Origin: Bryobacteraceae bacterium
Lineage (GTDB): Bacteria > Acidobacteriota > Terriglobia > Bryobacterales > Bryobacteraceae
DNA: 64,000 nucleotides
Assembly: GCA_036003585.1 (NCBI GenBank)
Contig: DASYSG010000045.1
Location: 37,094-101,093, forward strand
Direction: 5' to 3'
The translations under genes and the position numbers were made by a program. The notes beneath the pieces are model-generated. The model did no database searches, was not told the DNA's origin, and saw only the letters and a list, made by a program, of their open reading frames with translations. Positions within the stretch are counted from its first letter, which is position 1, and every line of letters begins with the position of its first letter. This document shows, in pieces, positions 1 through 64,000 of this stretch.

Positions 1-870
1 ACCAGGCGCTGGTGGGAAGGTCCCAATTACGAAGGTCCTTCCGACAAGACCGTAGCGGTGATCAAGTTCGAAAGTCTGAGCGGTGAGCCGCTAGCCGTCT
101 ATTACAACTACGCCATGCACGGGGTGGCCGCAGGCCAGCTCGACTTAGTCAGCGGCGATGCCCCCGGGACCACTTCGAAGTACATCGAAGATTCGTTCGA
201 CGATAAGATCGTCGCCTTGTGGTCGAGCGGCGCAGCCGGCGACCAGAACCCGATCTACTTTCAGCAGACCTACGACCTGCGCGAAATCCGCATCAAAGAC
301 TACGCCAAGCGCGGCATCGACATCAGCAACTCGATGCCTCCCGGCGGCCAGGGACTGAACAGAAAAGACCCGACCGTGATCAAGCTGATGAATCAGCAGA
401 AGCAGATGATTCTCTCCATGGGGCAGTTCCTGGGCGAAGAAGTGATGCACGTGATGCGGGAGATGGATCGCACGGAGTCGAGCATTCGCGTCGACGGGCG
501 GTTCAAGACCGTCAGTTGCCCGGGGCGCGAGCGCACGAATGAAGGACGGGCGGGCTTCCCCGGCGAGTACAAGGAGGCTGGTCCCGTGGACATCCGGCTG
601 GGACTACTGAGGCTCGGGGACATCATGATCGGTGCCGTCAACGCCGAGGTCTTCAACCCGATTGCCCAACGTCTTAAGAAAGAGTCGCCCTATGCCCGGA
701 CCATGATGGCGACGCTCACCAACGGCTCGGCGCGTTCCGGGTACCTCCCGCACGATGCCGGCTTCGGAATGTACACGTTTGAGGTTCTGTCTTCCCGATT
801 GCAGCCCGGCTGTGCGGAGTCTGCGATCGTCAACGGCATTCTCGATCTGATGGCCGACTCCGGGCACTAA
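1..870 (+). CDS. Partial CDS with its 5' end outside the window; hydrolase resembling the C-terminal part of neutral/alkaline ceramidase-like proteins
   Basis: Frame 1 is open from nt 1 into the listed ORF 58..870, so the N-terminus lies upstream. The family call rests only on my recollection of similar C-terminal regions ('NAEVFNPIAQRL', 'TLTNGSARSGYLPHDAGF') and is weak. Confidence 0.4.
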   Translation, partial: TRRWWEGPNYEGPSDKTVAVIKFESLSGEPLAVYYNYAMHGVAAGQLDLVSGDAPGTTSKYIEDSFDDKIVALWSSGAAGDQNPIYFQQTYDLREIRIKDYAKRGIDISNSMPPGGQGLNRKDPTVIKLMNQQKQMILSMGQFLGEEVMHVMREMDRTESSIRVDGRFKTVSCPGRERTNEGRAGFPGEYKEAGPVDIRLGLLRLGDIMIGAVNAEVFNPIAQRLKKESPYARTMMATLTNGSARSGYLPHDAGFGMYTFEVLSSRLQPGCAESAIVNGILDLMADSGH

Positions 871-2118
<1,248 letters not shown>

Positions 2119-2133
2119 GATCGACGAACGGCT

Positions 2134-3879
2134 ATGAATTACTCGCGTATATGGATGCTTCTCGGCGCAGGAGCCGCGGCTCTCCTCTGGTCTGGCGGAG
2201 CCGGGGCACAAGCTCCTGTCGGCGCCAAGACGATCACCGAGGCGGATTGCACCGCCGCTAAACTCGGCGACAGCATCCCGATTGCGGCGATCGGTGAGCC
2301 GGTATCCGCGGTCACCCTAAGCGCTCCGCGCTGGAACACAGCCGCGAAGGGATTGCCCCCGTACTGCATCGTGAATGGCTCGATGGCGCCGGTGGATCGT
2401 GCGCCGACCGCCAAGCCGATCAACTTCCAGGTGGCTTTTCCATCCACTTGGAATGGCCGTGCGGCTCAGCTTGGCGGTGGCGGGATGAACGGAACCATCC
2501 CTGGGCTCACGGGCGGCGGCCCGGGGAATCCATTCTCGCTGGGTTTTGTCACCTACGGTAGTGATTCTGGCCATCAGGCCGGATTCGGTTTCGGCGGGCC
2601 GGGCGCAGTAAAAGGCGCCGCGAAAGGCGCACCTCCCTCCGAAGATTGGGCGCTGAATGACGAGGCGATAAAGAATCTCGGCTATATGCAGATGAAGAAG
2701 ACACACGATGCCGCGATGGTGCTGATCCAACGGATGTACGGCGAGCGGCCCAAATACAACTACTACATCGGTACTTCGCAGGGCGGACGGGAGGCGCTGA
2801 CGGTTGCCCAGCGATACCCGAACGACTATGACGGAATCGCCGCGAACGTCCCGATCGTGAACTTCTCAACGCTCATGCTTGCGCCGGAGCTGATCCGCAT
2901 TCAGGAGAAGCCGGCGGCAAACTGGGTCACGCTGGCCAAGGTAAACGCTATACGCGGCGAGGTCATGCGCCAGTGCGACAAGCTCGACGGGCTGGTTGAC
3001 GGCATCATGAACAACTACATGGGGTGCCGCGCGATCTTCGACGTACATCAGGGCGCCAAGAACCGCCATCCTTGGGCCGCGAAACGTTGTCCGAACAATG
3101 TCGATCCCAACCCGGCGGATACCAGTGCGAATGCGTGTTTCACGGATGGCCAGATCTCGACCCTCGAGTTCGTCTATACGCGATACCCGTTCGCTGCACC
3201 GCTGGCGAATAACGTGAAGAGTTTCGGAATGTGGTTGCCCAACACGGATCCAAGCGGCAGCGGGCTGATCATGGGCTCGCGCTTCCGCGGGCAGGAAGGA
3301 GCGGCTGCAGATGCCCCGATGCACAGCCACCTCGGCGCGCTGGGCGTGACCGGCTTCCTAATGAAGGACCTCTCCGCGAACCCGCTCGACTACGTGGAAG
3401 GCGGCAAGGTCGCCGCCCGCCGGGCCGAGCTATCCCAATGGCTTGATGGCACCAATCCCGATCTGTCCGCGTTCCAGAAGCGGGGCGGCAAGATGATTGT
3501 CGCGATCGGCACCAATGATACACTTGCATCGCCCGCGTCCCAACTGGATTATTATCAATCGGTGCTCGACAAGATGGGCCGGTCCAAAGTGGATGGATTC
3601 GCGCGGTTCTATGTAATGCCTCAAACTGGCCACGGACTCAGCGGCACCAACTACGGCGTGGACGGGGATGGAAAATCCATTCCGACGCGGCCCGTTCCCA
3701 ACACCTTCGATCGGGTTGCACTGCTGATGGATTGGGTGGAAAAGGGCGTGGCTCCCGGCAAATCCATAAAAGTTACCGCCGGAGATCGCAGCCTTCCGAT
3801 GTGTTCATACCCTGAGTATCCGAAATACAACAAGGGACAAGTGGACGCGTCAGACTCATACGTTTGCAGCGCCCGGTAG
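2134..3879 (+). CDS. Secreted tannase/feruloyl-esterase family hydrolase
   Basis: Signal peptide MNYSRIWMLLGAGAAALLWSGGAGAQA and nucleophile elbow 'GTSQGGREALTVAQRYPNDYDGIAANVPIVNF'. The 581-aa size and scattered Cys residues fit this family. Confidence 0.7.
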   Translation: MNYSRIWMLLGAGAAALLWSGGAGAQAPVGAKTITEADCTAAKLGDSIPIAAIGEPVSAVTLSAPRWNTAAKGLPPYCIVNGSMAPVDRAPTAKPINFQVAFPSTWNGRAAQLGGGGMNGTIPGLTGGGPGNPFSLGFVTYGSDSGHQAGFGFGGPGAVKGAAKGAPPSEDWALNDEAIKNLGYMQMKKTHDAAMVLIQRMYGERPKYNYYIGTSQGGREALTVAQRYPNDYDGIAANVPIVNFSTLMLAPELIRIQEKPAANWVTLAKVNAIRGEVMRQCDKLDGLVDGIMNNYMGCRAIFDVHQGAKNRHPWAAKRCPNNVDPNPADTSANACFTDGQISTLEFVYTRYPFAAPLANNVKSFGMWLPNTDPSGSGLIMGSRFRGQEGAAADAPMHSHLGALGVTGFLMKDLSANPLDYVEGGKVAARRAELSQWLDGTNPDLSAFQKRGGKMIVAIGTNDTLASPASQLDYYQSVLDKMGRSKVDGFARFYVMPQTGHGLSGTNYGVDGDGKSIPTRPVPNTFDRVALLMDWVEKGVAPGKSIKVTAGDRSLPMCSYPEYPKYNKGQVDASDSYVCSAR

Positions 3880-4333
3880 ATTCGGCAACTTCTTCTGCGA
3901 TCAGATACCGGGCCGACAAGACGACGCGATTCCCTTCGCACGAGATTCGGGTATCGTGCGCCGCCTCTAAAGCCCCGTCATGCAACCGAGCGGTTACATG
4001 ACATGCCACGCTCACCTCTAAATCCGGGTTACTCAACCACCATCGCAATCCCCGACGCGCAATGTCTAAAAGCCCATATCTCGCCGTGATCGGAATGGAT
4101 ACATACCGGCTTGGGCGATCCGCTGGAAATCGGCGAAATCTGCTCGGACCGCAACTCACAGAATGAGTGTGGTGTGTTTCAAACGTTCGCTCACGATTAT
4201 GACTTAGATTATTTCTTCCGTTGTAGTCAATTTTGTAGCTGCCCGGAGCCTCCAGGACCCTCAAACGCCACAGCTTGCTACAGGTGCGCTAGCCAGGCCG
4301 CAACCCGGCATTGCAAATAAATGAGTTGTTTAC

Positions 4334-4384
4334 GTTGGTCGGGGCGGGGCGATTTGAACGCCCGACCCCCTGCGCCCAAGGCAG
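4334..4384 (-). repeat. Orphan copy of the 3' half of tRNA-Pro (distal att-type direct repeat of the island)
   Basis: gttggtcggggcggggcgatttgaacgcccgaccccctgcgcccaaggcag is identical base for base to 55367-55417. The flanking bases differ on both sides (4333 c vs 55366 t; 4385 a vs 55418 g). It contains the anticodon loop to CCA end but no 5' half. Confidence 0.9.
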
Positions 4385-4883
4385 ATTCCGGCCAACCTGC
4401 GGAATGCCCTATTTTCAAGGCCTTCTGTTTCAAACAGTTGCAGGGACCTTGTTGAAGTCGGTTGAATCCCATGGAACTCTTGGATTTCCGCAGCTACAGA
4501 ATTATCTACAGAGGAACTTCGGAACCAGATCGCCAGCTTGAGTATCCTTGCGGATAATCGGTCAGGAAACGCAGAATGGTCGATGCACGTGGAGATTCGT
4601 CCGGTGCTATTCGCGGAGTCACTTCAGCGCGTATCAAATGGCCGAACTTCGCTTTACTTGTACTTAGCGGGAGTCGCGCGGACAGTTGCGGCGTCTTCCG
4701 TGGGTTAGTCTACATCAAGCAGCCTTGCGGTGAGACCGCAAAACCAAACCCTCTAAGAAGGCCTGATAGGTGAGGTGAGCCCTAGGGGACGATTTCAGAA
4801 CATCGTTCTAATAAGTAAGTGGTCGTTGTCCCGGATTGCTAGAAATTGACGGCTACTCGTCGGAAGATTTGCAGCGCCTACTG

Positions 4884-6026
4884 TTAAGCCACTGCCCACA
4901 CTTTCGTGTCACGACCGGCGGTGACGAGATATTTGCCGTCTGGCGTAAACCGGCCGGAAATAAACGCCAGCGAGTAGCTCTCCGCAATTGGAGAATGGGT
5001 CACCTTGCCGAGCTGGACACCCGTCATAGCATCGTAAACGTTAACCGTCGGCTCAATGCGGCCGTCCGGCAACACAACCCGCTCTCCCACGGCGATCAGC
5101 TTTCCTTCAGGGGAGATCGATACTCCGGCTGCCGCGCTTATTGGAAGTCTCGCTAGGATTGAACCGTCCGCTCCGTCATAGATCCCGACGTAAAATTTGC
5201 GTGGATGGAGAAATGATTGATCGTATACGGCTGCCACGACCCAGCGGCCGTCCGGCGTCATTCCCACCTGCCAGGCGCCGCGATAGTAATCCGGTTCGAC
5301 GGGCCGCGTCCAGATCACGCTCAGGTCCTCCGTGCTGCGGCACACGAGCGCATGGTCTACGTTATAGACAACCCTCTTGCGATCAGCGGAGAAAGCGGGC
5401 GAATAACTATCCGGATCGTTGGGATAGCGCCTCGGGGAGGGTGCGAACGGTGCTCGCAGTGTTTCTTGATAATCAGGAAGTTTCGCACGGAAGAGCGTCA
5501 TTGAATGGTGGGTTTCAGAGCTGTGTTCGTCACCTAAAAGAAACGGCACGGCAAGGGGGAAGTACCCGAGGTGATAGTCGCACAGTCTCGTGTTTAGGTT
5601 CCCCGTCTTTAGATCTATAACTGCCTGTTGATAGCGTCGCCGATACCGCTCGTTTTCATCGATCAGGCTTGTCTGCGCATACAGGACTTCACCATCTGCG
5701 AAGAAGCGGGCGAGGAGCACGTCTTCACGGAGCTGCATGTCATAAATGGGTGTTCCGCTCTCTAACTCGACAACTTGCAGTTTTCCCCGGCGGTTGAATC
5801 CAAGACAGGCGTGGCGGCCGTCCGGCGAGATATCGAACGGACTAGCGTTTCTAAACTGTCTGATCAGCTTGAACTGAAGCTTGCCTCCAGAGCGTTGCTG
5901 ATTGATATTCGGCCCTTGTTGCCCACGCGCACGCTCAGCGCAGAACGGCATCGCCACGACTCCTGTGCAGGCCCTTAGGAATCGACGTCTGGATGCGTAT
6001 CGATCCGCACGGTCGATCATGGACAT
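4884..6026 (-). CDS. Tat-signal beta-propeller protein (WD40/TolB-like 'PDG' repeats); candidate immunity partner of the upstream RHS toxin
   Basis: The long ORF 4884..6116 overlaps the RHS gene. Internal ATGs at 6026 and 6020 give 'MSMIDRADRYASRRRFLRACTGVVAMPF' with a twin-arginine motif SRRRFL. The ATG at 6020 overlaps the RHS stop as ATGA (6017-6020). Repeats include 'ISPDGRH', 'MTPDGRWVV', 'ISPEGKLIAV' and 'FTPDGKYLVTAGRDTKVWAV'. Confidence 0.65.
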   Translation of the reverse strand: MSMIDRADRYASRRRFLRACTGVVAMPFCAERARGQQGPNINQQRSGGKLQFKLIRQFRNASPFDISPDGRHACLGFNRRGKLQVVELESGTPIYDMQLREDVLLARFFADGEVLYAQTSLIDENERYRRRYQQAVIDLKTGNLNTRLCDYHLGYFPLAVPFLLGDEHSSETHHSMTLFRAKLPDYQETLRAPFAPSPRRYPNDPDSYSPAFSADRKRVVYNVDHALVCRSTEDLSVIWTRPVEPDYYRGAWQVGMTPDGRWVVAAVYDQSFLHPRKFYVGIYDGADGSILARLPISAAAGVSISPEGKLIAVGERVVLPDGRIEPTVNVYDAMTGVQLGKVTHSPIAESYSLAFISGRFTPDGKYLVTAGRDTKVWAVA

Positions 6027-9000
6027 CCCCCTCCGATGCCCCGCGCGCTTAGCCCTGCTGCAACGTTGTGGTAGTTGGTATCCCCGCCAGTGAAACCATT
6101 TGCAATCACATTCCAACCGTGCCCGAGCCGGCCGCTTAAAGGTCCGAAGCTGGGATTGTGCGGGTCAATGTCTATGTTGATTACGTATTGACCGGACTGG
6201 CTGTCGAAGCCCCCCGTAATCTGCATGGAGTTGTCGGCAACATTCTGCCGATAATTCATGCCCGAATGGAAGGGATCCCAGCCTGCGTTGCTAAAGCACT
6301 TGGGGTCTCCGACAGTTGTGCAGATGCTCGCGACAAGGTCGTTATAGGCTCCTGCATCGCCCCTCAAGACGAGTTCGGTCATATCTGCACGTCGGCTCGG
6401 AGCCCCTGGATTATGCCCACCAGCCATCTGCATATCGAAGGTGAAGCCTGCGACCTTAATCCCAAGGGCATCTATATCGCCCTTTATTGTCGAGTAAACA
6501 AATCTCTGGGCACCCAACCAGTCTGCCCGATCGCAATTGGGATCGACGGACGGCACTGGATCGCCACCACCGCCACCTCCTCCGGCGCTGTCTGTAGGGG
6601 GATGGTAGCATTCTGGATCGTTTGGGTTGTAGTAACAGAAAGCTGGGTCTTCGCCGGGATAACAATTGACTCCGGACGGTTCGCAGTTCCCAGGGTCCGG
6701 ACCGCCACCATCGTCTGCTCCCGGTGTACCAGGCGCCTGTTGATATCGGCCCCTTGGATCAAAATAGTTAATCGGATCTCCTTCTACGTAGGAATACCGA
6801 TTCCAACTTGTGGGATCTTTTGAACTCGCCGGCACTGAATCGGGCGTTATGAACCGGCCCATCCCCGGCTGATGATACCGATTGTTCGCGTAATCGAGAC
6901 CTGTCTCACTATCCCGGAAGTAGGTAGCGAACTTTTCCTTGCCGTCCTGCGTGGCCGAGGGTCGTTCCTGGCCGTAAGGAAAGTATTTGCCGATCGAGCC
7001 GAGGCGGTCCGGCGTGACGTACCCGGTCGAGTTTTTGACGAGCTTGCCGCCGAAATAGTAATTCGTCCCGGTCTGCGTGGCCACGAGTTGCGGCTGCGTG
7101 TAGTATCCCCCGGGCTGATACTGGCTGAGATTATAGGTCGCCAGCTTCTGTCCGGTGATGCTCCAGAAGGTCACCTCATCGGTGCTGGGCAATGACCAGT
7201 TCTGGTCGTTCACAACGTAGTTCGTGCCCTTCCAAACGCGCTTGTTGCCGGGCCTATACGAATAGGCCACATCAGGAGTCACCGACCACGACGCGCCTTT
7301 GCGGACGAAGCGGTTCTCGACATCGTATGAATAGTAGCTGCCACACAGGTTGCCGTTGGCGTCCGCGCATTCGCCGGTCTGCCGGTTGGTGGCGGGGTCG
7401 TAGGTGACGTGCAGCGCCGGAGCCGTTCCAGAAGTGACGTTCTGATCAGTCAAGTTTCCGAACCCGTCGTAATTATAGCTCTGTCCCCAGCCGGAACCGG
7501 TCGCGCTGGCCAGACGGTTCAGCGAATCGTACATGTACGTAATCTGCTCGCCAGAGACGTTATCGTACTGAGAACTGATCTTGCCGTTGTTCTGCGTCGT
7601 CGGGTAAGCGTATTGAATGTCCAAGCTGCCGGATTGCAGTCTGGTCATCTGGCCGATTGAGTTGTAAGTGCGCGTCTCGTTCGGAGCGCCAGATGCCCCT
7701 GTCATCGTAAGCAATTGCCCCGTTGGTGCGTAAGTCGCATTGGCGATGATGTCGCTCGACGCCGTGAGGTCCGTGAGCTTTTGCAATCGTCCCATGCCAT
7801 CGAATGTATTCCCGAGGTTCGGTCCCGAAACCCAGGAAGATCCGTTCCAGGCGGATGGATACTGAGTCGCTGTCATGCGACCTTCGTTGTCGTAGGTATA
7901 ATTGGCGGTCAACGCCATGCTGATGTTTCCACCCTGACTGTAGTTTTGCGCGGGTTCGGAGACGCCGAGACTCTGGGAGGTCATCCCGCCGGGAGAGTTA
8001 TAGGTAAAGGTCTCAGTGAACGTGTGATCGCAGCTGGGATTCCCAAAAGCATATGCCAGCCCGCCCTTGTACTGCATGCTGGTGAGCCGACCGAGGCCGT
8101 ATTGGCCAGAGTCGTAGTAATAGTTTTCCTGCTGGCAGGTGTCCTCCGTGAATGTGCCGCCGGTGTATGTGCCACGACGTATCTGGGTCACGCGTTTGTA
8201 ACTGTCGTAGCTGTATTGAACCTGCTGACTTTTGGCGTCAGTTTTTGTTGCGAGGGTGTGGTCGGAGTTGTAGGTGTAGCTCACCGTGCCGTTCTCTGGA
8301 TTGGTCGCGCTGAGAAGCTGCGCGCCCGGCGGATTCCCGTAGTTGAACGTGCGGGTTTGCGTTCCGGTGGAACGCGGCATGCTTACCCCCGTGAGGTGGC
8401 CCAATGAATCATAACTGTAGTTGGTGAAGTATTCTGAACCGTTGCCGCCGCCGCTGCCCCAAGCTTCCAACTCAACAAGCCGGCTAAAACCACCGTGAGC
8501 AGCAGTAATATTTACTCGTATCTTTCCGGTTGTCACCGAAGAAAAAGTTAGTTTATTCCATGCCAAGGTATTACTGCTGATTGAACCTCCGGAAACCGTT
8601 TGCCATGACCCTGCACTATCGTACTGTACTTGAAAATCTGAGATACCGTATGAAGTAGCTGTCTGAGATGGCGTTATCGAAGCGCAATTGGGAAAACAAT
8701 CTGCAAGAGTGTACACATCAATTTCATTGATTGTTTTCTGGCCAGCGAAATCAATTTCAACCCACGATGGAGGTCCCGCGGCATCATTCCACCCTCCACT
8801 GTTCCCCCAGTTACTCCCAAGCTCATCACCATCATTAATGGAGGAGACTGGATAACTACTACTATATTGAGATGAGGCACTCGCCACAGCACCATTCAAA
8901 GATAGAGCGTAGTTTGTTGAAGAACCCCCGCCTGAGCTCGACGGGTTAGGCTCATTCACCTGAACCAGCTGGCCAAGCGCGTTCATGGTGTATTTCTTCC

Positions 9001-12000
9001 AATGGCCCGCTGCGTCAGTAACCGTCACGGTATTGCCTTGGTAGAGATAGTTCGTAGTGCCCGTGGTGTCCGTCCCTGCCGTTGTCGATGTGAGTGTGCG
9101 TCCGATGCCGTCATAGGTATAAGTTGTCCAGACTGGGGTCGCTCCAGGGGCATGCGGCAAAGCGGTCTGCTTCACCTTGCCTGTTGGCGAGCAACCGCAG
9201 GAATCGTACTGGGTCTCGGCGACTGACACCGTGCCCGACGCATTCCCGGTTTCCGTTTTTATGGTCCTGCCCAGGCCGTCCATAGAGTTCCTCGTCCAAC
9301 GGCCATTCACTGCGCTTGTCACAGTCGGCGGATTACTGGTATCGCTGTATGTATTGGTGGTGGTCGCCCCAAAAGGTGATGTTGTCGAGCTGGGCCGGGC
9401 GACAACATCGTAGCCAATGGTCATCTGAGCGCCGTTGGGATCTGTTTCATTGGTCAGACCCAGGAATGAGTTGTAGGTCAGACTGGTCGAAAAACCGCCG
9501 ACTGTGATCTGGGACGGAGCCGCGTAATTGGTTGTGCCGGTGCTGGTGAGCGAGGTCGTCACGCCATTGGAAGTTGTGCTGGTGACGCCGCCCGCGACAT
9601 CGTAATGCATCGTCTGGGTCCCGGCAGGAGAGGTAATGGTTGTTGGATTACCGCGCAGAGTGATTCCGCTCATCGAGGTATCCCAATCCAATATTCCCGA
9701 AAGACTAGTCAGTCCAAACTCGTCATACGTAACCGTTGTCGTTGGCGAGGTGGCCAGCCGGTTGAAGATATAACGCGATGCGTAGCCGCTCCCGGTTTGA
9801 TACGTGAAATTGTCAGTTCGAATTGGCGTTGAGAGATTGCCGTAATCAAAAGTATTCACCTGTGTGACATTGCCGTGCGTGTCCACGCTTTGGGTAGTCT
9901 TCTTTTGCGCGGCGTAGGATTGTCCCGGATCTGCCGTCACCAACGCCGTGCCGATGTAATAGTTGCCGACGGAGTCTTGAACCCAGGTGTAATCGTTTCG
10001 AATCTTTGCGACCTGCCCCGGCATCTGGCGACCCTCGTACTGGGTCACCAAACCAGCATTTGCGCCGCTAGTGGCGAATGCCCAGTACTTCTCACCAACG
10101 CCTCCTGGGTCGTCTAGTTGCGTGAACTGATGGATATTGGCGCTCGGCGTGAGCTCATGGGCAAACGGATATTGTGTCGAAGAGACCCCATCCTTGGACA
10201 GACGCCGGTGCACGACTTCCCGGTAGCTCAGGTTGTTCGCATACGTGGTCGTGCTGTAATCGTATGCAAGATAGCCTTTATACGGCAGCACTACTTGCGT
10301 GAGCTCTCCGAAAGCGTTGTAGGTAAACTCCTGATCCGTATTGTTCGCAATAACGACAACGCTCTGTAGCATTGTGACGGTGCCATAGGAAGTACTGTCG
10401 AATGGTGAGGAAAGTGACTGATTCGGTGAATAGTTGAACGTGTAGTTCTCGCCGGTCGGGACATAGACATTCATTCCAGTCAGGTGCGGAGGAGAGTCCG
10501 CGTTGTAATTGAACACGTAGGTGTTTGTACCTGGCGTCCGGACATCTTGAATAGTATTGATGCGGGCGCTGGAATCGGCCCACGTAGCTCCCAGACCGGT
10601 CTTGTAATGGACGATGATCTGGTTGCCGTTTGCATCTTCCATGAGCGTCGGATACATGACGCCCGAATCAGCCTCGGAGATGGCAGATGTGCAGCCGAAG
10701 TACCAGAAGCTTCCATCCCGGAAGTGTAGAGTCGAAGCAGCAGCGTCATAATAGACGTACACGGACTCTTTGGAACTCCACACGTTGCCAGAGTTCTGAT
10801 CGAGCCGATACTCTGCGCCAGTAGAATCGGTGAAAAGATAGTAATTGACAGAATACGCGTCGGCGAACTTCGGAGTAATCGAACCCGCCATCAGTCGCCA
10901 GCCGAAGCCGTAACCTACATCAGCTCCATACTTCCAAGTTCTGTTTGCATCGTAGCGCCAGTCCTGAGAGTTGTAATTGAGATTGAAGCCCACGCTCCAG
11001 CCATTCCGAGCTTTTGCATTGATTAGCGGCAGCGTGTAATTCAGATTCCCGGAGAGAACGTCAATATTCTCGCCAGTAGCACCCCAGTATGCGCCCGTTG
11101 TCCGCACGCCAACGCGGCGGCCTTCGGGGCTAAAGGCTGGAGTAGTCACAACGAAGTCTGTTGCTGCGGCGTTACCGTGAAAGTCCACGGGCTTGAGGGT
11201 GTAGGTGTAGGTGGTGCTTGGAGCAACCGTGCTATCGGAAAAGCTGAGATCGCTGGTGCTGCCAACCAACCACCCGTTCCGGTAAATCTCGTAATCGTAA
11301 ATTCCGGTCCCATTTGCATCATCGGAAGCCGCTGGCCACTGAATGTCGACGTGATTATAAAACGGGGTAGCGGAGATGCTTCCCGAAGGGATGGCACCTG
11401 GTGCGATCGAATCGAGATTCCCAAGATCGATCTCGGAGAGAAGCGGTCCCGAGGCAGGTTGATATGAGTCGAATCCTAGCTCTACCGCCATCCGGCCCGA
11501 GGTGTAAGTCGTGTCCGAGTATTGTAAGAAACGCACATTATCCACGTAGCCTAGGATCACTCCAGTCGAATTGCGCACGAACCGAAAAGTCATAAGGTCG
11601 TGACCCGGTCCGAAGCCGCCCGAGGACACGACAGTGAATTGGCCGCTGTCGATCCTTGACAAGGAGTAACTCGAACCAGTAGAGCCGAACTGAAAGTCGA
11701 TCTTGTAGCCGGAGCCAGCGGATGGCGCTCCGGGCGCGGACAGGTCCGTGCTCGCGCTCAAATAGACCGTTGCACTCCCTGGAAAAGTCGTCGTCGCCAT
11801 CCGGTAGGTCAGCTTCACCTCGCCTGGACTGGCAGTCGTACTGGGATAGGTCATCCGGCCCGATCCGCCGTAACTATTAAAGGCGATTCCGCCAAAACCG
11901 CCGTTCGAGTACACGGCCAGTTGGCCGTTATAGTTCTGTACGATCCAATTGGCCCAGACGGGACTTGCGCCATTCTCCGTGTAGTAGTAGGAGTACGCTC

Positions 12001-12061
12001 CTCGTGCAAACCACACAGCTACGACGACGAGCAGAGGAACGGCCCACAGGGCGCGCTTCAT
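6017..12061 (-). CDS. RHS/YD-repeat polymorphic toxin (2014 aa) with signal peptide, FN3-like domain, inserted F5/8-type-C (discoidin)-like domain and a ~243-aa Cys-rich C-terminal domain
   Basis: Signal peptide MKRALWAVPLLVVVAVWFARGAYS and FN3-like 'DIQWPAASDDANGTGIYDYEIYRNG'. YD repeats include 'YTYDGIGRTLT', 'YSYDSLGHLTGV', 'YTYDNEGRMTAT', 'YMYDSLNRLASAT' and 'YNYDGFGNLTD'. The RHS core end is 'NRYHQPGMGRFITPDSV...NRYSYVEGDPINYFDPRG'. The discoidin-like stretch is 'SSINDGDELGSNWGNSGGWNDAAGPPSWVEIDFAGQKTINEIDVY'. Confidence 0.9.
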   Translation of the reverse strand: MKRALWAVPLLVVVAVWFARGAYSYYYTENGASPVWANWIVQNYNGQLAVYSNGGFGGIAFNSYGGSGRMTYPSTTASPGEVKLTYRMATTTFPGSATVYLSASTDLSAPGAPSAGSGYKIDFQFGSTGSSYSLSRIDSGQFTVVSSGGFGPGHDLMTFRFVRNSTGVILGYVDNVRFLQYSDTTYTSGRMAVELGFDSYQPASGPLLSEIDLGNLDSIAPGAIPSGSISATPFYNHVDIQWPAASDDANGTGIYDYEIYRNGWLVGSTSDLSFSDSTVAPSTTYTYTLKPVDFHGNAAATDFVVTTPAFSPEGRRVGVRTTGAYWGATGENIDVLSGNLNYTLPLINAKARNGWSVGFNLNYNSQDWRYDANRTWKYGADVGYGFGWRLMAGSITPKFADAYSVNYYLFTDSTGAEYRLDQNSGNVWSSKESVYVYYDAAASTLHFRDGSFWYFGCTSAISEADSGVMYPTLMEDANGNQIIVHYKTGLGATWADSSARINTIQDVRTPGTNTYVFNYNADSPPHLTGMNVYVPTGENYTFNYSPNQSLSSPFDSTSYGTVTMLQSVVVIANNTDQEFTYNAFGELTQVVLPYKGYLAYDYSTTTYANNLSYREVVHRRLSKDGVSSTQYPFAHELTPSANIHQFTQLDDPGGVGEKYWAFATSGANAGLVTQYEGRQMPGQVAKIRNDYTWVQDSVGNYYIGTALVTADPGQSYAAQKKTTQSVDTHGNVTQVNTFDYGNLSTPIRTDNFTYQTGSGYASRYIFNRLATSPTTTVTYDEFGLTSLSGILDWDTSMSGITLRGNPTTITSPAGTQTMHYDVAGGVTSTTSNGVTTSLTSTGTTNYAAPSQITVGGFSTSLTYNSFLGLTNETDPNGAQMTIGYDVVARPSSTTSPFGATTTNTYSDTSNPPTVTSAVNGRWTRNSMDGLGRTIKTETGNASGTVSVAETQYDSCGCSPTGKVKQTALPHAPGATPVWTTYTYDGIGRTLTSTTAGTDTTGTTNYLYQGNTVTVTDAAGHWKKYTMNALGQLVQVNEPNPSSSGGGSSTNYALSLNGAVASASSQYSSSYPVSSINDGDELGSNWGNSGGWNDAAGPPSWVEIDFAGQKTINEIDVYTLADCFPNCASITPSQTATSYGISDFQVQYDSAGSWQTVSGGSISSNTLAWNKLTFSSVTTGKIRVNITAAHGGFSRLVELEAWGSGGGNGSEYFTNYSYDSLGHLTGVSMPRSTGTQTRTFNYGNPPGAQLLSATNPENGTVSYTYNSDHTLATKTDAKSQQVQYSYDSYKRVTQIRRGTYTGGTFTEDTCQQENYYYDSGQYGLGRLTSMQYKGGLAYAFGNPSCDHTFTETFTYNSPGGMTSQSLGVSEPAQNYSQGGNISMALTANYTYDNEGRMTATQYPSAWNGSSWVSGPNLGNTFDGMGRLQKLTDLTASSDIIANATYAPTGQLLTMTGASGAPNETRTYNSIGQMTRLQSGSLDIQYAYPTTQNNGKISSQYDNVSGEQITYMYDSLNRLASATGSGWGQSYNYDGFGNLTDQNVTSGTAPALHVTYDPATNRQTGECADANGNLCGSYYSYDVENRFVRKGASWSVTPDVAYSYRPGNKRVWKGTNYVVNDQNWSLPSTDEVTFWSITGQKLATYNLSQYQPGGYYTQPQLVATQTGTNYYFGGKLVKNSTGYVTPDRLGSIGKYFPYGQERPSATQDGKEKFATYFRDSETGLDYANNRYHQPGMGRFITPDSVPASSKDPTSWNRYSYVEGDPINYFDPRGRYQQAPGTPGADDGGGPDPGNCEPSGVNCYPGEDPAFCYYNPNDPECYHPPTDSAGGGGGGGDPVPSVDPNCDRADWLGAQRFVYSTIKGDIDALGIKVAGFTFDMQMAGGHNPGAPSRRADMTELVLRGDAGAYNDLVASICTTVGDPKCFSNAGWDPFHSGMNYRQNVADNSMQITGGFDSQSGQYVINIDIDPHNPSFGPLSGRLGHGWNVIANGFTGGDTNYHNVAAGLSARGIGGGCP

Positions 12062-12480
12062 TGTGGCCTCCCGGAAAGCGAACTTAACTTGAACCCGGCC
12101 TTATATTTTTGGAACTCCTGTTCAATCTGTTCCTTCGTGGCGGTGCCACGCTCAAAAGCTTTAACACCTGCCGCCTGGGAGTTTACGATCGGTTTCAAAT
12201 CTGCCGGCGTCGCGCCGACAAACTCCACCAACGCGAAGTTGCCGTCGTCGCTCACTTGCATGGAGTAGCCGATTACGCCAGACCTATCGCCATTCTTGAG
12301 CTTGGCTGCCTGCTCTGCCGGGGCTGGCGTAAACATCGGGCGCTTGGGATTGTCAGGGGTTCCTGCTCCGATCAGCGGCACGACGGCCCAAACCCGGTGA
12401 TACATCATCTCTGGGGAAACCCGATTCTGAGCGAACAGGGTATTGATCAACAGCAGAAGCAGCGCGACGCAACGGAGCAT
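12058..12480 (-). CDS. Small secreted protein encoded first in the RHS-1 operon (function unknown)
   Basis: The internal ATG at 12480 is preceded by GGAGGAGG (revcomp of 12483-12490) and gives the signal peptide MLRCVALLLLLINTLFAQ. Its stop overlaps the RHS start as ATGA (12058-12061). Confidence 0.6.
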   Translation of the reverse strand: MLRCVALLLLLINTLFAQNRVSPEMMYHRVWAVVPLIGAGTPDNPKRPMFTPAPAEQAAKLKNGDRSGVIGYSMQVSDDGNFALVEFVGATPADLKPIVNSQAAGVKAFERGTATKEQIEQEFQKYKAGFKLSSLSGRPQ

Positions 12481-12814
12481 GGCTTTCCTCCTCCACCGAG
12501 GTAGGCTGGTCCCGCACGAATCGCGTCCGAGCACACATCGGGCGTGCACATCGTGACTAGAAATCCGGCAGTCCGGGAGGCGACTGCCAGCCTCCGAATA
12601 TACCTGGGATGCCCGATATTAATTCAGGACGGTAACGATAGTCAACAGTTGTTGTGTTGCTAATTGGTGTAGGTGAACTAATTATGATCTTAATACCGGC
12701 TAGGGAAAGTCCTATGAGATCGTTCTCGCGATGCCAATAATCGTCCGCTCAGGAAACCTCGGTCGCCCTACGCTGTTGCGCTTTTCTTTCGGACGGTCCA
12801 GTGGAAGAGCAATC

Positions 12815-13399
12815 TCAACGCCTGTGTCGAATCGGCCACCGCATATATGAAAGGCTTTCATTGACTGCCTTCACGTTAAACGTATCGATGAAGTGACCGC
12901 CAGCCCAGCGGACATACTGTTTGTACTCTTTGCGAGTGGGATCGAGAATGACATCCAAGAACTCCTGGTATCCTCGAACGCCGCCTACGTCTTCAGGCGG
13001 ACAGCGGCGCTCACCGCCCATGCAGATTGGAGTTTTCACAGCATCGCTCACCGAGATGACTCTCTCCAGGACAACTTCGTGTTCCCAGTCGTCGCCGAAG
13101 TCATATTGGTAGACCATCGACTCGCCTTCCCCCAGGAGCACCGTGGCAAGCCGCGTTTTGCTCTCGTCGATCAGGTCGAATTCATCGAACTCATCCCACT
13201 CGGGAACACCCCAATGCTTCTCCCCCTGGTCGAATTGATGAAGATGACTGTCGGTCCAACCCATCACGACCTGGAGTGCGCTGTGGAGGCAGCACAGCTT
13301 GATCGAGCTGGGAACCTGGAGGCGTCGCCAGATCCGGGGTTCAATTTCCAGGAGCGTGATCTTGAGTTGGTAGATGGGCGGTGCCTTCTTGGTCGGCAT
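12815..13399 (-). CDS. pRiA4b ORF-3-like family protein
   Basis: The N-terminus 'IYQLKITLLEIEPRIWRRLQVPSSIKLCCLHSALQVVMGWTDSHLHQF' and 'YDFGDDWEHEV' match my memory of the PRiA4_ORF3 domain signature. Confidence 0.7.
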   Translation of the reverse strand: MPTKKAPPIYQLKITLLEIEPRIWRRLQVPSSIKLCCLHSALQVVMGWTDSHLHQFDQGEKHWGVPEWDEFDEFDLIDESKTRLATVLLGEGESMVYQYDFGDDWEHEVVLERVISVSDAVKTPICMGGERRCPPEDVGGVRGYQEFLDVILDPTRKEYKQYVRWAGGHFIDTFNVKAVNESLSYMRWPIRHRR

Positions 13400-13649
13400 A
13401 GGAATTCATTGTCCAACAGAGGTGGTGATTTATGTCACTGCCTGCTATTTCCTGTATGCTCCCGTCCTTTCTCATCGGTCTCCAAAGAGCGCCATCAAGA
13501 ACGATCACTTCCCTTGCGGTATCTCTTCGGACAACCCGTCAGGAAACGGCGAATGGATGGACGGTAGGGGCGGACGCGGATAGGTGGAGAGGAGTAGACT
13601 AGGAAGCGGCAAGCTGGAGGCGCCGCGACCCAGCGCTACAACAGGAAAC

Positions 13650-14114
13650 ATGTCAGGTTTCATACCAATCGAAGGCGGGCTTGCCGCAGTGAAGACGGGT
13701 TTCGACCTCATCAAAGGCGTCCGGGAATCGCTCAAAAAGGAAAAGGTTGATGCAAATGAAGTGACGAGCCAGCTCCTCGAATTGCAGCAGATGCTTTTGG
13801 ATGCCCGCGATGCGCTCACCCAAGCGCAGGAGGAGATGGAAACTTTACAAAAAACACTTGCCGACAACAGCAGTCTCGCCGAGCTTGAGAAACTCATGGT
13901 CTACGACCAGTCCGTTTACTGGAAGCTGACCGGAAACGGTGACGAACGCGAGTCGGAACCATACTGTACAGTCTGTTGGGAAAGAGACCGGAGGCTCTCT
14001 CACTTGCGTCCAGGTGCGACACGCGGTACATTCCGTTGCCAGATAGACGGCACAACATACAACACGAGCGAATACAAGCCACAAGTCATTCAGGCACGAA
14101 CGCCTCGCTATTGA
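13650..14114 (+). CDS. Hypothetical coiled-coil plus zinc-ribbon protein
   Basis: The internal ATG 'MSGFIPIEGG' is followed by a coiled-coil-like 'LLELQQMLLDARDALTQAQEEMETLQKTL' and 'CTVCWERD...FRCQIDGTTY'. The start site is uncertain (the ORF opens at 13584). Confidence 0.45.
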   Translation: MSGFIPIEGGLAAVKTGFDLIKGVRESLKKEKVDANEVTSQLLELQQMLLDARDALTQAQEEMETLQKTLADNSSLAELEKLMVYDQSVYWKLTGNGDERESEPYCTVCWERDRRLSHLRPGATRGTFRCQIDGTTYNTSEYKPQVIQARTPRY

Positions 14115-14359
14115 TTCTCAATTCCCAGCAAGAATCTCCTTCATTTGTCTCTTCTCTACAACCTCCTGGCCCGAGCGCTGACGTTACACATAAAATGGGA
14201 ATCCTGCGCGGCTGGCGTTTCGGAGGCCGTTATACAGGCGATAGAAAATAAGGCGGAAGGACGCTAGCGGTTAGTTCTTCGATCCTATCTTCTTGCTAAC
14301 GTTCTCGGCGCAGTCCCAAGATACAACGCGCGTGAACTTTGGGCGTGGCCTCACGAGTT

Positions 14360-14566
14360 TTAGGGTTTGCGCCATTTATCCCGATGACCAACATCTGTGT
14401 TGCGGACTCGCTCGACCAGAACCGGACCTCCGTTGTTGAGTTCTTTGGCTCGTTCGATTGCCTCGGCTTGGGTCGGCTCTATCGCGCTCGCACGTTCTGA
14501 GCCACCACGGCGGACAGCGTAATCCCCTTCGGGACGACGTTCCACAAATAGTTCGTCTTTTGCCAT
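14360..14566 (-). CDS. DUF2188-like small protein
   Basis: 'MAKDELFVERRPEGDYAVRRGGSERASAIEPTQAEAIERAKELN...' follows the DUF2188 pattern as I recall it (Y-V-x-G-W-V-type hairpin, 'T-x-EAIxxAKELA'). Confidence 0.6.
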   Translation of the reverse strand: MAKDELFVERRPEGDYAVRRGGSERASAIEPTQAEAIERAKELNNGGPVLVERVRNTDVGHRDKWRKP

Positions 14567-14863
14567 GAGAAAAGGACCTCCTATTGGGATTATACGTCCA
14601 GAAATATAGGGGCCACTTATTCACTTCAAATTCACGGTCCAGATCTCAACGTGAATTCAATCGAACCGGAATGAGGCACACCATGCCTGGAAAGAAGGTG
14701 CCGCCAGCTCATGTTGGTGCAAGATGGGTGGTTTTGCGTTCGGCGGAAGTATGCCTGCAGGTAACCAGCATTTGGCTCATTTGACCGAGCCTCTAATTTC
14801 GCATAAGCTGACAACATCTCGACCAACCTGCTCTGCGCCTAAGGACGGCAGACGACGTCACAG

Positions 14864-15781
14864 ATGCCTACAACACAAAACTCGATTCCGGAGCACCAAA
14901 ATAATTCCGAATCCTTGAGTCTGATCTCAGGGGCGAATCAGCTATATCGAGCCGTGAAACGAGTTGCCGTCGGCCAGATAGCCTCGACCGTTTGCGTGCC
15001 ACTTGGATTTTCCATAGTTTCACTCATCAATGCGGCGGTAGGGCCTTGGTCAGCGTTGTACAGCTTATTGATCGCCCTAGTGGATCCTCTGTTGTTCGAT
15101 AAATGGCAAAAAATATGGAAGACCCAAGCCGCCAGACTGCAGGAGCAATTCGACTGCGAGCTTTTCGGGCTGAGTTGGAACGAACTGATTTGCGGTCAAC
15201 CGCCATCGGCCGAGCTGATCCACCGCGCCGCTAATCGATACAGGGGGCCTTCCCTCAGAGATTGGTATCCAGTTTCAGTAGGCACGCTTCCGTTGGTGGC
15301 TGCCCGGCTCGTTTGCCAACGATCTAGCATTGCATGGGACTCGGAGCTCAGGCGTCGTTATGTATTCGCGCTAAAAATCGCGGGCGCGATTCTGTTCGCA
15401 AGTGTTCTGGTCATTGCGTTTGCCATAAACCTTTCACTCCAGGGCTTTATTTTTTCGGTGCTAGCTCCTGCGGTGCCCATACTACAGTGGGGCGTTAAGG
15501 AAGTTCAACTACAACAAGATTCCCTAGACCGCCTTGACCGTCTATTCGCATACTCCGATCGTACATGGCGCGAAATGCTTGCTGGGATCGTTGTTGGCGA
15601 TGTTCTTTCGAGCGCATCGAGGGCTATTCAGGACCAACTGTATTTGCATCGTCAATCCAACCAGGCGATCTTGGAGTCGCTATATGGATTCCTGCGACGA
15701 AACCAAGAGCACGAGATGCAGGCTGTAGCCAAAACACTGGTCGAAGCGGCCTCCAAAAACGAATCGCAGTTGGAGAGATGA
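14864..15781 (+). CDS. S-4TM-like membrane protein (SMODS-associated putative pore-forming effector)
   Basis: The N-terminus 'IPEHQNNSESLSLISGANQLYRAVKRV' is followed by hydrophobic helices ('VCVPLGFSIVSLINAAVGPW', 'YSLLIALVDPLLF', 'IAGAILFASVLVIAFAINLSLQGFIFSVLAPAV'). The gene lies 25 nt upstream of a SMODS-type nucleotidyltransferase gene. Confidence 0.6.
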   Translation: MPTTQNSIPEHQNNSESLSLISGANQLYRAVKRVAVGQIASTVCVPLGFSIVSLINAAVGPWSALYSLLIALVDPLLFDKWQKIWKTQAARLQEQFDCELFGLSWNELICGQPPSAELIHRAANRYRGPSLRDWYPVSVGTLPLVAARLVCQRSSIAWDSELRRRYVFALKIAGAILFASVLVIAFAINLSLQGFIFSVLAPAVPILQWGVKEVQLQQDSLDRLDRLFAYSDRTWREMLAGIVVGDVLSSASRAIQDQLYLHRQSNQAILESLYGFLRRNQEHEMQAVAKTLVEAASKNESQLER

Positions 15782-15806
15782 CTTAACAAACTAACTCCAT
15801 AGCAAC

Positions 15807-16667
15807 ATGGCGTACACGGTGGCAGTATCGTTTGACCAATTTATAGATCGAATCAGCATCTCGGGTGATCAGAACTCAACGGCGACCGCCCGACGCGATC
15901 GCGTCGTTTCACTTCTTGAAAACACCTTCACGATCTTGGAAGCGTTCCCCACGGGTTCGATACCGAAACGAACAGCGGTGACGGGGTCAGATCTAGATGT
16001 CATGGTGGTTTTGCATTACGGGAAGCACATTGAGGGAAAGACGCCTACGCAGGTACTTGGATCGGTGCGAAACGCTTTGGCGAAATACCGCACGGGCGTT
16101 CGCCGTAATGGCCAAGCTGTCACCCTTGGCTATGAAAGCTGGCCAGATGTTGACATTGTTCCAGTATCGAGAACTGTGGCTGATAATGGTGACGTACTCC
16201 ACTACAACGTGCCCGATGAGAATCGAGGAGTATGGATACCGTCTAAGCCCAAACGCCATACGACGAACATAGCGAATCGCGTCGCCACATTCGGAACAGA
16301 GTTTCGAAGGATCATTCGAATGCTCAAATGGTGGAATCAGCAACACAGCGAGTATCTTCAGTCATTCCATATCGAGGTCTTGGCGCTTTCGATTTTAAAC
16401 GATAGCTTCTCCGACTATCTCTGGGACCTCCTAAGATTCTTCGATCAGGCTTGCGAACTCGTCAAGGCGCCGTTGCGGTATGAGGGTGCTTATGTCGATG
16501 AGTATCTTACACCGGGAGATAGAGCCGAGGCGTTGAAGCGTTTACAGACGGCTACAGAGAGGTCGCGTCAAGCATGGCACGCAACATATGGAGGACGAGC
16601 GAATCATAAGGAAGCAATCGAGAACTGGAGGCAAGTATTCGGGGACAGATTTCCGGCTTACGGCTGA
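15807..16667 (+). CDS. SMODS/CD-NTase-like nucleotidyltransferase
   Basis: Pol-beta-type NTase signature 'FPTGSIPKRTAVTGSDLDVMVVL' (G-S ... D-x-D) plus a third acidic residue in 'WPDVDIVPV'. The 286-aa size and the adjacent S-4TM-like gene support the call. Confidence 0.65.
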   Translation: MAYTVAVSFDQFIDRISISGDQNSTATARRDRVVSLLENTFTILEAFPTGSIPKRTAVTGSDLDVMVVLHYGKHIEGKTPTQVLGSVRNALAKYRTGVRRNGQAVTLGYESWPDVDIVPVSRTVADNGDVLHYNVPDENRGVWIPSKPKRHTTNIANRVATFGTEFRRIIRMLKWWNQQHSEYLQSFHIEVLALSILNDSFSDYLWDLLRFFDQACELVKAPLRYEGAYVDEYLTPGDRAEALKRLQTATERSRQAWHATYGGRANHKEAIENWRQVFGDRFPAYG

Positions 16668-16912
16668 ACCGCTCCGAGGCCCAGCGCCCGGCAGACCTCA
16701 TGGGCGAACAAAAGACGAAACTGCTATCCTGTCGGGCGTACGGTTGAACCCGATCGCCCTTTGACCGAAGAGGAGCTGAAGGCCCTTCAGCAGAATCTGT
16801 CCCGACTCAGTGAACCCGGCGTTAGGCAGCTTTACCAGCAGGCTTGGGAGGACTGCCGAATGAGGGGCGAGCGGCTGCCACCGCCTAAAGCGATTCAGCA
16901 ACTGGTGCAGGC

Positions 16913-17371
16913 GTGGAAGCAGTTGTGGAGGTGGAGGTAAAATTGAGTATTCAGGTCAATCTCCCAGGGGAATGCTTCGACGCTATCGCGGAAGCTTTCC
17001 GGTGGAAGATTGCCCATAATCAAGCTAATGACCAGGATGTATCCGCGGTCAAAGGGATTTCACGTAGGCTGTCCTCACAGAAACTGAATCCTGGCAGGAA
17101 ACCGGCACTGAGCGATGGACGGACCAATGATAATTCGCGGACGTACGTCGGCCTGATTCTCGACGAGGATGAACTCGTGTTGATCGTAAACGTGCTCCAG
17201 CAGCGTGATAACTCGACGCATGCGACGCTATGGGAGGATCCGCAGTATCAGAAGGCGATCAACATACTCTGGAGTGCGTTTGAGATCGAATTAGCTGCTT
17301 CAGGACGAAAGCCGCCCATGCGTGAAGTGTTGGACCCTGCCGTACATCACAGCGGAACCGGCCAAAACTGA
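16913..17371 (+). CDS. Hypothetical protein
   Basis: Open frame with a GTG start at 16913. The alternative TTG at 16943 follows GGAGG (16933-16937). No recognisable motifs. Confidence 0.4.
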   Translation: MEAVVEVEVKLSIQVNLPGECFDAIAEAFRWKIAHNQANDQDVSAVKGISRRLSSQKLNPGRKPALSDGRTNDNSRTYVGLILDEDELVLIVNVLQQRDNSTHATLWEDPQYQKAINILWSAFEIELAASGRKPPMREVLDPAVHHSGTGQN

Positions 17372-17403
17372 AGTCGCGCAGATACCTTCCCTAAAAATTC
17401 CGC

Positions 17404-18192
17404 CTACGGGCAGCCTTGGGTTATTTCTGCAAAATCGTCCATCAAAAAACTCCGCCAGAGTGCGCAATCAACGGACGCCGCTACCGGCGAAAACGCCTTC
17501 TGCGTCGCGTACGGCCTGGTGGGTGGTGGGATGTAACCAGGTTCGCCATGTTGGATCAAAATCCCCTGAGCGTCACGAACATGCGGACCGAAATTCACCC
17601 AGCAATTTTGCAATCGCGTTTCTGCCACCAGCGCGGGAATAGCCGCCGGGCTGTGTATGGTCGCGTGAAATCGAAAAGCATTCTCTTCACCAACCGGGCC
17701 GAATTGGAACCCGGTGGCGGCGTGGCCGACGAGATCATGGACGGCACGAAACACATCATTCCATGACCAGCCTGGTGCCGCCCATGCCGCAAGCGGATGA
17801 TCTGGCGGCATGCCGCTGGTCGGATACACGAACAGGCGGCGGTTGCGGCGAACATCCGCCCGCATCTCGCGGCTATTCCGGTACGGCTGCCCATCACCCC
17901 GCCACAGGGAAAAGGTGTAACCAGCCCCGGAGAAAAGCTGGAACTGTTCCCCGATTTCCGCGATGAGCGCCCGGTAGCTTTCGAGCGTCCGGAATTCTAA
18001 CGGGTGTGTCCGGCCTCGTGGTGGGCAGAACCGGGCGAACCGCTCATCGGGCCGGCTCATCTCCCAGTGCGCGGGAAGATCACGCCCACGCCTGCGCGCC
18101 CAGTCCCGGATGATGCCGAGCAGGTGCGGGTTCGGGTCGGGCAAACCGGCACAGACAGACGTTATGTGATGCCGCGTTCGCATAATTCGCAT
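17404..18192 (-). CDS. Hypothetical 262-aa protein, last gene of the Ubl/JAB/E1 cassette
   Basis: Long ORF overlapping the E1 gene end by ~30 nt. 'VFRAVHDLVGHAATGFQFGPVGEENAFRFH' is conserved-looking, but I cannot assign a family. Confidence 0.55.
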   Translation of the reverse strand: MRIMRTRHHITSVCAGLPDPNPHLLGIIRDWARRRGRDLPAHWEMSRPDERFARFCPPRGRTHPLEFRTLESYRALIAEIGEQFQLFSGAGYTFSLWRGDGQPYRNSREMRADVRRNRRLFVYPTSGMPPDHPLAAWAAPGWSWNDVFRAVHDLVGHAATGFQFGPVGEENAFRFHATIHSPAAIPALVAETRLQNCWVNFGPHVRDAQGILIQHGEPGYIPPPTRPYATQKAFSPVAASVDCALWRSFLMDDFAEITQGCP

Positions 18193-18941
18193 TTCTCCCT
18201 CTGCGCAATCATCGAACCGCCATCCAGGCTCGGATCAGAAAGGCTGAGCCGCCGGTAATTCCACGTTCGCGGCCGCTTCATGAGTAGCGTGTCCACGGCG
18301 TAGACCGCGAGCGATCCCACCGCCTGGAGGATGTCGGCGATGGCGGGAGTTCCCGGGCATGGAAAGCGGTCGTCATTCACGATGTCCGGGAACATGCACG
18401 CGATGCAAGGGCCGTCTTTATCCTGGACGAACACGTAGCCATGGTCTGCGTCCCGGCTGACGGCGGTAAAAATGATGGGAATCTCCTTTCGACGGAAGTA
18501 CCAGCCCGCTAAAACGCGGGCCGGATTGTTGTCGACGCCGCAGATCGCGACATCGCAGGTGCTGAAGGGAGTGCCGATCACTTCTTCCAGCGGGAACGGA
18601 TAACCGCGGATCTCCGTTTCCACGATGCACTCCGACTCCAGGTTCCTGGCGAGCGCGATGGCCTTGTTCTCGCCCACATCCTTTATATAGAACCGCTGGC
18701 GGTTAAGATTGCTGGGCTCCACGATGTCGTCATCGACCAGGGTGATCCGCCCGATGCCCTTCCTGACCAGGGTGGGCGCGATTTGTGAGTTGATCCCGCC
18801 CGCCCCGATGCACAGCACGCGGCTTTTCGAGAAGATTGCCTGGTCGAATCCGGAAATCCTCTTTTGCCGATCGTCAGCTCCATCAACTGCTTTGCCATGG
18901 AGCTTAACGGAGGTTTTTGAGTCGGTAAATGCCGGGCGCAT
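18162..18941 (-). CDS. Minimal ThiF/MoeB-type E1-like adenylyltransferase
   Basis: 'SRVLCIGAGGINSQIAPTLVRKGIGRITLVDDDIVEPSNLNRQRF' and Cys pairs 'GPCIACMF', 'FPCPG', 'KCELC'. The start 'MRPAFT' (ATG 18941) was chosen because the paralog at 54117 starts 'MHPAFT'. Confidence 0.8.
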   Translation of the reverse strand: MRPAFTDSKTSVKLHGKAVDGADDRQKRISGFDQAIFSKSRVLCIGAGGINSQIAPTLVRKGIGRITLVDDDIVEPSNLNRQRFYIKDVGENKAIALARNLESECIVETEIRGYPFPLEEVIGTPFSTCDVAICGVDNNPARVLAGWYFRRKEIPIIFTAVSRDADHGYVFVQDKDGPCIACMFPDIVNDDRFPCPGTPAIADILQAVGSLAVYAVDTLLMKRPRTWNYRRLSLSDPSLDGGSMIAQREKCELCERGIT

Positions 18942-19563
18942 AGTGCTCCACTCCTTCGCCGTAGATTTCGAGATCAAAGTTCTGGTCGAGCCGCACGAAA
19001 CGAACGTAACCGTCTCGGCTGAAGATGGCCATCAGGGCCAGATGCCCAGCTTGTTCGAGCCGACGCTGGAAATTCTGATCGGTGCCCGAGGGATGGGTCG
19101 CGTCCGGACCGTTTCCTGGGTGGCTGTGAAAGTGGGCCAGGAATTTGTGCCCGAACTGTTCGAGCCGGATCAGCAGATTGTGGGTGGATGGCATGTCCGC
19201 CACTACGCCCATCCGGCTGCGGCGCTGGTGAGCGAACTCTGCCCACTGATCGAGGACGTGCACGCCCTCGATCTCCGAGCCCGTGATGAAAAAGAACTGC
19301 TCATCCGGATCGGCTGTCAGCTTCTTCGCGCATTCATGCAAGAACAAAGAACTGACGGCGTAGCGCCGCGGCTGATCCCCTGTCCGGGTGTTTTCTTCAA
19401 CGATCCGGTCAAGGCTCGCGAGAAATTCGTTCGTCCGCCGGATTTCCGTTGTGAAGCGCGCGGTGCCTTTACGGGCACGCGCCGCGTCATTGAACCGGCC
19501 GATCAGCTTTTCGCGCTTCTCGACCAGCACTTTCTTCTTTTCGTCGATATGGGTAGTTTTCAT
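18904..19563 (-). CDS. JAB/MPN (JAMM) metallopeptidase-like protein
   Basis: 'FLAHFHSHPGNGPDATHPSGTD' is an HxH...SxxD motif with a longer spacer. The ATG at 19563 overlaps the upstream stop as ATGA (19560-19563). Confidence 0.75.
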   Translation of the reverse strand: MKTTHIDEKKKVLVEKREKLIGRFNDAARARKGTARFTTEIRRTNEFLASLDRIVEENTRTGDQPRRYAVSSLFLHECAKKLTADPDEQFFFITGSEIEGVHVLDQWAEFAHQRRSRMGVVADMPSTHNLLIRLEQFGHKFLAHFHSHPGNGPDATHPSGTDQNFQRRLEQAGHLALMAIFSRDGYVRFVRLDQNFDLEIYGEGVEHYAPGIYRLKNLR

Positions 19564-19952
19564 TGTTCGTATGCCTCTGTGATCAGTCGTTCGATGGTTA
19601 TGATTCCCGAGCTCACATCTTTGGGCCGTCGCGCCATATGCACCAGATACCAGTCGTCTCCGCGAGGAGCAAAACAGGTCCAATGGCTGTGGCGTCGAAT
19701 CTGCCGCGAGGGACTATAAAGGAAGAAATCGATGCTCGACCAACGCTCCTGGATCTGGCCTTGAAAGGTCGCGTACGCGGTCTGATACGATCCCGTGTAG
19801 TTGTTGCCGTTGCGCGTCCAGCCGCGTTCCCGCCAATACGGAATTTCACGGCGCAGGACGGAAATTGAGGGGGCGTGCCCCCGTACCACCTGCGAGAAGA
19901 GCTCGCGGATGGCATTGGGGGCAGGCCGGGTGCCGAGTTCTTTTACGCGCAT
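19560..19952 (-). CDS. 130-aa protein in the E2 position of the cassette; candidate E2/RWD-like fold
   Basis: It lies between the Ubl and JAB genes with overlaps at both ends. 'IDFFLYSPSRQIRRHSHWTCFAP' resembles a flap-plus-Cys arrangement. The fold call is weak. Confidence 0.5.
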   Translation of the reverse strand: MRVKELGTRPAPNAIRELFSQVVRGHAPSISVLRREIPYWRERGWTRNGNNYTGSYQTAYATFQGQIQERWSSIDFFLYSPSRQIRRHSHWTCFAPRGDDWYLVHMARRPKDVSSGIITIERLITEAYEQ

Positions 19953-20179
19953 ACGGTGATGCCAACCTCGGCTTTGGTGCTCGCGAAAATCTTCTCGCCA
20001 TCTTTCACTTTGTCGTAGACCGACTCGGCATTGGCGAAGAAGGGCTCATTCGGTCCCTTGCTTAACAGGTAGTCTGCAAGGTTCAACTGGGCGAGGATGT
20101 CACCGGCGGTCGTGCCCGACTCGATTTCCACATCCCGGATCTGACCGGTTCCGGCGACAACGACGGATAGCTTTTTCAT
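19943..20179 (-). CDS. 78-aa candidate ubiquitin-like (beta-grasp) protein
   Basis: The ATG at 20179 is preceded by AAGGAGAA (revcomp of 20187-20194). 'MKKLSVVVAGTGQIRDVEIESGTTAGDILAQLNL...GEKIFASTKAEVGITVCA'. The small size and position upstream of the E2-like/JAB/E1 genes fit a Ubl. Confidence 0.55.
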   Translation of the reverse strand: MKKLSVVVAGTGQIRDVEIESGTTAGDILAQLNLADYLLSKGPNEPFFANAESVYDKVKDGEKIFASTKAEVGITVCA

Positions 20180-20310
20180 GATGTAAATTCTCCTTATATT
20201 AAAATCTGGGAGGCGGGTCCTCTCCCCTGCGGGTTGATCGATACGCCGCCCATCGTGGGCGGCGAAAAAAAGGAAGAGGCCAAGAAGATTCTTGGCCTCA
20301 GGGCGCCGGT

Positions 20311-20622
20311 TCATAAGTCCTGCGCGGGTACCACATCCGTGAGCCTGCCCTCGCGGAACGAAAGATCGCGTTCCACGGCGAGGCCGAGCCAAGTCCGGAC
20401 ACGTTCGAGCTCCGAGAGCAGAAAATAGCCGAACTCGCTTTCCAGGCCCACGACAAAACCAAAGAACAAATAATCGTCTTCCTGCTGGCTGCCTTCCGTG
20501 ACGTACCATGTCCATCCGGTACCCGGCAGGAAGAACTTCGCGTAAACGACGGGCTCGGCTTCGTGCTCCTGGGAATAGAGAGCCGGAAGCCGGTTCCGCA
20601 GTTCGTCAGTCAGAAGCTTCAC
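20311..20622 (-). CDS. DUF2958-like protein
   Basis: 'LRNRLPALYSQEHEAEPVVYAKFFLPGTGWTWYVTEGSQQEDDYLFFGFVVGLESEFGYFLLSELE' matches the DUF2958 pattern I know from plasmids and ICEs. The GTG start overlaps the integrase-frame stop as GTGA (20619-20622). Confidence 0.7.
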   Translation of the reverse strand: MKLLTDELRNRLPALYSQEHEAEPVVYAKFFLPGTGWTWYVTEGSQQEDDYLFFGFVVGLESEFGYFLLSELERVRTWLGLAVERDLSFREGRLTDVVPAQDL

Positions 20623-21866
20623 GGCTTCACCCCTTTCGTTATTCGGACTCGAACAGCTTTCGCGCTTCCTCGAATTTCTGGAGCTGCCGCCGCTTCCTTT
20701 TCAACACCTCGTCCATTTCGGCGATCTCGGCTTTCAGCTTGTCGGCTTGCTCCAGGACCACCTCCACGGGACTCTTTTTCCTCCACGGTTTCCGCTCCGG
20801 CGTCGCCGTGGTTACTTTCGGACTGGTCGGTTTCTGAATTGCCATTTGTTTTCTCCTTTTGCTGTCGTTGTTGGTCGTCGACCCATCGCTCGAGTTTCCG
20901 GATCGCTTCACGCTTGACCGGGAGCTCGATATGGGTATATAAAGAGTGAATTTTCGAGCCGGTGGAGTGGCCCATGAGCGCCATGCGGATTTCCTGCATG
21001 ACGCCGGCCTCCATCAGGCGCGTATTGAATGTGTGTCTGAGATCGTGGAAACGTACGTGTCGGATGGATGCGTTCGTGAGCGCAGTCTTCCAACCACGTT
21101 TCACGATGCGGACCGGATGGCCCCGAAAGTTGATGAGGAGTCCCTCCGACCGGCGGTGTTCCCATAGGAACGTGTAGAGCCGTTCGGTAAGAGGGATCTC
21201 GCGTGATTCGCCTTCGGGTGTTTTCGAGCGCGTGACGAAGAGCACCTTTTGGGAAAAATCCACGTCCTCCCATTTCTGGCTGGTGATTTCGCCACGCCGC
21301 ATCCCGGTGTCGAGTGCGATCACGATCATGGCGCGGAGATGGTCTTTCGCGGTACCGAGAAGCAATACTTCCTCGGCGACACTCAGAACTTGGCGGCGAG
21401 TGCGACGCTCTCGCGCCATTTTCATGCGGGTCAGCGGATTTGCAGCGAGAAGCTGCTCATCGACCGCCCAATACAGGATGTGCCGGAGGACGCTCAAATC
21501 CCGGTTGATGGTCGCGTCCTTGATCGCCTGGTTCCTGTTGCGGCGGACCTTCCGAAATTCATCCGCAAGAGATTTCGTGATTCTCAAGGCGGGAAATTCG
21601 GAGAAGAACGGCAACAGGAGCTTCAGGTGATACAGGTGATGCGGACGGACGTAACCGCCCGCGATGAATCGCGCGGCGAGCTCGCCGAAGGTCATCGTGG
21701 GATCGGACTGGACGATTTGGAATCGCCGGTCATTCAATTCCTGTTTGAGCTTGTCTTCGACTTTCTCGGCCTGTTTCCGGTTCGAAGTCCCCGTGGAGTA
21801 CTGATACCGGATGCCGTCTCGATACAGGTATGCCCACCACACGTTGCCGCGTTTCAAAAGGCTCAC
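20619..21866 (-). CDS. Tyrosine recombinase / phage-type integrase
   Basis: The GTG start at 21866 is preceded by AAGGAG and gives the typical N-terminus 'SLLKRGNVWWAYLY'. Catalytic-region motifs are 'ALDTGMRRGEI', 'VRFHDLRHTFNTRLMEAGV' and 'MGHSTGSKIHSLYTH'. The ~85-aa low-complexity C-terminal tail may not be genuine. Confidence 0.85.
   Translation of the reverse strand: MSLLKRGNVWWAYLYRDGIRYQYSTGTSNRKQAEKVEDKLKQELNDRRFQIVQSDPTMTFGELAARFIAGGYVRPHHLYHLKLLLPFFSEFPALRITKSLADEFRKVRRNRNQAIKDATINRDLSVLRHILYWAVDEQLLAANPLTRMKMARERRTRRQVLSVAEEVLLLGTAKDHLRAMIVIALDTGMRRGEITSQKWEDVDFSQKVLFVTRSKTPEGESREIPLTERLYTFLWEHRRSEGLLINFRGHPVRIVKRGWKTALTNASIRHVRFHDLRHTFNTRLMEAGVMQEIRMALMGHSTGSKIHSLYTHIELPVKREAIRKLERWVDDQQRQQKEKTNGNSETDQSESNHGDAGAETVEEKESRGGGPGASRQAESRDRRNGRGVEKEAAAAPEIRGSAKAVRVRITKGVKP
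20639..20845 (-). CDS. 68-aa coiled-coil protein embedded in the 3' tail of the integrase ORF
   Basis: The ATG at 20845 is preceded by AAAAGGAGAAAACAA. The product is 'MAIQKPTSPK...VVLEQADKLKAEIAEMDEVLKRKRRQLQKFEEARKLFESE'. Confidence 0.5.
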   Translation of the reverse strand: MAIQKPTSPKVTTATPERKPWRKKSPVEVVLEQADKLKAEIAEMDEVLKRKRRQLQKFEEARKLFESE

Positions 21867-22204
21867 GATAGCGTTACTCCTTTCTGCTGGCGCGCGAGGA
21901 GCCAGCGGGTGATCTGCGTTTTGTAAAAGATCAACTTTCCGTTGGGCGTGAGGCGATGGTGTGGCAGCCCGGCAGGCAGGTACCGCTGCCGTACCGTCCA
22001 GGGAGAACATCCGATGACGCGGGCGACTTCCCGGATCGAGAGCGGCGCGCCCAGGGGTCCCGTGCTGGCGGCGGCCTCTTCCGGGTGCGGGTACTGCTGC
22101 GGGTAGCTATGCCCTACCTGGATCGGTTCAAAACCCAGCAATTGCTTGGATGTCTTGCCGGGCTTGAAACCCGAATTGCGTCTTAGCTGACGCCTTCCGT
22201 CCAT
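21863..22204 (-). CDS. Excisionase-family HTH protein
   Basis: The C-terminal 'LSIREVARVIGCSPWTVRQRYLPAGLPHHRLTPNGKLIFYKTQITRWL' is an excisionase/AlpA-type HTH. Its stop overlaps the integrase GTG as GTGA (21863-21866). The true start may be downstream of 22204. Confidence 0.65.
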   Translation of the reverse strand: MDGRRQLRRNSGFKPGKTSKQLLGFEPIQVGHSYPQQYPHPEEAAASTGPLGAPLSIREVARVIGCSPWTVRQRYLPAGLPHHRLTPNGKLIFYKTQITRWLLARQQKGVTLS

Positions 22205-22636
22205 CTAGTCGCCTCCCCCGCGCTCACGGTCACGTCTCCGTCTGAGCAGCTTGTAGAGTTGGCTGCGGAACCACTGCGGGATCTGGCTCCAGGCCCACCA
22301 GAGAATCCCGAAGGGAATCGTGAGGAGAGCCAGTGCAACGATCATGTCGGGTCGCTGAAGGATGGCAATGACGGCTGCCAGTACGACAACGATTGAGGCA
22401 GTGCCAAGAAAGAATCCCGGAACGACCGAGAGAAGGAACCCGAGCGTCGGAGCCCAACCCGGACGCCGAGGCTGCGGAGTGGAAAGGTCTCGACTTCCGC
22501 ACTGGGAACACGCCTCCGCGGTCCGGGGATTCACATGCCGCCGGGGACAGAGCTTTACATCGTACGTGCGAGAGCAGTAATTACAATAAAGCGGCTCGCC
22601 CGGCGTGATGTGGTTGCAGTTGAAACAGTATTTCAT
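22205..22636 (-). CDS. Double zinc-ribbon membrane protein
   Basis: 'MKYCFNCNHITPGEPLYCNYCSRTYDVKLCP...CSQCGS' is followed by two or three hydrophobic helices. The ATG at 22636 lies 5 nt after the upstream stop codon. Confidence 0.55.
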   Translation of the reverse strand: MKYCFNCNHITPGEPLYCNYCSRTYDVKLCPRRHVNPRTAEACSQCGSRDLSTPQPRRPGWAPTLGFLLSVVPGFFLGTASIVVVLAAVIAILQRPDMIVALALLTIPFGILWWAWSQIPQWFRSQLYKLLRRRRDRERGGGD

Positions 22637-22641
22637 GGAAT

Positions 22642-23418
22642 TCACAGAAGCGGTTGGCGCTCTTCGCCGGTTGGCCTCTGCCAAATCGGAGACCAGACTT
22701 TCCCACTGGTAACGGCGTCCAGCGTGGTGAACCAGAAGATCTTCTCGGTGACCATTGCGGTAACAGCGCGGAGCGAGGCCATGCGGCGTTCCGAATTCGC
22801 AACGACGAGCGTTCGAAACTGCGGTTGATTGAACTGCGTGGTGAAACTGCCGGAGACGGCGTAACGCAGGTATCCCTGGACCTTTTTCTGCCAGATCGAT
22901 CGGCTTTCATGTCCAAGATCAATCTCAAGAAACATCGCGAGCGTTTTGGTGGAGGTCACGACTTCCGCATAGCCGTCCGGAATGAGCGGGATGCCCGAGA
23001 AAAGTGGCTCGTAGAAACTCAACCAACGAACAAAGCGTGCATCAGCAACCGGGATCGGGTGGTATTTCAAAAGGCAGTACACCTGGTTGATCCACAATTG
23101 ATGCGTCACGAAGAAATCGGCGGCGAGGGTCTGATCGGTCGCCCGACGCGGACCACGGTACAGCACCTCAACCAGCGCGGCACCCTTCGGCGACTGGGCA
23201 TAGAGCGCCTTCCTTGCGCCGCCCACGGTTCCCAGGAAGAACCTCCGCAGGAATCCGGCGCGCGTGAGCATCAGCAATCGGTTGTTGGCGCGCGTGGTCG
23301 ACCCGAATCCGGCCACGCGTTTGGCTTGCTCGCGGTCGATGACACGCATCACGCCGAGTTCTCGGAGCAAATGCCGGTCGCGGTCCTGGAGGATGATTCC
23401 CTGATTATTCCCAGTCAT
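22642..23418 (-). CDS. Replication-relaxation (Replic_Relax) family protein
   Basis: 'ILQDRDRHLLRELGVMRVIDREQAKRVAGFGSTTRANNRLLMLTRAGFLRRF' is the wHTH pattern of the family. The ATG at 23418 overlaps the ATPase gene end by 14 nt. Confidence 0.6.
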   Translation of the reverse strand: MTGNNQGIILQDRDRHLLRELGVMRVIDREQAKRVAGFGSTTRANNRLLMLTRAGFLRRFFLGTVGGARKALYAQSPKGAALVEVLYRGPRRATDQTLAADFFVTHQLWINQVYCLLKYHPIPVADARFVRWLSFYEPLFSGIPLIPDGYAEVVTSTKTLAMFLEIDLGHESRSIWQKKVQGYLRYAVSGSFTTQFNQPQFRTLVVANSERRMASLRAVTAMVTEKIFWFTTLDAVTSGKVWSPIWQRPTGEERQPLL

Positions 23419-24784
23419 TGAGGACCTCGGTGTTTCCGCGAACGACCATCCCCTGCCGCGCGCGGATTTCTTCTTCGATGTCTTTACGATTTCGCGCCCA
23501 GCGCACCCGCGAGCGGGCAAGGAGATCTTTCGGATCGGCCTTTGGCTCATGGACGGTGGGTACCACCGCTTCACGCCAGCGTTCATTCCCGGTTTTCACA
23601 ACCATATGGCGCCGTTGCAGATTCTTCAGAAGTTCCGCGAGCGGCTTCCCGCCATCCAGCGCGGCGGCGATCTGTTGAGCATCGGAGCTCGAAAGCTGGA
23701 AGAAAATGTGCGTGCCGACCGCGAGGATCGCCGCGCGCATTTCTGCCGGGTATTGATCCAGGAATTGATTTGCAGAGACTATTCCGCAACCAAATTTGCG
23801 CGCCTCAGATAAGATTTCTTCAAGACCGCTGCCGAAGGCGACCAAATTCTGGATCTCGTCACAATACAAGGTGAAGAGTTCCCGGCGTTTCCGGGCGAAC
23901 AGCGCATGCCGTGCCTTTGCGAGAAACAGACTCCCGAGCGTAAGGGCCTGCTCCCCCAACCTTCCTTTATCAAGCACGAGAACTATCCAGCACCCACGGT
24001 CCAAGGCATCAACCACGGAAAACGTCGAGCGTTGCTGGCCGATGATTCTGCGGAAGCGCGGATCGGACGTGAAGGCCGACGTCTTGTTGAGGATGGGCTC
24101 GGCCAGGACACCTCTCATCGCGTCGCTCACCGTGTCGTAACGGAGCTCGAAGTACTGCTTCACCTCCGGGTTGCTCACCTTCGCGAGGCAGCGTGACCGG
24201 AATCCAGCGTGGCCGAGGAGCGGCCCGAGTTCTACCAGCGTGAGGCTGTTATCGGCGAGTACGTAGAGGCTATTCCGCAACAGCTCTTCCGTCCGTGCTC
24301 CGAACGATTCCAGATGGAAGCGTTGTTTGAGAATTTGCGCGAACTCTGCTATCCGGACGAACCTTTCGTCACCACCCTCGTCTTCGAGCGGGTTGAGGCC
24401 AACAGAAAACTCCGGACTACTCGGATCGATCACGATCAGGCGATCGCTCAGATCTCGCTTCAAAACGCGCTCGCGGGCCGCTATGGTTTTGAGCAAAAAC
24501 TCCGATGTGTCGCCGTGCAAGTCGAAATGCAGAAATCCCCGACCCGCATGGATGTCTTGAGAGGCTAAGTAGCGGATGAGCGACGACTTTCCAACGCCTG
24601 TCTTTCCCAGGATCGCGACGCTTTCCGCGCGGCGGCCTTGGGGAACTACCACGCGATTGTGCGTAATCACCTCGTCCGAAACCTGAGCCCCAAGGTCAAG
24701 GGCCCGGCTATCAGCAGGTTCCCCGTGCTCGGTAACGCGCCGGTTCCAGCCCCGGGCTATTTTGGTTTCGAACCACTTCAACAT
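23405..24784 (-). CDS. VirD4/TraD/FtsK-HerA-superfamily P-loop ATPase (coupling-protein-like, no N-terminal TM)
   Basis: Walker A 'ILGKTGVGKSSL' and Walker B 'FTLYCDEIQNL', plus 'GIVSANQFLDQYP'. The 459-aa size and the adjacent Replic_Relax gene fit. Confidence 0.65.
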   Translation of the reverse strand: MLKWFETKIARGWNRRVTEHGEPADSRALDLGAQVSDEVITHNRVVVPQGRRAESVAILGKTGVGKSSLIRYLASQDIHAGRGFLHFDLHGDTSEFLLKTIAARERVLKRDLSDRLIVIDPSSPEFSVGLNPLEDEGGDERFVRIAEFAQILKQRFHLESFGARTEELLRNSLYVLADNSLTLVELGPLLGHAGFRSRCLAKVSNPEVKQYFELRYDTVSDAMRGVLAEPILNKTSAFTSDPRFRRIIGQQRSTFSVVDALDRGCWIVLVLDKGRLGEQALTLGSLFLAKARHALFARKRRELFTLYCDEIQNLVAFGSGLEEILSEARKFGCGIVSANQFLDQYPAEMRAAILAVGTHIFFQLSSSDAQQIAAALDGGKPLAELLKNLQRRHMVVKTGNERWREAVVPTVHEPKADPKDLLARSRVRWARNRKDIEEEIRARQGMVVRGNTEVLNDWE

Positions 24785-24908
24785 GCGATGAGAATATGGG
24801 TGACGGCGAGCAAAACGGTAACAAACGGGATTCGCGGATCACGACGAGGAGCGCTCAGCGTGGCGTCGAAGATCCTGATTTCCCTGGGCTTATCCCGGGA
24901 TCGGGGGC

Positions 24909-25667
24909 TCAGCGGAAGTTAGTGATCAGAAGCTCACGAAACCGCTTGCCAGCTTTCATCTGTGACGTGTAGGGAAGCTCAATTTCCCGGAGCGTGAAGT
25001 CATGGAAGAGTTCTCGCACCCTGGGCACGTCGTTCAACGAGAGAACGAACTTGCCTTGCAGGTGGCGGAGCTGTTCCGCAAGATTCGCGAAGTCATCGTC
25101 AGTGAAATTGAATCGGTACAACGCACGGCCCCAGTACGGCGGATCCAGATAGAACAACGTGGTTCGCCGGTCAAACCGTTTGAGGATATCGGAGTACGGC
25201 AGACACTCAATCTGAACCCGCTCAAGTCTCTTGTGTGCATTTTCAAGGAGCTGGGGAAGGCGTCCGGGATTGAAACTCGGCGGTCCAACAACGGCGTAAC
25301 GGTATCTTCGGTTACGAATCAAGCCTGCGAAAGCGTTTTTCTGGAGATAGAAAAAGCGGGCGGCGCGCTGGACATCGGTCAGTGCGTCGGGGTTTTCGGA
25401 CTCGAAGAGTGCGAACCATTTCCGGCTGACGAGGATGAACTTGAGATACCGGAGAAGTTCCTCATGATGGCGCTGGCAGATCCGAAAGAAGTTCACCACG
25501 TCGCTGTTCAAGTCGTTCAGGACCTCGACGGCGGACGGGTCTTTGTGAAAGAACACCTGCGCGCCGCCAGCAAACGCTTCAACGTACGTCGTGTGCTTCG
25601 GAAAGATCTCGATGATCTTCGCGGCGATGCGATTCTTCCCTCCTATATATGCGAGCGGTCCGATCAT
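24909..25667 (-). CDS. Dam-type (D12 class) N6-adenine DNA methyltransferase, orphan
   Basis: 'YIGGKNRIAAKI', 'YVEAFAGGAQVF' (motif I) and 'LFYLDPPYWG' (motif IV). No restriction-enzyme gene lies nearby. Confidence 0.8.
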   Translation of the reverse strand: MIGPLAYIGGKNRIAAKIIEIFPKHTTYVEAFAGGAQVFFHKDPSAVEVLNDLNSDVVNFFRICQRHHEELLRYLKFILVSRKWFALFESENPDALTDVQRAARFFYLQKNAFAGLIRNRRYRYAVVGPPSFNPGRLPQLLENAHKRLERVQIECLPYSDILKRFDRRTTLFYLDPPYWGRALYRFNFTDDDFANLAEQLRHLQGKFVLSLNDVPRVRELFHDFTLREIELPYTSQMKAGKRFRELLITNFR

Positions 25668-26222
25668 TGCCGGTGGTTTGAAAATGGCGGTCCATGGCGG
25701 ACCGTTTGCGTTGGTGAGAGCGCTTCAACTCGACCTTATTGAAGCGTGACATCACCTTAGCAATCTCACCGGTGGCGGAAAGATGCGTGATGTTGCGCGA
25801 GATGCTACCTAAGCCTCCTAATCCGGCATTTCCTGAAACTGTGCGGCAAAGAGGCCCTTGAGCGTTGCCCGGTCGAGATTGCCATTTTTTGTCGGGAAGA
25901 ATAACTCGCTGAACCGAGCGCGGTATGCTCCGTGAGTCAGTTATTTGGACCAGGAGTGCGTCGTACTTTTTGGTTAGACCGCTCACGCGCATGCCCGCCG
26001 CAAATCTCTCGCCCTTCTTTACGCGGTCCACTAACTTCGTAGCGAGCGCGTGAAGCGTCTTGACAGTCGCACTTTAGGACGGAAGGCGACAGAAATGCGA
26101 TTGCGCAAGTCAGGAAGTCCTCGGGCGAGGATTCGGAGGCCTCATCATCTGATGAGTTCGCCCCAGTTACTGGCGATTCGTCATCGATCGCGTGACGCGC
26201 CACTCGCGGTGCGGGCCTGGCG

Positions 26223-27791
26223 CTAGTTCAATGTGACCTGGCTAACATTATTCCCGCTCTGTTCGGTGAACCACAATGCTCCATCAGGACCAAGACTGAT
26301 CCCATATGGTTGGCTCCCGAGAGTGGGCACGGGGTACTCGGTAACTGTTCCAGTGGTCGTGATGCGACCGATATTGTTGCCGTCCTCCTCCGTAAACCAG
26401 AGAGCGCCGTCTGGACCAACGGTGATCTCTAAGGGCTGACTATTAGTAGTCGGAATGGGATACTCAGTGACTGTACCAGCAGTCGTGACACGGCCGATCT
26501 TATTCGCCGTAAATTCCGTAAACCATAGAGCCCCATCTGGACCCGTCACGATGCCAAACGGATAACTTGGCAAAGCGTACTCGGTAATCACTCCACTTGT
26601 GGTAATTCGGCCGACCTTCGTTGTCGCTATTTCGGTAAACCACAAAGCTCCATCGGGTCCTGCGGTAATCCCCGATGGGTGGCTCGGTACGGTCGGAATC
26701 GGATATTCCGTAACAGCGCCGTTCGTCGTTATACGGCCGATCTTATTCGCAGTATATTCCGTGAACCACAAGGCGCCATCTGGACCAACAGTAATGGTAA
26801 GAGGGAAGGCATTGAGAGAAGGAACTGGATATTCTATAAGAGCTCCCATCGTAGAGAGGCGGCCGATCCTATCATTGGAGAAACCACCAAACCATTCCGT
26901 AAACCACAAGGCACCATCGGGGCCAACGGTAATGCCGCCATTAGCACCGGAGTTGGGGTAGCTGTTTAACACTCCGTTCGTAGTAATATGGCCGATACCG
27001 CGAGTCGCTCCGGTTTCCGCAAACCACAAGGCACCATCAGGACCAGCGGTGATATCGTGCGGTTGACTATAGGCGAGCAGCGCGTACTCTTTAATCGTCA
27101 CGGATGGAGGTGGCGGAGGCTGATTTGCGCTGCGCATCCAACCTTGTATACGAAAACACGTTTTGCATCGGGGAGAAATGGAATATGTCACATAGGTGAG
27201 GGTGCCATTCGACTGTTGTTGGCGTTGGACCGTCAGCTGATGAGGTTGATTGGTATTCTGCTCTATAAGTTTGATTGTGAACTGCGCTCCGCCGATGTCA
27301 TCGATTTCCTTCACGATGGCGACATGCCCCGCTTTGTTATTAGCCGAGGCGAAGCCAACGATGTCGTCAAGCTGCGGCGGAATGGTGCCTCCGTTGGGAT
27401 AACGGACTAGCCCGAAGTATGCGGGATGCAGGTAAAAGTCTTGTGCGTCACCAAAAGTACCATACCAGTCGCTCGCTGCTATGTCTTTCTTGGCCTCGCG
27501 GTAAAAGCGGCGAATGAATTCGACGCATTGATATTGGTCGCCATCTTGTCCCGCCGATTGCTGACCTGGCAGCAGCACGGGATAGCCGAAACCCAGCGGC
27601 GGAGGATCGGTCTGGCAGGACGCCGGCGGCTCGACTCCGGTGTAGATCCCGTTCGAATAAGCACTGACCGACACGGCAGGATTCATCTTCGAGGAATATG
27701 AATCTACGATCGCGCCGCATCCTAGCTGCTGTCCGTCAAGACAGCCACTCACAAGCAACGCCAAAACCGAACCACAAATCAACTTGAACAC
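26223..27791 (-). CDS. Lipoprotein with an N-terminal CHAP-like amidase/peptidase domain and a 7-repeat beta-propeller (virginiamycin-B-lyase/NHL-like)
   Basis: Lipobox 'LLVSGC'. The CHAP-like Cys is in 'YQCVEFIRRFY' and the His in 'AGHVAIV'. There are seven 'GPDGALWF(T/A)E' repeats about 42 aa apart. Confidence 0.65.
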   Translation of the reverse strand: MFKLICGSVLALLVSGCLDGQQLGCGAIVDSYSSKMNPAVSVSAYSNGIYTGVEPPASCQTDPPPLGFGYPVLLPGQQSAGQDGDQYQCVEFIRRFYREAKKDIAASDWYGTFGDAQDFYLHPAYFGLVRYPNGGTIPPQLDDIVGFASANNKAGHVAIVKEIDDIGGAQFTIKLIEQNTNQPHQLTVQRQQQSNGTLTYVTYSISPRCKTCFRIQGWMRSANQPPPPPSVTIKEYALLAYSQPHDITAGPDGALWFAETGATRGIGHITTNGVLNSYPNSGANGGITVGPDGALWFTEWFGGFSNDRIGRLSTMGALIEYPVPSLNAFPLTITVGPDGALWFTEYTANKIGRITTNGAVTEYPIPTVPSHPSGITAGPDGALWFTEIATTKVGRITTSGVITEYALPSYPFGIVTGPDGALWFTEFTANKIGRVTTAGTVTEYPIPTTNSQPLEITVGPDGALWFTEEDGNNIGRITTTGTVTEYPVPTLGSQPYGISLGPDGALWFTEQSGNNVSQVTLN

Positions 27792-27815
27792 ACTCTTACC
27801 ATCCTCGATGTGAAT

Positions 27816-28571
27816 TTAATTGGGTTGAAACGTTCCGATTGCTATCCGGAATTCGGTGCGCAGATCCTGCTGACTAGGACGAAGCGCTTGAGATTGGGCA
27901 AACGCGTAGACAAAACCGCCAGCTTGCGACAGCATAGTCGGGTATTCTTCCGCTTGTTGAGCATCCGCCCACTGCTGCAGGGTATAGACAAAGATGTAGC
28001 CGACTTTGGTGCCATCGGGTAATCGAATAAGAAAATCGTGGGTATCGTACCCTCCTGACGATGACGTGTCCACGATCTGGAATTCCATTGGCAGATTAAC
28101 AGTGAAGAGACCGTCCGGGGAGACTGTATTCCAGGCTGTTTCCAAATCAACAGGTAGAGCCGGAGCATAGGTGTTAGGTGGGTTTGCGTCTCTCAGGTGG
28201 ATCGTGCCGCCAAAGCTCCGTTTAATGAACGCCGGTGGAGCTGTTAAAATCAGGGTGAGTTGGTATTGCTGGTTCGCCGTGATTGAAGCGAAGTTTGCTG
28301 GACTCGCCGAGACAATCCCGTTAAGAGAAGGTGTTATGTCGACGACAATATCCGTGAGGTTCTGGTCGCTTTGGAAGCTCACCGTGATCGTAGAATTGGT
28401 CCCCGGAAATACATTTGCCGTCAGCTGCGAAACCGACCAGGCGATCGGAGGGGTGGCGGGCTGCGGGGTCGGTGCTGGAGCGGGAAACGGGTTTGGCCTG
28501 GCGGGCTGAATGACGATGAAAGCCACAGCCAGAATGCCTATAAACCCCGCGACAAGAATCAGTTTCCTCAT
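27816..28571 (-). CDS. Secreted or membrane-anchored hypothetical protein
   Basis: The ATG at 28571 gives 'MRKLILVAGFIGILAVAFIVIQPA' and then a Pro-rich linker 'PNPFPAPAPTPQPATPP'. It lies 24 nt upstream of the CHAP gene. Confidence 0.55.
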   Translation of the reverse strand: MRKLILVAGFIGILAVAFIVIQPARPNPFPAPAPTPQPATPPIAWSVSQLTANVFPGTNSTITVSFQSDQNLTDIVVDITPSLNGIVSASPANFASITANQQYQLTLILTAPPAFIKRSFGGTIHLRDANPPNTYAPALPVDLETAWNTVSPDGLFTVNLPMEFQIVDTSSSGGYDTHDFLIRLPDGTKVGYIFVYTLQQWADAQQAEEYPTMLSQAGGFVYAFAQSQALRPSQQDLRTEFRIAIGTFQPN

Positions 28572-29112
28572 GGGTGTGTTTTGAATTATACGCCCTCCTC
28601 TCTCGGAAGCAATGGGTAAATGGCGAGAAGCTCTGCGAATCAGCAGGCAGCCTAGGAGTACTGTGACCGTCTGATCGCGAACAGGGCGGCAATACTCCTT
28701 TGCCTTCATTGAAACTAGTTCGGACTATTTCGAGCGGCTATCGCCGCCCGATTCCTGGTGTTCGTTCACTAGTTCTCGCGCATGGTGGCCCGAGGCGGTT
28801 GGCCGAAGCCGCCGCCTCGCCCTAGGCGATGGCGGTGGGCGATAGCGCAGGCTACCCTGCATTTAGGTGAGCGTACGATAGGACGATCATCCCGGAACGG
28901 TAGTGGAGTGGTGATAGCCAAAAATGCGGGGCAGCCGGCGGCAAGACGGCCACCATGCGCGGACCAGTTATGCGCGATGAGCGCAACAAGTACGCGCTCC
29001 AAGCGTGCCTGACTGTTCAAAAAGGTGCGAACTTCACTAAGGACGGCTCGCCCCGAAGTCCTTGAAGGGCTCTTTTGAAAAAGTCTAGTCAGGATGAACT
29101 GTTACGAGCAGC

Positions 29113-29178
29113 ATTGATGGCTCCTCCGAATGACTGGCGGCCTCATTCGGTCCTAACGCCAGCGGAGGAGCCATCAAT
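29113..29178. repeat. Nested inverted repeat (16-bp outer arms, 6-bp inner arms)
   Basis: attgatggctcctccg (29113-29128) pairs with cggaggagccatcaat (29163-29178). The inner pair is gaatga...tcattc. It starts 7 nt after the stop of the minus-strand gene 29185..29754. Confidence 0.7.
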
Positions 29179-29184
29179 ACTGCC

Positions 29185-29754
29185 CTAAAGTCTAGCCTCT
29201 TCCGAAACCAGCGGCGCACCGTTGAAGGCGACGGCAGTTCCAACGGCATCGAAGATAGCAACGGAATAGGCTTCGGGATCCCACGGGCGGCGAGCTCGCG
29301 GCAGCCTCCACTTCAACTGTGGGAAGCGACTTGCAAGCAGTAAAGCAATGTCGTGTTTTGCATGACAGCCGTACTGAGCGAAGAACTGTTGGACGTCGCG
29401 ACGGTCGACGACAATCAACCGAACAGACTGACGTTTCAATTTCGTTCCTATCTTGCGGAGTACCCTGGCTACGGATTGTGAGGACTCGTCCTTGACGCCG
29501 CGCGTTCCTCGGACAACCACTACAGATGGCCCATACAAATTAAGTAGAAAATGTAATTTCTCGATTGCGCCAGTCGCTCCTACCGCGCCGGTGGAGTAGC
29601 TTCGAACACCCCAGTCGAGCAGGTCCGATCCTTGAAGGACGGCAAAGGCGAGTCGTCGCGAGCGAACTTCCAACGCGAGCCTGCGCTCGCTGTCATCGTT
29701 GACGGATCTGCTTGTTGCATTTTCTGCTAACGGCTCCTTTGCCCCGTCAACCAT
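29185..29754 (-). CDS. Hypothetical protein, possibly an RNase H-fold/RuvC-like protein with non-canonical catalytic positions
   Basis: The pattern 'RRLALEVRSRRLAFAVLQG...PSVVVVRG...SVAIFDAVGTAVA' resembles RuvC topology, but acidic residues are replaced. Tentative. Confidence 0.35.
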   Translation of the reverse strand: MVDGAKEPLAENATSRSVNDDSERRLALEVRSRRLAFAVLQGSDLLDWGVRSYSTGAVGATGAIEKLHFLLNLYGPSVVVVRGTRGVKDESSQSVARVLRKIGTKLKRQSVRLIVVDRRDVQQFFAQYGCHAKHDIALLLASRFPQLKWRLPRARRPWDPEAYSVAIFDAVGTAVAFNGAPLVSEEARL

Positions 29755-30071
29755 TGAAGTGTTTGCGAGGTTGCCTTGGCACGGCGTTGTCCCCTGGTTG
29801 GACTTTCAAGATCTGCCTTCAGTTCCTCCAAATTCCGTCCGACGGAGTCGGTCACGGCTGACTGGAAGCCTGCAAAGAGTTCCGCGACCGGAACCCCGAA
29901 GATGACTCCGTACGCGAGGGCGACAAGCAGCGGGGGCACCGTCTTAGAGCGTTCATGACGAGAAACCTGCCACGCATTGTTATAGCCGGCGAGAAGCCCG
30001 AGATCACGTTGGCTCAGTCCGCGCCGCCGCCGGTGCGCCCGGAGGTAGTTCCCTACTACCTTGTTGCTCAT
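29727..30071 (-). CDS. XRE-family HTH protein
   Basis: 'LRAHRRRRGLSQRDLGLLAGYNNAWQVSRHERSKTVPPLLVALAYGVIFGV'. It overlaps the downstream gene by 28 nt. Confidence 0.65.
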   Translation of the reverse strand: MSNKVVGNYLRAHRRRRGLSQRDLGLLAGYNNAWQVSRHERSKTVPPLLVALAYGVIFGVPVAELFAGFQSAVTDSVGRNLEELKADLESPTRGQRRAKATSQTLQWLTGQRSR

Positions 30072-30612
30072 TGTTCAGATTCGCACGTTAGTGTTTGTTT
30101 GCGACCTTTACCCTAAGCTTACCAACCGTCTGCTCAGGCGCTAGGATGCAGAAACAGCACGGCGTGCCATGGTTACGGTAGTAGAGGAGGTCCCTTGAGA
30201 AAGCAGCCCAAAGTGCGGGTTGCAAGTCAATACGGGCTCAAGCTGCTGGGTCACTGTTGATGTTCTGTGTACAATCAGTCGCGGTCTTGGGGGACGGGAT
30301 TCTGGTCCCGAGCACTATCCTTGGAAGCTCTGGCCCTGCGTGTTCGGTTCCGCTTGCTACGATGACGCTTCACGCGTTTTTTGACATACTCCTCGACGCA
30401 GCGGCCTGACACGGCAAGAACGAGATCGCGCACCCACTCGACTACAGTTTGCAGAATGATTTGGAGCAATTCCATAGAGAGAATGGTGTGGGTCAAGGCA
30501 TTGATAAGAAAGATGGCGAACCTTGCACCTCAAGCTGCAGATCCAAATGCACGTGTCGCCACGCCAACGAGCGCACCTTTTGTTTGGACGCGGGACTGGG
30601 CAAACTGGCCAC

Positions 30613-30852
30613 ATGACGGATTTCGAGCAGCTGCAAAAACTGGTTGGGCCGGAGGTAAACAATTGGAGCGAAGCGGAGCGGCAGGAGGCGAATGACAACT
30701 TGCGCCAGTACGTCGCTCTCGTGCTGCGTGTTCTTGAACGGCTCGAACTCGATCCGGAAGCAAACGCGCGCTTTGAAGCTTTGACAGAGTGTCGAAGGGG
30801 CCATAGTATGAATGACAAAGAGGCGCAAAACAATTCTTCGACCCATACATGA
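30613..30852 (+). CDS. Small protein coupled to the serine recombinase gene
   Basis: The ATG at 30613 gives 'MTDFEQLQKLVGPEVNNWSEAERQEANDNLRQYVALVLRVLERLE'. Its stop overlaps the recombinase start as ATGA (30849-30852). Confidence 0.45.
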   Translation: MTDFEQLQKLVGPEVNNWSEAERQEANDNLRQYVALVLRVLERLELDPEANARFEALTECRRGHSMNDKEAQNNSSTHT

Positions 30853-32438
30853 AGACCTACTGTGGCTATGTGCGCGTATCCACCGCTCGCCAGGGCGAGC
30901 GTGGTGTTTCGCTCCAGGAACAGCGAGATGCCATCTCGCGGTATGCCGAGCGCAATCAGATGGACATCTGCAGGTGGTTCGAAGAGCGCGAGACCGCCGC
31001 AAAGCGAGGTCGACCAATCTTCAATGAGATGCTCAAACTACTGCGGAACGGCAAAGCCGCGGGCGTCATGATCCACAAGATTGACCGGAGTGCGCGGAAC
31101 ATGAAAGATTGGGCTGATTTGGGCGAGCTCATCGATAATGGTGTTGAAGTTCACTTCGTCAACGAGAGTCTCGATCTCGCTTCTCGTGGCGGGCGGCTCT
31201 CAGCCGATATTCAGGCGGTTGTTGCCGCAGACTATATCCGTAACTTGCGCGAAGAGACCCGTAAGGGATTCTACGGCCGCCTCAAGCAGGGGCTGTATCC
31301 GCTTCCGGCTCCCCTCGGGTACCGCGACATGGGTAAAGGTAGGCCCAAAACATTCGACCCCGTGCGAGCACCCTTGGTCCGACGTGCATTCCAATCGTAC
31401 GCGACCGGCCAACGTTCGCTTGAACAGCTTGCGGCGGAACTTCATCAATCCGGACTCCGGAACCGAAACGGCGGGGTCGTCACTATCAATGGGTTTTCTT
31501 CGATTCTGAACAATCCGTTCTACATTGGACTCGTTCGTCTCCATTCAACCGGAGAGGTATTCCCGGGTATTCACGAGCCTCTCATCCCAAAATCGCTGTT
31601 CGACCGGGTTGGGCGGGTTCTGCGCGGTAAAGTCAGCGCCCGGACCCAGGTTCACGATTTTCAGTTCCGGAGGATTCTCGCATGCGGCAGTTGCGGCTAC
31701 TCGCTCATCGGAGAGCGTCAGAAAGGCAATGCCTACTATCGCTGTCACACGAAGGAGTGTCCAACGACCAGTGTCCGCGAGGAGTCAGTCGATGGCGTAC
31801 TGAGTCGGGTTTTCGCGCCGCTGTGCTTCGATAGCGATGAACGAACAATCCTGCTGGAAAAGCTTGGAGAGGTAAAGGAGAATCTGGCAGCGCACTGGGA
31901 GGCGGAAACTGCCGCCGTCCGTCTTCAACTTAGTCAGTTTCGGGATCGCATGGCTCGTCTGACAGACGCGTACATTGATCGCCTGATCGATAAAGAGACC
32001 TTCGAAGTGAGAAAAGAGACGCTGCTTTTGGAGCAGAAGACGCTCGAAGAGAAGATCGCCCAGCCAAGGGACGCCATCATGGCCCGGCTCACGAAATTCC
32101 TCGAACTGGCTGGAGACGCGTATTTGCTGTATAAAACGCTGTTGCCCACCGAAAAACGCGATCTGGTGCGGATCGCCACCTCGAACCGGACCGTCATCGC
32201 TAAAACTCTAGTAATAACGCTGCGAAGTCCATTTCGAGAGGTCGCAAATCGCTACGATTCTTCAAACAGTAGCCCGAGACGGGACAGACGTCGAACTTTA
32301 GGCCTGATGATCGAAAATCTTGTGGCATGGTTTACAGCAAATCCAAGCCCTTCGTATGAAGAAGGGGCGGCTTCGACTCTTTTAGAAAAGCATAGCAGTA
32401 GTGATGGCGATCTCAAGGATGGCAAACTTGCGGCGTGA
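30849..32438 (+). CDS. Large serine recombinase
   Basis: The resolvase catalytic N-terminus 'YVRVSTARQGERGVSLQEQRDAI' and 'MIHKIDRSARN' are present. The recombinase-domain and zinc-ribbon region contains 'CGSCGYSL...YYRCHTKECP'. A C-terminal coiled coil follows. Length 529 aa. Confidence 0.85.
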   Translation: MKTYCGYVRVSTARQGERGVSLQEQRDAISRYAERNQMDICRWFEERETAAKRGRPIFNEMLKLLRNGKAAGVMIHKIDRSARNMKDWADLGELIDNGVEVHFVNESLDLASRGGRLSADIQAVVAADYIRNLREETRKGFYGRLKQGLYPLPAPLGYRDMGKGRPKTFDPVRAPLVRRAFQSYATGQRSLEQLAAELHQSGLRNRNGGVVTINGFSSILNNPFYIGLVRLHSTGEVFPGIHEPLIPKSLFDRVGRVLRGKVSARTQVHDFQFRRILACGSCGYSLIGERQKGNAYYRCHTKECPTTSVREESVDGVLSRVFAPLCFDSDERTILLEKLGEVKENLAAHWEAETAAVRLQLSQFRDRMARLTDAYIDRLIDKETFEVRKETLLLEQKTLEEKIAQPRDAIMARLTKFLELAGDAYLLYKTLLPTEKRDLVRIATSNRTVIAKTLVITLRSPFREVANRYDSSNSSPRRDRRRTLGLMIENLVAWFTANPSPSYEEGAASTLLEKHSSSDGDLKDGKLAA

Positions 32439-32486
32439 GCAAAGTTTCGCGAACACCTGTCGATAGTTCCGGTTCGCACGAGTCTC

Positions 32487-33275
32487 TTGGTTGTGATACG
32501 GTGGTGGGCCGTAGCTCTAGTGCTTAACACCGTTGCACAAAAAGCTCCCATACAAAAACACGATGTCATCGCAGGAGGTTTCATGGACGGACTAGGTGAC
32601 AAAAAGTTCGGCCCTCTATCGCTTCTATCGATCGAGATACTTCTGCCTAGCCTCATCGCTGGAGCACTCGCCGCTTACTGCAACCCAAAGTTGACCAAAG
32701 ATATGATCGCAGAGTTGGGTGCTACCCTCGTCCCGATAGTGACCCTGTCGATTGGTTTTATCATATATATCTTCTACCGTGTGATCCTTGGGGAATGGGC
32801 GCTTTATCCGTTTCGCCATGGTTTGCACCGCATCCTCTGCTGGGTTTCGCGGAAAACTAATCCTGAGGCTTTCTTGAGCTTTACCGCACTCCTTGCGGCG
32901 GAAGGCGTACCGCGGTGGCGAAGGCGACTCGTCTACTCTCAACTTCGGGCGGCGGAAGACTTCTTCGACGAATCTACTCGTCAACGTCTTGATCTTACGC
33001 ATGCGACGTATCACTGCTTGTACCTTACCGCCGTTGAAACGGGGGTCGCTTCAGCTTATCTTCACCTCATCGGGTCCGATTGGAAGGTTCTAGCCTCCAT
33101 CGCAGGAATTTCATTGATAGCGGCGTATATTGCAGATCTGCGCTTTGATAGTTGGGAGTGCAAGCTCATGTTGGCGAAGCGAGATAAATTGCGGCAGCTG
33201 TTAGCGGGTATGAATCCTGTTGCGACGGGGCTTGCAGTTGGGAGTACCTCACATCAAGTGTCATCGAGTGATTGA
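32487..33275 (+). CDS. Hypothetical multi-pass membrane protein
   Basis: Hydrophobic helices include 'LLSIEILLPSLIAGALAAY', 'LVPIVTLSIGFIIYIFY' and 'VLASIAGISLIAAYIA'. The start is uncertain. Confidence 0.45.
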   Translation: MVVIRWWAVALVLNTVAQKAPIQKHDVIAGGFMDGLGDKKFGPLSLLSIEILLPSLIAGALAAYCNPKLTKDMIAELGATLVPIVTLSIGFIIYIFYRVILGEWALYPFRHGLHRILCWVSRKTNPEAFLSFTALLAAEGVPRWRRRLVYSQLRAAEDFFDESTRQRLDLTHATYHCLYLTAVETGVASAYLHLIGSDWKVLASIAGISLIAAYIADLRFDSWECKLMLAKRDKLRQLLAGMNPVATGLAVGSTSHQVSSSD

Positions 33276-33329
33276 GAACACCAAAAAAGAGCCCTGACGA
33301 TTTAATCGCCAAGGCCCGCACTGAGCAAG

Positions 33330-33554
33330 TCATCGAAATAAGTTGTGGGCGTTCCGTAACCACAGATGCCGGACGGCGCAATAGGGTATCCGAAGGAATA
33401 GATCAAAAACCGCGCCGCGTAATTGCCAATCCCCCAGACGCTGGGCAATTCTGAACTGCGCATCACTATTCTCAGTTCCGCGAAGATGTTCGATCGCCGC
33501 TTGATGAATCAGTCTGCGCCGCTGCTCATATTCTCCGCTGCAAAGTCCGCACAT
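33330..33554 (-). CDS. Hypothetical 74-aa protein
   Basis: The ATG at 33554 is preceded by GAAAGGAGACTTCCT (a strong RBS). No recognisable domain. Confidence 0.4.
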   Translation of the reverse strand: MCGLCSGEYEQRRRLIHQAAIEHLRGTENSDAQFRIAQRLGDWQLRGAVFDLFLRIPYCAVRHLWLRNAHNLFR

Positions 33555-33772
33555 AGGAAGTCTCCTTTCGACCGCGCCAAAGACCGGGACCTATGGGTCA
33601 CTGGGCTGGGGAGCAGTCAAAAGAATGTTCGAAAAGTCGTTGGCTAAGACGGGGCGGTGCTGGGGAGGGCTTTCATAACTATATATAAAGGCGGATATTT
33701 GTCAATAGCTGCCGATACGGACCGTGCGCTACTTCCCGCGTCGATAAATGGCCAAGAGTGGCTCGGGGATCT

Positions 33773-34309
33773 TCATCTGGCCGAGGGCCGGCGTGTGCTG
33801 AGAGGGTGGTCGACGAGATGGATCCATTCGACAGTGGCTTTCAGCTTGTACCCCTGCTCGGAGATCAACACCAAATATGGGTCCACGTTAGCTCCCGCCT
33901 CTCTGAATACTAACGCCATCGCCTCCCGAATCCGTTCCACGTACACCTTGACCGTCGTGTGCGTGAACCTCCGCGCTTGCTTCCGTGATTTAGGAGCGTT
34001 GCTCCCGTGCCGCATGCTGAATAGATCGGCATTCAGACCCGCGGCTAATTGTGAGGCGCTCTGCGGCAGCCATCGATTACGCGCCATGAAGTCAAATAGG
34101 ATGAGCGGTCCCGTACCGAGGCCCAGTTGGAACGCTCGACCACGGAAGACGAGCCGCACTGCGGCGACCTGTTCACCTGCGAGGCAGTCAGTGCCGGGTT
34201 GATGCCAGGCGTGAATAATGACGAAGTGGGGGCCTCGAGCATTCATCCACGCGGCCTCGGCGACCAAAAGGTCCACCTCTTCGACTACGAGACTAAGCCG
34301 ATCGCTCAT
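33773..34309 (-). CDS. Winged-helix (OmpR/PhoB-type-like) DNA-binding protein
   Basis: 'GPLILFDFMARNRWLPQSASQLAAGL...VKVYVERIREAM...GYKL' follows the trans_reg_C pattern. It overlaps the upstream REC-like gene by 17 nt. Confidence 0.45.
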   Translation of the reverse strand: MSDRLSLVVEEVDLLVAEAAWMNARGPHFVIIHAWHQPGTDCLAGEQVAAVRLVFRGRAFQLGLGTGPLILFDFMARNRWLPQSASQLAAGLNADLFSMRHGSNAPKSRKQARRFTHTTVKVYVERIREAMALVFREAGANVDPYLVLISEQGYKLKATVEWIHLVDHPLSTRRPSAR

Positions 34310-34625
34310 ACAAGAGTCTCGCTCCTTTGCGCTCCACTTTCAGCTTCACATCCGATCCCCAATTGGTTCTGGCCAGGCAGAGAATTCCTGGCTTGGGAAC
34401 GCACGTTATGCTAAACGTGCACACCCTTTCCAGCAATTCCCAATCTTCCGGTCGGTTGGAAAAATCCAAGATGACGACCTTGAATTGCGCCAGCTTGGCC
34501 TTGAGGTGGTCGAGTGTTTCTACCCTACTGGCACAAACGGTCAGTGTGTAGCTGTTGTGTTCGAGCGCGGATACCAGGGTCCTGGCGTGGTCTTGGTCTG
34601 GATCAAACAAAAGGATGCGCGCCAT
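34293..34625 (-). CDS. Stand-alone receiver (REC)-like protein
   Basis: 'ARILLFDPDQD...FKVVILDFS' has an acidic pocket and a candidate phospho-Asp. Length 110 aa. Confidence 0.5.
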   Translation of the reverse strand: MARILLFDPDQDHARTLVSALEHNSYTLTVCASRVETLDHLKAKLAQFKVVILDFSNRPEDWELLERVCTFSITCVPKPGILCLARTNWGSDVKLKVERKGARLLYERSA

Positions 34626-34628
34626 ACG

Positions 34629-34832
34629 TTATACGCCCCCGTCCGTCGGAGAGGCTTCAGATTCCGTGCGCGTCACCCGATTGGCCGCTGCTATTATGAG
34701 CAGTTCCTGCACGAAGGCAAGGCCCCATTTGAGATCTGGTGTGCTGACGTAAACTCTTTTCATGGGCAACGAGAAGGCAATGTCCCAATCGGGCCGACCC
34801 GTCGGTTTTGTGACTGCAATATTAACCTTCAT
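34629..34832 (-). CDS. Hypothetical small protein
   Basis: The ATG at 34832 gives 'MKVNIAVTKPTGRPDWDIAFSLPMKRVYVSTPDLKWGLAFV'. It ends immediately upstream of the REC-like start. Confidence 0.35.
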   Translation of the reverse strand: MKVNIAVTKPTGRPDWDIAFSLPMKRVYVSTPDLKWGLAFVQELLIIAAANRVTRTESEASPTDGGV

Positions 34833-34937
34833 GAGGATTGTCCTTACACGCCGCGATGATGCGGCCAATCTTCGATCTGAACCATTTCCGAATCACTTGT
34901 CTCGGTTCTCTAAACGAAATCTTGGACCCAATCGGGG

Positions 34938-36341
34938 TTGCGCGCAACTGCCTCGTTGTCTACAGTTTCTACAGTTATGCCCCGATTGATCGTTTCATTC
35001 GAACGTCGGACCGTAGAATGTCCCAAGGGGGCAGTTCTCTTTCGAAGACGCCAGCCAATGCGTTTTGAGTTCCTGGCTCTCTTGGCGCTCAAGCGAGCGA
35101 CTATGCCGGGAGACCAGGCGTGGACGACACTCGAGGAGGTGGGGAAGCTTCCAAGCTGGAAAGGTAAGCGGAAGCATCACATTGGCACAAACGTCGGTCG
35201 CTACCTGCAATCGGAAAGCGTCAGCCGGTTGGTCACTGCGCGAACAATGTGGGCGGGTCCGTATCGTTTAGCCGTTGATCGCTCTGCGATCAGCTTCGAC
35301 ATTGCGTTGACGGACGTGCGCACACGACTCCAGCTGGGAACTCCTGCAGAACCCCGCGGAGAACGGGAGATCCTTCTTGCTTTTGTACGATCGTACGCCC
35401 GCGCCCAGTGGTTGTTTTTCCAAGGCAGGTTGCTCCGCGGAACGCGGAAAACAGCGATGCGCGACGATGCGTATGAAAGATTGTTGCGTATGACCGATGA
35501 TCGCAGGTACAGCGCGACGTTACGGCTCTTGGCCTGTACCTCGGCAGCCGACGTTCTCTACCGACTTGGTCGTTTCCGGATAGCTCGTGAAGCCCTTAAA
35601 GCGAACAAATCACTTATGCTGCGCTCTTCGGACTCGTCACTCAAAGCTAGGTATTACTTGTCGCTCGCGTGGGCTCAACAGCGGTCCTCAACCGGAAAGC
35701 CTTCGGACCGCGCAGTTGAAGAAACTTTGGCTACGGCGAACGTCTACGCGGAAAACAGCGGTGATCGTGCCGCCCTAGCCTTGCTTGCGTACCGTCGGGG
35801 CGGCTTTCTTACGAAAAGACGACGACACCTCGAATCTGTCGCGAGCTTAACCCAAGCACTCGAAGCATATCTGATTACGAGCAACTATCATGGCGTACAG
35901 GCCACGTGCGGAGAGATCGGCAGCGTCCTCCACCGGCTAGGAGCCGACTCGTACCCCGAGGCTCGTCGGTGGCTGCTGTCGTCGATTGGAATTGCCCGAA
36001 TGATGAAACTCGGCCGGGAGGATGCTCATGCCGAAATGATTCTAGGAAAGATCTACGTTGCGCTGAATGAACAACACCGTTCAAGACTGATGCTTCAACG
36101 CGCGGAACGCATAGCCCGCAACGCCGGCAATCGAGTTAACCTCGCCGATTCCAAAATGGTCTGGGCGTTCTGGTATCAACGCTACGGAACACAGAAAGAG
36201 CAGATCGCAACGCTCGTGCGAGCGGTTCGCCTCTTCCGGAGCATGTCTGAATTCGACGTTGCGCAGAAGGAACATTACATGGAACAGAGATTCCCGGACG
36301 TATGGGCGGAAGTCCTCAAGCGCACCTCGACTCGGCGCTGA
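34938..36341 (+). CDS. Winged-helix plus TPR-like regulator
   Basis: 'RRTVECPKGAVLFRRRQPMRFEFLALLALKRA' is an OmpR-type wHTH pattern. An alpha-helical repeat region follows ('YYLSLAWAQQ', 'ALALLAYRRGGF', 'EMILGKIYVALNE'). An alternative ATG lies at 34977. Confidence 0.5.
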   Translation: MRATASLSTVSTVMPRLIVSFERRTVECPKGAVLFRRRQPMRFEFLALLALKRATMPGDQAWTTLEEVGKLPSWKGKRKHHIGTNVGRYLQSESVSRLVTARTMWAGPYRLAVDRSAISFDIALTDVRTRLQLGTPAEPRGEREILLAFVRSYARAQWLFFQGRLLRGTRKTAMRDDAYERLLRMTDDRRYSATLRLLACTSAADVLYRLGRFRIAREALKANKSLMLRSSDSSLKARYYLSLAWAQQRSSTGKPSDRAVEETLATANVYAENSGDRAALALLAYRRGGFLTKRRRHLESVASLTQALEAYLITSNYHGVQATCGEIGSVLHRLGADSYPEARRWLLSSIGIARMMKLGREDAHAEMILGKIYVALNEQHRSRLMLQRAERIARNAGNRVNLADSKMVWAFWYQRYGTQKEQIATLVRAVRLFRSMSEFDVAQKEHYMEQRFPDVWAEVLKRTSTRR

Positions 36342-36447
36342 GCGCAAAATCGCGGGTTACCGTCTTGACACCACTTGCGTGACGGCAGGGTCTCGGTATA
36401 CTAAGACCCAAAGTCCCGCCAGCATAGCGCTCGCAATCCCATCACCA

Positions 36448-37230
36448 ATGACTTCGTTTTTCGAAGAGTTGAACCTTCTGCAGGCGCGTTGGGAGCCGTT
36501 GCTGCGATCCCCGAACTGGTATTTAAGGATCATCCCGGAAATACACTCTTGGATCAAGCGGCTCAGCAGGGAGCCCGTTGAGGTTCAGGATCGAGCAAAA
36601 GCGCGGCTGTACGATTTCTTCGAAGACCACCTCGCTCAGGGCGGCATTTCCCTGGGTCGAGGAAGTTCGTTCGACGCTGAGCGTAAACGTATCGACACTA
36701 TCGTCCTGCACCATACAAGTAATCCCCCTGGAATGCGCGCGAGCCGCCTCTCTGCAATCGAGTTGATCCGTCTATACGGACCTTACTTCGTGAATCCCAC
36801 TGCCGAGGTAGATACGCATTTACAAGGGCAGCCGATCTATTCCGGTCACATCCGGCACGGCCAACAGGTATTCTGGCCATACCATTGGATCGTTCGCGAA
36901 AACGGCCAGGCTGAGCGCCTTCTCGAAGATTCCGAAATTGGCTGGCATGCGGGCGATTGGGATGTCAACTGCAGAAGCGTGGGAATCGTCCTCGACAATG
37001 ACTACGAGTGGCATCGACCGTCGGATCTCGAACTTCGCGGCATCGCGCGAATCATCATCGGCCACTATGGATTGGTGCCCCTGAACCGGATCGTCGGACA
37101 CCGGGAGATTATTTCCAAAACGACATGCCCATCGAGACTTTTCTTGGACGGAACTAGCACTAAAGGCTGGAAAGGCGATCTTCTTGCCCTCTTTGACAAA
37201 CGCGCCGCTGCCCAGAATCCAGTCGGATAG
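36448..37230 (+). CDS. N-acetylmuramoyl-L-alanine amidase (Amidase_2/PGRP fold), no signal peptide
   Basis: 'IDTIVLHHTSNPPG', 'IGWHAGDWDVNCRSVGIVLDNDY' and 'IVGHREIISKTTCPSRLF'. The ATG at 36448 was chosen because the upstream part of the ORF overlaps the preceding gene. Confidence 0.75.
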   Translation: MTSFFEELNLLQARWEPLLRSPNWYLRIIPEIHSWIKRLSREPVEVQDRAKARLYDFFEDHLAQGGISLGRGSSFDAERKRIDTIVLHHTSNPPGMRASRLSAIELIRLYGPYFVNPTAEVDTHLQGQPIYSGHIRHGQQVFWPYHWIVRENGQAERLLEDSEIGWHAGDWDVNCRSVGIVLDNDYEWHRPSDLELRGIARIIIGHYGLVPLNRIVGHREIISKTTCPSRLFLDGTSTKGWKGDLLALFDKRAAAQNPVG

Positions 37231-37658
37231 GCTGTGGGCCTAACCTGATGAGAATTGCAAGCGCGACGAATTCTTCGAAGATCCTCGATGTCTGGCGGAG
37301 GTACTATGTCGTCTCCTTTGGACCCCAAAGTTGGCTTGATTTGTCTCTGTGAGATATTGCGTAGGCTAGAAGTGAAAGACCGCAGACAGGCAAACGTCAA
37401 GCGAGCGAGATCCGGGAAGCCGTTATGAGGAAGCCTGCCGTATCCGCTCAATGTGGCGTGTTTACATGGCGAGGACTCGTGATTTACTCTCCTAAGCGCT
37501 CCGGCTAAGAGCTGGGAGGACGCTGACGCCATCTTTCCGTCTTCTCCACCAGATCCGACATGACACGGAGAATGAGCAACACATGAAAGCGAGCTCTGAA
37601 GGAATCGGTTTCTCGCCGTAAGTCCTGCTCGCGGCGGAATTTAGATCGCGTCCTTACG

Positions 37659-38735
37659 CTACTCTGGATCACGTGCGCCGCGTCCGGCCCTCCGAACGGC
37701 CTCAAACCTCCAGTCGATTCGTCGATGCTTGAATTTCCTCGCGGACGGCTGCCCGACAACCCACTCCACTCCTATTTGTCCGTTGACCACGGGCCACGGG
37801 CTGACCTTGATGAAAGGTATGTCGGGAAAGGCGCTGATGTCGAGCGGGTAGCGGGGCTCTGGATGAAGAATGCCAAGCACGGCGCTCTGGTCGCCCGCCA
37901 CGCTCACCAACAGAACTGCTGAGATGCTTGGTCGCTTCGCAGTTATCTCACGTGTCTTGGGATTGCCACGTAGAAAAACCGAGTGCTCCAAGTTCGTGAT
38001 TTGGCTGGTTTCACCGACTGCAATCGGGACCGAGATTTGCGCGTCCGAGATCAGAACTGATCGTGCGGCCAAGGTATTGCACAGAATGGCATCAGCTCCG
38101 ATATGACTGGAAACGATGGCAAGGACGCGCGGCATTGGGTGCTCGGAAAGCTGACGGACCTTGTCTGATGCGCGTTGCGTGATTCGTTCCGTCAGCAAAC
38201 TGAATGGGCCGCCGGAGATTTCTTCAGGGAACTCGTTTGGCCAACCGCTGTTCCGCTCGACCGCGGACGGTTCCAAAGTTGTGGCTTCGACAGCGAGTGG
38301 CCACGAACCGCTTTCACTGAACCAAATGGGTCGGTACGTACACATGAAGTCCGCCCCGCCGGCGAACACGTCCGAGATCGTAGGGCGCAACTGAAGTTGC
38401 TGGAGGATGCCGAACACAACGGCTTCCGCTAAAGCCGACTCCAGGCTTTCCTGCCGCAGGTTCTGAAAGGACTTCAGATTATTGGGCGCTTCGCCTTCGA
38501 TGTGCTTCACGAACGAGTCGACGAGTTCCTCCGTGGTTGTTGCGAAGCCGAAAAACTTGCTCCATGCGTCCGCGTCATAACCGGGCTTTTTCGATGAGCT
38601 GCCCAGCAAGTATCCGAGCGCCACCCCCGCTCCGACACCCGCGGCAGCCCACATCTCTTGCGCGCTCATCATACGAACCAGCTTAGCGTTGACGCGGCAT
38701 CCGTCACGAAATGAATGTTGGATGACTGATAGCAA
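37659..38735 (-). CDS. Hypothetical protein with an N-terminal TM helix
   Basis: Long ORF containing 'MWAAAGVGAGVALGYLLG'. No recognisable catalytic motif. The start may be at 38672. Confidence 0.5.
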   Translation of the reverse strand: MLSVIQHSFRDGCRVNAKLVRMMSAQEMWAAAGVGAGVALGYLLGSSSKKPGYDADAWSKFFGFATTTEELVDSFVKHIEGEAPNNLKSFQNLRQESLESALAEAVVFGILQQLQLRPTISDVFAGGADFMCTYRPIWFSESGSWPLAVEATTLEPSAVERNSGWPNEFPEEISGGPFSLLTERITQRASDKVRQLSEHPMPRVLAIVSSHIGADAILCNTLAARSVLISDAQISVPIAVGETSQITNLEHSVFLRGNPKTREITAKRPSISAVLLVSVAGDQSAVLGILHPEPRYPLDISAFPDIPFIKVSPWPVVNGQIGVEWVVGQPSARKFKHRRIDWRFEAVRRAGRGARDPE

Positions 38736-38802
38736 CGAGTGTCCTCTCTAGTAAGCTGCCTGCATCGCGTAGTTTGGAGGAAATATGAAGATGCGCCTCT
38801 TC

Positions 38803-39690
38803 TCAATTATGCCCGGCGACGAGCGCAGTCCCGCTCACACTTCCCGAAAGACCACTTCCGCTGATGTCCACCTCCGGCGTATTCCCCATGCGACAATCCA
38901 AAACTAGAGACGTAGTGGGTGGACTTCCCTGCGCGGCCAAGAGGTGCTCGCTGCTAGACCAAGCGCGAGCCGCCATGTAATGCTCTTCCACAGTCCCGAC
39001 AAGATGGAGAAGACCCAGATCGGAGCGGTAATCACCGCTTGAAATGGTCATCTGGTTGGATGGGCCCGTCCCAGCCGTTGATGGTGGATTTCCAGAATAA
39101 GCGAACGTCCCCACTGTGGTGACGCTTGTGCCGTCGCTCTTATATAGCGTGTAGGTCTGCGCAGTTGTATCTCGCGAAAACCCGATATAGACCCAGACGT
39201 CATTCGGAATTGCTGCCGCGAATGGGTTCGAACCGTTATTGATGTTAGCGGATGCCGTATCGTGCCCGACAATAATCGACCACGAGCCCGATGATCCAGC
39301 AAGGCTCATGAAGTACGGCCATGCCGTACTGCTATCGAGGGTTCCACCAGGGCCACCGCAAACCAGACAACCCTGCCCGTTGCTCGGCAGCTTGATCCAC
39401 ATGCCAATACTCAAATCGCCAACTACACGCAGCGGAGAGCTGGAAAGGGCTCCCCAGTTGATTTTGTCCGCTGTGCTCGCAAACTGTCGCGCACGCCCAC
39501 CGCTCTCGATCGCGATCACAGCCCCAGACAGCCGGATATACTCCTTCGTGAGCTGGGAAGACTGTGCTTGAGACAGGGGACTAAGCGGCACGCTACACAG
39601 GCATGCTACAGAAACAGCAAGCAAGTGTCCGAACCGAAGCGCCCCCTTCTGCGAGCTATGCCTTAATCCAACGCTATCACCGGCTCCCAT
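38803..39690 (-). CDS. Secreted LamG/concanavalin-like lectin-fold protein
   Basis: RBS AAGGAGA upstream of the ATG at 39690 and a signal-like 'LLAVSVACLCSVPLSPLSQAQS'. 'LSIGMWIKLPSNGQGCLV...WVYIGFSRDTTAQTYTLYKSDG' fits the Laminin_G_3 pattern. Confidence 0.5.
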   Translation of the reverse strand: MGAGDSVGLRHSSQKGALRFGHLLAVSVACLCSVPLSPLSQAQSSQLTKEYIRLSGAVIAIESGGRARQFASTADKINWGALSSSPLRVVGDLSIGMWIKLPSNGQGCLVCGGPGGTLDSSTAWPYFMSLAGSSGSWSIIVGHDTASANINNGSNPFAAAIPNDVWVYIGFSRDTTAQTYTLYKSDGTSVTTVGTFAYSGNPPSTAGTGPSNQMTISSGDYRSDLGLLHLVGTVEEHYMAARAWSSSEHLLAAQGSPPTTSLVLDCRMGNTPEVDISGSGLSGSVSGTALVAGHN

Positions 39691-39783
39691 GAATTATCTC
39701 CTTCTATCGACTCTCTGGTTTTTCCTTACTCCGCATCTCCTTTGGCGAGATAAGAGAATCGTGTGCGGACACCTTCCATCCAA

Positions 39784-40005
39784 CTATCGGTGATTCGGCG
39801 AGCCCGGTCTTCTCCGTTCTTGCCGTCTACCCAATAAAGTTCCAACAACATTCAGAAGGCCATACACCAAGTATGAGAGGAGTGGAAATAGAAGGGCGAT
39901 CCACAAAGCAACGTGGAGAACGAAGTAAACGAATGCAGTGATGGGCACCCACAGCAGGAGCAGCAGGAGACCGACACGCCATTTGACGATAAGCGGATTG
40001 CTCAT
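39784..40005 (-). CDS. 73-aa multi-TM protein; candidate immunity protein for RHS-2
   Basis: Its ATG overlaps the RHS stop as ATGA (40002-40005). 'VGLLLLLLWVPITAFVYFVLHVALWIALLFPLLSYLVYGLLNVVGTLLG' is almost entirely hydrophobic. Confidence 0.65.
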   Translation of the reverse strand: MSNPLIVKWRVGLLLLLLWVPITAFVYFVLHVALWIALLFPLLSYLVYGLLNVVGTLLGRRQERRRPGSPNHR

Positions 40006-43000
40006 TTGCAGTAGCTTGGCCTTCCGGCCAGAGCACCTACTGCCGCGCCAATCGCGGCTCCCCCGGCAGCGTTGAACCCGGGGCTGGTCCGAGTGGCTGC
40101 ACTCATGATCTTGGCCGGGTCACCTTCGTATTTCGCAATGATTTGATCTTGCGTATACGAACGAAGAGGCTTCATTCCGAAGTTGCCGATCCGCTTGATA
40201 CTTTCCCTCATTGCGGAACCCGCCAACGCAGTTTCCATTTCGGTAGCGCCCCCGCGAACCAGGAGAGGTATCGCTTTAGCGGCTCCGGCATAGGCCAGTC
40301 TGCCCACACCAAAGGCAAGTGGAGCAAGAGCGCCGCTTTCATACCATCCAGAACACTGATTGACGACGCTGTTGCTTCCCATGCGGTCGCGAATCTTTGA
40401 AGTCAAGCGGAAAGTGAGGGCATCGCCGGCACCTGAGACCACATCAACGAACCAAGTGGGGAAGGTCGGGAGATTTTCGTACCAAACTCCTCCCGAAGCG
40501 TTTTCAAAGTTCTCGATCACTATACCGCTGTTGATCGCACCCTGAAGCGCACCAGGCCCACCCAGCGGTACCTGCTCATTCCACGGCCCACTGTTCACGC
40601 CGCTGCTGATGTCGCCGATAATTCCACCAGCGATCGAACTGGCACCGCCGATGCCTGCGATCGTCTGACCGATTGCAACCAACTCGCCCTGTCCAGTGAG
40701 AGCCCCGATTGCATCCAAAACTGCCCCGCCGAGAATGCACCAGAAACATTCACCGCTCGGATCCGTGTACGTCAGTGGATTGTTCCCGACATACGAATAC
40801 CCGTTCCAAGTCTGCGGATCAGCGATGGACGCTCCCGCGTTGGCTGGGTCGACGCTTTGAAACCGCCCCTGGGTACTGCTGAAATAACGCGTCTGGAACC
40901 AATCCAGACCCGTCCCCGAGTTCACGTTGGCGGTCTCGGAATCCCGATCCTGCCCAGTGAACTTCTCCAGGAGGTTATCCGGACTGGAAGGGTACCCCAT
41001 CCCCGCCGCGTCGCGCCCGTTGATTCCCGAGAGAATCTCGTCGCCGAACGGAAGGTAATCATAACGGCGCACGGTGGTCGAGCCGTTCTTATCGGTCAGC
41101 ATCCGCGTGGAGCCCAGGTGATCTGCCGTCACGTAACATGTGGGAGTACCGCAAGGGCTGCCACTCGCCGCACCGCTATACTCCGCCGCCAGGTTCCCAA
41201 AGGCGTCATAGACATAGGTCGTAGTCTGACTATTCCACGTCTTGCTCACCCGCAGGCCGTTGCCGTCGTAAGAATACGAAGCGGTACTCCCGTTGATCGT
41301 CGCCGTAACTTGGCGGTTCTCGGCGTCGTAAGTGAAACTGCGGGCTGCGATGCCGGGCTGGATTACATTCCCATTAGCGTCATAAGTCCACCCAACGACT
41401 TGGTTCGCGCTCGTGAATGCGTTGCTGGCTTGTGGCGTCTCCTGAGTAAGCGACGGAAGAACGGCCGGGGCCACCTGGGAGTGGTAAGACACCCAGCGGT
41501 TGCCGTTCCCAGCATAGCCATACGTTTCCAAAGAGACGCCGCCTTCGGTGACGCCGGTCAAGCGATTCAGGTTATCGCCATAGCTATAGACCTGCGTCAA
41601 ATTCAGTGCCGGTGAACCGTTCAGCGCCGGAAAGGCGATGCTCTGCGACTGAAGATTTCCATTATTTCCGGTCGTACAAGAGGTAGCATTGCTCGGGCAA
41701 GGGTAGAAGCCAAGTGTAAGAAGCGAAGAATTCGAGGCTGAGTTGACCTGAAGGCCGATCGGTTGCAAGCGGTCATTCCACGTGACTTGCTGGGACACAC
41801 CGTTTCCAGTGGTCATCGTCGAGATGCCGCCCGGAGCGGTGTAGCTGATAGCGGCATAGTTTGTGTTGGCATTTACGTTCTGAATCGTCGCGATACGATC
41901 GGCGGCGTCCAGCCCGTATTTCACTTGCCGCCCGGACGGGTATTTCATGTAAGTTAACTGATCGGTCAGCGAGTATGCGTAGGTGAATTGGTAGGCCGGA
42001 TTGCTCGCGGTGGTCTGTGTACTGGTTACAATCCGCCCAAAAGCATCATGCGTATAGGTCGTGGTGCTAACCGGCGAGATGCACGAGCTGGTGTCGGTGG
42101 ATGTACACACCGACGAAAGACCGCCTTTGAAACCCACATCGTATGTATAAAAAACAGACGGCGTCGTAACCGTCATGCCGCCTACAGAGTAGGTTTTCTT
42201 CTTTAGGCGGGCAAGTCCATCATACGGGCCCAAAGCGGTCACGGTTCCGATTGCATCCGTTTTCTGCACGAGATTACCATTGCCGTCATAAACATAGCTG
42301 ACGGGTCCGCTCTCCGGGTTTGTTGCCGATTTCAGCCGCGAGAGTGTGCTGTAGACAAAGCACCGGCCATGAGTACTGTTGTCAGGAAGTGTGCACGTCG
42401 AGTTAGATTGGCCAGCCACATCGACGGCCACAAGGTTGTTTAGCGGATCATGACCGTAGTTTGTCTGTGTCCCATCAGGCTCCGTTACGGCGGCGAGTCG
42501 TCCGAGTCCGTCCGGACAGTTGATATGCGTGTTATTGGCTTCATCGGTCACGTTCACCGTCGGGCCAGCGCATCCACTCGTAGCCACATCGTAAGTAGTA
42601 GTCACAGTGCCTGTGAGGGAATCGGTGCTGCCCGGAGTGGGCTGCGAGGCTCCGGCATAGTTATCTACCCTAGTCACCCGGCCTGCTGGATCGCGCGTCG
42701 TCACGGTCCAGCCCGTCGTATTGTCAGCGGCGTAATGTGGATTGGATGTCAATTCGTAGCTGCGATGCGCCGTCGCAGAGAAGCTGTACACTTTGTCGAC
42801 TAAATTGGTAGAGGTCCCGCTGCCATTTTGGATCTGAATGACCCGGCCCACAGGATCATAAAACGTTTTGGATGTTAAAGGCTGTCCAGGCAGGTCGTCG
42901 CTCGATGTCGCAACCGAAAGGTTTACGTCGTCATAGATCGTGGTGGTGGTCCGGTCCAAGGATCCTGCTTGCTCTTCCACTGTCTTTTGTCGGCCAAGGT

Positions 43001-45404
43001 CGTCGTACGTGAAGGTAGTCGTGATGGAATTGTCGGCATCCGCTACAGCGGAGGGCAACCCGCTGTTAAAATCTATTGAATAGGTCGTCGTACGGCCCTC
43101 GGTTAACATCGACGGACTGGGGCACGCGGTGCTGGTCGCCCCCACAAATCGAGCCACTGGATAGAGGTTGTTCGTGCCATAGCAGATGAGCGTTATGACT
43201 CCGTTGGGATCAGTTTGGGACGCTAGATTTCCGTTCGCAAGATACGTGAATGTGCTAGTGATGTTGTTGTTGATCGTGGAATCGTACTGCTGCACTTGTG
43301 TGAGGTTAGCGGTCGTGAGCGCATTGTCGTAGGTGTAGGTCGTGCACGCCGCCGCACTCGCGCACGTCATGCTGTTAACCATTACAGTCTGTTTTGCTCT
43401 GAGATACGTAGGGACTCCGTATTGCTGCCAATACGTCGGGTTTGGAGTGGGCTGAAAATACGCGGTGTTGGTAGTCCTTGCGGCGGTTCCCGAAATCGAC
43501 GTTACAAAAGTGCCTCCGCCTTGCAGTACGCTGCCGCTCGAAAGCCAATCATACTCATATAGAGTAGTCGGATTGCCATTCTGGTCCTGCGTGATTTGGG
43601 CTCCGTTTGAAACACTTAAACCAGGGGGAGTCTGAGTACGGTACTGCACATACGGGTTGAAGATCGCGGATGAAGGCAAACTACCTGGGGTAGGATTGCT
43701 GGTCCACCCCATCAGCGTTACACTCCCATCGCGATTCAAGATCTTGTAGGGCAGAGCCGGACAGAAATCACGCGATTTAAAGGAGGGCGAACACAAGTTC
43801 GCTGTAAAGATTTCGCTAACGCTTCCGTCAGGATAGGTGACTTGGCCCGCCGTACCGGTCTGCGGATAGCTGAATGCATTCGAAGGACCGAGAATTGAGT
43901 AGCTGGTCGTTTCCGTAGTCGTTGAATACTGAAGCACCTTGTTCGTGATGGGGTTAACTGCCGTTGCCGGCGGCCGCGGATAGGTCGCGAGTGGACAGGA
44001 GATCCCCACATCGTAGCAGTAGGTATACGTGGCGTTGTATTGCTGGGTCAAGTTGCCTGTTGTGCCGGTTGACATGGCCAGCGAATGGACTTCACCCCAA
44101 CTGCTGTAGCCAAACGTAAAGCTGCTGAAGGCACCACCGCTTGTGGCGGCGGGTAATTCGATGGAATTGACCACCATGGGCAACGACGTCAGATTAGCCG
44201 CCAAATTGATGGTGGATGCGGTATATGTCGAACCGTCGGGATTGACCAGATTGTAGTATGAAATGCTCGAGTCAGGAGTAAGGCTTGCCCAGTCCACGTT
44301 CGTCGTCAGGTTTCCATGAATTCCTGGCCACGTGATCGTATCGGTCCACGTCCCCCCCGTGTTGGAGCCGTACTGAATCGTGATGCTTCGACCCGGTGAG
44401 GGTACTCCGCCGCTGTCGGTGGGCTTTGTTCCCACGGTTACAGTGCAGGGGCCGGAGGCGCAACTTCGGTCGAATATCAATTGGTTGCCGTTGCGATCTA
44501 TCACCCAGAGCGCGTCGCTGTCATTGGCGTGTCCGCCTGGACTCACGATCGTGGGGAACCAGCCTTGGCTGCTTACTTGACTCCCGTCGGCAAGATATGC
44601 GATCCAGCTTCCGAAGCCGCCATAGACGGACACTTCCACGCGGATGTAGGTGCTGTCACTGGACGCGAATACGAGCGTGCCCAAGAACTGAGTATTTGTC
44701 AGCCCACAACTCTGGCTTGTGTTTCCACCGACATCGTACTGCCAATAAGCATCGTTGGGATCACGGGCGATCGATGTGGATGGAGGGCTAGTGACGACGC
44801 CGTCCTGTATAGTCGCAACCAAAGTCAGCACATGATTGCTCCCATCGGGTGTTTGCAAATAATTTTTGAACCAGGCGTGCTGGCCGACGGTTCCAATTCC
44901 GTCACACTGGTCCGAGAGGTTGAAATCAGGATAGCGCGGCTGGGACCAGAGCGTATAGTTGAAACTATAATTCCAGCCTCCCCCGTGCAGGCTACTGGCG
45001 TATCGGTATTGTAATGGATTGCCCGGAATCGCGCTTTGTATGTCATAGATGGTGCTGTTATAGGTCAGATTCACTCCTGTCGCAAGATCACCAGGTCCTG
45101 GCGGCAGGTGCGCCAAGGGGATCGACAGGCCGACGTTGCCAGTGCTGGCATTCACTGACTCGATTTGGCTGAGAGCATACTGGCCGGTCGCCGACGAGCC
45201 TCGGGTCGTCACGCTATCGGGAGGATCAGTGAGCGCGACCTGAGCCAAGGTTGAGCATACAAGGCAATTGATGATGAAGAACAACCGCCAACCCACCACT
45301 CGATTCTTGAGCGCGGATGTCTCTCCTGCCAGCCTTGCGTGGGGACCACGGTTTGGCGGATTTCTGGCAAACTTAGCACTCCCGATGGTTCCTGTTTGGC
45401 CCAT
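40002..45404 (-). CDS. RHS/YD-repeat polymorphic toxin (1800 aa) with a glycine-zipper-rich ~248-aa C-terminal domain
   Basis: RBS GGGAGGAG upstream of the ATG at 45404. YD-type repeats include 'YTYDDLGRQKTV', 'YVYDGNGNLVQKTD', 'YSYDGNGLRVSK' and 'YVYDAFGNLAAE'. The core end is 'RRYDYLPFGDE...QTRYFSSTQGRFQSVDP...WNGYSYVGNNPLTYTDPSGE'. The CT contains 'ILGGAVLDAIGALTGQGELVAIGQTIAGIGGASSIAGGIIG'. Confidence 0.9.
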   Translation of the reverse strand: MGQTGTIGSAKFARNPPNRGPHARLAGETSALKNRVVGWRLFFIINCLVCSTLAQVALTDPPDSVTTRGSSATGQYALSQIESVNASTGNVGLSIPLAHLPPGPGDLATGVNLTYNSTIYDIQSAIPGNPLQYRYASSLHGGGWNYSFNYTLWSQPRYPDFNLSDQCDGIGTVGQHAWFKNYLQTPDGSNHVLTLVATIQDGVVTSPPSTSIARDPNDAYWQYDVGGNTSQSCGLTNTQFLGTLVFASSDSTYIRVEVSVYGGFGSWIAYLADGSQVSSQGWFPTIVSPGGHANDSDALWVIDRNGNQLIFDRSCASGPCTVTVGTKPTDSGGVPSPGRSITIQYGSNTGGTWTDTITWPGIHGNLTTNVDWASLTPDSSISYYNLVNPDGSTYTASTINLAANLTSLPMVVNSIELPAATSGGAFSSFTFGYSSWGEVHSLAMSTGTTGNLTQQYNATYTYCYDVGISCPLATYPRPPATAVNPITNKVLQYSTTTETTSYSILGPSNAFSYPQTGTAGQVTYPDGSVSEIFTANLCSPSFKSRDFCPALPYKILNRDGSVTLMGWTSNPTPGSLPSSAIFNPYVQYRTQTPPGLSVSNGAQITQDQNGNPTTLYEYDWLSSGSVLQGGGTFVTSISGTAARTTNTAYFQPTPNPTYWQQYGVPTYLRAKQTVMVNSMTCASAAACTTYTYDNALTTANLTQVQQYDSTINNNITSTFTYLANGNLASQTDPNGVITLICYGTNNLYPVARFVGATSTACPSPSMLTEGRTTTYSIDFNSGLPSAVADADNSITTTFTYDDLGRQKTVEEQAGSLDRTTTTIYDDVNLSVATSSDDLPGQPLTSKTFYDPVGRVIQIQNGSGTSTNLVDKVYSFSATAHRSYELTSNPHYAADNTTGWTVTTRDPAGRVTRVDNYAGASQPTPGSTDSLTGTVTTTYDVATSGCAGPTVNVTDEANNTHINCPDGLGRLAAVTEPDGTQTNYGHDPLNNLVAVDVAGQSNSTCTLPDNSTHGRCFVYSTLSRLKSATNPESGPVSYVYDGNGNLVQKTDAIGTVTALGPYDGLARLKKKTYSVGGMTVTTPSVFYTYDVGFKGGLSSVCTSTDTSSCISPVSTTTYTHDAFGRIVTSTQTTASNPAYQFTYAYSLTDQLTYMKYPSGRQVKYGLDAADRIATIQNVNANTNYAAISYTAPGGISTMTTGNGVSQQVTWNDRLQPIGLQVNSASNSSLLTLGFYPCPSNATSCTTGNNGNLQSQSIAFPALNGSPALNLTQVYSYGDNLNRLTGVTEGGVSLETYGYAGNGNRWVSYHSQVAPAVLPSLTQETPQASNAFTSANQVVGWTYDANGNVIQPGIAARSFTYDAENRQVTATINGSTASYSYDGNGLRVSKTWNSQTTTYVYDAFGNLAAEYSGAASGSPCGTPTCYVTADHLGSTRMLTDKNGSTTVRRYDYLPFGDEILSGINGRDAAGMGYPSSPDNLLEKFTGQDRDSETANVNSGTGLDWFQTRYFSSTQGRFQSVDPANAGASIADPQTWNGYSYVGNNPLTYTDPSGECFWCILGGAVLDAIGALTGQGELVAIGQTIAGIGGASSIAGGIIGDISSGVNSGPWNEQVPLGGPGALQGAINSGIVIENFENASGGVWYENLPTFPTWFVDVVSGAGDALTFRLTSKIRDRMGSNSVVNQCSGWYESGALAPLAFGVGRLAYAGAAKAIPLLVRGGATEMETALAGSAMRESIKRIGNFGMKPLRSYTQDQIIAKYEGDPAKIMSAATRTSPGFNAAGGAAIGAAVGALAGRPSYCK

Positions 45405-45425
45405 CGATGTTCTCCTCCCTATACG

Positions 45426-46274
45426 CTAAGGCTCGAACGTAGATGGATCGGCGGCAGATCCTATTGCAGCGTTCACCGTTTGAAAACTCAAAATCTGCTT
45501 GCCGTTCTCCAGGCGCACGATCTTCCCTGGAAACCATTGGCCGTTCTGCTGAATCCAGTTGCTCAACTGGGTTTCCGTAACATTTTGCTGTCCCGCCCGT
45601 GAGACCACGACCATTCGCACGTCGGCCATGAGCGCAGTTTTCTCGTCGATCGCAATAAAGATTTGCTCCTGTAGTGGGGTCGCGGGTGCCAGTCCAGGCC
45701 GGTTCTTGGGTGAGAATGCGAATACCGTCCAGTACGGGCCCGTATAGCTCTGCGCTGGGCCAGCATCGGTACGGAACTGGGATCCAATACGCCGCAAACC
45801 GCCGCCGGTCGCTAACTGGAGAAATACCGTATCAGGAAAGGCCGCCAGCAAGCTGTCAAAGATGCGTTCGTCATCCGCCGTGGGTTGCCCTGATTTTGTT
45901 TGGATTTGGGACCCGTCAAACGTTATAGCCCGTGTCTGACCCTCGCGGTACGCCAGATATCCAGGCGCCTGCACTGTGATCTGTGCGTTCCGGGATCCGC
46001 TCCCGTCAGTGATTGTGCCGCTCAGCACTACTTGAGCTTTCTCGGGGCTGGTCATCCGACCGCCCATCTGCTGTAGGCATCCAGCTAGACCTGGCGGGAG
46101 GTCTCCTGGTTTGATGAGGTCGCCTCCATTCGCCAGCTTGAATCCCTGTGCTCCGACGGATGCCTGTGGCTGTGGGGCGTTTTGTCCAAACGCTGATAGA
46201 GCTAGACCAATCGTCAAGGCTCCGCGAAATATTTCCAAAGAGAAGAAGGTCTTTCGAAGAAAAGCTCTGCCCAT
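45426..46274 (-). CDS. Secreted hypothetical protein, first gene of the RHS-2 operon
   Basis: The ATG at 46274 gives 'MGRAFLRKTFFSLEIFRGALTIGLALSAFGQ'. It ends 21 nt upstream of the RHS-2 start. Confidence 0.55.
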   Translation of the reverse strand: MGRAFLRKTFFSLEIFRGALTIGLALSAFGQNAPQPQASVGAQGFKLANGGDLIKPGDLPPGLAGCLQQMGGRMTSPEKAQVVLSGTITDGSGSRNAQITVQAPGYLAYREGQTRAITFDGSQIQTKSGQPTADDERIFDSLLAAFPDTVFLQLATGGGLRRIGSQFRTDAGPAQSYTGPYWTVFAFSPKNRPGLAPATPLQEQIFIAIDEKTALMADVRMVVVSRAGQQNVTETQLSNWIQQNGQWFPGKIVRLENGKQILSFQTVNAAIGSAADPSTFEP

Positions 46275-47326
46275 CCGTGCCCTCGCTAGAATTCTCGCCG
46301 AGTGAACGAAATGCCATTGACCTTTCGGACGCCCGCTCAGGGAACCGACAATCCAAATGCCTTTCGGCATTTTTAAGGACGAATTCGATCTTACTCCAGG
46401 AATAAAACGTAGTCAACAGGTTTATGGTTGCTAATGAATGTTTCTCTCGTGACATTCGACCTTAGACTGGCGGCGAGTAGCGCTGCGCAGTCGCTCATTC
46501 GCGAATTAGTTGGGTGCCAGGCGTTGCCAAATCGAAGACCTGCAATCAAAAGGAATCGGGGGAACTCCTTGGCCTCTTTTATCCGTGATTACGCTATTTA
46601 TTAAATGTAGAGTCGTCAGATCCGCTGGGCCAGTTCGCTGTTACCTCTAGCACGGATGTCCCCTTTTGGTGGCTGCATGCACTCTCTACCTGAAGAGTTT
46701 GAGTGCTGTGCCATCTTAGGAACGACGGTGGAGCTTAGAAAGTAGACCAGTTTACAGGTAGCGGCGTCCCAACTTTGGAGTGATTTGCGGGGGATGGCTG
46801 GAGCTTAGGACACCACCTGCTTTGCGGGGCGCTCTTTGGGCTGGAGCTGAAGCCGCCCTTGTAAATCGGCGCTGGAAAGGAGGCGACGCGACTAAGCGTC
46901 TGTGGACAACTCACTATTGACAAGTCCCTTTGGCTCTGGTAGTTGCCGCTTGACGGCTCCCCCTCCGGACGTATCATAAAGGACGTTATGAGGCGTCAAT
47001 CGAAGGAGGGAGCGCACTCGATTCGGGGATAAGTCGGCTTCACTTCAACCACTGTGACTGCCGCGTACGGCACAGACAGGCTCCGGGAAAGTCCCCCAAC
47101 GGATGACTGGTAACTGACCTTCATTGGTTCATGCGGCGGTGGGAACTACATCCTGTGAATACGCCAAGTCCATGCCTTGACCGCGCAACTCGCAACTCGA
47201 GGAGTTGCAGCTGCCACTTCGGAAAGGGATGAATCGGCTGATGCGACCTGACTTCCACCGGCTAAAGTGGTTGTTATTGGGCTATTCGTATCCGATGTCT
47301 CACTCCGCTCGGCTAACCTTGAAAGT

Positions 47327-48031
47327 ATGCATCCGGCTCTCAATCTTCCGCCGATTCCGGTCGAGCAATTGTTCGCTCAGGTTCAGGACCAGTTAGACAA
47401 AGTAAGCGCATTCCTGCCTGCACTTAATCGCGGCGAAGGCCCGGACGACAACTGCTACAGAGGGATCTTCAAAGGCCTTCTGATAGAAACGCGAGACGGC
47501 TTCACCAACGCAGTCGAGGCATGGAAGGCGAAAGACTACAGAAGGCTCGCTTGGGCAACGCGCAGCCTTGTGGAATTGAAACTCTGGACCAAGTACGTTA
47601 TCGCGTCCAAGGAAAATGCGCTTGCCATTAACCGTGAATACGACGTCGATGGCAGCAACCTCTGGGCGCTTCTGAAACCGGTTCTCAATACGGACGCAGG
47701 TCAGCAACTCTTCTCGCAAGTCTTTTCGATGCCGGTGTTGGAAATGACGACCAAGATTCAGCAACACCTCGAGTCGGTCGGCCTCACCGGAGACGAAGAC
47801 TTTATGAGAATGGCCCAGGTCGCGAAAGAGGTAGGCCTGACGGCCGAATACAAGTACACCAATTCCATCCTGTCCAAGTTCGTGCACGCAACTGGACTTT
47901 CCATCCTTGTCCCTCCCGAGCGGGCCGAAATCCTGATGCCATTGAACTGCATCGGCGCTTGTGTCAACACCAACCAAATCCTGGGCGACGTACATGGTCA
48001 TCTGCCGAAGGTCGGCCTGCCTACCTTCTAA
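47327..48031 (+). CDS. Hypothetical alpha-helical protein
   Basis: The ATG at 47327 gives 'MHPALNLPPIPVEQLF'. It converges on the Ubl operon. Any resemblance to AbiV/DUF5677-type proteins is only an impression. Confidence 0.45.
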   Translation: MHPALNLPPIPVEQLFAQVQDQLDKVSAFLPALNRGEGPDDNCYRGIFKGLLIETRDGFTNAVEAWKAKDYRRLAWATRSLVELKLWTKYVIASKENALAINREYDVDGSNLWALLKPVLNTDAGQQLFSQVFSMPVLEMTTKIQQHLESVGLTGDEDFMRMAQVAKEVGLTAEYKYTNSILSKFVHATGLSILVPPERAEILMPLNCIGACVNTNQILGDVHGHLPKVGLPTF

Positions 48032-48091
48032 ACAAGAATGCCCCGGATTCCCGGCTCGATCTGGTACGTACAGGATGGGAATAGTTTTTAT

Positions 48092-48616
48092 TCAACGCCG
48101 CCGAAAGCGCCCGCTTGCAGGCGCACGACCCTCGATCGCCTTGCCAAGGAGGCAGAGCCTTCGGCAACAACGCAGAACATCCCAAGGTTCAGTGTCAGGG
48201 ATTTGATCGGATATTTCTTCCGCTGACTGGTCATTGTTGGACAGTACTTCTAGCACTCGCCGCGGAAGCTCGTCCTCGTCCGCGTCAGCTTCGTCTATCC
48301 ACGACTCACCGTATCGCGCTCCAAACAGAAGAATATCATCACGCCATATGATGAAGTGGCTCTTGCAATCGGTGTCGCGCCACACCGACGGGTATACGCT
48401 CGTTCCCTTGGACGATTCATACATGCGCCATGCGGGACCGGCACGGCGGTCGAGATTCACAGGCACCTCAGCGCCGCACCCGCAAGGGCAACAGAGGATC
48501 AACCAGCGCGGTCCCTGTCTATCCACGATGACTGCATCTCCCGCCCGCTTCAAATGTGCGCTCGCTTTCTCGCGCGAACCCACCCTTGCTTTGATAGAAA
48601 AACGTTTGTTCAACAT
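48092..48616 (-). CDS. Cys-rich 'CPCGC' protein, DUF6527-like, with an acidic C-terminal extension
   Basis: 'RWLILCCPCGCGAEVPVNL...SVYPSVWRDTDCKSHFIIWRDDIL'. The ATG at 48616 overlaps the upstream gene by 7 nt. Confidence 0.6.
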   Translation of the reverse strand: MLNKRFSIKARVGSREKASAHLKRAGDAVIVDRQGPRWLILCCPCGCGAEVPVNLDRRAGPAWRMYESSKGTSVYPSVWRDTDCKSHFIIWRDDILLFGARYGESWIDEADADEDELPRRVLEVLSNNDQSAEEISDQIPDTEPWDVLRCCRRLCLLGKAIEGRAPASGRFRRR

Positions 48617-50343
48617 CGTTCTCCAGCCTTGGACCGGCGCTTCCTTCTACCTGAGGCTGTTGTTGCCTTCGGGGCTGTTTCACGAAAAAGTTTTTGACCA
48701 AAGAGAAATGCGATCGCGCGTGATACGTTCGGAGCTTCGGCTTCTAGGTTCTCATTCGTGTTGCAACCCTTGCGAATAAGACAAAGCGCGAGAGTCAGAG
48801 CGTATTGACCGGGCTCATGTTCTGCCGACCAGCTCAGGGTCCGGATCTGGTTGACAGCGTCGTAGTACCATTCTGTGGAATGTCCTCGCGGGCAGTGTGT
48901 CGTCCCGCCTTTAAGAGCAGATTGCTCATAGAGCGGTTCGATCGACTTAACGAGCTCGACCGGTGTGAATCTGCTGTTTTTGAGATCCTCGATGAAGCCC
49001 TCGACTAAAAGCCCGCCTTCCAAAGAGGCCGGGTCATAAGTTAGCGGAAAGTGCTCTTCTAATTTCTCGAAATCTATGAGTATCGCATCGCCGTGGCGAA
49101 CAAGCACGTTCGAGGCATGCATGTCACCATGCGCTGGCGCAATCAGCGGCGAGGTATTTCCGTGGAGTTCAAACAGTTTCTTAAGCGGCGCAACGTCGCT
49201 ATCTCCTCCAAGAGTGTGGACAATGTTCGCTCGTTTGGGAGGCAACGCGATAAGAGCATTCGAACCCTCCATGTGCCATTTCATCTCTAAATAACCGCTA
49301 AGCGATAATGTCGTGTCGAGACTTTTCTGTTTGCGCCAACCGCCAAGCGTCTTGTCGAACAAATTCGAGATGGCATGGCCGCAGCGCTCCCCCCGCGCGC
49401 ACGTTATCAGCGACTCTGCGCCGCCTACAAAATCGCCCACGAGGATCCCCTGCGTTGATCCCAGATTGCAGCGGTCCCGACGCAGGCGCGGTCCGAGGTG
49501 AAAAGGCACATATTCAAATATGTAGCCGCAATATTTATCGTACTCGTCCACGACCTTCTTTCGTGGTCCAAGTTTTACGAAATATAGATGCGGGTAAGGA
49601 CCCGCTACCCCCCGTGGTACGGCGTCAACGACTGGCGCGACCCGACTGTAAAAGCCAGAATCTAGCCACGCATACGCTTTAAAGACGGGCGCACCAGACA
49701 TCCCGCCGTCGAGCAATGTTAGTTTGAGTTCGGAGCAATTCCAGAAGGCCCGCTTGAGCAACATAACGCGTTCCGAGTGCCCGTCGGACCCAAATATGTC
49801 ACGAAGAAAGTCTTCGTCGACTTTCAATTCGGATTTCTGGAACGGACCGGCGGGCCGATCGCAGACCAAAGCCGCAACATCCGGCCAGGACGACGCCGAT
49901 TCGAAGATGTAGACGCACGGCAACAGAAAGCCATTTTCTCTCTCGCGAAGAAGTTCCGGCGTCGTTCGCCACTCAGTCGGTCGAAGATTTGCAACAGGAA
50001 TCGCGTTTTCTAGTAGCGTGTTGACGACCAGTCTTCGGGGCGTATCGGTGCGATTCTCGTCTGTTGCGAGACGAATATAGACCCGGACGTCGTGGTTGAG
50101 CAGATTGGCGGCAATCGTCTGCAGTTCTCGAGGCAAAGTATTCAACTTGTTCGGGTCCTGCGTCCAAATCACCGCATCCAATCCACTGGCATATTCAGAG
50201 TCGCAAAGCTTCTCCGGTGTGCACCACCCGCATTGAAAGTTTCGCTCTGTAAATCGGTCGAGGTACTTTGCGGGCGGCAAGCTTGGGATGAAAGCAATTT
50301 TAGCTCGTGGCGTACTTTGGGGCGAAAATTCGTGAATCGCCAT
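48610..50343 (-). CDS. 577-aa protein with an unknown alpha/beta N-domain and a C-terminal APH/choline-kinase-like protein-kinase fold
   Basis: 'LLDGGMSGAPVFKAY' is the Gly-rich loop, 'LYFVKLG' holds the Lys, 'HGDMHASNVLVRHGDAILIDFEKL' covers the catalytic loop and metal-binding Asp. The ATG at 50343 lies 1 nt after the E1 stop. Confidence 0.6.
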   Translation of the reverse strand: MAIHEFSPQSTPRAKIAFIPSLPPAKYLDRFTERNFQCGWCTPEKLCDSEYASGLDAVIWTQDPNKLNTLPRELQTIAANLLNHDVRVYIRLATDENRTDTPRRLVVNTLLENAIPVANLRPTEWRTTPELLRERENGFLLPCVYIFESASSWPDVAALVCDRPAGPFQKSELKVDEDFLRDIFGSDGHSERVMLLKRAFWNCSELKLTLLDGGMSGAPVFKAYAWLDSGFYSRVAPVVDAVPRGVAGPYPHLYFVKLGPRKKVVDEYDKYCGYIFEYVPFHLGPRLRRDRCNLGSTQGILVGDFVGGAESLITCARGERCGHAISNLFDKTLGGWRKQKSLDTTLSLSGYLEMKWHMEGSNALIALPPKRANIVHTLGGDSDVAPLKKLFELHGNTSPLIAPAHGDMHASNVLVRHGDAILIDFEKLEEHFPLTYDPASLEGGLLVEGFIEDLKNSRFTPVELVKSIEPLYEQSALKGGTTHCPRGHSTEWYYDAVNQIRTLSWSAEHEPGQYALTLALCLIRKGCNTNENLEAEAPNVSRAIAFLFGQKLFRETAPKATTASGRRKRRSKAGERC

Positions 50344-50344
50344 C

Positions 50345-51679
50345 TCAATCGTCCCGTGTGAAAAGGGGTTGCGCTTCTCCCCGTCCGAGAACTCCCTGCG
50401 GAGAGCAAATATAGCAATTTGGATTTCTAGTGAACGATACGGTCCTAAGCGACGGAGTTCGTGCGTTGTAGAGGATGTTTCGGCCGTCGCTTGGAATGCC
50501 TACCGTCATGGCCAGAAACATCGTCATCGCGATCGAGCTCACGGTGCCATTGATCGAGATGACGGCCGGTGCAGGTTCGTAGGCGCCTAGGATATACGAA
50601 TCCCGTTGGCGTTCTTCGACGTTCATCATATCTCGCCGAACCTCTTCGGAATCGAGCAACTCACAGCAGGTGAAGCAGGGCAGCCCAGGCGCGAGCGCCT
50701 GCACGCGGCCATGTATGCCCGCGATGTGACCATCGCTTGCCGAGATGACTGAACCCACGTCGATGCACGGAATGAGGTATTGATACGCGATCTGTTGGAT
50801 AACCGCACGGCTTCCGTGTGAGTCAGTACAGGAGAAGATGAAATCTGCGCCCCGCAGTTCGCGGGCGAATCGCGTCCTCGTTACATCACCCACGATCCGG
50901 TGCGAGACCGAGTCGGATACGATGCGCGCAATCATGTCCGCGATCACATCTGTCTTAAAGCGGCCGACATCACTAGCGTAGGCCCCGACGACTCGGTTCA
51001 GATTAGTCAATTCGATGCGATCGGGATCGATGAGAATGAACTTGCGTACACCCAAATAGGCGAGCTGTTCAGCAGCTATGGAGCCAGTGCCACCGGCGCC
51101 GACTATAGCCACCGTCAGCGATTCAAGATGCTTCTGTCCCGCGGCACCCAATGCGCGGATCTGGCGGTCGAATTTCAGGGAAGCAGGCGCTTGAGCATTC
51201 TCCGGGTCGAACAGAATCTGCAGCTGCGGACCCACGGAAATGATGCGTAACGGCATCTTTGTGCCCAGACATCGAGCCCGCCACCCGCCTTCGCTGACCA
51301 CTACGGCAACATGCTTTGTACCTGGCGCGCGTACGGATAGGAAGTGTTCCAGATGAACCTCGCCTTGGTCATCTGTCCGGGAGAACCCCGGTGGCACTGA
51401 CCTAGGATGCGAGTGTACGAAAACGACCGAAAGACTTTCGCGCGCCGCCGTCTTGCCGATACGAGCAATATAGTCGGGTTTCAGTTCCGCACTTACTAAG
51501 CTGCGATTCGAATAACTTTCATTGTCCGGATACTCGATACGGGTTACGATGAGGCGCTCTAAGCCATCAGGTAAAACAACGCGCGACGCAAGCAGGATAG
51601 CGCATCGTTCAGTCTCGCGGCCTACGAGTTCGCCGACGATTCGGCTAACGTCACTGTCTTGAATCCTAAGCTCGATCAT
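50345..51679 (-). CDS. JAB::E1 fusion (Prok-JAB-like N-domain plus ThiF-type adenylyltransferase)
   Basis: JAB motifs are 'TERCAILLA' and 'VVFVHSHPRSVPPGFSRTD'. E1 motifs are 'VAIVGAGGTGSIAAEQLAYLGVRKFILIDPDRIELTNLNRV' and 'LPCFTCCE'. The ATG at 51679 overlaps the E2 stop as ATGA (51676-51679). Confidence 0.8.
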   Translation of the reverse strand: MIELRIQDSDVSRIVGELVGRETERCAILLASRVVLPDGLERLIVTRIEYPDNESYSNRSLVSAELKPDYIARIGKTAARESLSVVFVHSHPRSVPPGFSRTDDQGEVHLEHFLSVRAPGTKHVAVVVSEGGWRARCLGTKMPLRIISVGPQLQILFDPENAQAPASLKFDRQIRALGAAGQKHLESLTVAIVGAGGTGSIAAEQLAYLGVRKFILIDPDRIELTNLNRVVGAYASDVGRFKTDVIADMIARIVSDSVSHRIVGDVTRTRFARELRGADFIFSCTDSHGSRAVIQQIAYQYLIPCIDVGSVISASDGHIAGIHGRVQALAPGLPCFTCCELLDSEEVRRDMMNVEERQRDSYILGAYEPAPAVISINGTVSSIAMTMFLAMTVGIPSDGRNILYNARTPSLRTVSFTRNPNCYICSPQGVLGRGEAQPLFTRDD

Positions 51680-52074
51680 CGTGGTGGATTCATTCGCTGA
51701 AGGATCGCCCATAAAAAGCTCTCAAGCCGACTGCGGTTCGGATCCCACACCTGAAGATGCCAAGAAAACCATGTCAGTGGACGTCCCGCAACGAGATCGT
51801 ACGGTAATGGAGTTCCTTCGTTCGCGTTCTGCGGAATAGCACCATTGGAGAGGCGCACTGGTGGAGCGACCCAGAAGCAGTCGGGCTTGGCGGCAGGATA
51901 CCCAGGAGGGGCGATGAAAAAGATGTCAACCTTCCGAGGGCTCCAGCCCTCCGGTAGCTCGACGCCCTTAATCGTGATGAGATACGAGCCGTCCGAGCGG
52001 CGCTGAATGTCGGCGCCCTGATTCTTGAACTCCTTTAGATAACCCTGGAGTTCTATAAATTGTTCGCCAATCAT
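51676..52074 (-). CDS. Prokaryotic E2/UBC-like protein (Prok-E2_E-like)
   Basis: 'VELPEGWSPRKVDIFFIAPPGYPAAKPDCFWVAPPVRL' has a UBC-like PxxYP flap and a candidate catalytic Cys. It overlaps both neighbours as ATGA. Confidence 0.65.
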   Translation of the reverse strand: MIGEQFIELQGYLKEFKNQGADIQRRSDGSYLITIKGVELPEGWSPRKVDIFFIAPPGYPAAKPDCFWVAPPVRLSNGAIPQNANEGTPLPYDLVAGRPLTWFSWHLQVWDPNRSRLESFLWAILQRMNPPR

Positions 52075-52316
52075 CCTAAACCAAACGTGGCTGGTGGGAC
52101 ACCAAAGAAATGTTTCACGCGCTCGGTGATGCTCACCGCTTCGCCGTCGCCAATGCCCTTGTCTGGTCTATCACCCTCTTCTTCAAAGAAGAGCTGATAG
52201 TTTGGAGCGACGTTGGCAATCGCCTTTATCTCGGACCCGGTGAGCGCGGTTTTGGCGGTTTCGTAACGCTTGGCATCCACAAAGAACGGATGAAGTGATT
52301 TGGCTACTTCGGACAT
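52071..52316 (-). CDS. 81-aa ubiquitin-like protein (Multiubiquitin-domain-like) ending in Gly
   Basis: RBS AAGGAG 7 nt upstream of the ATG at 52316. 'FFVDAKRYETAKTALTGSEIKAIANV...GEAVSITERVKHFFGVPPATFGLG' then stop. Confidence 0.65.
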   Translation of the reverse strand: MSEVAKSLHPFFVDAKRYETAKTALTGSEIKAIANVAPNYQLFFEEEGDRPDKGIGDGEAVSITERVKHFFGVPPATFGLG

Positions 52317-52338
52317 GCAGTACTCCTTTTTGCGGTTT

Positions 52339-53202
52339 TCATTCGTCGTGTTTCACGTCTTCAAACTGACTACGATTGGCCCACACGATTGGCTGAGCCT
52401 CCTGAGCTTCGTCAATGCGTAGGTGTCGTACAAAATACGAAACTAAGGCGCGTCGGATCGTTTTAGACAACCTTCCATCCAGCATACCCAAATCATTGAT
52501 AACAGACTCTTTTTGGCTGATCGTTAGATTTGGATTGGGTTCAATGTCAACCACGAAAAAAGTCTGCCATTCAACGTCGTCTTGGAGATCTATGCTACCC
52601 GCGCGGCGTCCGTGAGTTTCTTGGATTCGCGTCAGTACGAAGTCTCGAAATCGAGAAGCGCTGTAACACCATGCGCGCGCATGCCAGCGTGTGCCATCGA
52701 AGGCTAGCGAATGAGGGGCAATCCACTGACGCGTCGGATCGGGACTGCGCATCGATTGGTACGTTATGTCGAGGTCTGTGCCATCACGTATCGCCCATAG
52801 GATTGGCAACAGTACTTCCTTACGCACGCGTCGCACCGGTAAAGTTACGACGTCGCATGGCGGCCGAGCCCCCATAAAGCTGAGCGCCGGCGAAATTGTT
52901 CCTGTAGCCAATCCTGAAAGTTCGTTGAGGTAGGTCTGGGTGTCGGGCACGATGAATAACGGCGTGAATTGTTTTGTCGAGCGATAGACCTTGTCGCGAC
53001 GGTCATACTCCATGTTGTTCCTGGCTAGGGCCATGTATTTTGCGAAGTCCGAGGATGCATGTTGAATTGAGACGTTGAAATATTCCGCCACTTCGCCGCG
53101 ATTGATTTTCCCATCCCACAGCAAGCGAAATTCGATGAATTCCAAGCGCCGATTTTGGCCCCATGGCCGGGGGCGCGGGTTTAGATCCCTATCAGTAAGC
53201 AT
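52339..53202 (-). CDS. HTH plus WYL-domain transcriptional regulator (CapW/BrxR-like)
   Basis: The N-terminal wHTH is 'RLEFIEFRLLWDGKINRGEVAEYFNVSIQHASSDFAKY'. The WYL core is 'LDITYQSMRSPDPTRQWIAPHSLAFDGTRWHARAWCYSASRFRDFVLTRI'. Confidence 0.7.
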   Translation of the reverse strand: MLTDRDLNPRPRPWGQNRRLEFIEFRLLWDGKINRGEVAEYFNVSIQHASSDFAKYMALARNNMEYDRRDKVYRSTKQFTPLFIVPDTQTYLNELSGLATGTISPALSFMGARPPCDVVTLPVRRVRKEVLLPILWAIRDGTDLDITYQSMRSPDPTRQWIAPHSLAFDGTRWHARAWCYSASRFRDFVLTRIQETHGRRAGSIDLQDDVEWQTFFVVDIEPNPNLTISQKESVINDLGMLDGRLSKTIRRALVSYFVRHLRIDEAQEAQPIVWANRSQFEDVKHDE

Positions 53203-53220
53203 GACAAAAATGCCGATACA

Positions 53221-54117
53221 TCATCTATTACGATTAATCGTATAATACGACGTATCGGCCCGGAAGTCAATAGGGTGCGTTTCGAGTCCCAGTGCACCAG
53301 CTTGTGTCGATTGCAGCCGCAAACGGTAAGAACGCCATTTGCTTCGGGTTTTACATAATTCACATGCCTTCCTCTGCATGATCATTGAGCCACCGTCGAA
53401 CTTCGGATCAGACAGGCTGAGCCGCCGGTAATTCCACGCGCGCGGCCGCTCCGTGGTTAGCGTGTCCACAGAATAGACTGCGGGCGATCCGACCGCCTGC
53501 AATACGTCGGTGATGGCAGGTGTTCCCGGACACGGATAGCGGTCGTCGTTCACGATGTCTGGAAACAGGCACGCGATGCACGGGCCGTCCTTGTCCTGAA
53601 CGAACACGTAGCGGTGATCAGCGTCGCGGCTGACGGCGGTGAAGATGCCCGGAATCTCCTTCGCGCGGAAGTACCAGCTCGCCGTGACACGAGCCGGATT
53701 GTTGTCCACGCCGCAGATCACAACGTCACAGGCGAGATCGATGCCGCGGGCGATCGCGTCCTCAAACTGCAATGGGTAGCCGCGGATATTTGTCGCAACG
53801 ATACATTCCGGCTGAAGATTCCGGGCCAGGGCGATCGCCTTGTTCTCGCCAATATCCTTCACATAAAACCTCTGGCGGTTCAGGTTGGTCGGTTCGACTA
53901 CGTCATTATCGAGTACGGTGATCTGCCCGACGCCTTTGCGCACGAGCGTCGGTGCGATCTGGCACATGATCCCGCCCGCCCCGATGCACAGGACGTGGGC
54001 GCGAGTAAAAGTCTCCTGATCAAACCCGAGGATCTATCGCTGGCGGTCCAGGGCTCCGGTGATCGCCTGGCCGCGCAATTCAATCGAGGTTCTTGAGCCG
54101 GTAAACGCCGGGTGCAT
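53221..54117 (-). pseudogene. Decayed paralog of the ThiF-type E1 gene at 18162..18941, interrupted by an in-frame TAG
   Basis: The start 'MHPAFTGSRTSIELRGQAITGALDRQR' runs into TAG (54034-54036) and continues in the same frame as 'ILGFDQETFTRAHVLCIGAGGIMCQIAPTLV...'. About three quarters of residues match copy 1 by eye. DNA homology ends near 53350 and the normal stop is lost. Confidence 0.7.
53229..53250. promoter_or_regulatory. Array of inverted TACGA half-sites (candidate operator) 27-48 nt upstream of the WYL gene start
   Basis: TACGATTAATCGTA (53229-53242) is a perfect 14-bp palindrome. TCGTA-TAA-TACGA (53238-53250) shares the middle half-site. AT-rich hexamers (TATTAT / TAATAG on the minus strand) overlap it. 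Confidence 0.5.
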
Positions 54118-54400
54118 ATATTTCAACTCCTGCGCCAAGGATTTCAAGTTCACAATTCCGGTCGAGCCGGATGAAGTGGACGTAGCCGTCCCGGCTAAAG
54201 ATCGCCATGAGTGCCATATGTCCAGCCCTTTCGAGCCGACGCTGGAAGTTCTCATCGGTTCCCGAAGGATGCGTCGCGTCAGGCCCCCGGCCGGGATGAC
54301 TGTGGAAGTGCGCCCGCAAAACCTCCGGCCTATGCCAACTTTTCTTCGCGTCGTAAGTAGGCAGCCGATTCAATTGCATCCCGGTGGGCCTGCCACGCAC
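54080..54400 (-). pseudogene. 5'-truncated paralog of the JAB gene at 18904..19563
   Basis: 'LRAHFHSHPGRGPDATHPSGTDENFQRRLERAGHMALMAIFSRDGYVHFIRLDRNCELEILGAGVEIYAPGVYRLKNLD' aligns with the C-terminal ~80 aa of copy 1. The N-terminal ~140 aa are absent. Confidence 0.7.
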
Positions 54401-55168
54401 GTGAGGTTGCGCTGGGACGGCGAAGACGAACTCGCCGCTGGGGCTGAATCAAAATGGAAGTTCAGAGGTAGATGTACCTCTCATCCAGACTTCCCAAACC
54501 CGATATTCACTCTTCCCCGCCGCGGAAGCTTTGAAGCCTTGGTGGAACCTCCCGACGATGTTTCCGCAAACACCGAATTGACGTTTCAAATAGAAGCCAT
54601 TGGTCCGAAGAGCGAACTACTAGCAACATCATTTCACGCCGTCGTCGCAGAGCTTGCGGAACCCGAAGGCCCGCGCAAGATATCAGAGGAGAGCGCAGGA
54701 ATGAAGGGGCGGCGGGCGCCCTATATCCTCCGATTTGTCACCGAGGCGGAGTGGAAGGATACACAGTGCTGGGGAGCGACTGAGTGGACCTCCGAAGACT
54801 CCGGATGCTATCAGGAGCCAACCCAGTCAAATCCGCTCGTCCTCGTCATTAATGAAGATTCCGCACTTCTGAGGTCAGCTAGGGATGCGATGATCGGTCG
54901 TAAGCTAGACGAGTCCACGATTAAGCGCCGCGTCAACAACTACACGGCACATATTGCCTACCACCTCTGGCAGATGTATCAGTATACGCAAAACATGAAA
55001 GCGCTTAACGCGGTGGATGACACTGCGCCCGTTCCCGATGATGATCAGCTCCGAGGAGAAATCAATCGGGTGGCAGCAACCCTCATAAATCTGATGGAGC
55101 AGGAGCTTCGGGGCATCGCCGGGAGGGCGCGTCATGATGTCACTCCGAGCACTCGCGCCGGGACATGA
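54401..55168 (+). CDS. Hypothetical protein, probably the 5'-truncated remnant of a larger gene
   Basis: The 369-aa ORF 54059..55168 is antisense to the JAB/E1 remnants up to ~54400. Only the distal part ('VRLRWDGEDEL...LVINEDSALLRSARDAMIGRKLDESTIKRRVNNYTAHIAYHLWQMYQY') looks protein-like. There is a GTG at 54401 without an RBS. Confidence 0.35.
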   Translation: MRLRWDGEDELAAGAESKWKFRGRCTSHPDFPNPIFTLPRRGSFEALVEPPDDVSANTELTFQIEAIGPKSELLATSFHAVVAELAEPEGPRKISEESAGMKGRRAPYILRFVTEAEWKDTQCWGATEWTSEDSGCYQEPTQSNPLVLVINEDSALLRSARDAMIGRKLDESTIKRRVNNYTAHIAYHLWQMYQYTQNMKALNAVDDTAPVPDDDQLRGEINRVAATLINLMEQELRGIAGRARHDVTPSTRAGT

Positions 55169-55330
55169 GGAATATCCGGTGCGGCCTCACGGACCCACCG
55201 ACTGATCTCCGCCCGGCATGCGAAACTTGCTGATCGATATTCGTGGGACCCGACAGCAGAACCTCTAAGCCCACTGGGCGTCGAGCTTTGCGTAAAATCA
55301 TATCTACAGTTTTATCTACAGTCGAACAAT

Positions 55331-55360
55331 ACGGCCTCCGAAAGGAGGCCGTATCTTTTT
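55331..55360 (+). terminator. Rho-independent terminator-like hairpin
   Basis: acggcctcc-gaaa-ggaggccgt forms a 9-bp stem and is followed by atcttttt. It lies between the 54401..55168 ORF and the tRNA 3' end. Confidence 0.6.
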
Positions 55361-55368
55361 GATTCTGT

Positions 55369-55445
55369 TGGTCGGGGCGGGGCGATTTGAACGCCCGACC
55401 CCCTGCGCCCAAGGCAGGTGCGCTACCAGGCTGCGCTACGCCCCG
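55369..55445 (-). tRNA. tRNA-Pro (anticodon UGG)
   Basis: The reverse complement folds as a 77-nt cloverleaf: CGGGGCG-TA-GCGC-AGCCTGGTA-GCGC-A-CCTGC-CTTGGGC-GCAGG-GGGTC-GGGCG-TTCAAAT-CGCCC-CGCCCCG-A-CCA. The anticodon is TGG. Confidence 0.9.
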
Positions 55446-55461
55446 ACTTTCTACTTAATTG

Positions 55462-55490
55462 ATTCTAAACCACTTTTATGCATAGCGCAA
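55462..55490 (-). promoter_or_regulatory. Candidate sigma70-type promoter of tRNA-Pro
   Basis: The minus strand reads TTGCGC-17 nt-TAGAAT. The -10 element ends 16 nt upstream of the tRNA 5' end. Confidence 0.5.
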
Positions 55491-56018
55491 TAACTTTAAT
55501 GATGACCGTGGCAAAGCCCCGACAAAACGGCAGGATCGGCCGAAACCGGACCATCAATCGGAATCAAAGGAGCGAACTACACTTAACTGATTGATCGTCT
55601 TGCTGGTAGTTTGTTGGGCACGCATCCCGCATTCGTGGCATGGCCGAGTCACTCACGTTGCGCCGCGCTTCTGTGGGAGATTGAAAGTCGGCACCCGGCG
55701 CCGGAAGAGATGCTGATCGATGTGGCCCGGTTCGCGCGACTTCTTCTTGCGGTGCACTAACCTCAGCCGGCATCGGAGCCCAAGAGGCCCGTTCCCCAAA
55801 ATGGCCCTGACCTGCTCGCGGTAATTCTGCTGCACGGATACACGCAAACCCGTGGACGTGGAGGCCGCTCATCCCCTCACTCACCGCCAAGTTCACCTTG
55901 GTCGCGCCAGCGGAAAGCTTTCGGCTCAAGTCGGGAGCGTGCTCCCGCTCGAACAAGCCCGTATCGCGCATGACGTCCTCTTTCTTGTCGGGCGAAGTCG
56001 TGAAGGCGACGACGTCGG

Positions 56019-56417
56019 TTATGCGCCTTTGTATTGTTCGTCGCTGACATTTTCCATCCACTCGGCCGACTTGCCATCCAGTTGCTCAACAATGGCAATG
56101 TGCGTCATGGCCGTGGTCGGCCCGGCCCCATGCCAATGCTTCTCTCCAGGAGGAAACCAGATTACATCTCCCGGCCGGATCTCCTCGATCGGGCCTCCCC
56201 ACCGCTGCGCTCGGCCATATCCCGCCGTGACGAACAAGGTCTGTCCTAGCGGGTGCGTATGCCAGGCTGTCCGGGCGCCTGGCTCGAACGTGACACTGGC
56301 CCCGAAAACACGCGCCGGAGGAGGCGCGGTGAAGAGCGGATCAACGCGCACCGAGCCGGTGAAATATTCTGCTGGTCCTTTCCCTGAAGGCTGCGTTCCG
56401 CCTCGTTTGATTTCCAT
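56019..56417 (-). CDS. Cupin-domain protein
   Basis: '[52 protein letters not shown]'. The ATG at 56417 ('MEIKRGG') was chosen over the longer ORF. Confidence 0.75.
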
Positions 56418-56448
56418 TGTTTGTGAACCTCTGCTGTTTGGATTTGAA

Positions 56449-57459
<1,011 letters not shown>

Positions 57460-57579
57460 TCACATCCAAGATACGTTCAAGTAGAGTGATGCTGGGGCTG
57501 TAATGCCGCATTTCGTTTGACTCGAGCGTAGCAGGACGATAGACTGGGCCGCAGCGTAGTGCAGAGGAGGTTGGCCGAG

Positions 57580-58005
57580 ATGACATTCAAGTTCCGCGCG
57601 GCGCTGGTCGCGGGTCTGGCTCTATTCGGGGCGATCGCGCCGATCCTGGCGCATCATTCGTTCGCGGCCGAGTACGACTCCACTAAGACTGTCACGGTCA
57701 AGGGAACCATCAACAAGCTGTCCTGGGTCAATCCCCACGCTTACGTGTTCGTGGACGTGAAGGATTCGAGCGGCAAGGTCACCACCTGGGCCTTCGAGTC
57801 GCTGAGCCCCAACGCGCTCTCGCGCCAGGGATGGAATCGAAATTCCCTGAAGCAGGGCGAAGAAGTCACCGTCGAAGGATACATGGCGAAAGATGGCAAG
57901 CCTCTGGCCGATGGCTCGATCCACGCCAATTCCCGCGCGATCACCCGGTCCGACGGCCGTAAGGTGTTCGTGGGTTCCTCCGCCGACGACGTACCATCCA
58001 AATGA
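57580..58005 (+). CDS. DUF6152-like secreted protein
   Basis: RBS GAGGAGG upstream of the ATG at 57580. 'AHHSFAAEYDSTKTVTVKGTINKLSWVNPHAYVFVDVKD'. A paralog lies at 60538..60930. Confidence 0.65.
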   Translation: MTFKFRAALVAGLALFGAIAPILAHHSFAAEYDSTKTVTVKGTINKLSWVNPHAYVFVDVKDSSGKVTTWAFESLSPNALSRQGWNRNSLKQGEEVTVEGYMAKDGKPLADGSIHANSRAITRSDGRKVFVGSSADDVPSK

Positions 58006-58775
58006 CCAAGCGACATCTCAGTTCCCTGGCGGCCGCCGCAGCCATCGCGGCCCTTCTGCCGCTAGTGCCGGTTACCAGCCACGCCCAATCCGACGCCAAG
58101 GGTAAGGGCGGAAAGGGCGGCGGCAAACAGGATCAGAAAGACACGCTCACACCATCCGGTCCGGCCCCTAAGATGCCTGACGGGAAACCGGACTTGTCCG
58201 GAGTCTGGACCCCGGGACTTAGCTTCACCCAGATGGGACAAGTCCCACTGCAACCCTGGGCGGAGGAGGTCTATAAGCAGCGCCGGGCGAATTTGAGCAA
58301 GGACGATCCCGAAGGCCACTGCCTTCCCGCCGGCGTTCCGCGCATTTCGCCCTTTTTGCAAAAATTCGTCCAGACGCCGGCCCTGCTGGTGATCCTGGAT
58401 GAGGGGAACATCCACAGCTATCGCCAGGTGTTTCTGGACGGCCGTCCGCATCTGGACGACCCCGGTCCGCTGTGGATGGGCGATTCCATCGGCAATTGGG
58501 ACGGCGACACCCTGGTGGTGGACACCAAGTATCTGAACGACAAAACCTGGCTGAACGGGCAAGGTCTGCCCCATAGCGAGGATCTGCACGTGGTGGAACG
58601 CCTTACCCGCCCCGATTTAGGGCACTTGAACATAGAGATCACCATGGAGGACCCCAAGGCGTTCACCAAGGCTCACACCTTCACGCGAACATATCTGCTC
58701 CGGCCCACCTGGGAGATCCAGGAGTACGTTTGCAACGAGTTCAACGTCGATCAGGACCACCTGGTAGGAAAGTAA
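58002..58775 (+). CDS. Secreted hypothetical protein (paralog family B)
   Basis: Signal peptide, then 'PDLSGVW...LSKDDPEGHCLPAGVPR...GNIHSYRQVFLDGRPH...GDSIGNWDGDTLVVDT'. ATGA overlap with the preceding gene (58002-58005). Confidence 0.65.
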   Translation: MTKRHLSSLAAAAAIAALLPLVPVTSHAQSDAKGKGGKGGGKQDQKDTLTPSGPAPKMPDGKPDLSGVWTPGLSFTQMGQVPLQPWAEEVYKQRRANLSKDDPEGHCLPAGVPRISPFLQKFVQTPALLVILDEGNIHSYRQVFLDGRPHLDDPGPLWMGDSIGNWDGDTLVVDTKYLNDKTWLNGQGLPHSEDLHVVERLTRPDLGHLNIEITMEDPKAFTKAHTFTRTYLLRPTWEIQEYVCNEFNVDQDHLVGK

Positions 58776-58917
58776 GGACTTCAGTTCTAGTCCTTCGAAC
58801 ACAACCGTACTGAAGGGAAACCAGAAGCGCGCTAGGGGTGCTTTCATGGCCCCAGAGGTTCCTCACTTAGTGCTTTCCGGACGCTTTTCCCGCATGCTGT
58901 TACCAGGAGATACACAG

Positions 58918-59124
58918 ATGCGTAAAAGGATCGTATGTTGCATTTCGGGAGGTCTTCTCGGATTCGCTCTTTCGGGAAGCATCGGCGATGCCCTGGGGCT
59001 CACGGGAACGCTCGGATCCGTGTTCTCCACAGCAGTGGGACTGGCGCTGGGTTATGTGGTCAGCACGCTGATGGACGTGTTCACGGCGAAACCAGACAGC
59101 CTGCTGCCCGGCCGGCAGGAGTAA
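58918..59124 (+). CDS. Small glycine-zipper membrane protein
   Basis: RBS AGGAGA upstream of the ATG at 58918. 'CCISGGLLGFALSGSIGDALGLTGTLGSVFSTAVGLALGYVV'. Confidence 0.45.
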   Translation: MRKRIVCCISGGLLGFALSGSIGDALGLTGTLGSVFSTAVGLALGYVVSTLMDVFTAKPDSLLPGRQE

Positions 59125-59125
59125 T

Positions 59126-59761
59126 CTACTTCCCGACCAGGTGGTTCTGCTCGGTACAGAACCTCTCCTGGATTTCGCGATTCGCCGGCACGAACGTGCG
59201 CGTAAAGCTATAAGGCCTCGTCAGGAATTTCGGATCCTCAAGCGTATACTGAACCTCCAGGCTGCCCGCATCGGGACGCCGGTAGCGTTCGATGACATGA
59301 AGCTGATCGCTGTGAGGTTTCCCGGTGTCATCCAGCCAGCTCCGGTCGTTGAAACCGATGGTGTCCACCACCAGCGTGGTTCCCTCCCACTTTCCGGTGG
59401 AATCCCCGGTCCAGCTATTCGGCTCCAGATCCAGGTTGTGAGCGCGGCCATCCAGGAAAAATCGCCGGAAGCTGTGCGTATTGCCCTCGGAAAGCAGAAC
59501 CACGAGCTGCGGCGTCTGGACAATCTTATAGGGCAGCGAAGTCACCCGCACCACACCGTTAGGCAGGCAGTACGCCGCGGGATCGTCTTTCGACAGGTTG
59601 GCTTTGCGCGCCTGCCACAGCTTGAGCGCCTCGGGACGGTAGGGCAGATCGTCCGGCAGGTTGGCCGATCCGCGTACGATCCATACGCCCGACAGATCGG
59701 GAACGCCCTGTGCGACCAGAGCCGCCGCGGCGCACGCGAGCAGTACAATCGAGCGAATCAT
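59126..59761 (-). CDS. Secreted hypothetical protein (paralog family B)
   Basis: The ATG at 59761 gives 'MIRSIVLLACAAAALVAQG'. ATGA overlap with the upstream paralog (59758-59761). Shared motifs are 'LSKDDPAAYCLPNGVVR' and 'GNTHSFRRFFLDGRAH'. Confidence 0.65.
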   Translation of the reverse strand: MIRSIVLLACAAAALVAQGVPDLSGVWIVRGSANLPDDLPYRPEALKLWQARKANLSKDDPAAYCLPNGVVRVTSLPYKIVQTPQLVVLLSEGNTHSFRRFFLDGRAHNLDLEPNSWTGDSTGKWEGTTLVVDTIGFNDRSWLDDTGKPHSDQLHVIERYRRPDAGSLEVQYTLEDPKFLTRPYSFTRTFVPANREIQERFCTEQNHLVGK

Positions 59762-60531
59762 TTTCCGACCAGATGGAGTACGTCGGAATTGTTCTCGTTG
59801 CAAACGTACTCGCTCATCTCGATCTCGGTCTCGAGCGTCGAAACCCGCTGGATCGTCCAGGGCTTGCTGTAGGTCCCCGGATCTTCAATCGTGACGCCGA
59901 TATCGAGGTTCCCGAAATCGCGGCGATGATAACGCTCGATCACGTGAAGCTGGGTCGTGTGAGGATGACCCGCCATATCGAACCAGAATTTGTCGTTGAA
60001 TCCGACCGTATCCACCACCAGCGTGGTTCCCTCCCCTGCTCCAGACCATGATCCGATGGAATCGCCGTACCACAGAGGCTCCGTGATCTTGGGGTGCTCG
60101 CGGCGATCCAGAAACATCTGCCGGTAGCTATGAATGTTGCCTTCGAATAACATCAGCAGGAGTTTGGGCGTCTGCACCAGTTGATAATGATACGGCGCCG
60201 CGCGGGGGACGCCTCCCGGCAGGCAGCGGGCCTCGGGATCGTCGGCCGAATAGTTGTTGGTGCGCTCCGCGGTGAGCTTCTCCGCCCAAGGCAACATCAC
60301 CGGAGGCTCCTGATTGGGCAGCGCGCGCTGGCCGTTCCAGATACCCGAAAGATCGGGCCTGCCGTCCGGCATGTGCGGAACCGGGCCCTTGGGACCAGCG
60401 GGAGGAAGACCCTTGGGAGCGGCGGCGCCCGGCGGCGTGATGACTTTCCCAGTAATCTTGATGTCGTCTTGAGGTAATAGTAAGCTCGCAGCCGCGAGGC
60501 TGAAGGCGACAACCAGGTAAATCTTCTTCAC
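59758..60531 (-). CDS. Secreted hypothetical protein (paralog family B)
   Basis: 'MKKIYLVVAFSLAAASLLL', 'YSADDPEARCLPGGVPR' and 'GNIHSYRQMFLDRREH'. Confidence 0.65.
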   Translation of the reverse strand: MKKIYLVVAFSLAAASLLLPQDDIKITGKVITPPGAAAPKGLPPAGPKGPVPHMPDGRPDLSGIWNGQRALPNQEPPVMLPWAEKLTAERTNNYSADDPEARCLPGGVPRAAPYHYQLVQTPKLLLMLFEGNIHSYRQMFLDRREHPKITEPLWYGDSIGSWSGAGEGTTLVVDTVGFNDKFWFDMAGHPHTTQLHVIERYHRRDFGNLDIGVTIEDPGTYSKPWTIQRVSTLETEIEMSEYVCNENNSDVLHLVGK

Positions 60532-60537
60532 GGCGTT

Positions 60538-60930
60538 CTATTTATCCGCCACATCCGCCGAGGACCCGCCGAAAACCCTGCGCCCGTCCGGCAGAGTGAC
60601 TCGCCGTGCGTTCGCCATGGACTTGGTTCCGTCCTTGGGCAGATAACCTTCGACGGTGATCTGATCGCCTACCTTGAGGGAATCTTTCCGCCAGCCCTGC
60701 TTGAGCAGCACGGGGATCGCACCCAGCTCGAAATTCCAGTTGGTCACCTTGCCGCTCGAGTCCTTCACGTCGACATAGAAATGCGCATGCGGATTCATCC
60801 ACTCCATCTTGGTGACCGTGCCGGTGACTTTCAGGGTCTTGTTGAAGTCGTACTCGGCCTCAAAGGAATGATGGGCCAGGACAGGAAGCACCAGGGCAGC
60901 CAGAATCGGGCACAGAGTCAGAACGCGCAT
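60538..60930 (-). CDS. DUF6152-like secreted protein
   Basis: 'AHHSFEAEYDFNKTLKVTGTVTKMEWMNPHAHFYVDVKD'. It is a paralog of 57580..58005. Confidence 0.65.
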   Translation of the reverse strand: MRVLTLCPILAALVLPVLAHHSFEAEYDFNKTLKVTGTVTKMEWMNPHAHFYVDVKDSSGKVTNWNFELGAIPVLLKQGWRKDSLKVGDQITVEGYLPKDGTKSMANARRVTLPDGRRVFGGSSADVADK

Positions 60931-60944
60931 GTTTGTAGCATCTA

Positions 60945-61565
60945 TTATGCTCGTGCGGCTGTCAAGGGAGGCACGCCTGCGAGCTGGTCCACGCCGTCGA
61001 ACTCGGCTTCATTCATATTCACCCAGCCCATCCGGCCGGATGGAAGCTTCACCTGGGCCCACCACGATTTCTTTCCCATGTCGACGTAGGTCCCGGAGCA
61101 GTGATCTCCTCCACAACCCGAGCCGTCAGGCCATTTCGTGACGGTAATATCGAATTCGGGATAAAACCTGCCTTTGAACCATACCGATGAGATACCTTCG
61201 CCGAGATATGTATAGGTCAGGATCGTATCGCCCCGCCGCAGTCCCCCGCCCGGCAGGTCGCGATCCATGCGGATTTTCCCGGGCCGAATGGTTATGACCA
61301 CTCCTGTAACGCCAGTCACTTTATCCCCTGTCGCGAGGCGTCCAACCGGCTTGCGCTTATTCTCCCAGGTGTCGTATACCACCAGCGGTTTGCGCGCCGT
61401 CCATTCACGGTACGTGCAGCCCTCGAAGGGACAGGCGTTCCAGTCAAGATAGGGAAGCGAGGGAGCAGCCATAGCCTTCGATTCAACGATAACTGGCGCC
61501 TGCTGCTGGCAAAACAGCGGGATGATGACCGTGGCACACGCAAACGCCGAGACAACCTTCCGCAT
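60945..61565 (-). CDS. Secreted hypothetical protein
   Basis: Signal peptide 'MRKVVSAFACATVIIPLFCQQQ'. Long ORF with no assignable family. Confidence 0.5.
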   Translation of the reverse strand: MRKVVSAFACATVIIPLFCQQQAPVIVESKAMAAPSLPYLDWNACPFEGCTYREWTARKPLVVYDTWENKRKPVGRLATGDKVTGVTGVVITIRPGKIRMDRDLPGGGLRRGDTILTYTYLGEGISSVWFKGRFYPEFDITVTKWPDGSGCGGDHCSGTYVDMGKKSWWAQVKLPSGRMGWVNMNEAEFDGVDQLAGVPPLTAARA

Positions 61566-61697
61566 AGCTTAAGCGTACCCTCGTCTATCGCCTATTCGTG
61601 CCAGTACTTGAGATCTAGGGTGTTGGCTGGAACTAATCCTTATCTAAGTAGAACCACCTACCCATGCGTGAATCTGCGCCCGTTCTTAAGATGAGCC

Positions 61698-61895
61698 ATG
61701 AAGCGAACACAGCGCGTAGACGACAACAAGGAATGTGTTGACTGCCGCACGATTCTGCGTGCTGGAGCGCCCGTGTGCGGAGCCTGCGGGGGCATGGACT
61801 TCCGGTATCCGAAGAAGTCGAGGATCCCTTATGACGCGGTCGCGGCCTTTATTGGCGTGATGGCCGTCATTCTGTATTGGATCGTCCGCAGTTAG
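61698..61895 (+). CDS. Small zinc-ribbon plus TM protein
   Basis: 'CVDCRTILRAGAPVCGACGG' is followed by 'AVAAFIGVMAVILYWIV'. Confidence 0.4.
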   Translation: MKRTQRVDDNKECVDCRTILRAGAPVCGACGGMDFRYPKKSRIPYDAVAAFIGVMAVILYWIVRS

Positions 61896-61898
61896 CAT

Positions 61899-64000
61899 TC
61901 AATAGTGGAACCGGTATCTAACCTGAACGTAGATCTGCCTTGGCTCCGCGTAGTGCGTCCCCCCGAACGTCTCACTGTTATCGAGTAAGAAGCGCCGGTT
62001 TGCCACATTCAGCGCCGTAACCCCGATGGTCAGATTTTGCGCGATCGGCTTGCTGAGCGAAAGGTCCAACGTCGTGTGCTGCTCCAGATGCGCGGGCACC
62101 TCGCTCGATCCGTCCGTGAATCCAGAGCCGTAGTACAAGTTACCGCCGGCAGTGGTTTGCCACGGCAGACGAAAGTTGAAGCCGGCGTGCAGCGTGTGGG
62201 TCTGATCATGATCCAGCAGGAAGTAGCCGCTCTGAGGAGGCGAGAAGTCGGTCAGACCGCCATTGACTGCGCCGGAACCTTCGGCGTGCGCAAACGCATA
62301 GCTGAGATACACCTCGCCGCGGTGGGCGATCTGCGGAGAGCGAATGCTCAATTCCCACCCATACAGCCGCGCATTGTCGATCGTCAGAGGGAAGAAAATG
62401 TTCGAGTTGCCGATCGCATTGTGATCGAAGTAATTCCGCGCACGCTGATGATAATCGTTCACATCGAATGACCAGCCGCGCAGGGGAATCGTAAGCCCGA
62501 ATTGATGTTCTTGATCACGCTCGCCGCGCAGAGGGATGAAGTCCAGGCCCTGCGACAGCGCGAAACCCAAGAGAGGTCCGCTTACGGTGGACAGCGGCGG
62601 GGCCTGGTAGTACTCACCCCAGAACCCTCGCAGGACCCAGTTCAAGTGCGGGATGCGAATGGTTCCCCCAAGCCGGGGACTCGCCGCATTCTCCGCAAGC
62701 GCCCCACTGAAGTGCGTGAGCCGCGCTCCCGCGGTCAGCGTGAGCCAATCCAGAGGTTTGTACTGCTCCTCCGCGTAGAACGTTTCCAGATGCCCGGATG
62801 TGTTCTGCTCCTGGGCTAGCCCGAGTCCGGAGCCATCATGGGCGATCAAATCGATCGATTCGGCGTCCTTCTGCCCGAAACCATAAACACCGATACTAGC
62901 GTTATGATGCGTCGTCACCGCATTGAAGACGATTTGCGCACCGGCATATTGCGAGCCTCGATGCTGCGTGGGGCTGATCGGCGTGTCACTAGGGCTGCCG
63001 TCGTAATTAGCGCGATTGTAGTGATAAAACGGCGACACTGTAAGCAGCATTCCCGGCCGGAAGGTATGCGCCCAGGAGAGACTTCCCAGCGCATCGCGTT
63101 CCCGTTCGAGATCGCGAATTCCCGCCTGCTGAGCGTCCGGATCGTTCGGAATTTGATAATCGTCGCGCCGCAGTGACGTTACGAAACGAAGCTGATCGTT
63201 CGCGTCCCGATTGTAGATCAGCGTCCCCATGCCGCCGAATCCCGACACCCGATCGTGCAATACATCGGGACCGGGTGTTTCCAGGCCGTAATCGCTGCGG
63301 TTGCCGTTGAAGCTGCCGAAATAAGCGAATTTCTCACTGTGGCTGCCGAAATTCACCTGATCGTTGGTCTGATGAAATGTGCCATAAGTCGCAGACAGTT
63401 CGGCTTCATTACTACGTTCGAAGCCGGTCCTCGGCACCACATTGAATACGCCGTAAGTACGATCGCCGTATGCAGCGGAATAGCCGCCGCGCTGCGCCTC
63501 CAGATAATCGATATCCTTGGGGTCGATCTGGGGTCCGACATTACTCGCGATATTGGTATTGGGGATCGGAACGCCGTCAATCGCCCAGGTCACCTGGTGC
63601 CCGCCGCGCACATGCAGCTGGTCATGGGTCACCCAGGCCCCGGGAACGTAGTCGGTGATCGCCTTCAGGCTGTTGCTCAAATCCGCGCCCGGCGTGGTTT
63701 CGATTTCGCTTCGGCTGACGATCGTGGCGGGTGTCACCTGCTCTGGGTTCACGGTTAAGGCAGGCTCGGCTACCGTGACCTGGTCGCTTCGGGTCCCGAT
63801 CGCGAGCTGAAAATGCAGCAAAGGAGCGCTGCCGGAGGCCACGACAATCTGCTGTTGAGACGGCGCGAATCCTTCCTTGGCGACTGTGACGACGTAGGAT
63901 CCTACCGGAAGCGCGGTCGCTTCGAAAGCCCCATCGGCATCGGTGGTCAGATCCCGGGAGTATTCTGAGTTGCTCGACTTCACGATTACCTGCGCTCCCT
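61899..64000 (-). CDS. TonB-dependent receptor with a carboxypeptidase-regulatory-like N-domain (5' end outside the window)
   Basis: The frame stays open to nt 64000. 'DADGAFEATALPVGSYVVTVAKEGF' marks the CarbopepD_reg-like domain. A beta-barrel follows and ends in the aromatic 'YVQVRYRFHY'. Confidence 0.8.
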   Translation of the reverse strand, partial: GAQVIVKSSNSEYSRDLTTDADGAFEATALPVGSYVVTVAKEGFAPSQQQIVVASGSAPLLHFQLAIGTRSDQVTVAEPALTVNPEQVTPATIVSRSEIETTPGADLSNSLKAITDYVPGAWVTHDQLHVRGGHQVTWAIDGVPIPNTNIASNVGPQIDPKDIDYLEAQRGGYSAAYGDRTYGVFNVVPRTGFERSNEAELSATYGTFHQTNDQVNFGSHSEKFAYFGSFNGNRSDYGLETPGPDVLHDRVSGFGGMGTLIYNRDANDQLRFVTSLRRDDYQIPNDPDAQQAGIRDLERERDALGSLSWAHTFRPGMLLTVSPFYHYNRANYDGSPSDTPISPTQHRGSQYAGAQIVFNAVTTHHNASIGVYGFGQKDAESIDLIAHDGSGLGLAQEQNTSGHLETFYAEEQYKPLDWLTLTAGARLTHFSGALAENAASPRLGGTIRIPHLNWVLRGFWGEYYQAPPLSTVSGPLLGFALSQGLDFIPLRGERDQEHQFGLTIPLRGWSFDVNDYHQRARNYFDHNAIGNSNIFFPLTIDNARLYGWELSIRSPQIAHRGEVYLSYAFAHAEGSGAVNGGLTDFSPPQSGYFLLDHDQTHTLHAGFNFRLPWQTTAGGNLYYGSGFTDGSSEVPAHLEQHTTLDLSLSKPIAQNLTIGVTALNVANRRFLLDNSETFGGTHYAEPRQIYVQVRYRFHY

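What the first reader, a model, noticed from the sequence alone, without database searches (positions are those of the whole stretch)
4334..55445. 51-kb island at tRNA-Pro with internal rather than terminal recombinases and a debris-filled proximal end
An exact 51-bp direct repeat (4334-4384 = 55367-55417) reproduces the 3' half of the intact tRNA-Pro(UGG). This is the classic footprint of site-specific integration. Unusually, neither recombinase is near an end. The tyrosine integrase lies at 20.6-21.9 kb and the serine recombinase at 30.8-32.4 kb. The tRNA-proximal 2 kb consists of gene fragments. The cargo is a concentration of conflict systems: two RHS toxins, a CBASS-like pair, two Ubl cassettes, an orphan Dam and a CHAP hydrolase. 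This looks like a composite defence and competition island built by successive insertions and internal rearrangement.
Basis: partly seen in the sequence, partly recalled or inferred. Interest (0 to 1): 0.6.

Follow-up and report, generated by a model that had tools for sequence, protein, structure and literature searches.

The report
tRNA-Pro mobilizable island, central integrase
The 51-kb stretch is a real mobile island inserted in a proline tRNA gene of a soil acidobacterium. Its integrase lies mid-island because that is the normal layout of a widespread, apparently undescribed element family, not because this copy was scrambled.

Summary
An exact 51-bp repeat (4334-4384 = 55367-55417) bounds 50,982 bp of lower-GC DNA (about 55% against 60%). 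Only the right copy belongs to a real tRNA-Pro(UGG).

Three genomes of the same genus join the left flank directly to the tRNA.

The module Dam, coupling-type ATPase, MOB_C relaxase (Replic_Relax), zinc-ribbon protein, Xis, Int, DUF2958, Ubl, E2-like, JAB, E1 recurs in about 45 Acidobacteriota loci. In 31 of 32 loci with at least 9 kb on both sides, no att core lies within the locus.

All seven other genomes I checked place this integrase inside an island at tRNA-Pro(UGG). In six, att copies bound it on both sides. Several are tandem arrays.

Arm profiles built only from other genomes hit the window's two ends (E 3.6e-39 and 2.4e-20) and nowhere inside. An exact 18-nt motif sits in both arms.

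So this is one integrative mobilizable element placed by the tyrosine integrase. It carries no VirB4-type secretion system.

The tRNA-proximal 2 kb is true debris. It includes a remnant of a second, diverged family member, so "composite" is partly right.

The scan holds no notes on this family from other DNA.

The parts
4216..4333 (.). Outer left flank. It looks like a degenerate right arm of an earlier occupant with inverted arm motifs. This is the sequence that abuts the tRNA in the unoccupied sites.
   Evidence: It is joined directly to tRNA-Pro in G015, G002 and G018 at 88-90% identity. The same ~115 nt abuts three internal att copies in the G044 array. The right-arm profile hits 4278-4358 at E 3.9e-9.
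4334..4384 (-). attL core: the displaced 3' part of tRNA-Pro (positions 29-77 plus 2 nt). It is not a functional tRNA.
   Evidence: Exact 51-bp repeat. No Rfam tRNA match at E<=10.
4385..4515 (+). Left arm of the element: a hairpin, two TTTCAA motifs, GTTGAA motifs, and the 18-nt motif CTACAGAATTATCTACAG at 4494-4511.
   Evidence: A profile built from 11 left arms of other genomes hits 4360-4515 at E 3.6e-39. The alignment is and the exact motif. It is 80.6% identical to the G041 left end.
4884..12549 (-). Left cargo: RHS-1 operon (beta-propeller, 2014-aa RHS protein, 163-aa ORF).
   Evidence: Pfam RHS_repeat, F5_F8_type_C, PD40/WD40. Not shared with G041, G016 or G007.
14864..16667 (+). Left cargo: CBASS type I (4TM effector plus CD-NTase).
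   Evidence: Pfam S_4TM 273 bits and SMODS. PADLOC effector 296 bits and cyclase 322 bits.
17404..20622 (-). Backbone: 262-aa ORF, minimal E1 (ThiF), JAB, E2-like 130 aa, 78-aa Ubl candidate, DUF2958.
   Evidence: Pfam ThiF and Prok-JAB, DUF2958. Conserved next to Int in most family loci.
20619..22204 (-). Tyrosine integrase (20619-22010) and an excisionase-like HTH protein (21863-22204).
   Evidence: PF00589 83 bits. The sequence reads TGMRRGE, HDLRH, GH and LYTH. Weak HTH_17 match for Xis. Int relatives of 61-83% identity in the seven mapped genomes all lie in tRNA-Pro islands.
22205..25667 (-). Mobilisation module: zinc-ribbon membrane protein, MOB_C-type relaxase (Replic_Relax), VirD4/TraD-like ATPase, orphan Dam.
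   Evidence: Pfam Replic_Relax 67 bits, TrwB_AAD_bind and DUF87, MethyltransfD12. NCBIfam TraD matches are below threshold. PF13814 equals MobC according to PMC5357655.
26223..28709 (-). Middle cargo: CHAP plus Vgb_lyase-type beta-propeller protein, and a 297-aa ORF.
   Evidence: Pfam. Absent at this position in G041.
29103..32438 (.). Backbone block: 189-aa ORF, HTH, 158-aa ORF (all minus) and the large serine recombinase (plus).
   Evidence: Pfam. Collinear with G041 at 78% nt identity, with the recombinase 87% aa identical. The block is inverted as a unit in G016, L092 and L095.
33657..37230 (+). Backbone block: 181-aa ORF, 213-aa ORF, TPR protein, Amidase_2.
   Evidence: Pfam. Shared with G016 and G041 at 42-63% aa identity.
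37659..46370 (-). Right cargo: RHS-2 operon and its neighbours.
   Evidence: Pfam RHS_repeat 75 bits. RHS proteins recur near the Int module in about 8 family loci.
48092..53202 (-). Right cargo: operon of WYL regulator, Ubl, E2, JAB::E1 fusion, TCAD9 protein, DUF6527.
   Evidence: Pfam WYL, Multi_ubiq, Prok-E2_E, ThiF + Prok-JAB, TCAD9, DUF6527.
53221..54314 (-). Debris: E1' pseudogene with an in-frame stop, plus the 3' third of JAB'. This is a remnant of a second, diverged family member.
   Evidence: (D1, D2, D4). It is 74.9% nt identical to the resident copy but 79.8% to L093.
54329..55168 (+). Debris: the C-terminal ~45% of a gene for an uncharacterised ~610-aa protein family. The truncation point adjoins the JAB' fragment.
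   Evidence: Full-length relatives of 604-620 aa match only through their residues ~350-607. No Pfam family.
55292..55366 (+). Right arm: the 18-nt motif CTACAGTTTTATCTACAG at 55304-55321, a GC-rich hairpin at about 55330-55353, then TGATTCT.
   Evidence: A profile built from 10 right arms of other genomes hits 55292-55391 at E 2.4e-20. The motif is and the alignment.
55367..55445 (-). attR core (55367-55417) inside the intact tRNA-Pro(UGG) at 55369-55445.

Best explanation
The stretch 4385-55366 is a single integrated copy of an integrative mobilizable element. It belongs to a family that is widespread in Acidobacteriota and targets the 3' half of tRNA-Pro(UGG).

Integration. The element's tyrosine integrase (20619-22010), helped by the adjacent Xis-like protein, recombined an attP with the chromosomal tRNA. 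That attP consisted of the right arm, a 51-bp copy of the tRNA 3' part, and the left arm. The crossover fell in or beside the anticodon loop. The result rebuilt an intact tRNA at attR and left the displaced 3' part as attL. This step is inferred from the anatomy.

Layout. The integrase and mobilisation core sits in the middle because this family carries variable cargo on both sides, between the core and each arm. That layout is shown by comparison with relatives.

Excision. Excision would give a 51,033-bp circle and restore the flank-tRNA junction seen in three genomes of the same genus. This is inferred and was not observed.

Transfer. Transfer is most likely by mobilisation. The MOB_C-type relaxase and the VirD4/TraD-like ATPase would deliver the DNA to a type IV secretion system supplied by another element, because the island has none. 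This is inferred.

History of the site. The site has been occupied more than once. A core-deleted remnant of a second, diverged family member survives in the last 2 kb next to the tRNA. A right-arm-like remnant lies just outside attL.
For: - Boundaries: exact 51-bp repeat, unique in the genome. Only the right copy is a tRNA.
- Unoccupied sites: the window's two flanks, joined in a script, align straight across the junction to G015, G002 and G018 at 88-90%.
- Composition: about 55% GC against 60%.
- Family: the Int module is conserved in G007 (79%), G016 (69%) and G041 (83%), and in about 45 of 51 loci found with Int, including cultured Paludibaculum fermentans T20B24.
- Link between Int and this att: in G007, G016, G041, G042, G043, G044 and G045 the Int gene lies inside an island at tRNA-Pro(UGG). 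In six of them ~50-bp att copies bound it on both sides. G007's far end was not found on its contig.
- Central position is the norm: 31 of 32 loci with at least 9 kb on both sides have no att core within the locus.
- Arms: profiles built without the window hit its two ends at E 3.6e-39 and 2.4e-20, and hit nothing inside the island. An exact 18-nt motif occurs once in each arm against 0.16 matches expected at up to 3 mismatches.
- Arm orientation follows Int orientation. In G044, Int is inverted relative to the tRNA and the arm motifs are inverted too.
- Some att copies in relatives diverge straight after the anticodon-loop bases CCCAAG. That is the pattern expected for tyrosine integrases that cross over in the anticodon loop.
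- Mobilisation genes: Replic_Relax 67 bits, TrwB_AAD_bind and DUF87. PF13814 equals MobC, and compact coupling-protein/relaxase/integrase modules are typical of mobilizable elements (PMC5357655).
- No VirB4 (PF03135) match in the host genome. In G041 and G043 the only VirB4 match lies outside the island, and G042, G044 and G045 have none.
- No phage structural matches.
Against: - No direct evidence of excision or a circular form.
- The coupling-protein assignment is weak: 25 bits for TrwB_AAD_bind, NCBIfam TraD far below its cut-off, and no PDB relative.
- No helper secretion system was detected in this 97%-complete draft genome, so mobilisation may be impossible in this host today.
- G010 carries islands with the same att and the same arms but no integrase of this family inside them. 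Int-less relatives therefore exist, and the link between att and Int is a correlation.
- The three 'unoccupied' sites lie 3-5 kb from contig ends. The flank they share may itself be old element DNA.
Confidence: 0.8

Rival explanations
1. The island is a patchwork built by several independent insertions, and later internal rearrangement moved both recombinases away from the ends. On this view the 51-kb unit is not a coherent element.
For: A diverged E1'/JAB' remnant and a truncated 610-aa gene lie next to the tRNA. GC varies along the island. Tandem arrays occur at this tRNA in relatives. G041 retains an inner att/arm remnant.
Against: The central position of Int is conserved across the family. 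The island is collinear with G041 through both recombinase blocks. There is exactly one left arm and one right arm, both at the ends, and no internal att or arm copy. No secondary repeats beyond chance were found.
Confidence: 0.1
2. The large serine recombinase (30849-32438), not the tyrosine integrase, integrates and excises the island.
For: The gene is intact and has the full large-serine-recombinase architecture. A serine recombinase is present near the Int module in at least 18 family loci. The streptococcal elements with a MobC relaxase use serine integrases.
Against: From general knowledge, large serine recombinases cross over at a 2-bp core and do not leave ~50-bp tRNA duplications, and arm-type repeats with an Xis partner are tyrosine-integrase features. 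The serine recombinases of G007 and G016 are only 28-32% identical to this one although the att is the same, whereas Int is 69-83% identical. The recombinase block is inverted as a unit in some members without any change of att.
Confidence: 0.05
3. The island is a fixed relic. It integrated once and can no longer excise or transfer in this host.
For: No helper VirB4 in the genome. Debris lies at the tRNA-proximal end. Some family copies have stops within Int (G007 and G005). Excision could not be tested.
Against: The non-functional attL copy is still 51/51 identical. Both arms keep an exact 18-nt motif. The Int, Xis, relaxase and ATPase reading frames are intact. Genomes of the same genus differ in occupancy.
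Confidence: 0.2
4. The element is self-transmissible by a minimal route that does not use VirB4. The ATPase, the zinc-ribbon membrane protein and the cell-wall hydrolases would act in the manner of actinomycete integrative elements.
For: Three of the five other host genomes checked, and this one, show no VirB4, yet the family is spread across orders. The ATPase, the zinc-ribbon membrane protein and Amidase_2 are conserved backbone genes.
Against: No FtsK_SpoIIIE domain match and no rolling-circle Rep were found. Acidobacteria are diderm. A single Pfam family was used as the secretion-system marker, and several genomes are incomplete.
Confidence: 0.1

Closest known systems
tRNA-targeting genomic islands and integrative elements with tyrosine integrases that cross over in the anticodon loop (Williams 2002 classification, cited from memory)
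   Same: The tRNA is duplicated from the anticodon stem to the 3' end. An intact tRNA is rebuilt at one end. There is an Xis partner and arm-type repeats on both sides of the core. Tandem arrays form at the same tRNA.
   Different: The integrase is not next to either att site. It lies 16 kb from attL and 33 kb from attR here, and at least 9 kb away in 31 of 32 family loci. Cargo is carried on both sides of a central core.
Integrative mobilizable elements with a MobC (PF13814) relaxase and a VirD4 coupling protein, i.e. streptococcal IME_Class_8 (Coluzzi et al. 2017, PMC5357655)
   Same: A compact module of coupling-type ATPase, Replic_Relax relaxase and recombinase, with no secretion-system genes.
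   Different: Those elements use a serine integrase and occur in Firmicutes. This one uses a tyrosine integrase with Xis, measures 51 kb, lives in Acidobacteriota, and also has a conserved Dam and a Ubl/E2-like/JAB/E1 cassette.
Actinomycete integrative elements such as pSAM2 (cited from memory: it integrates in a tRNA-Pro gene with an identity segment of about 58 bp)
   Same: The target is a tRNA-Pro 3' part with an identity block of about 50 bp. Int and Xis are combined with a single DNA-translocase-like ATPase and no full secretion system.
   Different: No FtsK_SpoIIIE domain and no RepSA-type initiator were detected. The element is five times larger, its integrase is remote from att, and the host is diderm.
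Accretion of elements at one att site, including cis-mobilizable elements (the ICESt1/ICESt3 model, cited from memory)
   Same: Relatives show arrays of 2-4 units separated by att copies. Int-less units carry the same arms (G010). This window holds a core-deleted remnant.
   Different: In this window the internal att and arm of the older unit are gone, so the remnant is now part of the single excisable unit.

Membership tests
Site-specific integrative element at a tRNA gene (tyrosine recombinase type) | Direct repeats at both ends that reproduce part of the tRNA, with an intact tRNA at one end | tested here: met
   51/51 identity. The right copy scores 63.4 bits as a tRNA. The left copy is not a tRNA.
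Site-specific integrative element at a tRNA gene (tyrosine recombinase type) | An intact tyrosine integrase encoded within the element | tested here: met
   PF00589 83 bits. The R, HxxR, H and Y motifs can be read in the sequence. The nearest PDB entries are integrases.
Site-specific integrative element at a tRNA gene (tyrosine recombinase type) | Unoccupied site in relatives | tested here: met
   G015, G002 and G018 join the window's 4222-4333 flank directly to the tRNA. Caveat: these sites lie 3-5 kb from contig ends.
Site-specific integrative element at a tRNA gene (tyrosine recombinase type) | Integrase gene adjacent to attP or to one island end (the usual arrangement) | tested here: not met
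   Int lies 16.2 kb from attL and 33.4 kb from attR. The same holds across the family.
Site-specific integrative element at a tRNA gene (tyrosine recombinase type) | Excision to a circle carrying attP, with restoration of attB | not testable with these tools
Integrative mobilizable element | Own relaxase | tested here: met
   Replic_Relax (PF13814) 67.2 bits against a cut-off of 25.3. This family equals MobC.
Integrative mobilizable element | No mating-pore (type IV secretion) genes in the element | tested here: met
   No secretion-system family appeared among the Pfam matches of the island ORFs scanned. PF03135 has no match in the whole genome. In the relatives checked it matches only outside the islands.
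Integrative mobilizable element | Transfer that depends on a helper conjugative element; an oriT | not tested
   Needs mating experiments. No oriT search was made.
Integrative conjugative element (self-transmissible) | VirB4-type ATPase and mating-pore genes | tested here: not met
Actinomycete-type integrative element | FtsK_SpoIIIE-domain translocase and a rolling-circle Rep | tested here: not met
   The ATPase matches DUF87 and TrwB_AAD_bind only. NCBIfam gives TraD-type matches below threshold.
Prophage or phage satellite | Capsid, terminase, portal or other virion genes | tested here: not met
   No such Pfam matches. PHROGs gave one family of unknown function among ten backbone and cargo ORFs.
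CBASS type I (cargo) | A CD-NTase next to a 4TM effector, with no cap genes | tested here: met
   PADLOC cyclase 322 bits over its full length and 4TM effector 296 bits. Pfam SMODS and S_4TM.

The most novel reading that the evidence does not exclude
This family may be a distinct class of integrative element. Its integrase would act on att sites more than 10 kb away on both sides. Its arm sets can sit in either orientation relative to the tRNA core. It may spread through diderm Acidobacteriota with only a MobC relaxase, a coupling-type ATPase lacking transmembrane segments and a zinc-ribbon membrane partner, that is, without any VirB4-type secretion system. The conserved Ubl/E2-like/JAB/E1 cassette would then be part of the element's own life cycle rather than cargo.
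Probability: 0.12. Interest if true: 0.7.

Novelty: new variant of a known kind. Interest (0 to 1): 0.42.

Why it matters
Acidobacteriota are among the most abundant soil bacteria, and their mobile elements are poorly described. This island turns out to be one member of a phylum-wide element family. The family has a defined target (tRNA-Pro UGG), recognisable arms and a conserved core.

The family carries RHS toxins, CBASS and ubiquitin-like systems between lineages, and it stacks into arrays. It also shows that a missing integrase next to the tRNA should not be read as decay.

One member sits in a cultured strain, Paludibaculum fermentans T20B24. Excision, the role of each of the two recombinases, and the transfer route can therefore be tested directly.

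Tried and rejected
- Internal att copies. BLAST with both att regions found nothing inside the island beyond chance. Family arm profiles also found no internal arm.
- Secondary att-like repeats around 17.4-25.7 kb and 29.1-33.3 kb. The longest shared words were 9-11 nt, against 9.3-9.4 mean and 12 maximum in shuffles. The repeat finder gave only short pairs of chance size, plus a terminator-like hairpin at 29108-29183.
- The left copy as a second tRNA. ARAGORN calls it one, but Rfam does not, at the gathering threshold or at E<=10.
- Prophage or satellite reading. No structural matches.
- PRTRC system membership for the Int-linked E1. It scores 43 bits against a cut-off of 145, so it is not a member.
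- Synteny of the tannase flank. The gene is conserved in G023, G005 and G024, but not next to a complete tRNA-Pro there, so it could not provide an empty site.
- Read mining for the circular junction.
- Literature. I found no description of this family in Acidobacteria. A search on DUF2958 was uninformative.
- PDB search for the ATPase gave nothing.
- The scan's earlier notes hold no look-alike of the integrase outside this window.

Full report
**Observation**

The window holds an exact 51-bp direct repeat, 4334-4384 = 55367-55417. The 51-mer occurs only at these two places in the 5.6-Mb draft genome.

The right copy is the 3' part (positions 29-77 plus 2 nt) of an intact tRNA-Pro(UGG) at 55369-55445 on the minus strand. 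ARAGORN finds it and Rfam scores it at 63.4 bits against a cut-off of 29.

ARAGORN also calls a tRNA over the left copy (4336-4411). The 5' half of that call is unrelated sequence containing a hairpin. Rfam reports no tRNA there, either at the gathering threshold or at E<=10.

The 50,982 bp between the repeats runs at about 0.52-0.60 GC per kb, mostly near 0.55. The genome is at 0.60 and the flanks at 0.59-0.61.

**Gene content**

- RHS-1 at 6017-12061.
- A CBASS type I pair at 14864-16667.
- A minus-strand block at 17404-25667 that reads, from right to left: Dam, a coupling-type ATPase, Replic_Relax, a zinc-ribbon membrane protein, an Xis-like HTH protein, the tyrosine integrase, DUF2958, a 78-aa Ubl candidate, an E2-like protein, JAB, a minimal E1 and a 262-aa ORF.
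- A CHAP-propeller protein.
- An HTH protein and a 189-aa ORF beside a large serine recombinase (30849-32438).
- TPR and Amidase_2 proteins.
- RHS-2 at 40002-45404.
- A six-gene operon: WYL, Ubl, E2, JAB::E1, TCAD9, DUF6527.

**The insertion is real**

Relatives in the same genus are about 70-75% identical in flanking genes. Three of them (G015, G002, G018) join the ~110-190 nt that lie immediately left of attL directly to an intact tRNA-Pro.

I joined the window's two flanks in a script. The joined sequence aligns straight across the junction at 88-90% identity.

There is a caveat. In all three genomes the site lies 3-5 kb from a contig end.

The shared flank also does not look like plain chromosome. 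The same ~115 nt abuts three internal att copies in an array in G044, which belongs to a different order. A right-arm profile hits 4278-4358 at E 3.9e-9. I read it as the fixed remnant of an earlier occupant. The comparison still shows that the 51 kb is present or absent as a unit between that sequence and the tRNA.

**Why the recombinases are internal**

The integrase has close relatives in G007 (79%), G016 (69%) and G041 (83%), each with the whole surrounding module. A scan of one genome per species returned 51 loci. They come from Terriglobia, Bryobacterales, Acidobacteriaceae and Blastocatellia, one Chloroflexota bin, and the cultured Paludibaculum fermentans T20B24.

About 45 of these loci carry the run from Dam to Int. 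More than half also carry the DUF2958-to-E1 cassette. A tRNA within 10 kb of Int is rare. Of 32 loci with at least 9 kb on each side of Int, 31 contain no att core.

I then located the tRNA and att copies in seven genomes that carry the module. In every one the integrase lies inside an island at tRNA-Pro(UGG). In six, ~50-bp att copies bound it on both sides, and the integrase sits 10-84 kb from either boundary. G007's far end was not found on its contig.
- G016: 45.4 kb, plus a 3.6-kb unit.
- G041: 55.6 kb, with an inner att/arm remnant.
- G042: 33.7 kb plus 15.3 kb.
- G043: 123 kb plus 16.6 kb.
- G044: an array of four units, with two integrase copies.
- G045: 25.9 kb plus 18 kb.
- G007: at least 38 kb.

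The closest element, G041, is 78-80% identical in nucleotides and collinear with the window over 17426-25747 and 29103-32433. That span includes both recombinases. The central position is therefore the family's normal layout and not a local rearrangement.

Variable cargo sits on both sides, between the core and each arm. RHS genes recur as cargo in about eight loci.

**The ends are real element arms**

I aligned the DNA beside every att copy I had fetched.

The left ends share four features:
- a hairpin whose stem co-varies between elements;
- two TTTCAA motifs;
- GTTGAA motifs;
- about 110-130 nt in, a paired motif of the form CAGCTACA-N5-6-ATCTACA.

The right ends share the same paired motif about 45-65 nt from the core. 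It is followed by a GC-rich hairpin with compensatory changes, and then by TGATTCT.

In the window the motif CTACAGNNTTATCTACAG occurs exactly at 4494-4511 and at 55304-55321, both on the plus strand. Only 0.16 matches are expected even when three mismatches are allowed.

Profiles built only from other genomes' arms hit the window at 4360-4515 (E 3.6e-39) and 55292-55391 (E 2.4e-20). They hit nowhere inside the island.

In G044 the integrase is inverted relative to the tRNA, and the arm motifs are inverted too. This ties the arms to the integrase even though they are many kilobases apart.

In several relatives the distal att copies diverge straight after the anticodon-loop bases CCCAAG. That fits a crossover in the anticodon loop, with the stem halves acting as core sites.

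From general knowledge, a ~50-bp tRNA duplication with arm repeats and an Xis partner is the signature of a tyrosine integrase. Large serine recombinases cross over at 2 bp. The serine recombinases in G007 and G016 are only 28-32% identical to this one although the att is the same. The recombinase, HTH and 189-aa ORF block is also inverted as a unit in some members. I therefore assign integration to the tyrosine integrase and leave the serine recombinase's role open.

**Transfer**

Replic_Relax (PF13814) is the MobC relaxase family. Compact modules of coupling protein, relaxase and recombinase without a mating pore define integrative mobilizable elements (PMC5357655).

The ATPase matches TrwB_AAD_bind and DUF87 only weakly. 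NCBIfam gives TraD matches below threshold, and PDB gives nothing.

No VirB4 match (PF03135) exists in this 97%-complete genome. In G041 and G043 the only VirB4 match lies outside the island, and G042, G044 and G045 have none. No phage structural genes were found.

Mobilisation by a helper is the best-supported route. It is an inference, and a route independent of VirB4 is not excluded.

**The debris and the composite question**

The segment 53354-54314 is a 75%-identical copy of 18181-19138. It holds an E1 with an in-frame stop ahead of its nucleotide-binding loop and only the last 76 residues of JAB.

It is no closer to the resident copy (74.9%) than to elements in other genomes (79.8% to L093, 76.8% to G007). 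It therefore comes from a different family member and is not a local duplication.

Directly adjoining it, at about 54315-54330, begins the C-terminal ~260 residues of a protein family that is normally ~610 aa long. The family has no Pfam assignment. A single deletion from mid-JAB' to mid-gene would remove exactly the integrase and mobilisation core of that older element.

Together with the right-arm-like remnant outside attL, this supports repeated occupancy of the site. Because no internal att or arm survives, the present 51 kb is bounded by one matched arm pair and should behave as one unit.

**Limits**

G010 has islands with the same att and the same arms but no integrase of this family inside them. 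The link between att and Int is therefore a strong correlation rather than a proof. I found no description of this family in the literature. The scan's earlier notes contain no look-alike outside this window.

**Verdict**

This is a real tRNA-Pro island of a known general kind. It belongs to an apparently undescribed, phylum-wide family whose central integrase and two-sided cargo are its normal architecture.

Noticed in passing
own genome, contig C78:27522-30152 (outside the window): A second, degenerate att copy (94%) is followed by a family left arm (113 bits). About 1.2 kb further on lies an RHS fragment 89-92% identical in protein to RHS-1 residues 1325-1772. No tRNA and no integrase of this family lie on that 44.6-kb contig. 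It may be a remnant of another element, or an orphan RHS tip locus.
   Followed up: partly
29103-32438; G016 (L041-L042), L092, L095: The block of serine recombinase, HTH and 189-aa ORF is inverted as a unit in some family members, while the neighbouring Dam and Amidase_2 blocks keep their orientation. It could be an invertible segment or a cassette inserted independently. No flanking inverted repeat was seen in the window.
   Followed up: partly
4385-4411 and the left ends of relatives: A hairpin directly beside the attL core is conserved, with co-varying stems (ATTCCG/CGGAAT, TTTCC/GGAAA, TCTTCG/CGAAGA). It sits where the D arm would be. In this window alone it leads ARAGORN to call a tRNA.
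   Followed up: partly
4283-4300: The outer flank contains CAGGTGCGCTAGCCAGGC, which closely resembles the D-arm region of the tRNA (CAGGTGCGCTACCAGGC) but lies on the wrong side of attL. It may be a trace of an older tRNA or att copy.
   Followed up: no
G010:C1:4943-6052 and G024:C5:1486514-1487623: A different tyrosine integrase (about 30% identical) lies immediately on the 5' side of tRNA-Pro(UGG). That is outside the islands, which extend from the 3' side.
   Followed up: no
57559-58775 and genome-wide: The right-flank gene pair, DUF6152 plus a 257-aa ORF, is hugely expanded. tblastn finds dozens of DUF6152 copies and more than 100 copies of the partner across most contigs at E<1e-20.
   Followed up: no
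26262-27068: Repeats of 117-138 nt period lie inside the CHAP protein gene (D3, D5, D6). They correspond to blades of its Vgb_lyase/NHL-type beta-propeller.
   Followed up: no
G041 (reverse-complemented fetched stretch, positions 20437-20529): The closest related island keeps an inner remnant with 22 nt of att and 70 nt of left arm (76% to window 4363-4455). Its 55.6 kb is therefore two stacked units.
   Followed up: partly

Follow-up and report, generated by a model that had tools for sequence, protein, structure and literature searches.

An S-4TM effector and a CD-NTase as a very probable Type I CBASS on the tRNA-Pro defence island of an uncultured bacterium

Introduction

Can a membrane protein and a nucleotidyltransferase, encoded side by side, make up a complete CBASS? 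The question is raised by two genes in a window of 64,000 nucleotides (the whole stretch of DNA analysed here) from an uncultured Bryobacteraceae bacterium, which the original prediction, made from the sequence alone, had described as a minimal CBASS-like pair. EcCdnD12-4TM, a Type I CBASS from E. coli, restricts five phage families at least 10,000-fold (Richmond-Buccola et al., bioRxiv 10.1101/2023.05.21.541620). Like the window pair, it consists by description of a CD-NTase and an effector with four transmembrane (TM) helices, without ancillary genes, and its cyclase is a clade-D enzyme; solved enzymes of that clade also come closest to the window enzyme. S-4TM proteins had been said to be little characterised; this still applies to the effector mechanism (the literature searched contained no mechanistic study of an S-4TM protein), but not to defence, for which phage restriction by EcCdnD12-4TM has been demonstrated (bioRxiv 10.1101/2023.05.21.541620).

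Our analysis indicates that the locus is very probably an intact Type I CBASS composed of a CD-NTase and an S-4TM effector, for which a mechanism in four steps is proposed. Nothing contradicted the family assignment of the pair. The locus is a divergent member of a class that is already represented in Pfam, PADLOC and the NCBI annotation pipeline and that has been validated in E. coli. The practical value of the result lies in a clean annotation of the locus as a Type I CBASS, carried by an uncultured bacterium on a defence island at tRNA-Pro.

Locus organization and genomic context

Both open reading frames were present as predicted, on the plus strand, 25 nt apart and with the motifs quoted for them. 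The S-4TM effector gene (14864-15781) encodes 305 aa and the CD-NTase (SMODS) cyclase gene (15807-16667) 286 aa, each from an ATG start codon that agrees with the N-termini of homologs. The 25-nt spacer between them (15782-15806, plus strand; TTAACAAACTAACTCCATAGCAAC) is without an evident Shine-Dalgarno sequence. Because both proteins matched profiles over their full length, with E-values of 4e-81 to 8e-97, the two frames are not chance ORFs. The intergenic region 5′ of the effector (14567-14863, plus strand) is bounded by a divergently oriented DUF2188 ORF (14360-14566, minus strand) and presumably contains the promoter. A scan for the sigma-70 consensus gave no plus-strand site in this region upstream of the pair, so the promoter is a presumed one; promoter and terminator counts did not exceed those of shuffled controls and none was detected, and inspection of the sequence found no Shine-Dalgarno sequence before either gene. 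Co-transcription of effector and cyclase, the first step of the proposed mechanism, would be consistent with the gaps of 9-25 nt that separate the two genes in relatives with the same gene order.

The pair is carried on a defence island at tRNA-Pro, where an att duplication was found. The effector-cyclase pair has a GC content of 51.6%, compared with 58.9% for the E1/JAB operon next to it and 59.1% for the sequence beyond the island. Decayed genes occur in the island, among them truncated copies of ThiF and JAB at 53.2-54.4 kb, and this, combined with the lack of any recognised promoter, Shine-Dalgarno sequence or terminator, could suggest that the pair is silent cargo, intact in sequence but unexpressed or non-functional in its host. 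We regard this as quite unlikely: both ORFs are full length relative to their profiles and retain their catalytic and family-invariant residues, two independent datasets yielded the identical locus, and the promoter scan was confined to the sigma-70 consensus.

Profile searches of the flanking ORFs found no ancillary family (HORMA/TRIP13, Cap2/Cap3 or other). The operon contains only cyclase and effector, the composition that defines Type I CBASS, and does not combine the cyclase with the Cap2 (an E2-E1 fusion) and Cap3 (JAB) of Type II. The expected absence of Cap2/Cap3 was borne out for the operon itself, but a ThiF-family E1 and a JAB peptidase, encoded 1.5 kb downstream in a separate operon, had to be ruled out as such. 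A 152-aa ORF (16913-17371, plus strand) was considered as a third operon gene and dismissed, since it was present only in copies of the same locus.

The cyclase

Profile searches placed the 286-aa protein among the SMODS/CD-NTase enzymes, as had been predicted. It scored 52.2 bits against Pfam SMODS (cutoff 26.5, E 1e-13) and 322 bits against the PADLOC oligonucleotide-cyclase model PDLC00823 (E 8e-97, covering 1-285/285), and full-length matches were obtained with 42 PADLOC CBASS cyclase models. Among the NCBIfam equivalogs (CBASS_cyclase_a, CBASS_cyclase_b and cGAS) the best score, 142.5 bits for CBASS_cyclase_b, remained below the cutoff of 200, which places the enzyme in the superfamily but outside the curated NCBIfam subfamilies. 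'GSIPKRTAVTGSDLDVMVV' corresponds to residues 50-68 and 'DVDIVP' to residues 114-119. G50, S51, D62, D64 and D116, the GS/DxD/D set of Pol-beta enzymes, were invariant in 34 homologs, and all three catalytic motifs were present in 80 of 89 loci.

The AlphaFold2 model of the cyclase showed the bi-lobed fold of cGAS and DncV and was of high confidence (pLDDT 94.1, pTM 0.90), with no residue below a pLDDT of 50 and only two below 70. CdnD of P. aeruginosa ATCC27853 (PaCdnD; PDB 6P82, 6P8J, 6P8U) was the best relative in both sequence and structure: it was the best Foldseek match in the PDB (TM 0.82-0.84, E 8e-20, 25% identity) and, as 6P82, the nearest PDB sequence (E 5.5e-20), and its D62 and D64 align to D62 and D64 of the window enzyme. 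PaCdnD resembles the window cyclase in being compact, with about 300 aa and no long loop, and in having a C-terminal F-G-x-x-F-P motif. It differs in belonging to a HORMA-regulated Type III CBASS (6P8U is the CdnD:HORMA2 complex), whereas the window has no HORMA or TRIP13 gene. After CdnD, the nearest solved enzymes were CdnC and CdnB, an order based on sequence and fold; as a lead, the enzyme can be described as clade-D-like and compact, closest to clade-D/C enzymes.

An assignment to antibiotic, MNT or KNTase-type nucleotidyltransferases, or to a toxin-antitoxin component next to an unrelated membrane protein, had to be weighed, since the Pol-beta motifs (GS, DxD) are common to all such families and the Pfam SMODS score is modest. 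It is effectively refuted by the PADLOC, PDB sequence and fold matches, and its residual probability is negligible. All 14 significant PDB sequence matches and the top 38 Foldseek matches were CD-NTases, with no antibiotic, MNT or KNTase enzyme among them; the only other Pfam match was a sub-threshold one to a poly(A)-polymerase palm; the PADLOC cyclase matches extended over the full length; and the gene is near-obligately adjacent to a CBASS TM effector across the surveyed loci.

From its intact residues and modelled fold, the CD-NTase would be expected to be enzymatically competent. Our best guess for its product, by analogy, is a cyclic trinucleotide, because its closest solved relatives are CdnD of P. 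aeruginosa, a cAAA synthase, and the CdnD entries of Enterobacter cloacae, whose PDB depositions bear the name cyclic AMP-AMP-GMP (trinucleotide) synthase. The model has no activation loop of the kind on which protease-sensing CD-NTases rely, a surface-exposed, disordered stretch of about 30 aa between the lobes. Clade-D clusters lacking activation loops gave no response to protease (bioRxiv 10.64898/2026.03.04.709575). A search of IMG/VR with the cyclase family gave no match, so that no carriage by phages was seen.

The S-4TM effector

The 305-aa protein was recognised as an S-4TM effector, in agreement with the original prediction. It matched Pfam S_4TM (PF18159) with 273 bits (cutoff 26.9, E 3.9e-81) over residues 6-291, corresponding to profile positions 1-290 of 291, and the PADLOC 4TM effector model PDLC00721 end to end with 296 bits (E 6e-89). 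The signature 'IPEHQN...LYRAVKR' spans residues 8-33. Kyte-Doolittle analysis showed hydrophobic hairpins at approximately 34-79 and 165-214, which indicates four TM helices, and the AlphaFold2 model agreed with this count: it was all-helical (pLDDT 94.7), with helices at 15-55, 57-101, 144-187 and 192-239. Clusters of K and R at 29-33, 80-91 and 163-165 assign both termini and the 80-165 region to the cytoplasm. An internal duplication of two SLATT-like hairpins was considered and rejected (hhalign of the N-terminal against the C-terminal half, probability 0.3).

Sequence conservation followed this predicted topology. Of the 19 positions with a conservation of at least 90% among 174 family members, the effector keeps 18, the sole change being G in place of the consensus A23. 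Conservation peaked in the 80-165 region (0.52) and was lowest in the TM hairpins (0.35-0.39). The top-conserved residues (E94, F96, D97, W105, E117, W134, Y135, C151, Q152, R153, Q256 and R263) all fall between the hairpins or in the C-terminal part, in segments predicted to be cytoplasmic, and are therefore candidates for a sensing site. As had been anticipated, no separate sensor domain (SAVED, STING or beta-barrel) was found in the all-helical protein. This distinguishes it from Cap15 (2TM-beta-barrel) and Cap14 (2TM-SAVED), CBASS effectors that, once a nucleotide is bound, kill the cell through damage to its inner membrane (PMC10419184) and that carry a recognisable soluble nucleotide-sensor domain. 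Cap13, another name considered for the S-4TM protein, was set aside because it denotes a TM-STING protein.

A fold search of the PDB with the S-4TM model gave no match (best E 0.28, TM < 0.3), and a search of BFVD found no viral structural relative; matches there to SLATT proteins were sub-threshold (E > 1). As no solved or viral structural relative was found, the mechanism considered for the effector is built on analogy.

Conservation of the gene pair

Related loci were collected with a metagenome scan that used an alignment as query, which gave 80, and with a scan of genome contigs that used a single protein and gave only 3. In the nearest relatives the cyclase was 74-76% and the effector 58% identical to the window proteins, and synteny with the window was limited to these two genes. 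Wherever the closest relatives have neighbouring sequence (L016, L009/L010, L011, L006 and L012; 60-76% identity), an S_4TM gene adjoins the cyclase, and the adjacency as a whole comprises the window and the loci L006, L009-L013, L016-L018, L061 and L001. Most of the surveyed cyclase loci, and nearly all of those with sequence beyond the cyclase, have an adjacent effector from one of three classes. The doubt that the upstream protein might show neither S-4TM similarity nor co-conservation with the cyclase was thus dispelled by the full-length profile match and the conserved pair.

The same association was found on plasmids. Matches to the cyclase (in 909 plasmid records) and to S-4TM (in 902) had near-identical taxon counts, and approximately 900 plasmid records, mostly of conjugative plasmids, contained both. 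The two genes were adjacent in both of the records examined: the pair WP_104910321/WP_104910322 of Nostoc pNLP4 and the pair WP_082238105/WP_020805035 of K. quasipneumoniae pC3001-4-KPC (both annotated by NCBI PGAP) belong to the same two families as the window proteins and are co-oriented. The annotations of these two pairs read 'CBASS oligonucleotide cyclase' or 'nucleotidyltransferase' together with 'S-4TM family putative pore-forming effector'. Identity of such plasmid pairs to the window proteins was 26-33%, and only about 26% for enterobacterial pairs of the EcCdnD12-4TM type. The order of the genes also differs, the effector coming first in the window and the cyclase first in the annotated plasmid examples, as does the host: EcCdnD12-4TM is from E. 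coli, the window pair from a tRNA-Pro island of an uncultured environmental bacterium.

Proposed mechanism

Following co-transcription of the two genes, infection would activate the compact CD-NTase, which would convert NTPs to a cyclic oligonucleotide at its GS/DxD/D Pol-beta site (step 2). The nucleotide would then bind to the cytoplasmic face of the S-4TM protein, where the conserved cytoplasmic residues are the candidate site (step 3). Once activated, the effector may disrupt or depolarise the inner membrane, leading to cell death or arrest before phage progeny are released (step 4). Membrane damage by S-4TM is suggested by two analogies, one with other CBASS TM effectors such as Cap15 and Cap14 and one with EcCdnD12-4TM, whose toxicity depends on its cyclase.

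The signal could also operate in the inverted sense, as in Panoptes, with a nucleotide made constitutively by the cyclase keeping S-4TM closed until phage sponges or nucleases deplete it and killing ensues. Decoy-nucleotide systems with TM effectors are known (Panoptes; PMC12657218), and the window cyclase has neither an activation loop nor any other visible regulatory element. Such an arrangement nevertheless appears highly improbable. In EcCdnD12-4TM, mutation of the catalytic aspartates of the cyclase (DDAA) abolished both toxicity and defence (bioRxiv 10.1101/2023.05.21.541620), where inverted logic would have inactivation trigger them; the nucleotide therefore activates the effector. Purified EcCdnD12 was unstimulated, with no robust basal activity reported, in contrast to EcCdnE01, and the window enzyme is a SMODS CD-NTase, while that of Panoptes is a minimal CRISPR polymerase.

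Several questions concern the whole class and not this locus in particular: the ligand of S-4TM and its binding mode, the cue of loop-less cyclases, and the reason for the invariant C-terminal Tyr-Gly of the cyclase. Together with the confidently predicted S-4TM structure, the conserved residues on its cytoplasmic side offer concrete targets for mutagenesis, for which the E. coli system would be the handier one.

The neighbouring E1/JAB operon

The downstream ThiF-family E1 (18162-18977, minus strand, 271 aa) and JAB peptidase (18904-19683, minus strand) form an operon of their own (17404-20314) with an overlapping 262-aa gene, on the strand opposite to the pair. Since a Type II system is characterised by such enzymes, we considered whether the two modify the cyclase in trans and prime it by conjugation of its invariant C-terminal residue, Gly286, in the manner of Cap2 and Cap3. 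Some features are in line with this. In the JAB peptidase the HxHx(n)SxxD motif is intact. Members of the cyclase family terminate in a near-invariant F-P-x-Y-G followed by 0-2 residues (approximately 85 of 86 full-length members), which resembles a Ubl-type terminus. The window, L001 and L006 each have ThiF-family genes no more than a few kb from their S_4TM-cyclase pair, and such genes were not found beside loci with other effectors. If true, a split, conjugation-primed CBASS would make the distinction between Type I and Type II less sharp.

The two genes were nevertheless rejected as Cap2 and Cap3, and a split Type II-like system is considered improbable. The E1 lacks an E2 domain and was matched by PADLOC Cap2 models in its adenylation core only; the JAB peptidase matched no PADLOC model; and, besides its opposite orientation, the operon has a GC content 7 points higher than that of the pair. 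No homolog of either protein was found in approximately 85 other loci of the cyclase family, and the truncated E1/JAB copy at 53.2-54.4 kb of the window has no adjoining CBASS. The E1s found in L001 and L006 are of another, Bub type, are carried by related elements, and count as a single event because these elements have serine recombinases in common.

Modification of the cyclase C-terminus in trans by a stand-alone E1 from the neighbouring module, with trimming by JAB, likewise seems a long shot. The tail of Type II cyclases is 'extended, disordered' and closes with a conserved Gly or Ala (bioRxiv 10.1101/2022.03.31.486616); the window cyclase has the conserved terminal Gly, but its tail comprises only five residues beyond the last helix and was confidently modelled (pLDDT ~91). 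The terminal YG is just as conserved in family members without a nearby E1, and the F-G-x-x-F-P portion also occurs in PaCdnD, an enzyme of Type III.

Identity and class of the gene pair

The forward strand of the window carries an S-4TM effector gene (14864–15781, 305 aa) followed by a CD-NTase (SMODS) cyclase gene (15807–16667, 286 aa). Both ORFs were found where the original prediction had placed them, separated by a spacer of 25 nt and with the motifs quoted for them, and their start codons are credible because the predicted N-termini of both proteins match those of homologs. The two proteins are intact, full-length family members that have kept their catalytic and family-invariant residues, and they are inherited together as a pair. 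The reading of this pair as an S-4TM plus SMODS CBASS module was supported: the nucleotidyltransferase matched CD-NTases rather than antibiotic, MNT-type or KNTase enzymes, and the upstream protein had both S_4TM similarity and relatives paired in the same way. Type I CBASS systems with S-4TM effectors are well catalogued and have been validated experimentally, and the window pair is a moderately divergent member of that kind. Its sole local peculiarities are its place on a defence-rich tRNA-Pro island and its effector-first gene order, the latter also common to its nearest relatives. How S-4TM proteins sense their signal and what triggers compact cyclases are real questions of the whole class and not specific to this locus.

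Cyclase

Profile searches agreed with the SMODS assignment of the 286-aa protein (Pfam SMODS, 52 bits, cutoff 26.5). Its matches to 42 PADLOC 'oligonucleotide-cyclase' models were headed by one that spanned the whole protein (E 8.3e-97), and it approached but did not reach the curated NCBIfam equivalogs (CBASS_cyclase_b, 142.5 bits vs. a cutoff of 200). All 14 significant matches in a PDB sequence search were bacterial CD-NTases, led by 6P82, 6P8U and 6P8J at approximately E 5e-20. Residues G50, S51, D62, D64 and D116 were invariant in an alignment of 34 homologs (54–74% identity). The AlphaFold2 model was confident (pLDDT 94.1, pTM 0.90) and had the fold expected from the prediction, CD-NTases making up the whole of its top 38 PDB fold matches: P. 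aeruginosa CdnD was best (TM 0.82–0.84, E 8e-20), followed by E. coli CdnC, Enterobacter CdnD02, and Deinococcus and Bacteroides CdnB. Protease-sensing CD-NTases have a disordered activation loop, which was absent from the model; clade-D clusters without activation loops have been reported not to respond to protease (bioRxiv 10.64898/2026.03.04.709575).

Effector and proposed mechanism

The 305-aa protein matched Pfam S_4TM (PF18159) end to end (E 3.9e-81, 273 bits, cutoff 26.9), as anticipated, and nine PADLOC CBASS '4TM effector' models (best E 6e-89). Kyte-Doolittle analysis gave two hydrophobic hairpins (residues ~34–79 and 165–214) and therefore four TM helices, in line with the approximately four proposed earlier. 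The AlphaFold2 model (pLDDT 94.7) was all-helical, with four helices of 41–48 residues, reaching well past a bilayer, and two C-terminal helices. From the positive-inside distribution of Lys and Arg, the N-terminus, residues 80–165 and the C-terminus are predicted to be cytoplasmic. Among 174 diverse family members, conservation was lowest in the TM hairpins; the positions conserved in at least 90% (Q12, Y28, A90, E94, F96, D97, W105, E117, W134, Y135, C151, Q152, R153, P202, P205, Q256, R263 and M285) all fell in predicted cytoplasmic segments, except for two prolines in TM4. No internal repeat was detectable by hhalign, and no significant structural relative was found in PDB (best E 0.28) or BFVD. 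The only recurring BFVD matches, below threshold, were giant-virus SLATT 2TM effector proteins (E above 1, TM ~0.3). When 1.84 billion representative proteins were searched with a profile, 2,929 clusters of S-4TM proteins matched at E up to 0.001, and almost all of the members listed were stand-alone proteins of approximately 300 aa.

The literature searched contained no mechanistic paper on S-4TM. Phages of five families are restricted at least 10,000-fold by the EcCdnD12-4TM operon of E. coli, whose toxicity and defence both need the catalytic aspartates of the cyclase (bioRxiv 10.1101/2023.05.21.541620); the nucleotide therefore activates the effector. At the window locus, infection would activate the cyclase, whose product would probably be a cyclic oligonucleotide, with a trinucleotide as the best guess from its CdnD and CdnC neighbours, and the cytoplasmic face of S-4TM would read it. 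The original prediction had left unclear how the effector would sense a nucleotide; we hypothesize, from the predicted topology and the residue conservation, that such candidate cytoplasmic sensing is the answer.

Co-conservation and effector swapping

Neighbouring genes were classified at 88 loci encoding cyclases at least 52% identical to that of the window; a locus identical to the window's was recovered from two datasets. In the closest relatives with neighbouring sequence available (60–76% identity; L016, L009/L010, L011, L006 and L012), an S_4TM gene lay directly upstream of the cyclase with gaps of 9–25 nt, which bears out the expected co-conservation. The only exceptions in this identity range were L003, a truncated fragment, and L037, with a SLATT_4 partner. 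Since the window and its nearest relatives have only these two genes in common, the two-gene pair is the evolutionary unit. Within it the effector diverges faster than the cyclase (51–58% vs. 74–76% identity in the nearest relatives).

In more distant cyclase relatives the S_4TM gene lay downstream, or its place was taken by one of two further CBASS membrane effectors already known. Across all loci, 15 neighbouring ORFs, upstream or downstream, were of the S_4TM class, 46 of a '4TM' class (PADLOC PDLC00719, 254–284 aa, not covered by Pfam) and 17 of the SLATT_4 '2TM' class (~175 aa). One well-conserved cyclase family with three membrane effectors constitutes effector swapping around a constant cyclase. 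In PLSDB, cyclase and effector each had matches in approximately 900 plasmid records, and the taxa were distributed almost identically; both records that were inspected had the genes side by side, annotated as 'CBASS oligonucleotide cyclase' or 'nucleotidyltransferase' and 'S-4TM family putative pore-forming effector'. A search of IMG/VR viral contigs gave no match to the cyclase family.

Several loci had a second, divergent SMODS paralog beside the pair, approximately 28–32% identical to the window cyclase where measured (L011 5601–6524, L012 2574–3494, L017 9825–10706, L021 1466–2239, L027 7184–7957 and L053 1008–1895), and are possible two-cyclase CBASS variants.

Neighbouring E1/JAB operon

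The prediction that Cap2 and Cap3 are lacking stood as far as the identity of the neighbouring genes is concerned, but it had missed an E1 and a JAB peptidase 1.5 kb downstream. These belong to a minus-strand operon (17404–20314) encoding a 262-aa protein, a 271-aa ThiF-family E1 (18162–18977), a JAB peptidase with an intact HxH...SxxD (JAMM) motif (18904–19683), a 130-aa protein and a 78-aa candidate beta-grasp protein whose C-terminus is not GG. The genes are ordered much as in Ubl-E2-JAB-E1 systems, but the small proteins had no match in Pfam or PADLOC. The operon runs on into DUF2958, a tyrosine integrase, an excisionase-like gene, Replic_Relax and a coupling-protein-like ATPase, which form the backbone of an integrative mobilisable element.

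The E1 has no E2 domain, PADLOC Cap2 models matching only its adenylation core, and the JAB matched no PADLOC model. The operon lies on the strand opposite to the CBASS pair and differs from it in GC content (58.9% vs. 51.6%), and no homologs of either gene were found at the other loci of the cyclase family. Truncated copies of the two genes, without CBASS alongside, occur on the minus strand at 53221–54400 beside the intact tRNA-Pro (ThiF without its N-terminus, JAB with only its C-terminal 106 aa) and look like what is left of an earlier element belonging to the same family. On this evidence the E1 and JAB are not Cap2 and Cap3, which makes the locus Type I as that class is usually defined.

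A split Type II arrangement, with the stand-alone E1 and JAB acting in trans on the cyclase C-terminus, is highly improbable. The family does end in a nearly invariant F-P-x-Y-G plus 0–2 residues (none, S, N, T, A or SY; ~85 of 86 full-length members), recalling the conserved terminus of Type II cyclases. However, Type II tails are 'extended, disordered' (bioRxiv 10.1101/2022.03.31.486616), whereas the window cyclase has just five residues after its last helix, and these are modelled confidently; F-G-x-x-F-P, a part of the motif, also occurs in the Type III enzyme PaCdnD, and the terminus is kept whichever effector is the partner and equally without an E1 nearby. These observations argue that the conserved end is structural. 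In L001 and L006 the S_4TM pair likewise has ThiF genes nearby, but these are Bub-type E1s on related elements and count as one further event because the elements have serine recombinases in common.

Island setting

Two minus-strand tRNA-Pro(TGG) calls (4336–4411 and 55369–55445) had an identical 52-nt 3' half and different 5' halves. This repeat is an att-site duplication bracketing an island of approximately 51 kb, or tandem islands, inserted at tRNA-Pro, with the CBASS pair inside. The pair is low in GC (51.6%, compared with 59.1% for sequence outside the island), which fits cargo gained by horizontal transfer. Other cargo included an RHS-repeat protein, a Dam-type methyltransferase, a large serine recombinase, the E1/JAB cassette and a complete Bub-type ubiquitin-like operon (48092–53202, minus strand). 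The latter, probably a second defence system on the island, encodes a WYL regulator, a Multi_ubiq Ubl (81 aa, ending FGLG), Prok-E2_E, a JAB-ThiF fusion (455 aa), a TCAD9 protein (577 aa) and DUF6527/BubE (174 aa).

A Bub operon (Multi_ubiq, DUF6791-ThiF, DUF6527/BubE) with an M78 peptidase also adjoined the S_4TM-cyclase pair in L006 (1232–4473, additionally with a CapH/CapP-like HTH protein) and L001 (1558–4476), flanked by serine recombinases 47–54% identical over their full length to that at 30849–32438 in the window. This arrangement suggests a related mobile element with both the Bub operon and the S_4TM-cyclase pair. Divergent from the window pair, a 68-aa DUF2188 protein (14360–14566, minus strand) matched the PADLOC candidate defence family PDC-S16 (E 6e-9). 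At the island edge (6017–12549, minus strand), there is a 2014-aa RHS/YD-repeat protein that contains an F5/8 type C domain, and the 163-aa ORF after it overlaps its gene; these are a possible polymorphic toxin and its immunity gene.

Follow-up and report, generated by a model that had tools for sequence, protein, structure and literature searches.

A minus-strand run of five overlapping ORFs (20179-17404) lies downstream of excisionase, integrase and DUF2958 genes in the 64,000-nucleotide stretch of DNA analyzed here (the window), and we propose, with moderate confidence, that it is a translationally coupled operon encoding a minimal ubiquitination-like tagging pathway, carried as a backbone module of tRNA-integrating elements of the Acidobacteriota. 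The cassette appears to be a bacterial relative of ubiquitin tagging that has not been described before and that is built into the backbone of a mobile element.

All five genes are on the minus strand. They encode a 78-aa ubiquitin-like (Ubl) precursor (19943..20179), whose ATG is preceded by the ribosome binding site AAGGAG at a distance of 10 nt, a 130-aa Cys-His protein, p130 (19560..19952), a 219-aa JAB protein (18904..19563, with its ATG at 19563), a 259-aa ThiF/MoeB-type E1 (18162..18941) and a 262-aa protein, p262 (17404..18192), the final operon gene in this copy. The Ubl and p130 genes overlap by 10 nt (ATGCGCGTAA, 19943-19952), p130 and JAB by ATGA (19560-19563), JAB and E1 by 38 nt (18904-18941), and E1 and p262 by 31 nt (18162-18192). 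The five-gene arrangement and its overlaps thus stand as described in a first-pass annotation made from the sequence alone, and Pfam matches confirm its placement of the cassette just downstream of the excisionase, integrase and DUF2958 genes on the same strand. Sequence conservation indicates that the ORFs are real genes and not chance ORFs, since there are homologous clusters for Ubl (501), p130 (456) and p262 (49), the E1 matches ThiF (4e-30) and the JAMM motif is conserved; in locus L001, on a related contig, the called genes have the same lengths as here (78, 130, 219 and 259 aa). A minus-strand terminator-like hairpin (20276..20299; 10-bp stem with 6 GC pairs, T-rich tail), which is a pattern match only in a region whose total of such sites is not above shuffled expectation, separates the Ubl gene from the DUF2958 gene (20311..20622, minus strand; Pfam DUF2958, 2.7e-12), and the five cassette genes therefore probably form an operon of their own, separate from DUF2958.

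The Ubl precursor, the JAMM peptidase and the E1

The AF2 model of the 78-aa protein (pLDDT 85) has a beta-beta-alpha-beta...beta topology, and its best PDB match in Foldseek is human ubiquitin (TM 0.73), with Caldiarchaeum ubiquitin, BilA (8tyx_A), ISG15 and NEDD8 among the other leading matches, all, like human ubiquitin, at probability 1.00. The beta-grasp fold suggested earlier is borne out by these matches, and we are confident that the predicted structure is that of a ubiquitin-like protein. Gly73 (codon 19963-19961) and the ...STKAEVG segment that it closes are invariant among homologs, in which a tail of 4-6 residues, variable in sequence and length, follows; here the tail is the five residues ITVCA. 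Because an invariant Gly is succeeded by a variable tail, the alignment identifies the 78-aa protein as a precursor. The earlier remark on the lack of a terminal Gly in the Ubl was literally correct but incomplete, since only the tail beyond Gly73 varies, and the accompanying suggestion that such an end would require JAB processing fits this arrangement, which is like that of BilA and BilC (PMC10557695). BilC cuts BilA after its conserved Gly (PMC10557695), and BubCD cuts the Ubl-E2 fusion BubAB after Gly (PMC11601596). The Ubl is also the best-conserved protein of the element, with a median identity of 86% compared to 44-68% for the other backbone proteins.

The identification of the 219-aa protein as a JAB is supported by a Pfam Prok-JAB match (5.1e-5; 23.6 bits versus a cutoff of 25) and by the full JAMM motif (E88, H146, H148, S159 and D162), of which E88, HxH and SxxD are conserved in at least 95% of 55 orthologs from related loci, marking it as a JAMM peptidase whose catalytic residues are conserved. 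Its N-terminal extension of ~85 aa is poorly conserved, distant orthologs in L064 and L065 also match Prok-JAB, and no NCBIfam model matched the 219-aa protein at E <= 0.01. The 259-aa protein, previously called as a ThiF-type E1 of ~260 aa, does match ThiF, and among PDB entries it aligns best over its full length with E. coli MoeB (1jw9). Its motifs, conserved in 55 orthologs, comprise G46xGG, R25, R81 and D137, a zinc site (C179xxC182/C251xxC254) and C195 of the crossover loop (codon 18359-18357), which aligns with MoeB Cys187, so that by sequence it is a minimal single-domain MoeB/ThiF-type E1 with a complete adenylation site. It also matches E1-E2 models of PADLOC (down to 6.7e-19) and Cap2 chains in the PDB (~1e-9).

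The Cys-His protein p130 and a predicted tagging pathway

Profile searches of Pfam, NCBIfam, PADLOC, PHROGs and PDB sequences returned no match for p130, and its family (456 close homologs; 820 clusters at 50% identity) appears from these comparisons to be previously undescribed. Cys93 (codon 19676-19674), W45, G54 and G65 are invariant among 121 diverse members, and His105 (codon 19640-19638) is conserved in at least 90% of them. The AF2 model has a core (residues 41-130) with pLDDT ~90 and an N-terminal 40 residues of low confidence; the predicted topology, a four-strand meander leading to a hairpin that starts at the Cys and then to one long helix, resembles that described for the non-canonical E2s Cap2, ATG3 and ATG10, in which the Cys lies on the beta5-beta6 hairpin. 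An E2/RWD-like fold, which the first-pass annotation had entertained for this protein, was not detected: the best PDB match in Foldseek was the MotA C-terminal domain (E 0.17) with no E2 within the top 50, BFVD gave no match, the Pfam, NCBIfam and PDB profile searches were negative, and hhalign gave a probability of <1% against canonical E2s and against the Prok-E2_E protein of the window itself. Among 150 representative relatives, 29 have the Ubl fused to p130 through a ...VG(G/S) junction, with linkers of 30-60 aa and TM anchors. We regard p130 as a candidate Ubl-conjugating enzyme, its context being what suggests an E2-like role.

In the pathway that we propose, the JAMM peptidase would trim the 5-residue tail of the newly made precursor after Gly73, a step suggested by the invariant Gly, the variable tail and the Ubl-p130 fusions of relatives. 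The MoeB-like E1, presumably a homodimer, carries the motifs with which it would adenylate Gly73, and may hold the Ubl as a thioester on Cys195. The Ubl would then move to Cys93 of p130, with His105 assisting, and p130, as conjugating enzyme and probably also target selector, would join it to target lysines, from which the JAMM enzyme could remove it again.

It is possible, though we consider it unlikely, that tagging is instead E2-independent, the E1 alone driving Ubl attachment and p130 being a Cys-His peptidase or regulator (compare, for both, the Ser-His protease BubE/DUF6527), an adaptor or an acceptor. The archaeal SAMP/UbaA/HvJAMM1 and Thermus TtuB/TtuC systems work in this manner and resemble the cassette in combining a JAMM peptidase and a small beta-grasp modifier with a single-domain MoeB-like E1; on the SAMP-activating E1 (UbaA) model the cassette E1 reaches 67.6 bits, far below the equivalog cutoff, a longer ORF containing the JAB gene matches the NCBIfam desampylase model (E 0.042) and one distant Ubl matches SAMP2 weakly. 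However, a fourth protein with a Cys is missing from those systems, their modifiers carry no tail beyond a terminal Gly-Gly, and they double as sulfur carriers; the cassette scores far below the equivalog cutoffs. The lack of a detectable E2 fold in p130 is consistent with E2-independent attachment, as is its likeness in outline to BubE, which is described as a compact beta-rich domain that carries hydrophobic extensions, lacks structural homologs and has a nucleophile and a His, both invariant, spaced by 10 residues; p130 has C93/H105, TM-bearing relatives (14/150) and no Foldseek matches. Nevertheless, hhalign does not link p130 at all to the DUF6527 protein of the window, p130 lacks the four-Cys zinc cluster of BubE, and the cassette already has a JAMM peptidase for cleavage. 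In addition, the precedent for a Ubl-partner fusion is Ubl-E2 (BubAB) and not Ubl-protease, and p130 occupies the operon position of the E2 in Bil.

The module in the mobile-element backbone

Upstream of the DUF2958 gene, the minus-strand backbone (20619..25667) encodes, according to Pfam, NCBIfam and PHROG matches, a tyrosine integrase (Phage_integrase, 2.8e-23 in Pfam), an HTH/excisionase-like ORF, a double-zinc-ribbon protein, a Replic_Relax nickase-like protein, a DUF87/TrwB-TraD-like ATPase and a D12 adenine methyltransferase, in an order that is the same in L001-L044. Ubl, p130, JAB and E1 occur together in about 95% of 56 related loci (Ubl in 49/52, JAB in 53/54 and E1 in 51/54), always adjoining coupling-ATPase-like and Replic_Relax genes, and in distant versions these four genes lie directly upstream of, and overlap, genes for a TraG/TrwB-type ATPase and Replic_Relax. 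DUF2958 is a frequent but not universal upstream neighbor (34/49). The expected co-conservation in related elements is therefore borne out and tied to the integrase-bearing element, and the comparison of loci indicates that the Ubl/p130/JAB/E1 module is a fixed backbone part of an integrating-element family in soil Acidobacteria.

Since the module is fixed beside the integrase and is co-operonic with a coupling-type ATPase and a Replic_Relax nickase in distant relatives, we think, from synteny, that its function lies in the transfer or establishment of the element itself and not in defending the host against phage. Counting against this reading, Bil, Bub and CBASS Cap2/Cap3, which share its logic, are anti-phage systems. 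That the element carries the same pathway for its host, tagging phage proteins as Bil and Bub do, seems to us improbable, even though all characterized bacterial Ubl/E1/E2/JAB operons act against phage and the island is rich in genes for defense and conflict: it carries a CBASS pair, a Bub operon together with a WYL regulator, and RHS toxins. The cassette itself belongs to the invariant backbone, whereas the true defense cargo is peculiar to this copy: none of the related loci has the CBASS genes that adjoin the cassette here, or the other cargo genes. Moreover, Ubl, p130 and JAB match none of the PADLOC defense models, and no CapW- or CapH-CapP-type regulator is attached to the cassette.

The gene after E1 is exchangeable, and by sequence comparison p262 is an accessory enzyme, not a core component. 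It has 49 homologs only and does not constantly follow E1 as the first-pass annotation had allowed, being found there in 2/51 related loci (missing from about 96%), whereas a ParB_N+MT-A70 gene fills the slot in 27/51; the statement that no ParB homolog is present thus holds for the window but not for these 27 loci. p262 had no match in Pfam or the PDB and matches phrog_3170 (2e-16), and relatives of 36-44% identity sit in actinobacterial biosynthetic clusters, adjoining Aminotran_5 and sulfur-amino-acid enzymes.

Relation to known Ubl and E1 systems

The gene order Ubl, Cys protein, JAB, E1 is that of BilABCD (Bacterial ISG15-like; Iyer 2006 classes 6c/6d; types I and II). BilA, like the cassette Ubl, for which trimming is presumed, is a single ubiquitin-like beta-grasp protein with a universal Gly and a short non-conserved tail removed by the JAB, and a conserved His follows the Cys by ~12-13 residues in both BilB (Cys138/His151) and p130 (Cys93/His105, 12 apart). 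However, BilB is a recognizable UBC-fold E2 and p130 is not, BilD is a large IAD-AAD-CYS E1 whereas the cassette E1 is a single 259-aa adenylation domain with a crossover-loop Cys only, and Bil is anti-phage, whereas the cassette is fixed in the backbone of a mobile element.

The Bub/6E/DUF6527 operons (PMC11601596) share with the cassette a minimal homodimer-type E1, release of the Ubl by a JAB after a conserved Gly (presumed here) and, in many members, a Ubl-enzyme fusion, as in BubAB and in the Ubl-p130 relatives of the cassette. In contrast, Bub uses Ser/Tyr oxyester chemistry without catalytic cysteines, whereas p130 has its invariant Cys and the E1 loop a conserved one; JAB and E1 are separate proteins in the cassette, which contains neither DUF6527 nor Prok-E2_E, and hhalign found no relation to the window's copies of either. 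One such Bub operon lies in the window itself, at 48092-53202. Type II CBASS Cap2/Cap3 resembles the cassette in its E1 adenylation domain, and both have a JAB as partner and are found in a mobile-island context, but in Cap2 an E2 is fused to the E1, the protein conjugated is the CD-NTase itself, and there is no Ubl. The CBASS pair beside the cassette is type I-like (SMODS+S_4TM) and is not conserved with it.

A sulfur-carrier system (ThiS/ThiF, CysO/Mec+, QbsE/QbsD/QbsC), in which Gly73 would be thiocarboxylated after JAB trimming, p130 Cys93 would be a persulfide donor and the product would be a thio-modified metabolite or nucleic acid, is very improbable. The C-terminal extension of QbsE is removed by a JAMM enzyme, the cassette E1 is MoeB/ThiF-like and the neighbors of p262 relatives include sulfur-amino-acid enzymes. 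Iyer et al. 2006 list sulfur-carrier systems in which JAB trimming goes together with an E1-like enzyme (rows 4b-4d). Nevertheless, the Ubl model is far closer to ubiquitin, NEDD8 and BilA than to sulfur carriers (TtuB at rank 47 only in the Foldseek PDB search, TM 0.57), the cassette and related loci contain no rhodanese domain or cysteine desulfurase, p262 is mostly missing, and fusions with long linkers and TM anchors suit protein conjugation better.

Finally, the earlier comparison to PRTRC (ParB-related, ThiF-related cassette; TIGR03734-03742) of proteobacterial plasmids and ICEs, with which the cassette shares a ThiF-type E1 on a mobile element and, in most relatives, a ParB-domain gene alongside, scarcely survives even as divergent membership, which we rejected because the curated models either do not match (models A, B, C, D, E and F all fail to match the cassette proteins) or match far below cutoff (PRTRC_ThiF, 43 bits versus 145; PRTRC_parB, 24.8 bits versus 278.6 for the ParB_N gene of relatives) and more weakly than generic ThiF/MoeB and ParB models, the ParB of relatives is a ParB_N+MT-A70 methyltransferase fusion, the hosts are Acidobacteriota integrative elements, and p130 homologs are absent from 72,556 plasmids searched.

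The window also holds a decayed JAB-E1 copy of the same cassette (53350..54313, minus strand), with 72-80% DNA identity to 18159-19138 and tblastn identities of 83% and 73%, in which only the C-terminal 76 aa of the JAB remain and the reading frame of the E1 is broken by a stop at codon 28.

Gene layout and the Ubl, JAB and E1 proteins

Downstream of an integrase gene, an HTH/excisionase-like ORF and a DUF2958 gene (20622-20311) on the minus strand lie five tightly packed genes of the same strand, encoding a 78-aa ubiquitin-like protein (Ubl; 20179-19943, with AAGGAG 10 nt 5' of the ATG), a 130-aa Cys-His protein, p130 (19952-19560), a 219-aa JAB protein (19563-18904), a 259-aa E1 (18941-18162) and a 262-aa protein, p262 (18192-17404). 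This is the second of two cassettes in the first-pass annotation, and its description there as five overlapping genes was confirmed, as were the overlaps of 10 nt (ATGCGCGTAA), 4 nt (ATGA), 38 nt and 31 nt; independent gene calls on related contigs also gave lengths of 78, 130, 219 and 259 aa for the first four products. Since a terminator-like hairpin with a 10-bp stem (20299-20276) splits DUF2958 off from the Ubl gene, the five genes probably form a single operon driven by a promoter of their own. Here JAB and E1 are encoded separately rather than as a JAB-E1 fusion, and Ubl and p130 are likewise unfused, their genes overlapping by 10 nt. Synthesis of a Ubl-p130 fusion by programmed frameshifting at this overlap was considered and rejected, the sequence having no slippery site.

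No family match was obtained for Ubl in Pfam, in NCBIfam at E <= 0.1 or in PADLOC, and its homologues form 501 clusters of 80-100% identity. The beta-grasp fold proposed from sequence was borne out by an AlphaFold2 model built from an 86-sequence alignment (pLDDT 85, order beta-beta-alpha-beta...beta), for which the top Foldseek match in the PDB was human ubiquitin (TM 0.73). Further matches, all with probability 1.00, were Caldiarchaeum ubiquitin, ISG15, NEDD8 and, from a structure with its deubiquitinase (8tyx_A), the bacterial Ubl BilA, and sulfur carriers such as TtuB ranked far below these ubiquitin-type proteins. The C-terminus of Ubl ends in an invariant ...STKAEVG73 followed by a tail of 4-6 residues that varies in sequence and length (for example ITVCA, VLLCA, VAAWAA and DRALCA); the terminal Cys-Ala is dictated by nothing more than the start of the overlapping downstream gene. 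BilA has the same feature, a universally conserved Gly followed by up to 9 non-conserved residues that are cut off by the JAB enzyme BilC (PMC10557695). Of the earlier suggestion that an ending other than Gly would require JAB processing or a non-canonical chemistry, the first part is supported by the invariant G73 with its variable tail. Across 23 loci in which DUF87, Replic_Relax, integrase, Ubl, p130, JAB and E1 are all present, Ubl (e.g., 9771-10007 of related locus L040) stands out as by far the best-conserved element protein, with a median identity of 86% versus 44-68% for the integrase, ATPase, nickase, p130, JAB and E1. Extreme conservation also marks ubiquitin itself.

Assignment of the 219-aa protein as a JAB holds, with a Prok-JAB match at 5e-5, slightly under the Pfam cutoff, and a conserved JAMM motif. 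The only NCBIfam match of the JAB-containing ORF was the desampylase model (E 0.042). The protein looks like an active JAMM enzyme because E88, H146-x-H148 and S159-x-x-D162 are conserved, being kept at 95% or more among 55 orthologs from related loci; the spacer in the E...HxH...SxxD motif is 10 residues, not 7, and the N-terminal extension (about 85 residues) shows little conservation. The E1 (Pfam ThiF, 4e-30) was correctly called minimal: MoeB-sized and with a single adenylation domain, it gives a full-length alignment with E. coli MoeB (249 residues) and lacks both a second adenylation domain and an insertion. All motifs of a ThiF/MoeB enzyme are conserved: the Gly-rich ATP loop, the Arg finger, the catalytic Asp and the Zn tetrad (C179xxC182/C251xxC254), with R25, R81, K93 and D137 all kept, and a conserved Cys of the crossover loop, C195, which aligns with MoeB Cys187.

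The Cys-His protein and the proposed pathway

The module is widespread: a profile search of 1.84 billion representatives (E <= 0.001) recovered 820 p130 clusters at 50% identity, and near-identical Ubls number in the hundreds. A separate search gave 456 close homologs of p130. Within a conserved core of about residues 28-130, W45, G54, G65 and C93 are invariant in 121 diverse members and W40, P81, P82, F94, H105, I117 and E121 are at least 90% conserved. AlphaFold2 predicts for this core (pLDDT ~90) a four-strand meander, a Pro-Pro turn and two short helices ending at C93, followed by a beta-hairpin ending at H105 and a single long C-terminal helix. The family is absent from Pfam, NCBIfam (E <= 0.1), PADLOC, PHROGs and the PDB. 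The 121 diverse relatives matched no Pfam family, Prok-E2 families included, and profiles from the close and diverse alignments found nothing among PDB sequences or only chance xylosidase matches.

The E2/RWD fold that the first-pass annotation had envisaged for p130 went unsupported in every sequence, profile and structure comparison that we ran. Foldseek returned nothing at E <= 0.001 from the PDB or BFVD (top match, the MotA C-terminal domain, E 0.17), and no E2 was among the top 50 PDB matches; a Fanconi core-complex chain at rank 34 (TM 0.41/0.50, E 2.1) was treated as uninformative. With hhalign, probabilities were at most 0.2% against the Prok-E2_E and DUF6527 proteins of the window and four canonical E2s (0.2% for DUF6527, 0.1% for the E2s). 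E2 homology is thus rejected as a shown property, which leaves room for a remote kinship. The non-canonical E2s Cap2, ATG3 and ATG10 carry the catalytic Cys on a beta5-beta6 hairpin, and the predicted order of secondary structure in p130 is compatible with theirs, a resemblance rather than evidence.

In 29 of the 150 best p130-family representatives, one polypeptide combines a Ubl at the N-terminus, an (E/D)VG(G/S) junction, a linker of 30-60 residues and the p130 core. Transmembrane helices are predicted in 14 of the 150, hinting that a p130-type enzyme may act at the membrane in elements with such forms, and tandem p130 repeats occur in two, with the Cys retained only in one repeat, the second. 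In some relatives of the tandem and transmembrane group (P0301, P0306, P0299 and P0436) the helices were seen to be N- or C-terminal.

In sum, the cassette encodes a protein of ubiquitin fold whose invariant Gly is followed by a disposable tail, enzymes with intact JAMM and adenylation sites, the latter with a loop Cys, and a fourth protein that has an invariant Cys and a neighboring His; the four co-occur strictly and are translationally coupled, and natural Ubl-p130 fusions exist in the p130 family. We consider it likely that Ubl, E1 and the JAMM enzyme constitute a protein-modification module. JAB would trim the Ubl precursor after G73, and E1 would adenylate G73 and may hold Ubl on C195. 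Ubl would then pass to C93 of p130, with H105 as a possible general base or activator, and be ligated to lysines of targets, a step that JAB might be able to reverse. That p130 is a thioester-carrying conjugating enzyme has, in our judgment, about an even chance; if it is, p130 would be an E2 of extreme divergence or else a non-homologous answer to the same chemistry, and either bears on the origin of E2s.

One rival dispenses with an E2, conjugation being SAMP-like and p130 a Cys-His peptidase or a regulator like BubE. BubE is described in strikingly similar terms, as a compact beta-rich domain that has a nucleophile-His pair at a spacing of 10 residues, carries hydrophobic extensions and lacks structural neighbors, but no homology between p130 and DUF6527 was detected, and a peptidase role would fall to p130 in a cassette that already has the JAB peptidase.

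For the conjugating pathway, the closest working likeness is Bil, which shares the gene order, the precursor logic and a Cys...His pair. The conserved Gly and non-conserved tail of BilA have their counterpart in Ubl (G73 plus 4-6 residues), a BilC-type JAB/JAMM peptidase is present, and the BilB pair Cys138/His151 is comparable to C93/H105. The systems differ in that BilB is an E2 of the UBC fold, whereas neither that fold nor a Prok-E2 family was detected for p130, and in that BilD is a three-domain E1, with inactive and active adenylation domains and an inserted CYS domain, compared with the MoeB-size enzyme here. With Bub the module shares a minimal E1 and, in part of the p130 family, fusions of Ubl to its partner: BubAB is a Ubl-E2 fusion, and the JAB domain of BubCD cuts after a conserved Gly (PMC11601596), an arrangement that the Ubl-p130 fusions recall. 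Bub operons, however, contain DUF6527/BubE, which no cassette protein matches; they use Ser/Tyr chemistry with Ser at the E2 active site, whereas the Cys of p130 is invariant; and they have JAB-E1 or E2-E1 fusions, whereas JAB and E1 are separate in the cassette. The cassette also fits none of classes 6a-6e of Iyer et al. 2006, from which the class descriptions set it apart. The module is a variant of bacterial ubiquitination-like pathways that has not been described before in the literature found; our searches returned no description of the cassette, although a gap in the searchable literature does not by itself establish novelty.

Related elements and possible role

A scan of one genome per species identified 56 loci with p130, nearly all in Acidobacteriota (Bryobacterales, Terriglobia, Solibacteraceae) with few outliers. 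They include a cultured carrier, Paludibaculum fermentans T20B24, which makes the system testable. Counting only loci whose flanks are present, p130 is accompanied by Ubl in 49 of 52, JAB in 53 of 54 and E1 in 51 of 54, and the co-conservation of these genes in related elements, which the earlier reading had left to be checked, was thereby established. Integrase is a neighbor in 33 of 39 loci, Replic_Relax and a DUF87/TraD-like ATPase each in 31 of 38, and DUF2958 in 34 of 49. The usual order is D12 methyltransferase, variable genes, ATPase, Replic_Relax, zinc-ribbon protein, Xis, Int, an optional DUF2958, Ubl, p130, JAB, E1 and one variable slot. In three distant members (L055, L064, L065) the module is kept but relocated, Ubl, p130, JAB and E1 lying directly upstream of genes for a TraG-D_C/TrwB-type ATPase and Replic_Relax, with which the module genes overlap in L064 and L065. 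No p130 relative was found in PLSDB (72,556 plasmids), INPHARED (50,697 phage records) or IMG/VR contigs, and a phage or plasmid origin was rejected on these grounds.

The slot after E1, in 51 loci, holds a ParB_N+MT-A70 fusion in 27, p262 in two and neither in 22, so the commonest partner is a ParB-domain gene. Whether the 262-aa gene always follows E1, as the first-pass annotation asked, is thereby answered in the negative, and the remark that no ParB homolog is present is true of the window and not of many of its relatives. With only 49 homologs and its rare occurrence after E1, p262 was rejected as a core component and is an accessory gene. It had no match in Pfam or the PDB, profile searches included, or in NCBIfam at E <= 0.1, and matched phrog_3170 (function not assigned) at 2e-16. 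Relatives of 36-44% identity lie in clusters of actinobacteria that also encode PLP enzymes, SAM methyltransferases and enzymes of SAM recycling; the genes beside two of them (L066, L067) encode Aminotran_5, SAM methyltransferase, Cys_Met_Meta_PP, S-methyltransferase and AdoHcyase proteins. The conserved pattern H132...H152-D153...H157...H176...H204 of p262 recalls HD-domain metal sites, and in the element p262 replaces a SAM-dependent ParB-MT-A70 gene.

Until now, ubiquitin-like conjugation in bacteria has been associated with anti-phage immunity (CBASS type II, Bil and Bub). The present module differs in its wide distribution, in its unusual, constant link to mobile-element transfer genes and in its components, a highly conserved Ubl and an undescribed Cys-His partner family. 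The module is a constant backbone part of integrative elements, beside a coupling-type ATPase and a nickase. We tentatively favor, at somewhat below even chances, a role centered on the element, in its own transfer or establishment, over host defense. We do so because the cassette is invariant backbone, whereas the defense cargo proper, the CBASS-like pair at 14864-16667, occurs in this copy alone, because the cassette is co-operonic with a coupling-type ATPase and a nickase in distant elements and because the usual downstream partner is a ParB-methyltransferase, an enzyme type suggested by Iyer et al. to shield transferred DNA from restriction (PMC4738411). This final step of the reading is the weakest. 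The competing view is that the same chemistry serves anti-phage defense, as in Bil and Bub. The CBASS-like pair, an S_4TM effector (3.9e-81) followed by a SMODS CD-NTase, lies on the plus strand, opposite to the cassette and about 740 bp from its end. A link to the cassette was considered, given the C-terminal Gly of the CD-NTase (...FPAYG), and rejected: the neighboring cargo genes, both CBASS genes included, occur in no related locus, and the pair is cargo of this copy.

A bolder form of the element-centered role, which we hold to be doubtful, is that the cassette represents a fourth, undescribed lineage beside CBASS Cap2/Cap3, Bil and Bub, with a new Cys-His conjugating fold not related to UBC, serving the DNA transfer of the element and not phage defense. 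Such a system would, for example, tag the relaxase-like nickase, the coupling ATPase or host factors in transfer or establishment; if the targets of the module are transfer or host proteins, it would be a first case of an element using ubiquitin-like tagging for its own spread.

A sulfur-carrier system is disfavored, the Ubl model being ubiquitin-like and not ThiS-like and a rhodanese domain or desulfurase being absent. The PRTRC likeness noted in the first-pass annotation survives only as an analogy, membership failing on curated cutoffs: the E1 scores 43.4 bits on TIGR03736 PRTRC_ThiF (cutoff 144.75) versus 83-90 bits on generic ThiF/MoeB models, no cassette protein matches an A-F model, and ParB (TIGR03734) is absent from the window, the ParB_N+MT-A70 proteins of relatives reaching 24.8 bits (cutoff 278.6). 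By analogy, the module might also inform PRTRC cassettes, for whose function we found no report in the literature searched.

The surrounding island

A 59-nt direct repeat (4326-4384 and 55359-55417), corresponding to the 3' part of tRNA-Pro(TGG), delimits an island of about 51 kb. The tRNA gene at 55369-55445 is canonical and the copy at 4336-4411 has a degenerate 5' half. In three related loci (L010, L018, L035) this att-like repeat recurs 6-8 kb beyond E1, again accompanied by a conserved sequence of the element end. Next to the genuine tRNA is a decayed JAB-E1 paralogue (53350-54313, minus strand; 72-80% DNA identity to the studied cassette). Its JAB' comprises the last 76 residues only, at 83% identity, the N-terminal two thirds with the catalytic Glu being missing, and its E1' (73% identity) has an in-frame stop at codon 28; the ThiF ORF at 53221-53967 thus counts as a remnant and lies outside the Bub operon.

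This complete Bub/6E-type operon (48092-53202, minus strand), the first cassette of the first-pass annotation, encodes an HTH-WYL regulator (52339-53202), a Prok-E2_E protein (51676-52074; 1.7e-11), a JAB-ThiF fusion (50345-51712), a 577-aa protein with a weak TCAD9 match (48610-50343) and DUF6527/BubE (48092-48616; 4.4e-17), and has no sequence kinship with the studied cassette beyond the E1 fold. Since a decayed cassette copy lies beside the genuine tRNA with the Bub operon beyond, the island probably consists of a tandem of two related elements, of which the older is eroded.

Also inside the island, on the minus strand, are the genes of two very large RHS-repeat proteins, each among the cargo that follows a cassette copy downstream, one of 2014 aa (6017-12061), adjoined by a PRiA4_ORF3 gene (12815-13399), and one of 1800 aa (40002-45404). 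The island also carries a second, independent recombination function, a large serine recombinase with Resolvase, Recombinase and zinc-ribbon domains (30849-32438, plus strand), and several related loci, L059 and L039 among them, have DNA similarity to the 5' end of its gene.
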